The notes under the pieces were generated by a model. It ran no database searches. It had not been told where the DNA came from and saw only the letters and a program-made list of their open reading frames with translations. From the IMG/VR virus record IMGVR_UViG_2049941000_000254: a DNA stretch of 20,000 bases; one strand, 5' to 3'. Within the stretch, counting starts at the first letter, position 1, and every line of letters starts with the position of its first letter. The stretch comes from an uncultured virus (IMG/VR IMGVR_UViG_2049941000_000254). Taxonomy: Duplodnaviria; Heunggongvirae; Uroviricota; Caudoviricetes. The position numbers and the translations under genes were made by a program. Positions 1 to 20,000 of the stretch are shown piece by piece.

Positions 1-54
1 CATCAATCAAGAGGAACAACACCTCGCAAACCAACAATTAACAAGGAGAAAACC

Positions 55-540
55 ATGAAACAGATAATGTTCTTTATGTTTGCGCTGATTTTATGCTTAT
101 GCGCATGCGAAGAAGTCGCCCCGTCCTACGTGGACGACGTACAAGGCAGCTCCATGTACGACGTACCAGGTAGCTCCGTGTACGGCGCACAAGGCCGTTC
201 ATGCTCAGCCGAGCAGCCAACCAGTTCGTCATCGTATCAGAGTACCCGTCCGAATCCCGGTCATGTATTCAGGGAAGCTGATGAACCGGACCCATTCGAG
301 GAAACAATCCGGCTGCAGTGCCGGAAAGTTGTAAAGGAGGTCACCGAAAAACTAGGCGGAATTATCACTTATGACAATGGACAATATTACATGATAATGC
401 ACGATAACATCGACATCAAGTCCGACAAATACAAGCAGATGTGTAATGATGTTCGTGAGTATCTTACTAATGTACTTGGCTTTGTAGATAAAGTGGCATC
501 ATTTTGTATGGGCCACTCGAACATGTTTTGCTCGGAATAG
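55..540 (+). CDS. Putative lipoprotein
   Basis: AAGGAG RBS. N-terminal hydrophobic stretch ends in lipobox-like LCAC. Ser-rich low-complexity N-region with three 8-aa repeats. Confidence 0.75.
   Translation: MKQIMFFMFALILCLCACEEVAPSYVDDVQGSSMYDVPGSSVYGAQGRSCSAEQPTSSSSYQSTRPNPGHVFREADEPDPFEETIRLQCRKVVKEVTEKLGGIITYDNGQYYMIMHDNIDIKSDKYKQMCNDVREYLTNVLGFVDKVASFCMGHSNMFCSE
133..204 (+). repeat. Three degenerate 24-bp in-frame tandem repeats
   Basis: gacgacgtacaaggcagctccatg / tacgacgtaccaggtagctccgtg / tacggcgcacaaggccgttcatgc, encoding DDVQGSSM / YDVPGSSV / YGAQGRSC. Confidence 0.75.
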
Positions 541-591
541 CACTGTCGGCTCATATTCGGAATTCTCCATTCAATGCGGGAATCCGTGAAC

Positions 592-609
592 TACCGTGTT
601 CCCCCACCA
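592..609 (+). promoter_or_regulatory. Dispersed 50-bp element, copy 1 (left box only, cut by N gap)
   Basis: tACCGTGTTCC at 592-602 is identical to the start of copy 2 and is intergenic. The rest is hidden by the gap. Confidence 0.55.
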
Positions 610-1349
610 NNNNNNNNNNNNNNNNNNNNNNNNNNNNNNNNNNNNNNNNNNNNNNNNNNNNNNNNNNNNNNNNNNNNNNNNNNNNNNNNNNNNNNNNNNN
701 NNNNNNNNNNNNNNNNNNNNNNNNNNNNNNNNNNNNNNNNNNNNNNNNNNNNNNNNNNNNNNNNNNNNNNNNNNNNNNNNNNNNNNNNNNNNNNNNNNNN
801 NNNNNNNNNNNNNNNNNNNNNNNNNNNNNNNNNNNNNNNNNNNNNNNNNNNNNNNNNNNNNNNNNNNNNNNNNNNNNNNNNNNNNNNNNNNNNNNNNNNN
901 NNNNNNNNNNNNNNNNNNNNNNNNNNNNNNNNNNNNNNNNNNNNNNNNNNNNNNNNNNNNNNNNNNNNNNNNNNNNNNNNNNNNNNNNNNNNNNNNNNNN
1001 NNNNNNNNNNNNNNNNNNNNNNNNNNNNNNNNNNNNNNNNNNNNNNNNNNNNNNNNNNNNNNNNNNNNNNNNNNNNNNNNNNNNNNNNNNNNNNNNNNNN
1101 NNNNNNNNNNNNNNNNNNNNNNNNNNNNNNNNNNNNNNNNNNNNNNNNNNNNNNNNNNNNNNNNNNNNNNNNNNNNNNNNNNNNNNNNNNNNNNNNNNNN
1201 NNNNNNNNNNNNNNNNNNNNNNNNNNNNNNNNNNNNNNNNNNNNNNNNNNNNNNNNNNNNNNNNNNNNNNNNNNNNNNNNNNNNNNNNNNNNNNNNNNNN
1301 NNNNNNNNNNNNNNNNNNNNNNNNNNNNNNNNNNNNNNNNNNNNNNNNT

Positions 1350-1488
1350 CTTCTGCATAGCGCAGATGCCGTGTCACCGTAATCTTATGGATGATGAAGG
1401 CAATCCGAAAACCGAAGCGGTCACCTACGAGTCTCTTGACGAAATCGACCAGGAAACAATGAAGCAATTCGAAAAGATGGTAAAGTAA
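1350..1488 (+). CDS. 3' end of a hypothetical protein (start in N gap)
   Basis: Open frame FCIAQMPCHRN...FEKMVK*. Its TAA overlaps the next ATG (TAATG). Confidence 0.6.
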
Positions 1489-1748
1489 TGATTGAATACT
1501 TCTACTTCAATTTCGCCTACTCGCTGAACGGAAAGAAGAACCCGTATGCAAGGTACCATGACATGTTCTGCCGTGTCACGGTACCTAGTAGCCCGGATGC
1601 AGCAAAGGTTGCCCTTGAAAAGTTCTCCACCAGGTTCAAGCGAAACGAATGGGGCTTCCAGTACACCCAGGCCGAGTTCGATACTTTCCCGTCTAAACCG
1701 TGGTGGAAGGATACCGAAAGGGTCGTAGACTTCGATGACCTCCGTTAA
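1488..1748 (+). CDS. Hypothetical protein (86 aa)
   Basis: Translationally coupled start and codon usage like neighbouring genes. Confidence 0.7.
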   Translation: MIEYFYFNFAYSLNGKKNPYARYHDMFCRVTVPSSPDAAKVALEKFSTRFKRNEWGFQYTQAEFDTFPSKPWWKDTERVVDFDDLR

Positions 1749-1927
1749 AGGATATCACAGAGTATGAGGAGCCCTATTATCACTAAGAACACAATAGCCA
1801 CCAGGAACATTTCGTTTGCACACGGACCGTAGATGGCCGCATAGGGGTTTCCAGCATACTGTGCCACGTAAAGTGTCGTTGCTGTGCTTAATGATTGCAT
1901 AATCTTACCTACCCATAATGATTGCAT
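1745..1927 (-). CDS. Small membrane protein (C-terminal TM helix); true start may be 1900
   Basis: Hydrophobic tail MFLVAIVFLVIIGLLILCDIL. The start region is duplicated by a 27-bp repeat. Confidence 0.5.
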   Translation of the reverse strand: MQSLWVGKIMQSLSTATTLYVAQYAGNPYAAIYGPCANEMFLVAIVFLVIIGLLILCDIL

Positions 1928-1946
1928 AATCTTACCTACCCATAAT
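1889..1946. repeat. Perfect 27-bp tandem duplication
   Basis: taatgattgcataatcttacctaccca x2 (1889-1915, 1916-1942) followed by taat. Confidence 0.95.
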
Positions 1947-2050
1947 CTAGCTTATTCGTTCCACTTTTTCAAAGCTATTTGTCGGGTGATGACACATATC
2001 ACAGCTCGCATTCGGTGTGATTTCTGTCATCCATTCGGCGTGATTTTGCC

Positions 2051-2100
2051 TACCGTGTTCCACCTTCCCCAGGAAAACGGGGACCTGAGGGACCATCGTA
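2051..2100 (+). promoter_or_regulatory. Dispersed 50-bp element, copy 2
   Basis: ACCGTG 2052, GACCTGAGG 2082, CATCGT 2094. ATG at 2140. Confidence 0.85.
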
Positions 2101-2139
2101 TGGGCAACGAAACAAAAACAACTCAACAAGGAGACACTT

Positions 2140-2904
2140 ATGCCACAGGCTGCACACAACTTCTTCGAAAAGGAACTGAAACCTACCCTCGTCGATGTAT
2201 TCGGCGAAATCCTCGACTTCGTGACCTATGGTGACGAATGGTACCAGATTGGTGTCGAAAACGAAGGCGACATCGAGGACTGCGAATGGAAGGACCGCGA
2301 CGGCTTTTGGAGCCATAATAACGGCGGCGTTGAAATGTGTTTCACGCCGAACACCTCCATCCTGTACAACGGTTCCAGGCTCGCACCCTGCATCAAGAAG
2401 TGGGTCGATGACCAGTACGAATCCTGCAAGGAAGATGCCAAGGAAGACGAGGACTATCTCGCCTGGAAGGCCGAACAGGAAGAAAAGGGCGAAGACTCCG
2501 ATGTTGAAACCTGGCTCGCCGATACCGACGATGGTAACGAGTTCGAGAACAACCATGAGAACAACTGGATGGAAGCCTCCCCGTTCTGCAAGGTCGAGGC
2601 CTGGTTGCAGGGCCCGGACAGCTACCAGTTCCACGGCCCGGTCGAACCGAGTACGATCTTGAAACTCCACTTCGAGTTCTGCTTCAACGATGACCTCGGC
2701 TATGGCCGTCCGTACATTTCCTGGTGCCCCGGTGTCGGTGACCACCCGAAGTGTGAAGCCAACATCTTCTTCGAGGCCAAGGATGTCGAGAAGGTCCGTG
2801 AACTTATCAAGACCAAGATTCTCGAAATGGCAAAGTGCCCGGACAACGAGCAGCGCGAGAAGGAAGAGTTCTACACCGATGGACTGGATGACCGTCCGTT
2901 CTAA
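2140..2904 (+). CDS. Acidic hypothetical protein (254 aa)
   Basis: AAGGAG RBS, long ORF, strong codon bias, very D/E-rich. Confidence 0.85.
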   Translation: MPQAAHNFFEKELKPTLVDVFGEILDFVTYGDEWYQIGVENEGDIEDCEWKDRDGFWSHNNGGVEMCFTPNTSILYNGSRLAPCIKKWVDDQYESCKEDAKEDEDYLAWKAEQEEKGEDSDVETWLADTDDGNEFENNHENNWMEASPFCKVEAWLQGPDSYQFHGPVEPSTILKLHFEFCFNDDLGYGRPYISWCPGVGDHPKCEANIFFEAKDVEKVRELIKTKILEMAKCPDNEQREKEEFYTDGLDDRPF

Positions 2905-2940
2905 AAACAATTTTTAATTTTCAAAAACGAGGATAATATC

Positions 2941-3333
2941 ATGCAGAGATTCACACTTTCCAAATTTTACAGACCGGAAAATGTCGTGGAACACGCCGTA
3001 TCCCGAGTAAAGGAATGCGGTGGAACTCTCGACAAAATCCGCTACCCGAAACTCGGCGACGCAACCGGAGCAATCTGGGTCACCTTCACCAAGAACGGCA
3101 TGCCCGATGCGTTCCGCATCAGCAAGGGTCCCATGGGTCCCTACCGCCTGTTCGAACTCCCCGCGCTCACGTTCTTCCAGGACGATGATGTGGCGAAGTT
3201 CATGGTGGACACGCTCCGCGCCCTGCCGGACAAGGGTACACTCAAAACCACTAACAAGGCCGCATTCGAGGCAATCTGCCATTGGCTCCACAAGGCACCA
3301 CGGACGGTCATGAAGGAAATCAAGGAGGTATAA
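2941..3333 (+). CDS. Hypothetical protein (130 aa)
   Basis: GAGGA RBS, abuts the next gene. Confidence 0.8.
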   Translation: MQRFTLSKFYRPENVVEHAVSRVKECGGTLDKIRYPKLGDATGAIWVTFTKNGMPDAFRISKGPMGPYRLFELPALTFFQDDDVAKFMVDTLRALPDKGTLKTTNKAAFEAICHWLHKAPRTVMKEIKEV

Positions 3334-3702
3334 ATGTACAACAAGGCCAAACGCTACAACATCCCGACATACAAGGAATCTAAGGGCATGCGCGGGGAAC
3401 TCATTCGCAAGGTGGTCAACTATCTCCATCGGCTGAATGATGAAACCACCATCCCTACCTTCCGTCACAACGCGCACTTTGCCATCCTGACGGCGCACAT
3501 GATTGGGTCGAGGGAACGGTGCGATGACGGCACGATGATTGCATTGCAGTTCTATTCCCCGGAGGCCGACCGCATGCAGCATGTATGTGCCGAGGAACTG
3601 TATCGACAGGTCGAGGCATGGATGCCTCGCCGCATCGAGGACAAGCGCATCCGAGTACGCCTGGAGGGCACCTATGTGAGCCCGAGGTACTTCAAGGCAT
3701 AA
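3334..3702 (+). CDS. Hypothetical protein (122 aa)
   Basis: AAGGAGGT RBS, starts immediately after the upstream stop. Confidence 0.8.
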   Translation: MYNKAKRYNIPTYKESKGMRGELIRKVVNYLHRLNDETTIPTFRHNAHFAILTAHMIGSRERCDDGTMIALQFYSPEADRMQHVCAEELYRQVEAWMPRRIEDKRIRVRLEGTYVSPRYFKA

Positions 3703-3704
3703 CC

Positions 3705-3754
3705 AACCGTGTTTACCGGATCCCCCGAACAGGGTGACCCGGTGTCACATTGTA
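3705..3754 (+). promoter_or_regulatory. Dispersed 50-bp element, copy 3
   Basis: ACCGTG 3706, GACCCGGTG 3736, CATTGT 3748. ATG at 3784. Confidence 0.85.
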
Positions 3755-3783
3755 TGGGCAACATAACAAACAAGGAGACTATT

Positions 3784-4410
3784 ATGAAGAAGCTCTTGCT
3801 TATTACAATTACGTTGCTTCTTGCAACCGTGGCGTTTGCGGAAAAGCCATCAGGTGTATGGCGGTTTGCCCGTACCAATTCGATGAACTCCACTTCATGG
3901 AGTCATCCCGGTTCCATGATTAACATAGACAGCAAGGTGGTATGTCACTACGCTGGGCAGATCAACTTCCCGTTAAACCAGGAAGGTACTTGTGACAGAA
4001 TACTTATCCTGCACCTTGCGAGGGCGCAAGCCATGGAGGAAAAAGGCAAGATTATCGGGCTGTATTGCGCATACGACTGGTCATACCCGGACATGGGTGG
4101 CAACTTCTTGACCAATGATGTATATAGGGAGAATTGCCCGGATATACTGGCGACGGTAAACGGTGGATTCGACGTGATAGGGGAATATTGGTTCAAGCCG
4201 ATGGAAAACCAGGCCATTTATTATGAGGACGGTATCCCAATCAGGCAGACACTATCTAACACCAGGGAAGTTCTCAACAGGTTCGACAAGCGGTACGAGA
4301 ACCAAATCCGGTACCGAGACACATACGACTGGATACTCATGAGACCTGGATATGGATGGGACCAATGGGAACGGCCCGGAAGCGTATACGGTTCGCGAAT
4401 GGGTAAATAA
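3784..4410 (+). CDS. Secreted/periplasmic hypothetical protein
   Basis: AAGGAG RBS before ATG 3784. Classic signal peptide MKKLLLITITLLLATVAFA|EK. Confidence 0.8.
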   Translation: MKKLLLITITLLLATVAFAEKPSGVWRFARTNSMNSTSWSHPGSMINIDSKVVCHYAGQINFPLNQEGTCDRILILHLARAQAMEEKGKIIGLYCAYDWSYPDMGGNFLTNDVYRENCPDILATVNGGFDVIGEYWFKPMENQAIYYEDGIPIRQTLSNTREVLNRFDKRYENQIRYRDTYDWILMRPGYGWDQWERPGSVYGSRMGK

Positions 4411-4461
4411 AAAACGTTCCCGGAAACAATGAAATAGCTGATGCAATGCATATTGACGGCA

Positions 4462-4496
4462 ATGGTTGCCATGCGACCTGCCGTTTGCTACATTTT
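4462..4496 (+). promoter_or_regulatory. sigma70-like promoter with extended -10
   Basis: TTGCCA (4466-4471)-N17-TACATT (4489-4494) with TGn. Near-identical motif at 12557-12591. Confidence 0.7.
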
Positions 4497-4515
4497 AAGT
4501 AAAAAGAGGTGTATT

Positions 4516-5070
4516 ATGGATAAGGAACAATTAGAGAGACTTTTGAATGTGGTTAAGAACGCTGCTGAACAGTTCGGGGGTATATATTCCCGGATATNNN
4601 NNNNNNNTAAGAACTACTGGAAACTGGGAAAGGACCAATTCGGAGATACTCTGTGGATGCAGAAGCCCCGCATCTGCCCCAATGGATACTGGGAGGTGGC
4701 GATCGTATTTCATTACCCGAAAGGATGCCGCCCCGGGAAGGGGGACTCGCGTTTCTGCTCAATCATTGCGAATGAGCTGTCGTCGGCATCTTCTGCCATA
4801 TTCGAGGGCTTGATGCCGGATGATAAGCGGTTGCAGTTTGCGGAGATTATCCGGGCAATAGTTATCGCGTCCCGGTATTCCTGGATGCTCAAGAGGGGTG
4901 ATACCACCTTGGCACATGTGCCGGGGGAGGAACTTGCCCTAAACAAGCAGAAATCCAATCTGCCAGGTTTTATAAGTTCAGCAGTTCATGAAATAAGGAG
5001 AATCGACCATTTTGTCATCCCTGAACTGGTTAAATTGGCTGACAAGATGTTCAAACGGTCTACCGTGTGA
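4516..5070 (+). CDS. Hypothetical protein (contains 10-N gap)
   Basis: GAGGT RBS before ATG 4516. Open on both sides of the gap. Confidence 0.7.
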   Translation: MDKEQLERLLNVVKNAAEQFGGIYSRIXXXXKNYWKLGKDQFGDTLWMQKPRICPNGYWEVAIVFHYPKGCRPGKGDSRFCSIIANELSSASSAIFEGLMPDDKRLQFAEIIRAIVIASRYSWMLKRGDTTLAHVPGEELALNKQKSNLPGFISSAVHEIRRIDHFVIPELVKLADKMFKRSTV

Positions 5071-5110
5071 CCAAGGTCCCCCGATACGGGGGACCCGGTG
5101 TCATATCGTA
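5061..5110 (+). promoter_or_regulatory. Dispersed 50-bp element, copy 4
   Basis: ACCGTG 5062, GACCCGGTG 5092, TATCGT 5104. Perfect inner stem GGTCCCCC-GATAC-GGGGGACC. Confidence 0.85.
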
Positions 5111-5142
5111 GGGACATACAAAGGTATTGTCCACCCAAAGTG

Positions 5143-5171
5143 TTGCTAAGGATGTTGGAACGATATATAAT
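5143..5171 (+). promoter_or_regulatory. sigma70-like promoter
   Basis: TTGCTA-N17-TATAAT. Confidence 0.55.
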
Positions 5172-5194
5172 GATCGTGACGCTACCTATCCCAC

Positions 5195-5223
5195 AATATA
5201 GACTTTTATAGTATCTATGTCAA
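5195..5223 (-). promoter_or_regulatory. sigma70-like promoter, antisense orientation
   Basis: Minus strand TTGACA (5223-5218)-N17-TATATT (5200-5195). Confidence 0.55.
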
Positions 5224-5247
5224 GTAANNNNNNNNNNGAGAACAACC

Positions 5248-5448
5248 ATGGCACATTTACCACTAGATGAACGCTTCATCCCGCAGCCGCGCACCACCGT
5301 GGACGGCAAGCGGGTATGGTGCGTATATGACCGCGAGCGCAAGGGGTACTCCACCTACACTTGCCACGGCAAGTACAAGAGCAAGCGCGAGTGCCAAATG
5401 GCCATCGTGCTTTGGAATGTCCAAAAGGGGGAGAACTGGTTCCGATGA
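5248..5448 (+). CDS. Hypothetical protein (66 aa)
   Basis: ORF with typical codon bias. Stop overlaps the next start (ATGA). Confidence 0.7.
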   Translation: MAHLPLDERFIPQPRTTVDGKRVWCVYDRERKGYSTYTCHGKYKSKRECQMAIVLWNVQKGENWFR

Positions 5449-5699
5449 AACGCAAGACCTTCAAGTGCCAATTCAACTCCGCACAAGCCATGGACGAACG
5501 CAACGTCATCGGCGCGAAATATCACATGTCCTACGGCATCAACATCAACCGCATGGACATGATGAAAGGCATCCCGGAGAAGAAGCAGGAAGACTATGAC
5601 CAGAAATTCATCGAATGGTTCGTGAACTTCCATGCCGAACTACTCCACATCCAGGACTGGGACAGGTTCCCCGAANNNNNNNNNNGATTCTGCTTTTGA
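5445..5699 (+). CDS. Hypothetical protein (MKRKTFKCQF...; end uncertain because of gap)
   Basis: ATGA coupling, GGGGAG upstream, strong codon bias. Confidence 0.65.
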   Translation: MKRKTFKCQFNSAQAMDERNVIGAKYHMSYGININRMDMMKGIPEKKQEDYDQKFIEWFVNFHAELLHIQDWDRFPEXXXXFCF

Positions 5700-5765
5700 A
5701 GAAACGCGCAGAGGAAATCCACGAAGGACTTAACTTCAACAACTTGTGAACATGAAGGAAAATAA

Positions 5766-5909
5766 ATGAGACGTATCGAAATTAAACGAGACATCGCCGC
5801 GCATACCCCGGTATCCGAGGTGTTGAAAAAGTTACCGAAGACCCTTACCCTATTTGTCGGTCACCCGAAAGTTGGTAAGAGCCTTATACAGCACATCGCA
5901 GGAAAATAA
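5766..5909 (+). pseudogene. Truncated/internally deleted paralog of the 5910 gene (47 aa)
   Basis: 5757-5820 closely matches 5901-5964 (MRRIEIKRDIAAHTPVSE vs MRRIEIERDIATHTPVSE). Later fragments (accgaagac, gccttat, tacagcacatcg) also recur in the downstream gene. Confidence 0.65.
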
Positions 5910-6743
5910 ATGAGACGGATCGAAATTGAACGAGACATCGCTACGCATACCCCGGTATCCGAGGACATTCTGGACATGCTGAACAAGTTGAAAGCATGGA
6001 CACCGAAGACACTGGAACAGGTCATCGAGGTGGGCAACCGCCTTATCCACGCGGCAAACGAGGACATCTTTTACAGCACATCGAAAGAGCGCAAGGCAGA
6101 AAAGGTACCCTACTTCATGGACATGAAGGGGAAGATGATTAAGTACCCCAACGGCATCGCGCACTCCACCGAGTACATCTATGTCACGGGAGTCGAGATT
6201 GACGATAAGGAGTGGGAGACCACGGCCAACATTACCGGGGTTCGCTTATCCAAGTACAACCGCATCGGGAACGATGAAATCCAGTTGTACACCCTCCCTA
6301 TCCGTTTCAGTACCGTAGTTGACATGAAGGAAGATGCGGTCATCGTCCTGGTGTCAAATTACCGTGTCGAATACACCATCGTGTCCAATTTCGCCGAGTA
6401 CAAGGATGCCGTGGCCAGGATGAAAGCATTTATCCCCATGGTGCAGTACATCCCAGACTTTATGACCCGAGACATGGTAAAGCTTTCTTTACACAAGAAG
6501 ACCTTTACAAAGGGCCATGCCAAAAGCGATAATAAAAGAGGTAAACAATGCCAGAATCAGCCTACATCTACAACGACAAACAAGGCAACATCGAAGTCAT
6601 GCGCGGAGCCTTCGGCTATAACATCATCCTCACCCGCAACGATGGGAAATGGGACGGAAAGATGCACACAACGTCAGCATGTGTCGGGGACTTCTCGAAA
6701 GAGCGTCTCCAAGAAATTGCCACGAAACTCCAAGAGTTCGTAA
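5910..6743 (+). CDS. Hypothetical protein; last ~65 codons overlap the next gene and may be a spurious extension
   Basis: Long ORF, protein-like to about 6500, then out-of-frame overlap with 6548-6754. Confidence 0.7.
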   Translation: MRRIEIERDIATHTPVSEDILDMLNKLKAWTPKTLEQVIEVGNRLIHAANEDIFYSTSKERKAEKVPYFMDMKGKMIKYPNGIAHSTEYIYVTGVEIDDKEWETTANITGVRLSKYNRIGNDEIQLYTLPIRFSTVVDMKEDAVIVLVSNYRVEYTIVSNFAEYKDAVARMKAFIPMVQYIPDFMTRDMVKLSLHKKTFTKGHAKSDNKRGKQCQNQPTSTTTNKATSKSCAEPSAITSSSPATMGNGTERCTQRQHVSGTSRKSVSKKLPRNSKSS

Positions 6744-6754
6744 ACTCTATTTGA
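6548..6754 (+). CDS. Hypothetical protein, paralog A (68 aa)
   Basis: AGAGGT RBS. Close paralog immediately downstream. Confidence 0.8.
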   Translation: MPESAYIYNDKQGNIEVMRGAFGYNIILTRNDGKWDGKMHTTSACVGDFSKERLQEIATKLQEFVNSI

Positions 6755-6793
6755 TAGCCATACCAAAGGCGATATTCAACCCAAGAGGTAAAA

Positions 6794-7028
6794 ATGGCAA
6801 GTTCGGCCCCCATCTACAACGACAAGCAAGGTAACATCAGAGTAAGGCGCGGAGCCTTCGACTACAACCTCATCCTCACCCGCATTGNNNNNNNNNNNNN
6901 NNNNNNNNNNNNNNNNNNNNNNNNNNNNNNNNNNNNNNNNNNNNNNNNNNNNNNNNNNNNNNNNNNNCTCGAAAGAACGCCTTCAAGAAATCGTCACGAA
7001 ACTCCAAGAGTTCTTAAACTCGAATTGA
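6794..7028 (+). CDS. Hypothetical protein, paralog B (gap inside)
   Basis: AGAGGT RBS. IYNDKQGNI.V.RGAF.YN.ILTR and, after the gap, SKERLQEIVTKLQEFLNSN* (TGA 7026-7028) match paralog A. Confidence 0.75.
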
Positions 7029-7051
7029 TGACAAAATCGAGATTCAAAGAC

Positions 7052-7101
7052 TACCGTGTACACCAGGTGCCCCGTCCGTAGGCACCCGGTGTCGAATCGT
7101 A
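7052..7101 (+). promoter_or_regulatory. Dispersed 50-bp element, copy 5
   Basis: ACCGTG 7053, CACCCGGTG 7083, AATCGT 7095. Compensatory stem GGTGCC/GGCACC. Confidence 0.85.
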
Positions 7102-7125
7102 TCCGGTGCAACAAGCGAGGCAACT

Positions 7126-7380
7126 ATGACCATAACGCTCAATGACCCTATTCAGAAGAAGAGTATGAACAAGGAAGCCAACTCGAACGTGCTTGTATGC
7201 AAGACGAACATGTTCGGTGTGTTGAATGCTCTTGGTAACCGTGTGGACATTTTCGCCGGTATCAACTTCTTTGACCGGAAGAAGAAGCTTCTTCAGCGTA
7301 TCTTCCTAAAGTCACCTTATATCCGTTGTGCATTGTGGCTCGATAAAAAACGTATTAATTGTCTGGGGGTAAAACTATGA
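7126..7380 (+). CDS. Hypothetical protein (84 aa)
   Basis: GAGG RBS, follows element copy 5. Confidence 0.7.
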   Translation: MTITLNDPIQKKSMNKEANSNVLVCKTNMFGVLNALGNRVDIFAGINFFDRKKKLLQRIFLKSPYIRCALWLDKKRINCLGVKL

Positions 7381-7691
7381 TGATGGAATGGACACAGCGA
7401 AACGGTTCAATCGTATCTATTGACCTTGACGGAATCACTCGATTGGAATATGTTCCCAACGTGGAATATGGAAGACCGATGCTCACGTTGATGACATGCG
7501 ATGTCGTTGATACAATCAGCGGTCGCCCAGCATTGCCCGGAGATCCGACCTATGTGCCGGATAGCGATACAGCGGAAGTCCTAATCAGCCAACCTGAGTC
7601 GGAACCGACGAAATGGAAACTTTTCAGGATACCGGAGGAAATACTGGAACTGCGTAGCTTTATAGTGAAGTATAAGGCAAATGCAACCTAA
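7377..7691 (+). CDS. Hypothetical protein (104 aa)
   Basis: ATGA overlap with the upstream gene, GGGGGT RBS. Confidence 0.7.
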   Translation: MMMEWTQRNGSIVSIDLDGITRLEYVPNVEYGRPMLTLMTCDVVDTISGRPALPGDPTYVPDSDTAEVLISQPESEPTKWKLFRIPEEILELRSFIVKYKANAT

Positions 7692-7692
7692 C

Positions 7693-7742
7693 AACCGTGC
7701 TCACGACTTGCCCATTCAATATGGACCTGGTGGAGCATCGTA
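7693..7742 (+). promoter_or_regulatory. Dispersed 50-bp element, copy 6
   Basis: ACCGTG 7694, GACCTGGTG 7724, CATCGT 7736. ATG at 7774. Confidence 0.85.
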
Positions 7743-7773
7743 CTGGCATCAATAACTGATAGGAGATTAGAGA

Positions 7774-8967
7774 ATGCGACAGGAATATGCAGCAATTAAT
7801 GGTTGGCGCAAGCTCGCTGCCCCGATTCTGTGGAATGTTTTCAGTAAGCCCGTGTCCATCGACAGCGAGCATACTGACCGTACTGTAGCCATGAACGATG
7901 CCCTTACCAACCTTCATCTGAACGCCGAAGTTGTAGGTCTCAAGCAGGGACCCGTAATTACGCGCTACATGGTCAAGGTGGGCGATGGAATTCGCGTACG
8001 CAATCTCCGCAACAACCTTGAAGATATTGCTATGCGACTCGGCGTACCCAGGAAATCCATTCGCATCGAATGCAACGATGGCCTTGTGGGCATCGAAGTT
8101 CCAAACGACATCCGTTCCGTAGTTCCGTGCCGTACAATCGTGACACCTGATATCTGCGAAAAGATGCAGTTCGGATCACTCAATATCGGGATGGGTGTCG
8201 ATATCATCGGCAACCCGGTGAAATTCAATCTCGCAAAAGCTCCGCATATGCTAGTGGCCGGACAGACTGGGTCGGGCAAGAGTGTGTTTCTCAACTCGCT
8301 CATTTGCAACCTGCTGATGAACAATCATCCCGATGAAATCGAACTTGTGCTTATTGACCCGAAGGGCACTGAAATGCAGGCTTACTCCATACTCAAGACT
8401 GTTAAGGTCATTAACAATGTCCATGATGCGGTCAAGAAGCTTGCATCCCTTGTCGATGTAATGGAAGAACGTTACAGAATGTTTACCGATGCAACTGCTA
8501 AATTTGGCCGTCCAGTCCGTACTCTCGATGACTATATGGAAACCGTCACCGACTATTCTAAGGATGTCAATAGACGCAAACGCATTGTAGTGGTCATTGA
8601 TGAAGTTGCCGACCTCATGGCATGTGACCGACAGGGAATGGAAACAAGCATATCCAGACTCGCGGCGAAGGCACGCGCTGCAGGTATCCATCTGGTGCTT
8701 GCCACTCAACGCCCGTCACGTGATGTCATCACGGGTACCATCAAGGCGAACCTGCCGACCCGCATTGCATTCCGTCTTCCGTCACAGGTTGACTCCAAGA
8801 CAATCCTTGACGAAATCGGGGCCGAGTCGCTTCTTGGACGTGGCGACATGCTTTTCAAGACTGCTGACGGGGTTACACGTCTGCATGGGTGCTGGATGTC
8901 CGATGACGATATCATGAACTTCATCAACATGTGCAGTACAATTTACAAGACTATCAAGCCTTGGTAA
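7774..8967 (+). CDS. ftsK: FtsK/SpoIIIE-family DNA translocase motor (alpha+beta domains only)
   Basis: GPVITRY and VGIEVPN (alpha domain), PHMLVAGQTGSGKS (Walker A), LIDPK, VVVIDEVADLM (Walker B), KARAAGIHLVLATQRPS, GAESLLGRGDMLF. Confidence 0.95.
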   Translation: MRQEYAAINGWRKLAAPILWNVFSKPVSIDSEHTDRTVAMNDALTNLHLNAEVVGLKQGPVITRYMVKVGDGIRVRNLRNNLEDIAMRLGVPRKSIRIECNDGLVGIEVPNDIRSVVPCRTIVTPDICEKMQFGSLNIGMGVDIIGNPVKFNLAKAPHMLVAGQTGSGKSVFLNSLICNLLMNNHPDEIELVLIDPKGTEMQAYSILKTVKVINNVHDAVKKLASLVDVMEERYRMFTDATAKFGRPVRTLDDYMETVTDYSKDVNRRKRIVVVIDEVADLMACDRQGMETSISRLAAKARAAGIHLVLATQRPSRDVITGTIKANLPTRIAFRLPSQVDSKTILDEIGAESLLGRGDMLFKTADGVTRLHGCWMSDDDIMNFINMCSTIYKTIKPW

Positions 8968-8982
8968 CAAAAAGGAGAACCA

Positions 8983-9450
8983 ATGAAGAAACTGTTTAAA
9001 TGGATTGCCAAGAAGAACGCCAATGAACGCAAGGCCCATCCTGTCCGCTACAATATCGTGTTGATTGTGCTTATGCTGATATTGAACACAATGTTGGTAC
9101 TGGCCGCTATTGTCCCGGAAGACAGATTGGAACACCCGATAAGGTTATTGGTGTTCTTCGCATTCTCGATTGAATATGGTGGCATAATCTGCCATCTGCT
9201 TGATAGAGTCATCGGTCGATATACCAATGACTGGCGCATAGCGAACATTGTCAACCCGCAAATCATTCAGCTCATTCAATCATTGGAAAAGGCTGAACAG
9301 GATATCAACGAGGGAAAAATTGCATGGCTAGGAAATTTCTACAATCCGTCGAAGGAGCGCGTTGAGACCACCCGAGTACCTATCGAGGAATACCTTGTTG
9401 ACCCGAAACCGGCGGAAGAACCAACCGTATCTGGGAAAACACCGGAATAA
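8983..9450 (+). CDS. Membrane protein (two predicted TM helices)
   Basis: AAGGAG RBS. Hydrophobic segments IVLIVLMLILNTMLVLAAIV and IRLLVFFAFSIEYGGIICHLL. Confidence 0.75.
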   Translation: MKKLFKWIAKKNANERKAHPVRYNIVLIVLMLILNTMLVLAAIVPEDRLEHPIRLLVFFAFSIEYGGIICHLLDRVIGRYTNDWRIANIVNPQIIQLIQSLEKAEQDINEGKIAWLGNFYNPSKERVETTRVPIEEYLVDPKPAEEPTVSGKTPE

Positions 9451-9472
9451 GTTGACCTGGTGGTACATCGTA
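9423..9472 (+). promoter_or_regulatory. Dispersed 50-bp element, copy 7 (upstream of sigma gene)
   Basis: ACCGTA 9424, GACCTGGTG 9454, CATCGT 9466. Overlaps the end of the upstream CDS and has a weak hairpin. Confidence 0.8.
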
Positions 9473-9518
9473 TTACCAACGAAACTCAAACAATCAAACG
9501 AAAGGAAACAACAATCCA

Positions 9519-10298
9519 ATGCTTAACTGCACATCATATCTTCGCATTCAACTATCCAAGGCTTATGAAGCCGCAAAGAAAGCCATTTCCTCTGCAGACA
9601 TTGAAAAGGAATACATCAAGAAGGCGAAGGCGGGATCGCAGGTAGCCAGGGATACTTTGTTTAACCTTTACATCCCGTTTGTCATCAGTTACGCTCGCTC
9701 AAGTACCTATACAATGTATAGCGGAGACATGGGTGACCTTATCAGCGCTGCCGCTATCGGTTTCGATCGAGCCATCGAACTATTCGATAGCACCCTCGGT
9801 TATGAATTTGGGTGCTATTACAAATGGCACATCAAGAACGCTATGAACAAGGAGCTTTATGGCGATTCCGTAGTTGCTGTCCCAGAAAACTTGCAGAAAC
9901 CAGCAAAGAACCCAGATGGGAAGCAAATGCTTGATGAAGATGGCCTTCCGGTCAATCGCAATCCGGTAAAAGTGATTTCGGGCGACAGTTTGGTAGGTGA
10001 TGATGATTCCAAGACTACGCTATTGGAAACTTTGAGTGAGGAAGGCGAAAATGGAGCCGAACAAGCCGAAGAACGAAATCGGGCAGAACTTCTCCACGAA
10101 CTGTTATCATCCCTCCCTGAAATTGAATGCAATGCAATTAAGCAGATGGTGATGAACGATGACCATGTATCCACCCGTGAATGGGGCGAAAGCCACGGCT
10201 GCTCCCACGAATGGGCCCGCAAGGTCAAGAACCGCGCATTGAAGCGTCTCCGCGAGAAGATGGGTGAAATGTACATCGAGGATCGTTTGGCGGTGTAA
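9519..10298 (+). CDS. sigma70-family RNA polymerase sigma factor (divergent)
   Basis: Region 1.2/2: AKAGSQVARDTLF...DLISAAAIGFDRAIELFDSTLGYEFGCYYKWHIKNAM. Region 3.2: GDDDSKTTLLETL. Region 4: LSSLPEIE...STREWGESHGCSHEWARKVKNRALKRLR. Confidence 0.9.
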   Translation: MLNCTSYLRIQLSKAYEAAKKAISSADIEKEYIKKAKAGSQVARDTLFNLYIPFVISYARSSTYTMYSGDMGDLISAAAIGFDRAIELFDSTLGYEFGCYYKWHIKNAMNKELYGDSVVAVPENLQKPAKNPDGKQMLDEDGLPVNRNPVKVISGDSLVGDDDSKTTLLETLSEEGENGAEQAEERNRAELLHELLSSLPEIECNAIKQMVMNDDHVSTREWGESHGCSHEWARKVKNRALKRLREKMGEMYIEDRLAV

Positions 10299-10324
10299 AT
10301 GTCATAATAAATGGCGGTGTAAAT
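10288..10324 (+). repeat. 13-bp direct repeat
   Basis: tggcggtgtaaat at 10288-10300 and 10312-10324. Confidence 0.8.
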
Positions 10325-10325
10325 T

Positions 10326-10673
10326 ATGATTGTTTGCGACTATTGCCAACGGTATGCAACATCGGCTTGCCAGAACTGCGGGTATTTCAGTTCCCTCTAC
10401 GGGAGCATCACCGGGGAGTATTCAGGTGAATGGGTAACGCCGGAAGAAGCCGACCGTGAACTCCGCGAAATGTTCCCGGAAGACTTCCATGGAAAGTTCG
10501 TCACGAAGTTGATACTTGCCTACAGATTTGCCTCCCGCGTTATACTCCCGTTCCTACTGTACGAGAAGTGGAACCGCCCGAGACAATACATCAAGGGCGC
10601 GTATTATCCGTGGGAACACCAGGCAACCAGTTTACCACCGCGGGAAATCCCGGAAACCGGTTTACCATTTTAA
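10326..10673 (+). CDS. Hypothetical protein with N-terminal CxxC-x6-CxxC putative zinc ribbon
   Basis: CDYC QRYATSA CQNC near the N terminus (spacing approximate). Confidence 0.7.
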   Translation: MIVCDYCQRYATSACQNCGYFSSLYGSITGEYSGEWVTPEEADRELREMFPEDFHGKFVTKLILAYRFASRVILPFLLYEKWNRPRQYIKGAYYPWEHQATSLPPREIPETGLPF

Positions 10674-10696
10674 TTTTTCATTTTTTGAGACAGACC

Positions 10697-11023
10697 ATGC
10701 CTAGCGAAGCCAAAGTAGAAGAAGACATAAAGAAGAATAACGGTGTTATCCCCATGGAACACGTGGACGTAGTAAGGGAAGAAAAGTTTGAAAATGAGGG
10801 CCTGGTGAAGTGCTATGACCGCCAGGGCCGCATCGTTGAAATCGCATTCCTGCAATCGGGAAACGGGTGTACCATCCAGTACATCGAGGCCCCGGCAAGA
10901 CCGGACGCTCCCCCCGATGAACGCATCGTCCGTTGGAAAAGCGGGGAAGTGTTCCGAACCTGGAAAGAAGAAGGTAAAACAAAGTTTACGAGGTTGCAAG
11001 ATGAACAAGAGTGGCACTATTGA
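10697..11023 (+). CDS. Hypothetical protein (MPSEAKV..., 108 aa)
   Basis: Non-overlapping start ATG 10697, protein-like composition. Confidence 0.7.
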   Translation: MPSEAKVEEDIKKNNGVIPMEHVDVVREEKFENEGLVKCYDRQGRIVEIAFLQSGNGCTIQYIEAPARPDAPPDERIVRWKSGEVFRTWKEEGKTKFTRLQDEQEWHY

Positions 11024-11075
11024 TAGCAACACCCGCCAAAACATGAGCCCGTGGTTGGCATACAACCTGGCTGAT

Positions 11076-11260
11076 GTCAACTACGCACCGCCTAAAGGCG
11101 GTGAGCTTGTAATGCTGCCTATGTTTCCATGGCAGGCTTACAGTACGATCGGACGGTTGACAGACGCCCTGCCCTCCAGGTTTTCAGAGTGCCGTCGAGC
11201 GGCATCCTGAACGAGAAGGGATGTTTGCTCTTCCGAGCTATGTTGATTGCGGCATTCCAG
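11076..11260 (-). ncRNA. Putative TnpB omega/reRNA scaffold (5' limit approximate); guide is the flank from 11075 downwards
   Basis: reRNAs are known to overlap the tnpB 3' end and run through the element right end. Boundaries are inferred. Confidence 0.55.
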
Positions 11261-12303
11261 TCGGAATCGAGGACGGTGCCGTTCTTGCAGTAGAAGCGGC
11301 GGTTCTTCCTGGTTCCGTTTTTCTTTCCGGTAGTGCAATCGGTCTTGCTTGTCATGAACGGTGAAACTGTTTCTACCCGCTTGCCAGCGAGCAGTGCCTT
11401 GTATGACAAGATTTGTTTTAACTTGTAGAACGGTACCTGGGAAATCCTACGGTTGTGGTCTTTCCGCTTCTTGCCGTCCTTGGTCTTTGAAGTCTTCTGC
11501 TTTATTTTCGAAAGGTCTTCGAGCACGATGATGCTTGCGTCGGTGCTTTCGATGATGGCGTTCGCCACTCGGCAGCACATGTCGCCCGACTGCCGCTGCT
11601 CCGTCTTGCATAGCTTGCTCCGATGCCTGTACGCACTCTTCGTGCCCTTCTTCTGCAAGCAACGCTTCAGGTAGCGAACCCTACGCCGTCTTGCATTGTA
11701 TTCCTTGTCGTCGAGCATCAACCCGTCTGAAGTTATCGCGAAACGGCGCTCACCCAAATCAACTCCTATGCAATTTTCGTCCCGCAAAGGTACTTCCGGA
11801 ACCTCGAACGACAGCGCCAGGAAGAACCTGCCATCACGCTTGAATATCAGCGGATCGTGCACGGGATACTTTCCGAACATCTCTTCCAGCTTAGGGTATT
11901 TTACGATATCGGCATCGACCCGCTTTCCTGGCTTGGACGAACATAATGAAATCGAAGATAGGCTTAGACGGGAATACAGGCGCTTGTCAAGACGCATCGA
12001 AAGATTCTTCTTGGCCGGAACCTTGTGCTCGACATGACCGTTGCTGTTGATTGAACGGAACGCCGATATGCAGTCCTTGTATATCTTGATTATCCCTTGA
12101 GACGGTATCGTCGGGAACTTCTCGCGCAATTCGTAGTACACTGCGTTGTGCACGGACTGCAAGTCCAGGTGTACCTTACGGGTGGTTATGATGTCAGCAC
12201 ATTCGTTGTACGCAAGTCGAGACACTTCAAGAAGGCTCGTCCAGTATTCCTGGCCGGCTGTATCCTTGAATTTTAGCTCGGCATTGTACGTTATCGTACT
12301 CAT
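11119..12303 (-). CDS. tnpB: RNA-guided endonuclease TnpB
   Basis: RuvC-I IGVDLGE, RuvC-II IVLEDLS, RuvC-III DSDWNAAINI. 394 aa. The zinc-finger cysteines are partly lost. Confidence 0.93.
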   Translation of the reverse strand: MSTITYNAELKFKDTAGQEYWTSLLEVSRLAYNECADIITTRKVHLDLQSVHNAVYYELREKFPTIPSQGIIKIYKDCISAFRSINSNGHVEHKVPAKKNLSMRLDKRLYSRLSLSSISLCSSKPGKRVDADIVKYPKLEEMFGKYPVHDPLIFKRDGRFFLALSFEVPEVPLRDENCIGVDLGERRFAITSDGLMLDDKEYNARRRRVRYLKRCLQKKGTKSAYRHRSKLCKTEQRQSGDMCCRVANAIIESTDASIIVLEDLSKIKQKTSKTKDGKKRKDHNRRISQVPFYKLKQILSYKALLAGKRVETVSPFMTSKTDCTTGKKNGTRKNRRFYCKNGTVLDSDWNAAINIARKSKHPFSFRMPLDGTLKTWRAGRLSTVRSYCKPAMET

Positions 12304-12556
12304 CTATACTTCACCCGTGTTCATCAAAAAGCTTATATATTCTTGGAANNNNNNNNNNNNNNNNNNNNNNNNNNNNNNNNNNNNNNNNNNNNNNNNNNNN
12401 NNNNNNNNNNNNNNNNNNNNNNNNNNNNNNNNNNNNNNNNCCATGCATATATACAGTATGACTACAAGAAAGTGTTCCCAAAGTGTTCTCGCGGGCATTC
12501 CTATGACGCCCTAAAGGGACGGCATCTTCCTGCCCGCACTTTTTGTGAAACTAGCC

Positions 12557-12591
12557 ATGGTTGCCACCTAAGCCCAAATATGCTACATTTT
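12557..12591 (+). promoter_or_regulatory. sigma70-like promoter with extended -10
   Basis: ATGG-TTGCCA (12561-12566)-N17-TACATT (12584-12589). Twin of 4462-4496. Confidence 0.7.
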
Positions 12592-12632
12592 GGGTATGAA
12601 ATGATAAACTGTGTAAAAACGGAGATTTTTTC

Positions 12633-13442
12633 ATGTCGATTACAAGTGAAATACAGGCCAACCTGAACATGATGAAGATGTACCCCGGGCTCAACGGAAA
12701 GGTGTCCGCGTACCTCGAATCCATCATGAGCACTAACCCCATGGCCGCCTACGGCTACGAGCACAACGGCTCGAAGCTGCAACCGCTCACGGAAGCTACC
12801 GTGGACCGTATCCTCGATCACGGAAAGAATGGCATGATTATCATTACTTCCGACCGTGGCGAACGTACGCCCGCAGAGAACTACCAGAAGCGCAATGAGC
12901 TGCTCGGGGACATCAAGGCAATGAACCTCTCGTACATCGTCGTCTACGGCGGGTACAGGGACAAGATGAAGTCCCCTCCCCTCACCGTGAACGGGGAAAC
13001 CTCCTTCGTCATCCCCGCACACGACCGCAACGGCAACCTGGTCCCCTGGGACGTGCTGTACCAGTTTGCCAAGGACATGTGTGCCAAGTATGACCAGGAT
13101 TCCGTGCTCGTCCAGGAACCCGGCAAGGGACCGAAGTACATCGACAAGGACGGCAACGAAGTGACCGACCTCAGCGGTCCGGTCGTAAAGAACGACCTTA
13201 CCCAGGAATACTTCTCCTCGCTCATCAAGTCCAAGCACTATGACGAGGCGCATCCGGACAGGCTGAAACGGTTCAGCTTCACGGAACCGGCAAAGGATGA
13301 ACCGGGGAAACCCGCCCCGAAGACCGAAGCCGCCTTCTTCGTGAACCCTCCGCCCTGCACCCAGGGTGAAATGAGGCGCCGCGGTGCCGAAGGCGAAATC
13401 TTCGCGCTTTGGGACGAAATCCCCAGGGACGTGCGGATCTAA
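12633..13442 (+). CDS. SAM lyase (T3 SAMase)-like protein with terminal extensions
   Basis: IIITSDR...EN, GGYRD...ETSFVI and MCAKYDQDSVLV resemble, in order, T3 SAMase motifs as recalled (VLVSAFR...VN, GCYRE...EEKTVRV, ACNEWEQDCVLV). GGAG RBS. Confidence 0.65.
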   Translation: MSITSEIQANLNMMKMYPGLNGKVSAYLESIMSTNPMAAYGYEHNGSKLQPLTEATVDRILDHGKNGMIIITSDRGERTPAENYQKRNELLGDIKAMNLSYIVVYGGYRDKMKSPPLTVNGETSFVIPAHDRNGNLVPWDVLYQFAKDMCAKYDQDSVLVQEPGKGPKYIDKDGNEVTDLSGPVVKNDLTQEYFSSLIKSKHYDEAHPDRLKRFSFTEPAKDEPGKPAPKTEAAFFVNPPPCTQGEMRRRGAEGEIFALWDEIPRDVRI

Positions 13443-13453
13443 CGAACGTAAAC

Positions 13454-13486
13454 AAGAAACCCACCGGTGATTCCGGTGGGTTTTTT
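13454..13486. terminator. Intrinsic terminator, probably bidirectional
   Basis: AAACCCACCGG-TGATT-CCGGTGGGTTT-TTT between convergent genes. Confidence 0.9.
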
Positions 13487-13501
13487 AATGCCCGTATTCC
13501 G

Positions 13502-13713
13502 TTAATGAATGTTGGCCTGCCATATGAACAGATGGCGCAGAATTGGCGNNNNNNNNNNACCAGGGACAGATATTTCCCTAGTCCGAAGCTTGTATAGGCC
13601 ACATATCCGGCCACGAACGATGGCCCAAACATCAATACAAACTCTGCCACAAACAGAAGAACAAATGCGATGGCTGGCCAACAGTCCTTGTATTCCTCGA
13701 TAATCTTTTTCAT
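13502..13713 (-). CDS. Small membrane protein (gap inside; end inferred)
   Basis: AGGAG RBS, hydrophobic AIAFVLLFVAEFVLMFG. A post-gap frame PILRHLFIWQANIH* stops just before the terminator. Confidence 0.6.
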
Positions 13714-13722
13714 TTTTAACTC

Positions 13723-13848
13723 CTAGTTCTTGATACCCCTTGTGCAGCCTTCTATGTCATCATCCTGGATGGCGACCATATCAGGAACCTCTTCCGAGTA
13801 GATGAAATCTATGTGGACAGTCGATTGTGTTCCGGTTTTTGTGTCCGG
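13723..13848 (-). CDS. 3' end of a hypothetical protein (start in gap)
   Basis: PDTKTGTQSTVHIDF...GIKN*, ending next to the RBS of the following gene. Confidence 0.5.
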   Translation of the reverse strand, partial: PDTKTGTQSTVHIDFIYSEEVPDMVAIQDDDIEGCTRGIKN

Positions 13849-14318
13849 ANNNNNNNNNNNNNNNNNNNNNNNNNNNNNNNNNNNNNNNNNNNNNNNNNNN
13901 NNNNNNNNNNNNNNNNNNNNNNNNNNNNNNNNNNNNNNNNNNNNNNNNNNNNNNNNNNNNNNNNNNNNNNNNNNNNNNNNNNNNNNNNNNNNNNNNNNNN
14001 NNNNNNNNNNNNNNNNNNNNNNNNNNNNNNNNNNNNNNNNNNNNNNNNNNNNNNNNNNNNNNNNNNNNNNNNNNNNNNNNNNNNNNNNNNNNNNNNNNNN
14101 NNNNNNNNNNNNNNNNNNNNNNNNNNNNNNNNNNNNNNNNNNNNNNNNNNNNNNNNNNNNNNNNNNNNNNNNNNNNNNNNNNNNNNNNNNNNNNNNNNNN
14201 NNNNNNNNNNNNNNNNNNNNNNNNNNNNNNNNNNNNNNNNNNNNNNNNNNNNNNNNNNNNNNNNNNNNNNNNNNNNNNNNNNNNNNNNNNNNNNNNNNNN
14301 NNNNNNNNNNNNNNNNNN

Positions 14319-14636
14319 GGGCACCAGGGCCTCGAATTCGGCCTGGGTAATCTCCCAGAACTTGCGCGGGCCCAGGCCCTTGCAATCGAATTCCCCGAGC
14401 TCGTTGCTGACCTCATCAGGATAACGGTCAAACAGGAGCTTGGCCGTGCTTATGCAGCGCCTCGTAGGCGAGCTTATGATGGTATTCCTGGCTTCATCAG
14501 GTATATGGCATCCCACACGTTCTTCCCAGTCATCTGGCTTGTCGAGGATAGTTATGTCGGCGTCTTCATAACTTGCAGCCATGGCGCCGGCCAGATTTGC
14601 CGATGTCGGCGCATGTCTGATGAAATATATTTTCAT
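14319..14636 (-). CDS. Histidine phosphatase (phosphoglycerate mutase-like) family, 5' part
   Basis: KIYFIRHAPT (RHG-like motif), ISSPTRRCISTA, LGEFD. Truncated by the gap. Confidence 0.85.
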
Positions 14637-14718
14637 TTTTCGTTTTCTTTATTTCAAAAGTCTTTTAATGAAACTTGAAATACAGGATGCACTAGCAAAT
14701 TCGGTACAATCTTATTCA

Positions 14719-15150
14719 TCATTCGAGACCTTTCCTGGATTCCTTATCCAATTTATGGCCTACTAGCCATAGGTAAATTTTCCACATGAAGTTGTTTCTC
14801 GGGGAGAACCATATCGACCTGTCGTCGATATAGAAGTCACACCGGATTTTTCGTCCGAAATTTTCATGTTCCCACCCATGCTCAACATAGTCACCGATGA
14901 CATTGGAGTTGACATTGTCGAGATGCAGTCCATGTCTTGCACAGAACTTGACGGCATCGTTAAGGTATTCCCCATCGGGGAAATCCTTTCCGCCATAGTT
15001 TTCACGGCAGGTCCATAAGATAATCGTATCACCTTTTTTCTGACGTTTTTTCAGCCATTCAATGATTGTATTGTTGGGTAGGCCATACCCAATATTTGGC
15101 CATCCTCTATTGCATATCGTGCCGTCAAAGTCTACTGCGATTGTACTCAT
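14719..15150 (-). CDS. HAD-superfamily hydrolase (capless type)
   Basis: IAVDFDGTI (motif I), LWTCR (II), RK..CDFYIDDR (III/IV). Confidence 0.85.
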   Translation of the reverse strand: MSTIAVDFDGTICNRGWPNIGYGLPNNTIIEWLKKRQKKGDTIILWTCRENYGGKDFPDGEYLNDAVKFCARHGLHLDNVNSNVIGDYVEHGWEHENFGRKIRCDFYIDDRSIWFSPRNNFMWKIYLWLVGHKLDKESRKGLE

Positions 15151-15669
15151 TTTCCCGCCTTCTTCTGTTTAGGTTGCGCCTTCTTGTCCTGTTCCGCGCT
15201 CTCCTTCAATTCGTCAAAGATTTCCTTGTACGGGAGCGGCTTGAAATTTTTGTCGAGCTTTGCCNNNNNNNNNNGCTGCAATCACAAAATCGAGCTCGAC
15301 AACGAACAGTGCACTCTTGCTGGTCTTGGTCTTCTTGAAGATGAACATCTTTTCCTTTTCATCATAGGACAATCCGTAGTCCTTGGCGGCCTTGAAAAGT
15401 TCCGTCATCTTCTGCTTGTTCTGTATGAAGGAATAGATGGCCTCTTCCTCCTTCGCGGATGCGGTCATCTTGATCAGCACATGGCGCACCTGGGACAGGT
15501 CATAGTCGCGGTCGGCATTGCCGTCAAACCACTTGATAGGAAACTCCATCGAGAATCCGGACTTGCTCCTGAAAACGAATGCCTGGTCGGTTTCATTGGT
15601 TACTAGGTCGAAACCGTTGTCCTTGAACATCCTCTTGATTGCGTCTTTCTTGATATAGGTCGGCATCAT
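15147..15669 (-). CDS. Hypothetical protein (gap inside; true end likely 15147)
   Basis: Post-gap frame AKLDKNFKPLPYKEIFDELK...KAGK* overlaps the HAD start (ATGA). Confidence 0.65.
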
Positions 15670-16061
15670 TTCCTCGCCGTAATAATGGTTATATTGTTAT
15701 ACTTGGCACCCGAACCACCTTTGAAGGCCTGCATTTCCATTTCCTGGAACAGTTCAGCTGCATTCCGGTAAGTCTTTCCGTTGCATACGATATGGTTTTC
15801 CTTCGCGATAGAGTAATCGGCAACAGCCTTGGCCATGTCGCTCTCGTTCCGATATATGGGACGCCTGGCGTAGCCATACCCGTCAAGCGTAGTGATGTCC
15901 TGGTACGAATAGGCCGGATCCATGAGCTTACCCGCACAGTCCGGCTGGAACACCGGCCTCAGGTTAATCTTGCTCTCCTCGTGAGCGCGGACCCAAATCT
16001 TGCGCCCCATGAGGCCAAGGATGCACCCGTAAAGTCCGTATTTTAGCCAAAATTTACACAT
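15666..16061 (-). CDS. Hypothetical protein (start uncertain)
   Basis: Open frame from MCKFW, coupled to the next gene. Confidence 0.65.
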   Translation of the reverse strand: MCKFWLKYGLYGCILGLMGRKIWVRAHEESKINLRPVFQPDCAGKLMDPAYSYQDITTLDGYGYARRPIYRNESDMAKAVADYSIAKENHIVCNGKTYRNAAELFQEMEMQAFKGGSGAKYNNITIITARK

Positions 16062-16264
16062 TTTACGTNNNNNNNNNNACACAGAAAACGCTTCAAGGTA
16101 AAACTTACGGGCTTGGAAAGCTTCACGGACACNNNNNNNNNNCCCCGCGGGGGTGGAACGAAAGGTTCCGGGGGACCGGGGGGACCCTGGATGTAACCCC
16201 CTTGTGAAATAACGTAGCCCCTTGTCCTATACGGCCTTCTGACACCCTGGCCCAAAATACGGGG

Positions 16265-16316
16265 CCACCGTGTCCTACGGCCTCCGTGGACCGGGGGACC
16301 TGAGGATACATCGTGG
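16265..16316 (+). promoter_or_regulatory. Dispersed 50-bp element, copy 8
   Basis: ACCGTG 16267, GACCTGAGG 16297, CATCGT 16309. Heads a divergent gene cluster. Confidence 0.9.
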
Positions 16317-16343
16317 GAATGTTCAGTTGAAAAGGAGATCTAT

Positions 16344-16712
16344 ATGGCAACATCTATGGGAGTATTTACCGCAGTCATGTATCGTCAGCATCTGCATGAT
16401 AGCATTGTTGCCCGTGCGAAGTCCGAGCACCCCGATATGGGCACAGACGAACTGCGTGCGGTGTCCGTGAAGCTTTCCAAGCCCGTAAGTTTTACCTTGA
16501 AGCGTTTTCTCTGCGACCCGCTGAAAGTGAAAATCACTGCTATGGTGGCAGGTTCTGACGGGGTGCCGCGCATGGTCTGCGAATACAATGGCAAGGAAAG
16601 CCGCATTGACTTTGGCGAGATGCCGAACCATACCCTGCACAGGGTGTTGGAGCTGCTCAAGGCGCCAAAGACCGATATGAACGAATTGGTGTTCAAGGAA
16701 TTGAGCAAGTAG
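16344..16712 (+). CDS. Hypothetical protein (122 aa)
   Basis: AAGGAG RBS, follows element copy 8. Confidence 0.8.
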   Translation: MATSMGVFTAVMYRQHLHDSIVARAKSEHPDMGTDELRAVSVKLSKPVSFTLKRFLCDPLKVKITAMVAGSDGVPRMVCEYNGKESRIDFGEMPNHTLHRVLELLKAPKTDMNELVFKELSK

Positions 16713-16760
16713 GGAGAATGGTGCCCATATGGGCATCAGTTTCCACTGGAAACAATATGA

Positions 16761-16812
16761 CCACCGTGTATCGGCTGTCCCACGATTATGGGGACCTGAG
16801 GATACATCGTGG
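16761..16812 (+). promoter_or_regulatory. Dispersed 50-bp element, copy 9
   Basis: ACCGTG 16763, GACCTGAGG 16793, CATCGT 16805. Confidence 0.9.
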
Positions 16813-16873
16813 GAATGTAAATGAGGCAAGGGGAACCGCCTTTGAGAGTTCCCGACAAAAACGGAGTTCAACT

Positions 16874-17014
16874 ATGAAATATGGTGTTTTCGCAAATCTC
16901 ATCACGGGCAAGCAGCTTTTCAGCGTCCACCGCACCGAATCGGGTGCACAGAAGGCCTGCGCCAAGGCAGGCAAGAATGGGGCATCTTTCATGGTGCTCC
17001 CCATCAAGAAGTAA
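16874..17014 (+). CDS. Small basic protein (46 aa, MKYGVFANL...)
   Basis: GGAG RBS, lies between element copy 9 and a terminator. Confidence 0.7.
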   Translation: MKYGVFANLITGKQLFSVHRTESGAQKACAKAGKNGASFMVLPIKK

Positions 17015-17027
17015 CCATTAACCACAA

Positions 17028-17068
17028 AGGGCGGAACCCCTTACTCCCGGGGGTTCCGCCCTATTTTT
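17028..17068 (+). terminator. Intrinsic terminator
   Basis: AGGGCGGAACCCCT-loop-GGGGGTTCCGCCCT-ATTTTT. Confidence 0.85.
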
Positions 17069-17089
17069 GGGCATTTGTGGGTGCCGGAA

Positions 17090-17141
17090 CCACCGTGTCC
17101 GGAGTTACACCGGAACACGGGGATCTGATGGTACATCGTGG
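17090..17141 (+). promoter_or_regulatory. Dispersed 50-bp element, copy 10
   Basis: ACCGTG 17092, GATCTGATG 17122, CATCGT 17134. Directly after a terminator. Confidence 0.88.
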
Positions 17142-17166
17142 GGATGTTCAACGAAAGGAGATGCAT

Positions 17167-17343
17167 ATGTCGCAGGAAAGCAAGAAAATCGTCGGTTTCA
17201 TCAAGAACCTCGCAATCACCAATTCCGCCTATGTGGCGGTCTTGAACCGCCTCAAAATGATGACTGCCGACAAGCAGGAACGCTTTTTGAGCAAGTTTCA
17301 CGGAATGGAACTGTCTGATTTTATGATGGCTGTGGAGGGCTAA
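17167..17343 (+). CDS. Small hypothetical protein (58 aa)
   Basis: AAGGAG RBS 6 nt before ATG 17167. Confidence 0.75.
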   Translation: MSQESKKIVGFIKNLAITNSAYVAVLNRLKMMTADKQERFLSKFHGMELSDFMMAVEG

Positions 17344-17345
17344 AA

Positions 17346-17504
17346 ATGAAAAATAATTTTAAGAGTGCTGAAATTACGACCGACCGCACCAAAATGGCTC
17401 GTTCGTTCGCAAGGCAGATGGGCGTGAACGCACAGAAGGTCAAGGCCGAACGCAACCGCATTGACCGAGAGAAGAGGGAGAGGGTTCTTATGCGTGGATT
17501 CTAG
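17346..17504 (+). CDS. Small basic protein (52 aa, MKNNFKSAEI...; not in the ORF track)
   Basis: GGAGG RBS, starts 2 nt after the upstream stop, fills the space before copy 11. Confidence 0.6.
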   Translation: MKNNFKSAEITTDRTKMARSFARQMGVNAQKVKAERNRIDREKRERVLMRGF

Positions 17505-17550
17505 GGGAGAGGTGCTCAGGTGAACACTAATTCCCTCATGGACAGTGTTC

Positions 17551-17602
17551 CCACCGTGTATCATCTGTCCCCCGATCTTGGGGACCTGAGGATACATCGT
17601 GG
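17551..17602 (+). promoter_or_regulatory. Dispersed 50-bp element, copy 11
   Basis: ACCGTG 17553, GACCTGAGG 17583, CATCGT 17595. Confidence 0.9.
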
Positions 17603-17625
17603 GAATGTTCATTCAACAAGGAGAT

Positions 17626-19218
17626 ATGAAAATGGGAAANNNNNNNNNNGTACAAACAAAATGGAATCGCGATACCATTAGGGAGGCAATTCAAACCTGT
17701 GAAACAAGGTCTGAATTCAAGAGACGGTACGGCCAAGCATACCTGCAAATGCGTCGGCATGGGTGGCAGGATCTGCTAGCAGCACTTCCGTCAAGAAATG
17801 CCCCGTACTGGACATATGAGCGTGCCAGCGAACTTGTATCCAAATGTTCAACCAGGTTCCAGTTACGAAGTTCCTATCCCGCGGCGTATCATGCGATTAT
17901 CAAGCATGGGTGGGATGATTTACTATCGGACCTACCCGAAATAAGCAATCTCCCGGAGACAACGGTATGGTGTGTTTACTGCTGGCAATTTCATGGCATG
18001 CATACAGTCTATATAGGTTTGACATGCGATTACGAACGTAGAATCAATGAGGAATTGCGTTATTCGAGCGCAAGCCCGGTGCATGATTACATCGAACAGA
18101 GTGGGTGTACCTACAGCGTGCACCAGCTACATAGCAACCTTGGTGCAACGGACGCTGCGGATCTGGAAAGGGCCTATATTGCAAAATATAGGGCTGATGG
18201 ATACACATTGCTAAATAGGAATCAGGGCGGGTCGCTTGGTAGGTATAACGGGTTATGCGAGCCCTGCGTGAGCGACGACGAGCTGCTTGAAACGATATTT
18301 CGCAAGTTTAGCAGTTACAAGGACCTCCGGGTAAATGGTAAATCCCTATTGAACCAGGCCAGAAAGCGTGGATTGAAAAGTGCCATTACAGACATCCTGG
18401 TCCCGAAACCGTCAACGAGACCTCGATATGATAAAGCGGAATTGGAACAAAAAGTGGCCGAATGCAACGGAAACCGGGAACAGTTCAAAAATATGTACCC
18501 GGATGAATGGCATTATATCGGTACGCATGCATTAAAGCGTCATTTATTTCCAAGAAATGTTAAACCTAAGATTACAGTAGAATACTCATATGATGACATT
18601 TTGGATGCCGCCACACGAGTAAACGCTAGAACGTTAAGCCAGACGGAAGCCGGGAAGCTGTTTGGCCTAAGCAGGGCAAAATTCCGCCTATTATGCGATT
18701 CAATGGGAATATATTTACGGCCCTCCGGATACATACCGAAGGGAAATGGGTGGACCAAGGAGAAACTGGTTGCGGCAATACTTGATAAATGTCAGACAGT
18801 CAATGACTTACGCAAAAACAACACATTGAAAGTTGCTGCATACCGTCATGGTATTTACAATGAAGTTGTTTCAATGCTGCACCGTACAAAGCGGACCCAT
18901 GTCACCCACGAGGAAACCATGCAAGCGGCCAGCGAATGTCATACGCTCAATGAATTCGTTAAAAATTATCCATCGGAATACGCCGCCTGCCGCAACAATG
19001 GGTGGAATGACATATTGGATAGCCTAGGACGCACCTACAGGCCATCGGAAACAATTACGGATGAAGATATACGGTCAGCCTTGGCACAATGCAAGACAAG
19101 GACCGAATTCAACATTCGGTTCCGTAGTGAATCATACGCGGCAAAGAAACGCGGTATATATAATGAACTGGTGAACAGCTTACCCAAGCAATCCGGTAAA
19201 CGTGTAAAGAAAAAATAA
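17626..19218 (+). CDS. GIY-YIG nuclease (homing-endonuclease-like) with ~7 helical repeats
   Basis: CVYCW...VYIGLT.DYERR...LERAYI...LLN motif set. Repeats W..E.....C.TR.EF...YP.AY.....HGW.DLL. 10-N gap near the start. Confidence 0.8.
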   Translation: MKMGXXXXVQTKWNRDTIREAIQTCETRSEFKRRYGQAYLQMRRHGWQDLLAALPSRNAPYWTYERASELVSKCSTRFQLRSSYPAAYHAIIKHGWDDLLSDLPEISNLPETTVWCVYCWQFHGMHTVYIGLTCDYERRINEELRYSSASPVHDYIEQSGCTYSVHQLHSNLGATDAADLERAYIAKYRADGYTLLNRNQGGSLGRYNGLCEPCVSDDELLETIFRKFSSYKDLRVNGKSLLNQARKRGLKSAITDILVPKPSTRPRYDKAELEQKVAECNGNREQFKNMYPDEWHYIGTHALKRHLFPRNVKPKITVEYSYDDILDAATRVNARTLSQTEAGKLFGLSRAKFRLLCDSMGIYLRPSGYIPKGNGWTKEKLVAAILDKCQTVNDLRKNNTLKVAAYRHGIYNEVVSMLHRTKRTHVTHEETMQAASECHTLNEFVKNYPSEYAACRNNGWNDILDSLGRTYRPSETITDEDIRSALAQCKTRTEFNIRFRSESYAAKKRGIYNELVNSLPKQSGKRVKKK

Positions 19219-19321
19219 TACAGAATATCCCCGGTGGCCTTTCCTGTGCAACATGGCACCGGGCCAATTTCCAAAATATCAGGGGGGGGGTACCGGCGGT
19301 TGGAAAACTGGNNNNNNNNNN

Positions 19322-19457
19322 CCGGTGCCGGATCCTGGTCGGGGCACATGGACCGGATGGCGGGATATGCCCACCTGAGCCTGTCGATGAGGTGTTCGTC
19401 CTCGCGGAGGCGCCTCATGGTCAGTTCGAAATACTTTTCCCAGTGTTCTTGTGTCAT
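19322..19457 (-). CDS. Hypothetical protein, 5' part (end uncertain after gap)
   Basis: AGGAG RBS, MTQEHWEKYFEL... Confidence 0.55.
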
Positions 19458-19472
19458 GTATGCTCCTGGTTA

Positions 19473-19688
19473 TCAATCGGCATATTCGTATCTGAACCCG
19501 TGTACGGTCCGTTTACCGGGTTTATGTTTGCATAATGCTTCTATTGACGAGCCATAGGCATTTATATCCCTTGCGGCAGCTGCTACCGAATCGAAAGTGG
19601 CCAGTACGGTTCATGGTTCGGTTTGTATTTCGGTCACAATGTATCCATCAAGGCATGTATCATCCGTGCGGTCTGTTTCGGGATGCAT
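19473..19688 (-). pseudogene. NUMOD1-like DNA-binding domain remnant with an in-frame TGA
   Basis: MHPETD...QTEP*TVLATFDSVAAAARDINAYGSSIEALCKHKPGKRTVHGFRYEYAD*. Internal stop at 19613-19611. Confidence 0.55.
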
Positions 19689-19790
19689 AGCCTTCCCTTT
19701 CCGGTGAGCACGGTATCATAGTTTTCGGCTTCTCTCATAAACCACCATAAAGGAAGGCATCTTTCCAGAAGTTCTTTTGTAAACGGGAGT

Positions 19791-20000
19791 TTACACTCCG
19801 TATGATTTTGGCAGGGAGTCGAAAATATTGTCCGGGTCGTCGTCCGGGGAGATTGTACGACTGTAAGTATCCCCGTTAAATGCGTATCCCGGTCCTTTCC
19901 AGTTCAGGATGACGGCGCATTGGTGTTTCTTCGCTGCTTCTATTGCGTCCGCGATATCCTGTCTGGACGGTATTCCGTCGTCTACCCCCCCATGCATCCC
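19791..20000 (-). CDS. Hypothetical protein, 3' part (probably runs off the window)
   Basis: Open frame to the window edge. Confidence 0.55.
   Translation of the reverse strand, partial: GMHGGVDDGIPSRQDIADAIEAAKKHQCAVILNWKGPGYAFNGDTYSRTISPDDDPDNIFDSLPKSYGV

Follow-up and report, generated by a model that had tools for sequence, protein, structure and literature searches.

A fixed-length quasi-palindromic element, most likely a phage-specific promoter, precedes nearly every gene of one block in uncultivated rumen giant phages

Nearly every gene of one large block in uncultivated rumen giant phages is preceded by a 48-base element which, judging from its sequence, is most likely a phage-specific promoter of unusual, undescribed design. 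The window, a stretch of 20,000 nucleotides from the IMG/VR record IMGVR_UViG_2049941000_000254, contains ten complete copies, all on the + strand. The left box of the element, ACCGTG, opposes the right box, CATCGT, across an invariant C.C mismatch in one imperfect hairpin or quasi-palindrome, the variable positions of which covary.

Scanning the window with the pattern ACCGTG-N24-GACCYGRKG, with up to two mismatches allowed, returned the same ten positions that an earlier reading of the letters (the sequence-only reading) had listed. In 200 dinucleotide shuffles the scan found 0.26 matches on average and at most 2, with 0/200 shuffles reaching 10. The invariant box spacing claimed by that reading also holds: the right box starts at +42 in 10/10 window copies, as CATCGT in seven and as CATTGT, TATCGT and AATCGT in one each. 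A gap-tolerant search of four contigs gave a left-to-right box distance of 42 in 55 of 59 matches (the exceptions, one match each, being 26, 37, 43 and 44), with no match on the opposite strand. The middle box, read earlier as GACCYGRKG, is present but looser, (G/C)(A/G)CCYGG, and the three boxes, though all present, are not independent but form the two arms of one hairpin. The truncated sequence at 593 is indeed a copy of the element, cut by a masked block of N rather than by a real gap. Copies with G after CATCGT are termed class I and those with A class II. The features are as follows.

593..609, + strand: 5' part of an element copy, truncated by the masked N block; it reads ACCGTGTTCCCCCACCA, then N, and the sequence just upstream of it shares homology with the flank of a complete copy in contig G002
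2052..2099, + strand: element copy, class II; start codon at 2140
3706..3753, + strand: element copy, class II, right box CATTGT; start codon at 3784
5062..5109, + strand: element copy, class II, with a perfect 9-bp apical stem (-33.6 kcal/mol, z = -3.5); next start codon about 140 nt downstream, beyond a 10-N mask
7053..7100, + strand: element copy, class II; start codon at 7126; apical stem GTGCC/GGCAC, compensatory relative to GTCCC/GGGAC in other copies
7694..7741, + strand: element copy with weak hairpin, preceding an FtsK-like gene (7774-8967)
9424..9471, + strand: element copy (ACCGTA) with weak hairpin, overlapping the end of ORF 8983-9450 and preceding the sigma-factor gene
16267..16314, + strand: element copy, class I, heading a + strand cluster; orthologous to the block start in the 253-kb genome G003
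16721..16736, no strand: 16-bp palindrome GTGCCCATATGGGCAT, member of a family found upstream of the element
16763..16810, + strand: element copy, class I, 26 nt downstream of the palindrome 16721-16736
17028..17069, + strand: intrinsic terminator with 14-bp stem and T run (-29.9 kcal/mol), directly 5' of the 17092 copy
17092..17139, + strand: element copy, class I, 22 nt downstream of the intrinsic terminator
17553..17600, + strand: element copy, class I, with the best hairpin of the window (-33.7 kcal/mol, z = -4.4)

The distances from copy to start codon agree with the figures given earlier when the truncated copy at 593 is counted as copy 1. Two further placements were also correct: copy 8 (16267), assigned to a divergent cluster, is the first of a + strand cluster after minus-strand genes, and copy 10 (17092) follows a strong intrinsic terminator.

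Four further uncultivated phage contigs hold 144 more copies, each contig on one strand only. Three IMG/VR contigs carry 31, 48 and 44 copies, each set confined to one strand with 0 on the other, the reversed-pattern control also giving 0, and the fifth contig carries 21 copies on one strand within 11 kb. A weight-matrix scan, which had been proposed as a check, gave 71 hits of at least 15 bits in the 253-kb genome (99% complete). All are on a single strand at 9.5-82 kb, in one block of 72 kb, and the remaining 171 kb gave 0 hits. Outside the boxes the copies have diverged, with a mean column identity of 68%, and their sites are orthologous between phages that share 50-85% identity in the flanking proteins. 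Comparing relatives for gene gain and loss, as also suggested earlier, showed by synteny that the block is rich in both, but the copies are inherited together with their genes.

The left box, in the form CC-N-ACCGTGT, is an imperfect mirror of the right box, with a GC-rich apical stem-loop in between, and the whole dyad measures about 55 nt. In the window 7/10 copies fold as a single long imperfect hairpin, and both boxes pair in the minimum-energy fold of 86 of the 133 copies. Folded as RNA, the element forms a helix of about two turns, with a stem of about 20 bp and an internal loop of constant 4-nt/5-nt size. Among non-adjacent columns, those that covary most strongly are exactly the ones paired in the hairpin. 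In a structure test with 500 shuffles, 77.9% of the cells were paired as compared to 72.0 ± 0.5 in the shuffles, and 180 double changes were counted as compared to 87; 0/500 shuffles reached the observed pairing or double-change count. Compensatory changes also occur between orthologous copies. The invariant C.C mismatch and both boxes are kept in sequence as well as in pairing. Covariation of the arms is unneeded for an ordinary duplex promoter and is expected of an RNA hairpin.

The right box and its surroundings have features of a sigma70-family -10 region. Position 2 of the hexamer is A in 132/133 copies and position 6 is T in 133/133, a near-invariance which is partly selected since the hexamer belonged to the search pattern. 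Conserved positions that were not selected (n = 133) are C at -2 (127), C at +18 (131), G at +29 (129), a pyrimidine at +53 (128) and a purine at +54 (128). CATCGT is followed by a G-rich stretch and then by a pyrimidine-purine pair 6/7 nt downstream. These two positions are C in 50 and A in 45 of the class II copies (n = 54), and Y in 73 and R in 74 of the class I copies (n = 74). In the phages' own sigma70-like promoters, TTGCCA-N14-TGnTAYATT, position 6 is C at 22 and position 7 is A at 27 of the 40 sites, and at 12/40 this A starts a leaderless ATG. The region after CATCGT resembles that after the phages' own sigma70-like -10 boxes, and the -10 features tested, A2/T6 and the predicted Y/R start pair 6/7 nt on, are all present. 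A Shine-Dalgarno sequence, start codon and ORF follow within 260 nt in 124/133 copies; the start codon lies 20-29 nt past CATCGT in 83 copies and 30-39 nt past it in 24 (together 107/133), so that the element is tightly coupled to the downstream start codon and not to the upstream gene.

The position table of the 133 copies contains no conserved -35-like box 16-18 bp upstream of CATCGT and nothing conserved upstream of position -3, and a scan of the window for sigma70-type consensus sites showed no enrichment, with 22 sites against an expectation of 21.6. The earlier statement that the element does not match sigma70 promoters is thus right for the -35 region, with no box at 17 bp, but not for CATCGT, which has A2/T6, a G-rich discriminator and a Y-R start dinucleotide. 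That it does not match sigma54 (GG-N10-GC) is borne out: G at +38 is near-invariant, but no conserved GC follows at a distance of 12 nt (C at +51 in 34/133).

Upstream of the element, at least 16/133 copies, counted with a crude rule devised for this analysis, lie directly behind a hairpin and T run, including the one at 17092; the window overall has no excess of terminator-like sites. In 14 cases a 16-bp palindrome is located 26-30 nt upstream, often with phased T tracts. Among contigs assembled from two RNA-labelled runs, one spans the 7053 copy; should that contig derive from RNA, transcription would pass through the element on at least some occasions.

The gene that ends the element-bearing block, at the same position in G001 and G003, encodes a candidate for the protein that would confer specificity on transcription from the element:

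9519..10298, + strand: sigma-70-family factor (Sigma70_r2, 1e-6; phrog_351, 2.6e-30)

A search with PF00940 gave no RNA polymerase match, but the control genomes were without signal too, and for the large G003 proteins neither PHROG, Pfam nor PDB sequences gave a match to any RNA polymerase. The terminase large subunit of G003 is nearest to gp17-type terminases, with only 25-31% identity, and baseplate-wedge and tail PHROG hits were found; the kinship of these phages to T4-like myoviruses would seem distant at best.

We consider it somewhat better than an even chance (a probability of about 0.58) that the element is a class-specific promoter within a dyad, read by the host RNA polymerase with a phage factor, and a variant of the stem-loop promoter cassettes of T4-like phages discussed below. 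The transcription start signal of a phage-specific class that the sequence-only reading proposed is still the best supported explanation. It draws on where the copies lie and on which strand, on those that follow terminators, on their confinement to one block and on a right box resembling a -10, but the hairpin makes an RNA processing site a stronger rival. We infer from these features a transcription start at the element, a candidate reader protein and the possible formation of a DNA hairpin. CAtCGT in the 3' arm would act as the -10-like hexamer, followed by the G-rich discriminator and the Y-R start dinucleotide 6/7 nt on, at about +53/+54 from the first A of ACCGTG, which would leave a leader of 14-25 nt containing the Shine-Dalgarno sequence. 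In place of a -35 at the usual 17 bp, the promoter would have the upstream 42 bp as a fixed-length quasi-palindrome. Specificity may be supplied by the sigma-70-family protein at the far end of the block or by some activator on the dyad, which might extrude as a DNA hairpin or cruciform or bind a symmetric protein. The constant length despite a variable apical loop is as expected from a reader of duplex DNA.

Alternatively, though this is quite improbable, the promoter could be gated by DNA structure and read by a multisubunit (host) RNA polymerase. ACCGTG and CATCGT are 36 bp apart in relaxed duplex, and supercoiling-driven extrusion of the 19-nt apical stem-loop (positions 14-32) would bring them to a spacer of exactly 17 bp, so that the boxes become -35 and -10 for a phage sigma factor. 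The superhelical state of newly injected DNA would then activate about 70 genes per genome. Three features fit this arrangement, namely the constant length, covariation in the apical stem and a right box that resembles a -10; the pairing of the outer arms is left unexplained.

The overlooked dyad and its covariation make an RNA processing site more serious than the sequence-only reading supposed. The element could be an RNA hairpin in long early transcripts, serving as a processing signal for host RNase III or an endonuclease of the phage, or acting on mRNA stability or translation; cleavage would free monocistronic mRNAs with a 5' end about 15-25 nt before the start codon. The folds of window copies and of the wider set, the covarying pairs with the shuffle test and compensatory changes, the long stem with its fixed internal loop and the RNA-library contig over the 7053 copy all agree with this, as does the presence of one element per gene in a one-directional block, as with the RNase III sites of the T7 early region. 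However, stem mismatches of the G.T and A.C type are equally common (106 and 118, outside pair 3/44) and both strands fold equally well, which argues for symmetry at the DNA level rather than an RNA fold. The apical loop length never varies, which is unusual for paralogous RNA hairpins, and the C.C mismatch and boxes are conserved beyond what pairing asks for. Copies right behind terminators or at the divergent junction would need another promoter, and no conserved upstream candidate is seen. No phage RNase III was found in a search whose control was positive in 8/14 genomes, and the Rfam search proposed earlier gave no family match (one weak snoRNA hit elsewhere, E = 0.61). On balance we regard the RNA hairpin as unlikely, without dismissing it.

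The nested dyad symmetry, fixed length, box-wise conservation, confinement to one block and one orientation, and second palindrome at a fixed distance would also suit a binding site for a symmetric regulator of the phage. Each gene in the block would then have its operator or 'stoperator'-like sequence, with something weaker and unrecognised as the real promoter. Mycobacteriophage stoperators are a precedent for many copies in one orientation. Protein half-sites would nevertheless leave the covariation of non-conserved positions unexplained, the -10-like and start-site features would be coincidental, and no alternative promoter motif was found upstream; this explanation is improbable. Least credible, and very improbable, is the DNA recombination or transposition site (an attC-like single-strand cassette boundary or a miniature IS200/IS605 hairpin), an alternative of the sequence-only reading that finds no support. 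In its favour, each gene of a block with much gain and loss carries, always on the same strand, one imperfect hairpin whose ends are conserved and whose mismatches are fixed, and G003 has many TnpB genes and one Y1 transposase gene. Yet tyrosine recombinases (PF00589) were found in 0/3 contigs, including the near-complete genome (control positive in 14/14 genomes), and the Y1_Tnp gene lies at 186.5 kb, whereas no weight-matrix hit occurs beyond 9.5-82 kb, which indicates that the IS ends are unlike the element. The copies have diverged except in the boxes, at orthologous sites in relatives, are of fixed length unlike attC, and are coupled to the downstream start codon and not to the upstream gene. 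The consensus core sites of attC are RYYYAAC...GTTRRRY. An integron attC site was rejected, there being no IntI-type tyrosine recombinase and the boxes being ACCGTG/CATCGT at fixed length, and so was an IS200/IS605 miniature element (PATE/REP-like), with no weight-matrix hit at the resident Y1 transposase.

If the copies are promoters, they would control a whole temporal class of about 70 genes, a quarter of the genome, in giant phages of the rumen known from metagenomes only, and a 42-bp dyad of constant length, with one arm resembling a -10 and with no -35, would be an architecture undescribed for any sigma-dependent system. If they serve RNA processing instead, no denser mRNA-processing system would be known in a phage. 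As a sharp marker, the motif allows this phage group to be found and oriented in metagenomes; it also shows the limits of transcription units and corrects start-codon calls, and the element, the phage sigma factor and a supercoiled template form a concrete test system. A literature search for related descriptions, rather than for the motif letters, found no account of the element.

The promoter sets of phage-encoded sigma factors, such as those of Bacillus phage SPO1 gp28 and gp33/34 and the late promoters of T4 gp55, resemble the element in having a non-host consensus and serving one temporal gene class, in phages with their own sigma factor and no RNA polymerase. They are short duplex motifs without dyad symmetry or covariation, whereas the element has both.

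Cassettes termed PeSL (promoter-early stem-loop) were reportedly described in T4-like phages by Arbiol in 2010. In the sections of Comeau 2014 (PMC4122927) that deal with them, PeSLs consist of a stem-loop, an AT-rich stretch, a promoter, SD and ATG in gene-flux regions, and precede small genes of unknown function in T4-related myoviruses, with copies near indels between relatives. As far as these sections go, the element is similar: it too is an intergenic module that recurs ahead of small genes without known function, with the same order of parts, in a gene-flux region and near indels. The upstream stem-loop, SD and start codon of PeSLs are found here as well, the stem-loop in a minority of copies only. 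The promoter described there is of the sigma70 type (-35/N17/-10), which is absent from our position table and not enriched in the consensus scan; instead there is a fixed 48-bp quasi-palindrome with CATCGT and no -35 at 17 bp. The phages studied here also keep a separate sigma70-like promoter class elsewhere, and their element is denser, with 71 copies in 72 kb.

The RNase III sites of T7 lie in one polycistronic transcript with no terminators between them, unlike the element, several copies of which follow terminators and which lacks an RNA-type G.U bias. Like the element, T7 signals such as R1.1 are irregular hairpins that span about two helical turns and are interrupted by an internal loop; they are similar to one another in sequence and are placed on the coding strand, between early genes. 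In the part of PMC1540722 that treats such signals, internal loops are said to limit RNase III to one cut, which leaves a protective 3' hairpin.

The early promoters of N4 are, in the relevant passages of the review PMC4496689, DNA hairpins that are extruded by supercoiling and read by the virion RNA polymerase, and a hairpin inserted between -35 and -10 is stated to alter promoter activity in vivo. As described there, the N4 promoters have inverted repeats with conserved bases and with variable bases that need only pair, a feature they share with the element. The N4 hairpins are small, centred at -11 and number three per genome at the first-injected end, and N4 uses a giant T7-like virion polymerase, of which none was found here with PF00940 (controls without signal); the element has a dyad of about 55 nt in about 70 copies per genome (71 over 72 kb). 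The promoter gated by DNA structure would follow an N4-like principle, without a phage polymerase.

The ten complete copies of the 48-nt element that the sequence-only reading had placed on the + strand, with the first A of the left box ACCGTG (position 0, by whose coordinate each copy is named) at 2052, 3706, 5062, 7053, 7694, 9424, 16267, 16763, 17092 and 17553, were all recovered. The pattern ACCGTG-N24-GACCYGRKG with up to two mismatches gave 10 matches, as compared to a mean of 0.26 and a maximum of 2 in dinucleotide shuffles of the window. The right box CATCGT lies at +42 in all ten, as described earlier. An incomplete eleventh copy at 593 also held up: its 3′ side runs into one of several masked N blocks in the window, and the sequence before it shows homology to that preceding a complete copy in a relative. 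The reported gene context was reproduced as well, with start codons 25-63 nt after the copies (about 140 nt for copy 5062), a strong terminator 22 nt upstream of copy 17092, and copy 16267 at the head of a + strand cluster that follows minus-strand genes. Ahead of copy 2052 there is a non-coding 27-bp unit in two tandem copies (1893-1946).

The three boxes form one imperfect hairpin, which is a quasi-palindrome as duplex DNA and consists of the following parts, in element positions:

0-5 opposite 42-47: outer arm, ACCGTG opposite CATCGT
6-9 with 38-41: inner stem
10-13 and 33-37: internal loop, 4-nt/5-nt
14-19 with 27-32: GC-rich apical stem, loop of about 7 nt

The boxes noticed earlier are not independent: the middle one is the 3′ half of the apical stem plus loop. 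Within the outer arm, positions 2 and 45 are both C in 132 of 133 copies, and G at position 3 faces T at 44 in 83 of 133. The hairpin is the minimum-energy RNA fold in 7 of the ten window copies and the minimum-energy fold in 86/133 copies overall. RNAalifold returned no consensus structure for a first alignment of 29 copies; pairing was assessed instead by counting in fixed columns and by an unbiased mutual-information scan, in which the top non-adjacent column pairs were 7/40, 8/39, -1/48 and 16/30. In the gap-free 133-copy alignment, standard pairs occupy 77.9% of the cells (shuffled, 72.0 ± 0.5%) and 180 cells are changed on both sides (shuffled, 87 ± 8), values reached by none of 500 shuffles; sliding the 3′ partners by 1-3 columns brought pairing down to 35-51%. 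Orthologous copies across phages carry compensatory changes, for example GTGCC/GGCAC versus GTCCC/GGGAC. An Rfam scan of the window with E up to 1 gave nothing relevant.

Outside the window, a search of IMG/VR for exact matches to the pattern brought up three contigs, of 203, 42 and 253 kb (the relatives G001, G002 and G003, the last a near-complete 253-kb genome). With up to three mismatches these contain 31, 48 and 44 copies, all on a single strand; the opposite strand and a reversed-pattern control gave 0 copies. A scan of one genome per species, covering 185,579 species, revealed a fifth contig, phage-like and 11 kb long, which had been assigned to a MAG whose label is not taken as host evidence; it has 21 copies on one strand, nearly all with the GTGCC/GGCAC stem form. 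The remaining five single matches were taken as chance, so that in none of the bacterial genomes scanned does the element represent a host type of promoter. A weight matrix derived from 133 copies matched the 99%-complete 253-kb genome 71 times at 15 bits or more, on one strand and always within 9.5-82 kb, with 0 matches in the other 171 kb. At least five phage contigs conserve the element, which is real and departs strongly from random expectation. The terminase of these phages is T4-like (25-31% identity), and they encode baseplate proteins of myovirus type.

The copies lie in blocks, one-directional and element-rich gene stretches that show gene flux upon a colinear backbone between relatives. 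Two sub-classes are set by the base after CATCGT: following the direction of transcription, each block has class I copies (G, CATCGT-GGGnATGTT) throughout its first part and class II copies (A, CATCGT-ATGGnCA) throughout its second. A sigma-70-family gene stands at the far block end in the window (9519-10298), G001 and G003. Window 2052-9424 corresponds to the end of a block, with class II copies, and 16267-17553 to the start of a block, with class I copies, 6 kb past the block end. The sigma gene is only about 6 kb from the block start at 16267, where the genes are orthologous to the first block genes of the 253-kb relative; in that genome the sigma-gene block end and the block start are kept apart by the rest of the genome. 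The proximity in the window could mean that this genome is arranged differently, that it has a second block, or that the assembly joined separate pieces.

Several other genes in the window were annotated. An FtsK/SpoIIIE-family ATPase gene (7774-8967, +, E = 7e-49) lies just upstream of the sigma gene, an order kept in G001 and G003. Tandem paralogous ORFs occur at 5766-5909/5910-6743, the first being a short N-terminal copy of the second, and at 6548-6754/6794-7028, similar small genes of which the second is broken by an N mask. A TnpB gene with a Cas12f1-like TNB domain (11119-12303, -) is inserted just after the block; G003 has at least 8 TnpB-like genes and, at 186.5 kb, a single gene for a Y1 transposase of the IS200/IS605 type. 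The 539-aa protein encoded at 17599-19218 (+) contains four repeats of phrog_20046, a phage domain of unknown function also found in a GIY-YIG/NUMOD homing-endonuclease-like protein of G003.

A Shine-Dalgarno sequence, start codon and ORF follow 124/133 copies, the distance from CATCGT to the start codon being 20-29 nt in 83 copies and 30-39 nt in 24. Conservation reaches downstream to about +55 and is absent upstream of position -3. A hairpin plus T run lies just upstream of at least 16/133 copies. A 16-bp palindrome, GTGCCCAnnTGGGCAC, precedes the element at a fixed distance of 26-30 nt in 14 instances, and phased T tracts frequently accompany it:

16721-16736: palindrome, example in the window; other loci in G002 and G003

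These palindromes all belong to the class I part of the block and have a stem similar to the element's apical one; terminator-like T runs follow some and are absent after others. Several copies in G002 and G003 are directly 3′ of a sequence resembling the 3′ half of a tRNA (GGTTCGAxxCC), so tRNA genes are seemingly interspersed in the block.

Two window sites with TTGCCA-N17-TACATT emerged from a consensus scan:

4466-4494, +: sigma70-like site preceding ORF 4517-5070
12561-12589, +: sigma70-like site preceding an S-adenosylmethionine lyase family gene

In the relatives, too, the site belongs to these two genes. Allowing two mismatches, TTGCCA-N14-TGnTACATT occurs at 40 sites in the window, G001, G002 and G003, 38 of them outside the window. 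This promoter-like class is very uniform (TTGCCA-N14-TGnTAYATT), resembles sigma70 promoters that have an extended -10, and is found on both strands and mostly outside the hairpin block; 8-mer enrichment upstream of non-block genes found nothing. The lyase gene (12633-13442, +), likely with an anti-restriction function, would be driven by this sigma70-like promoter and not by the hairpin element; a two-way terminator follows at 13457-13483. After the -10 box of the class, C occupies position 6 in 22/40 sites and A position 7 in 27/40, and in 12/40 this A is the first base of an ATG exactly 6 nt past the hexamer, which implies leaderless genes.

The earlier statement that the element matches neither sigma70 nor sigma54 stands for sigma54, TGGCAC-N5-GGGCA being present in some copies but its GC doublet not being conserved. 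For sigma70 it holds in part: CATCGT does have A at position 2 and T at 6, as in a -10 box, an invariance partly selected because both lay inside the search pattern, the flanking positions being unselected. These are the -10 bases most needed by a sigma-70-family factor. After CATCGT and a G-rich stretch, positions 6/7 are C in 50/54 and A in 45/54 class II copies, and Y in 73/74 and R in 74/74 class I copies; this downstream likeness to the TTGCCA-class sites would place the likely transcription start at about +53/+54. An ECF-type reading (AAC-N16-17-CGT) was rejected, as its -35 would fall in the variable loop.

The phage sigma factor may read either the hairpin-element class or the TTGCCA/TACATT class, as a candidate only, and any reader of the element is one that we infer. 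A search for a phage RNA polymerase with PF00940 gave no match, with the control equally silent; comparison of the large G003 proteins with Pfam, PHROGs and PDB sequences found no RNA polymerase, and a D-x-D-G-D catalytic motif search returned one irrelevant 349-aa ORF only. Assembled contigs of relatives from one metatranscriptome run and one guessed-RNA run cover 12 and 8 of the 30 bins of 6968-12347; they carry no start information, and the fact that most copies are uncovered carries no weight as evidence. One RNA-library contig spans copy 7053.

Most likely, the element represents a variant form of the class-specific promoter cassettes of phages, one whose hairpin architecture is unusual. 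This reading rests on orientation, block restriction, the tight start-codon distance, fixed length and the -10-like arm, and on copies that, with no other conserved signal, follow terminators or open a divergent cluster. By itself it does not explain the covariation of the arms. The dyad might extrude as a DNA hairpin or cruciform; the 36-bp box spacer less the 19-nt apical stem-loop is exactly 17 bp. Alternatively, a symmetric protein could bind the dyad, with some other process keeping the arms alike, although a pure operator is improbable as the whole function. The sequence could also work at the RNA level, as a hairpin in transcripts that read through it. That it is itself an RNA-processing site is unlikely, if the least doubtful of the rivals: the paired arms would suit a simple RNA hairpin, but the stems hold G.T and A.C mismatches in like numbers (106 vs 118, pair 3/44 left out), both strands fold equally well under RNA or DNA parameters, and total length is constant (box distance 42 in 55/59 matches of a gap-tolerant search) despite an apical loop variable in sequence and register. 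A phage RNase III was searched for and not found. A recombination site, the alternative offered by the sequence-only reading for elements bounding gene cassettes, or a transposition site is highly improbable: a search of the three relatives' contigs found no tyrosine recombinase, IS ends are unlike the element, and copies are inherited along with their genes.

Among known systems, the promoter-early stem-loop (PeSL) cassettes of T4-like phages, as described in Comeau 2014 (PMC4122927), have the same layout, except that here the element replaces the sigma70 promoter, and the block shows a like gene flux. For extrusion of the dyad, the N4 early promoters, as reviewed in PMC4496689, would offer a parallel in their DNA-hairpin extrusion.

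Follow-up and report, generated by a model that had tools for sequence, protein, structure and literature searches.

The RNase III sites of phage T7 are hairpins of irregular shape, about 50 nt in size and interrupted by an internal loop, located between the genes of an early transcription unit. Integron attC sites are of variable length, have conserved inverted R and L boxes, occupy the 3′ end of their cassettes and depend on the IntI integrase. In phage N4, as described in PMC4496689, three promoters carry a 5–7-bp stem and a 3-nt loop centred at −11 and are read by a 3500-aa injected polymerase. T4-type phages carry PeSL (promoter-early stem-loop) cassettes, in which a sigma-70-like promoter (−35, N17, −10) follows a stem-loop that is a terminator, and for which a role in recombination has been proposed (PMC4122927); a further paper on these cassettes is PMC2839356.

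Here we analyse a repeated element in 20,000 nt of DNA (the window) from the uncultured virus IMGVR_UViG_2049941000_000254 and its copies in three related phage records. The virus is an uncultivated, T4-like-tailed jumbo phage of herbivore-gut bacteria, with a member of the Bacteroidales as its probable host; its relative G003 carries T4-like tail and late-sigma genes. We propose that the element is most probably a phage-specific promoter of a new kind, not an RNA hairpin.

A 48-nt element with two boxes at a fixed spacing

The element consists of ACCGTG, 36 nt and CAnCGT, and is exactly 48 nt long in every copy. The window holds ten full copies and one truncated by masking, all on the + strand and each upstream of a + strand gene. 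These copies and the features around them are as follows.

593..609, +: truncated copy, left part ACCGTGTTCC, masked as N from 610 (sequence reading)
2052..2099, +: copy 1, class I, assigned to gene 2140–2904; predicted start 2106
3706..3753, +: copy 2, right box CATTGT, assigned to gene 3784–4410; in alignment A1
4466..4494, +: sigma-70-like promoter, TTGCCA-N17-TACATT with TG extension
5062..5109, +: copy 3, assigned to gene 5248–5448; overlaps the stop codon of gene 4516–5070
7053..7100, +: copy 4, GTGCCC/GGCAC allele, assigned to gene 7126–7380; z −2.61
7694..7741, +: copy 5, assigned to FtsK/SpoIIIE-like gene 7774–8967
9424..9471, +: copy 6, left box ACCGTA, no hairpin, assigned to the sigma factor gene; z +0.65
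9519..10298, +: phage sigma-70-family factor (PHROG 351 at 2.6e-30, Pfam Sigma70_r2)
12561..12589, +: second sigma-70-like promoter, upstream of SAM-lyase-like gene 12633–13442
16267..16314, +: copy 7, class II, assigned to gene 16344–16712; first after the minus-strand gene block
16763..16810, +: copy 8, class II, assigned to gene 16874–17014
17028..17062, +: canonical intrinsic terminator, 14-bp stem and T-run, 29 nt upstream of copy 9
17092..17139, +: copy 9, class II, between that terminator and gene 17167–17343
17553..17600, +: copy 10, class II, assigned to the long gene ending at 19218

Together with the related records the family comprises 159 copies, about 30–70 per genome, and all 159 lie on the gene strand; in the same records no copy on the opposite strand exceeded the score cut-off, and a reversed-pattern control gave no matches. 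The copies are confined to one gene block (9.6–82.1 kb of the 253-kb G003; 160.7–201.1 kb in G001) and overlap coding regions only at the 3′ ends of genes, as at copy 3 and at copy 6, the left half of which lies within gene 8983–9450. A selfish small palindromic repeat of the REP or MITE-like kind, with no role in expression, would fit the numerous TnpB genes of these phages and an imperfect palindrome with a conserved head. We regard this explanation as highly improbable, given the uniform orientation, the restriction to a single block, the avoidance of coding regions apart from those gene ends and the fixed distance to the Shine–Dalgarno sequence (SD) and start codon described below.

The spacing is strict: 126 box pairs have a spacer of 36 nt, compared with background counts of 12 for 35 nt and 17 for 37 nt. 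Eight window copies, all 48 nt long, match ACCGTG-N37-ATCGT exactly, whereas 0.23 matches are expected in the shuffled window and none of 200 shuffles reached eight. Within the boxes, C3 is present in 158/158 distinct copies and C46 in 157/158, C2 is invariant although G47 varies, and position 45 is free (T92/A29/C27/G10). The first-pass annotation had paired the two boxes into the outer part of an imperfect hairpin with a conserved C:C mismatch and a conserved G:T pair. The opposition of C3 and C46 is indeed invariant, but no box pair covaries or shows compensatory change, and the G:T pair dissolves in the larger family, where position 45 does not covary with position 4. Because compensatory change is absent, position 45 is free and C2 stays fixed while G47 varies, the mismatch and the G:T pair are better read as parts of two sequence boxes that are partly complementary by chance.

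Gene starts, terminators and a proposed promoter

The regularity of the element extends into the sequence that follows it. A pyrimidine–purine step (Y54-R55) lies 7 nt past the right box in 149/159 copies, and 151/159 copies are followed by an SD, at a median of 17 nt from position 48 (IQR 16–18.5); the start codon follows at a median of 29 nt (IQR 28–31).

Upstream, a canonical hairpin with a T-run occurs within 130 nt of 37/157 copies compared with 42/476 control windows (p=5e-6). These terminators are distributed unevenly between the two downstream classes of copy, being found about 25 nt upstream of 34 of the 87 class II copies and only 3 of the 70 class I copies. A gene behind a terminator needs a promoter of its own, and the element is the sole conserved sequence there. 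The palindrome itself has no T-run, sits between the boxes and is as strong with an upstream terminator as without (MFE −21.9 versus −22.0, p=0.98). Because so few class I copies follow terminators, class I may have a role within long read-through transcripts. The context of a tRNA gene bears on the same question: of two homologous tRNA-Arg(CCG) genes, the one in G002 follows the element by 22 nt, and the one in G001 has a sigma-70-like promoter (TTGCCA...TATATT) in front of it.

From these contexts we infer that the element is a promoter. With a confidence slightly better than even, we propose that every copy serves as promoter for the gene or tRNA immediately downstream, that the copies define one temporal class of genes, and that the element is read on duplex DNA with the palindrome acting at the DNA level. 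The right box (positions 43–48) would be −10-like, with an invariant A at its second base and T at its sixth and a free third base. Transcription would start at the purine of the step at 54/55, giving a leader of about 22 nt that contains AAGGAG ahead of the start codon. Both the left box (roughly −54 to −49 relative to this start) and the right arm (GG.CC.GG.G) would be read on the duplex, which would account for the unchanging 36-nt spacing. The interior palindrome would add a second layer that acts on DNA and not on RNA, perhaps as a site for a symmetric regulator or as an extrudable cruciform.

Folding and covariation of the interior

The interior of the element tends to a GC-rich palindrome with about 15–20 potential pairs, and the stems named from the window are present: TGAC/GTCA and GGTCCC/GGGACC at 5062, GGTGCC/GGCACC at 7053, CTC/GAG at 7694, and TATC/GATA at 16763 and 17553. 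The right arm is one base longer than the left, as previously noted, with a register of i+j=49 in the outer part and 48 in the inner part that slips between 47 and 50 across copies. Loops vary in sequence and size. Copy 3 has the best palindrome of the window (9-bp apical stem, z −2.55) and copy 10 its best end-to-end hairpin (z −3.22); copy 6 folds worse than its shuffles, in agreement with its earlier description as a poor folder. Only four of the ten window copies outfold their shuffles at z<=-2.5, and three prefer another hairpin in their left half. Across the family, only 94/158 copies fold end to end and 83/158 reach z<=-2. Roughly 40% of copies thus have a poor hairpin or none, whereas the boxes and their 36-nt spacing never vary. 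A G at position 22 fared similarly, being present in 9/10 window copies and only 88/158 in the family.

Covariation was measured on 150 aligned copies; copy 6, among the eight lowest-scoring copies, was left out of alignment A1. Paired cells make up 74.7% of the total versus 68.8% in shuffles (0/500 as high) and at most 54.2% with slid partner columns, and the covariation score is 0.222 versus 0.145. The pairs 8:41, 9:40 and 17:31 still covary after stratification by genome and class (p<0.0002), whereas the T/A versus C/G alternation once attributed to the closing pair vanishes under the same treatment (p=0.94). Two relatedness-robust measures did not exceed shuffles (13 versus 12.3 pairs with changes on both sides; 46 versus 44.9 further pair types). 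The data support selection, or a templated mutation process, for self-complementarity at a few interior pairs; the broader claim of selection on structure does not extend to the boxes, which behave as sequence. Selection may account for part of this self-complementarity, with templated mutation and gene conversion among the copies maintaining the rest. The covariation at these three interior pairs is left unexplained by reading on duplex DNA, and counts against that reading.

Could the palindrome act in RNA? A few sigma-70-like promoters would then give long polycistronic RNAs, with the hairpins as processing or stabilising sites between cistrons, like the RNase III sites of T7. Same-strand sigma-70-like promoters do occur at or inside the blocks (G001 202123, 175371 and 164721; window 4466), and a stem of about 20 bp is near the size of an RNase III substrate. 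Contigs from two RNA-filed runs, one of them filed so by a guess, cross copies 1 and 3, although assembled contigs show no transcript ends and may derive from DNA carry-over. Folding is slightly more stable for the sense than for the antisense strand, by 0.6 kcal/mol (−21.95 versus −21.33 kcal/mol, p ~0.02–0.03), with more G-U pairs (181 versus 135); against this, single G·T and A·C mismatches are equally frequent, at 11 each. The terminators just ahead of class II copies with equally strong palindromes, the copy that precedes a tRNA gene where a relative has a promoter, the invariant length and the poor folding of 40% of copies also argue against an RNA element. No Rfam covariance model matched the element (the sole window match at E<=1 was an unrelated snoRNA model elsewhere, E 0.61), and a search for a phage RNase III gene found none, though the host enzyme could act. 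We therefore consider a function in RNA quite unlikely. The palindrome signal is the same on both strands and does not depend on upstream terminators, and so points to DNA and not to RNA.

The same property suits a hairpin-dependent promoter, in which a polymerase, either the multisubunit host enzyme or an unrecognised phage enzyme, would recognise the site only after supercoiled DNA had extruded the palindrome as a cruciform or a single-strand hairpin, as at the early promoters of N4. Interior pairs covary within genomes and, according to PMC4496689, non-conserved stem bases of the N4 promoters may vary provided that they still pair, and activity becomes dependent on supercoiling when a hairpin is placed between promoter boxes. 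Moreover, extrusion of the apical stem alone (15–33) would bring the boxes to 17 bp apart, by consensus arithmetic only. We judge this explanation unlikely, because 64/158 copies lack an end-to-end hairpin and 75/158 miss z<=-2, and because total length is fixed whereas a hairpin would tolerate changes in loop length. The variable loops also differ from the 3-nt N4 loop described in PMC4496689, and no N4-like or other phage polymerase was found in the records scanned.

Recombination traces, candidate readers and known systems

Comparison with relatives showed differences around and within the copies. Copy 1 has orthologues in G002 and G001 with flanks kept and the interior replaced, copy 7 has a homologous first copy in L137, and positions 5121–5246, after copy 3, are replaced by 16 nt in relatives. 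Orthologous copies share 0.84 of box positions, and their interiors are no more alike than random cross-genome pairs (0.49 versus 0.50), a pattern that speaks for the promoter reading. Interior identity is 0.58 within a genome versus 0.50 between genomes. In a DNA contig from another sample, position 2099, the last base of copy 1, is joined to 5122, 13 nt past copy 3, with a loss of 3 kb; another contig carries a tandem duplicate of a copy. The joint, the duplicate and the homogenised interiors would suit a recombination site of a cassette system, at which crossovers would shift or remove small gene cassettes as in attC or the proposed PeSL role, and PeSL-flanked indels are known in T4-type phages (PMC4122927). 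However, any dispersed 48-nt repeat would recombine, so the contig joints do not show recombination as the function, and the constant length, together with the constant offset from SD and start codon, points to a role in expression. A recombinase or HUH nuclease near the element had been suggested as something to look for: tyrosine recombinase PF00589 was found in 0/3 records, including the 99% complete G003 (control positive in 14/14 genomes), and a Y1 transposase occurs in G003 alone, beside a TnpB gene and distant from the element block. We consider recombination very unlikely as the function.

For the promoter that we favour, the likely reader would be host RNA polymerase with the phage sigma factor at 9519–10298, which aligns with SigA/RpoS from region 2 through region 4 and is thus a candidate. 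This factor may first be produced from the sigma-70-like promoter at 4466. All four phages have that promoter conserved ahead of the same gene, and it lies some 5 kb upstream of the sigma gene. A sigma-70 consensus scan called both TTGCCA-N17-TACATT sites and none of the ten window copies, and the family alignment has no conserved hexamer 16–18 bp upstream of CAnCGT and no recognisable −35. We know of no citable sigma specificity that matches CAnCGT. The sigma-70-like class could itself be the real target of the phage sigma factor, in which case the element would have no known reader. In G003, no polymerase emerged when 14 large proteins and 147 others, from ORFs outside 24–82 kb and apart from six boundary-crossing ORFs, were scanned with PHROG and Pfam; a PF00940 profile matched in 0/3 records but also in none of the control genomes, and is therefore weak evidence.

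A more specific form, which we think improbable, is a promoter for multisubunit RNA polymerase redirected by the phage sigma factor, with activity that depends on the GC-rich palindrome of about 36 nt between two copies of an A.CGTR box at invariant spacing. If so, about 70 genes would be switched in concert, either by extrusion of the cruciform or by a symmetric phage factor on the palindrome; were extrusion required, no hairpin-type promoter would have preceded it except those of the N4 virion polymerase.

How, then, does the element relate to the analogues proposed for it? Measured against N4 hairpin promoters, attC sites or T7 RNase III sites, it falls short in each case on one or more of the defining features tested. 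Like the T7 sites, the element can form an irregular hairpin of about 50 nt between genes; it differs in its invariant length, the terminators just upstream, its use in a tRNA promoter slot and the lack of a G-U bias. With attC it shares outer boxes that are kept, a self-complementary variable core, unpaired conserved bases, its occurrence once per gene and a flavour that is specific to the genome, but the element is fixed at 48 nt and tied to the start of the downstream gene, its boxes ACCGTG and CAnCGT show no compensatory change, and no integrase was found (0/3 records). Like the N4 promoters, it combines conserved bases with bases that are free if pairing is kept and precedes one temporal class of genes, and a DNA-level structure is plausible for it. 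Unlike that N4 set, it has tens of copies per genome, many more potential pairs, variable loops in place of conserved loop purines at a fixed distance from the start, and weak folding in two-fifths of copies, and no gene for a virion-packaged single-subunit polymerase was found in the records scanned.

The closest known concept, and the nearest in role, is the PeSL cassette of T4-type phages. The element differs in having no sigma-70-like hexamers, in placing its palindrome between two boxes at a fixed distance and not upstream of the promoter, and in having separate T-tailed terminators upstream, of which palindrome strength is independent. In both systems short composite cassettes occupy nearly all gaps of a variable block of small genes in a large myovirus, end in an SD and start codon and tie a stem-loop to a promoter; both lie near indels, here the joint between two copies, and both have a sequence flavour specific to the lineage (PMC4122927).

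A fixed-length element ahead of phage genes

The pattern ACCGTG-N25..50-ATCGT has eight matches in the window, all on the + strand and each exactly 48 nt long, against 0.23 expected in shuffled sequences. Relaxing either box by one base adds copies at 3706 and 9424, a further copy at 593 is cut short by masked N, and every window copy lies in a gap ahead of a + strand gene. Scanning viral contigs with the pattern retrieved three related phage records, G001 (203 kb), G002 (a 42-kb fragment) and G003 (253 kb, completeness rated 99%), which are distinct from the window and have common patches of 77–89% identity. When the window and these records were scanned with a weight matrix, 159 copies were found (10 in the window, then 31, 48 and 70), all on the gene strand; no match fell in the 16–20 score range, and on the opposite strand none exceeded 16. 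Copies are limited to one block per genome, at 9.6–82.1 kb in G003 and 160.7–201.1 kb in G001. A broader pattern places the element on six IMG/VR contigs in total. The GenBank phage collection gave no DNA match to it and Rfam no matching family, and we found no account of the motif in the literature on jumbo-phage early promoters, hairpins or stem-loops, promoter–stem-loop (PeSL) cassettes or N4 virion polymerase hairpin promoters. The repeat is real and unusual, and we lean towards regarding the cassette as a new variant of phage class-specific promoter.

Column counts from 158 distinct 48-mers define a left box (positions 1–6) and a right box (43–48) around a palindromic interior. C2 and C3 are invariant, and C46 (157), T48 (157), A44 (156), T5 (150), G6 (147), G4 (144) and G47 (143) nearly so. 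The first-pass annotation had paired the boxes through a C:C mismatch and a G:T pair; the opposition of C3 and C46 is borne out, and the G:T pair is lost because position 45 is free (T 92, A 29, C 27, G 10). By information content, the right arm of the interior (29–39, GG.CC.GG.G) is well conserved and the left arm far less. In 126 box pairs the boxes are separated by 36 nt, and separations of 35 nt (12) and 37 nt (17) are at background level. From the end of the right box onward the copies fall into two classes, CGT-ATGGGCA (class I) and CGT-GGGCATGTTCA (class II), which share a pyrimidine–purine step at 54/55 (149 of 159 copies), 7 nt after T48. A strong AAGGAG Shine–Dalgarno sequence follows 151 of the 159 copies, starting at a median of 17 nt after position 48, and the start codon follows at a median of 29 nt; sites at 2128–2135 and 16332–16338 in the window (13–20 nt after the element) are examples.

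Besides many small + strand genes of unknown function, the window carries the following genes:

7774–8967, FtsK/SpoIIIE-like gene
9519–10298, + strand, sigma-70-family factor
11119–12303, minus strand, TnpB gene
12633–13442, SAM-lyase-like gene

The closest relatives of the TnpB protein are in metagenome-assembled genomes (MAGs) of Bacteroidales and Paludibacteraceae (70% identity), and the phage host is therefore probably a member of the Bacteroidales, an order generally held to use Shine–Dalgarno pairing little. TnpB genes are abundant in this phage lineage, occurring at seven or more places in G003, where a Y1 transposase adjoins one copy (186545–186922).

Folding, covariation and turnover of the palindrome

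With RNA parameters the copies have a mean minimum free energy (MFE) of −21.95 kcal/mol, compared with −14.73 for shuffles, and 139 of 158 form a single hairpin. With DNA parameters, at least eight end-to-end-register pairs form in 94 of 158 copies and z ≤ −2 is reached in 83; four of the ten window copies lie at z ≤ −2.5, and three (2052, 16267 and 17092) prefer a left-half hairpin. The sense strand is 0.6 kcal/mol stabler than the antisense (p about 0.02–0.03). Structure selected as RNA should favour G·U pairs, a preference that the single mismatches inside Watson–Crick stems, 11 G·T and 11 A·C, do not show.

Covariation was assessed in a gap-free alignment of the best 150 of 158 distinct 60-mers, from which one locus-boundary copy and the seven lowest-scoring copies, window 9424 among them, were left out. 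The structure named in the first-pass annotation pairs 74.7% of cells, compared with 68.8% in shuffles (0 of 500 as high) and 36.5–54.2% in slid-register controls, and it scores 0.222 for covariation, where shuffles give 0.145 and slid controls never exceed 0.149. Two relatedness-robust measures were not above shuffles in this alignment (13 versus 12.3; 46 versus 44.9), and no box-internal pair covaries; the earlier claim of a covarying hairpin thus carries over to the larger alignment in its overall score and not in these measures or in the boxes. When permutation was confined within genome and downstream class, pairs 8:41, 9:40 and 17:31 held at p < 0.0002, 10:39, 14:34 and 16:32 were marginal, and all signal at the closing pair (−1:49), 20:28 and 21:27 was gone, so that the proposal that flanking pairs change together survives at the first three and lapses at the last three. 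The covarying positions consist of a few recurrent alleles (GCC/GGC, ATC/GAT, TCC/GGA, GTC/GAC, and GTCCCC/GGGGAC versus GTGCCC/GGGCAC), and because these are common to several genomes the independent compensatory events may be few. The three interior pairs that covary within genome and class would suit a promoter that works only as an extruded hairpin, but a hairpin with at least eight end-to-end pairs is confined to the 94 copies and is not universal, and we consider such a requirement unlikely.

The interior also evolves quickly. Fourteen pairs of copies were taken as orthologous because the gene behind them is the same (72–89% identity over 200 nt). In these, box identity is 0.84 and interior identity 0.49, against 0.50 for random between-genome pairs and 0.58 for random within-genome pairs; interiors therefore change rapidly and become homogenised within a genome. 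In the clearest case, window copy 2052 and its G002 orthologue are 95% identical in the flanks, 100% in the boxes and 40% in the interior. Possible sources of this turnover are gene conversion among copies, co-evolution with a factor specific to the genome, and templated (quasi-palindrome) mutation, the last of which would give covariation without selection. A different sample yielded a DNA contig with a 3-kb deletion, in which the end of copy 1 (the copy at 2052) abuts a point just after copy 3 (the copy at 5062). The copies also act like points of recombination at which gene cassettes are gained or lost. A recombination site, a selfish repeat or some other role for the element itself share whatever probability the other readings leave.

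Tandem paralogous small-gene pairs with nearly identical 5′ ends are found at 5766–5909 with 5910 onward, and at 6548–6754 with 6794–7027. A conserved non-coding stretch rich in G/C runs, A/T runs and short direct repeats immediately precedes the first class II element, and may represent a genome end, an origin or an entry-first region:

16143–16266 and 19230–19311, window
82100–82600, G003
L137, a fourth contig of 253 kb, same stretch

Terminators, start geometry and the promoter reading

Of 157 copies (two with N in the flank being left out), 37 have a canonical intrinsic terminator with a T-run in the 130 nt ahead of them, typically 20–30 nt before element position 1; among control windows the figure is 42 of 476 (odds ratio 3.2, p = 5e-6). 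One such site precedes copy 9 (17092):

17028–17062, intrinsic terminator with a 14-bp stem

A gene behind a terminator needs its own promoter, for which the gap offers no conserved sequence other than the element. Palindrome MFE is −21.9 with an upstream terminator and −22.0 without (p = 0.98), so the palindrome is no substitute terminator, and we rejected the element hairpin as terminator of the upstream gene for the same reason. Terminators precede 34 of 87 class II copies versus 3 of 70 class I copies, and in the terminator-preceded class II units the palindrome is unlikely to act in RNA. These terminators and the equal G·T and A·C mismatches both argue against the element being an RNA processing site, which we judge slightly less probable still than obligate extrusion; for the same reasons an RNase III site is unsupported. 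In G002 and G003, many class II elements have the same intrinsic terminator, AGTGCCCAnnTGGGCACT plus a T-run, 20–30 nt before them; this terminator, too, is a dispersed repeat.

At homologous tRNA-Arg(CCG) genes, the element lies 22 nt upstream in G002 and a sigma-70-like promoter precedes the gene in G001; both signals take up one and the same slot. The right box has an invariant A at base 2, a free base 3 and an invariant T at base 6, and together with Y54–R55 it would fit the −10 element and start-site geometry generally known from sigma-70-family promoters. The element has no −35-like hexamer, and sigma-54 and ECF spacings, compared by eye, do not fit its consensus. Of 20 sequencing runs, one is filed as RNA and another is RNA by a guess, both at a small share, and contigs of relatives from these two span copies 1 and 3; such contigs merge transcripts, may include DNA and do not give starts, ends or strand, and are uninformative about expression. 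In two Bacteroidales MAGs the element pattern had a single match, which is not above the reversed control. The best-supported reading, one we believe a little more than we doubt, is a promoter cassette specific to a class of phage genes, with a palindrome that acts at the DNA level.

A second, promoter-like class, a candidate sigma factor and known systems

Throughout the remainder of the genomes a second, very regular promoter-like motif recurs, TTGCCA-N14-TGCTAYATT, in most cases with T(T)G behind it; the window has sites at 4466–4494 and 12561–12589, and G001–G003 about 60 more. Its −10 part may resemble the Bacteroidetes TAnnTTTG element. The start codon, often ATG, is frequently 6–7 nt after the motif, which suggests leaderless mRNAs. 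The strict pattern likewise occurred once in the two Bacteroidales MAGs; neither class is enriched there, and these counts do not mark either as host-like. The SAM-lyase-like gene (12633–13442), possibly an anti-restriction function, sits behind a second-class promoter and ahead of a bidirectional terminator (13457–13483). Between copy 3 and the gene at 5248 the window has 126 nt (5121–5246) where relatives' contigs have 16 nt; this additional DNA carries two near-consensus sigma-70-like sites, at 5143–5171 (+) and 5223–5195 (minus, 11 of 12 matches).

All four phages share the window 4466 copy; it reads in the direction of the sigma gene, which lies about 5 kb further downstream, and no strong terminator separates the two. 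The window sigma can be aligned with SigA/RpoS over regions 2 to 4, and its only match among GenBank phages is a 34% partial one to a cyanophage sigma. T4-like tail genes occur in G003, as does a late sigma resembling T4 gp55. Neither PF00940 nor PF00562 matched any of the three records; the PF00940 result carries little weight, since that search also missed every control genome. Among G003 ORFs outside 24–82 kb, six boundary-crossing ones excepted, 14 large proteins scanned with PHROG and Pfam and 147 others scanned with PHROG yielded no polymerase, and G003 ORFs of at least 300 aa contain no DxDGD-type motif. From the second-class promoter upstream of the sigma gene and the sigma content we infer a cascade in which host polymerase would use the sigma-70-like class to make the phage sigma, which would then switch on the 48-nt class, with the gp55-like factor driving late genes; the assignment of the two classes to host polymerase and phage sigma could be reversed.

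The element marks a regulon of about 30–70 genes per genome in uncultivated 200–250-kb herbivore-gut phages, and offers a sequence handle for a temporal class of otherwise unannotated genes. If the phage sigma reads it, the two together would constitute an orthogonal sigma–promoter system for Bacteroidales; if the palindrome must extrude, DNA-structure-dependent promoter recognition would reach beyond N4. Its architecture, in which two conserved boxes always stand 36 nt apart around a self-complementary palindrome that evolves quickly, and no −35 hexamer is present, is unlike any described promoter class that we found. Each analogue proposed in the first-pass annotation (N4 promoters, PeSL cassettes, attC and T7 RNase III sites) departs from it in one or more defining features. 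Integron attC sites differ in their integrase, none having been found here, and in length, which is fixed at 48 nt in the element. N4 hairpin promoters (PMC4496689) similarly combine fixed bases with free paired bases, but no N4-type polymerase was found in the scans above, and the element lacks the short stem with a fixed loop and a universal hairpin. PeSL cassettes of T4-type phages (PMC4122927) are defined by a sigma-70-like promoter and an upstream terminator stem-loop, both absent from the element, yet they come closest to it in role and context.
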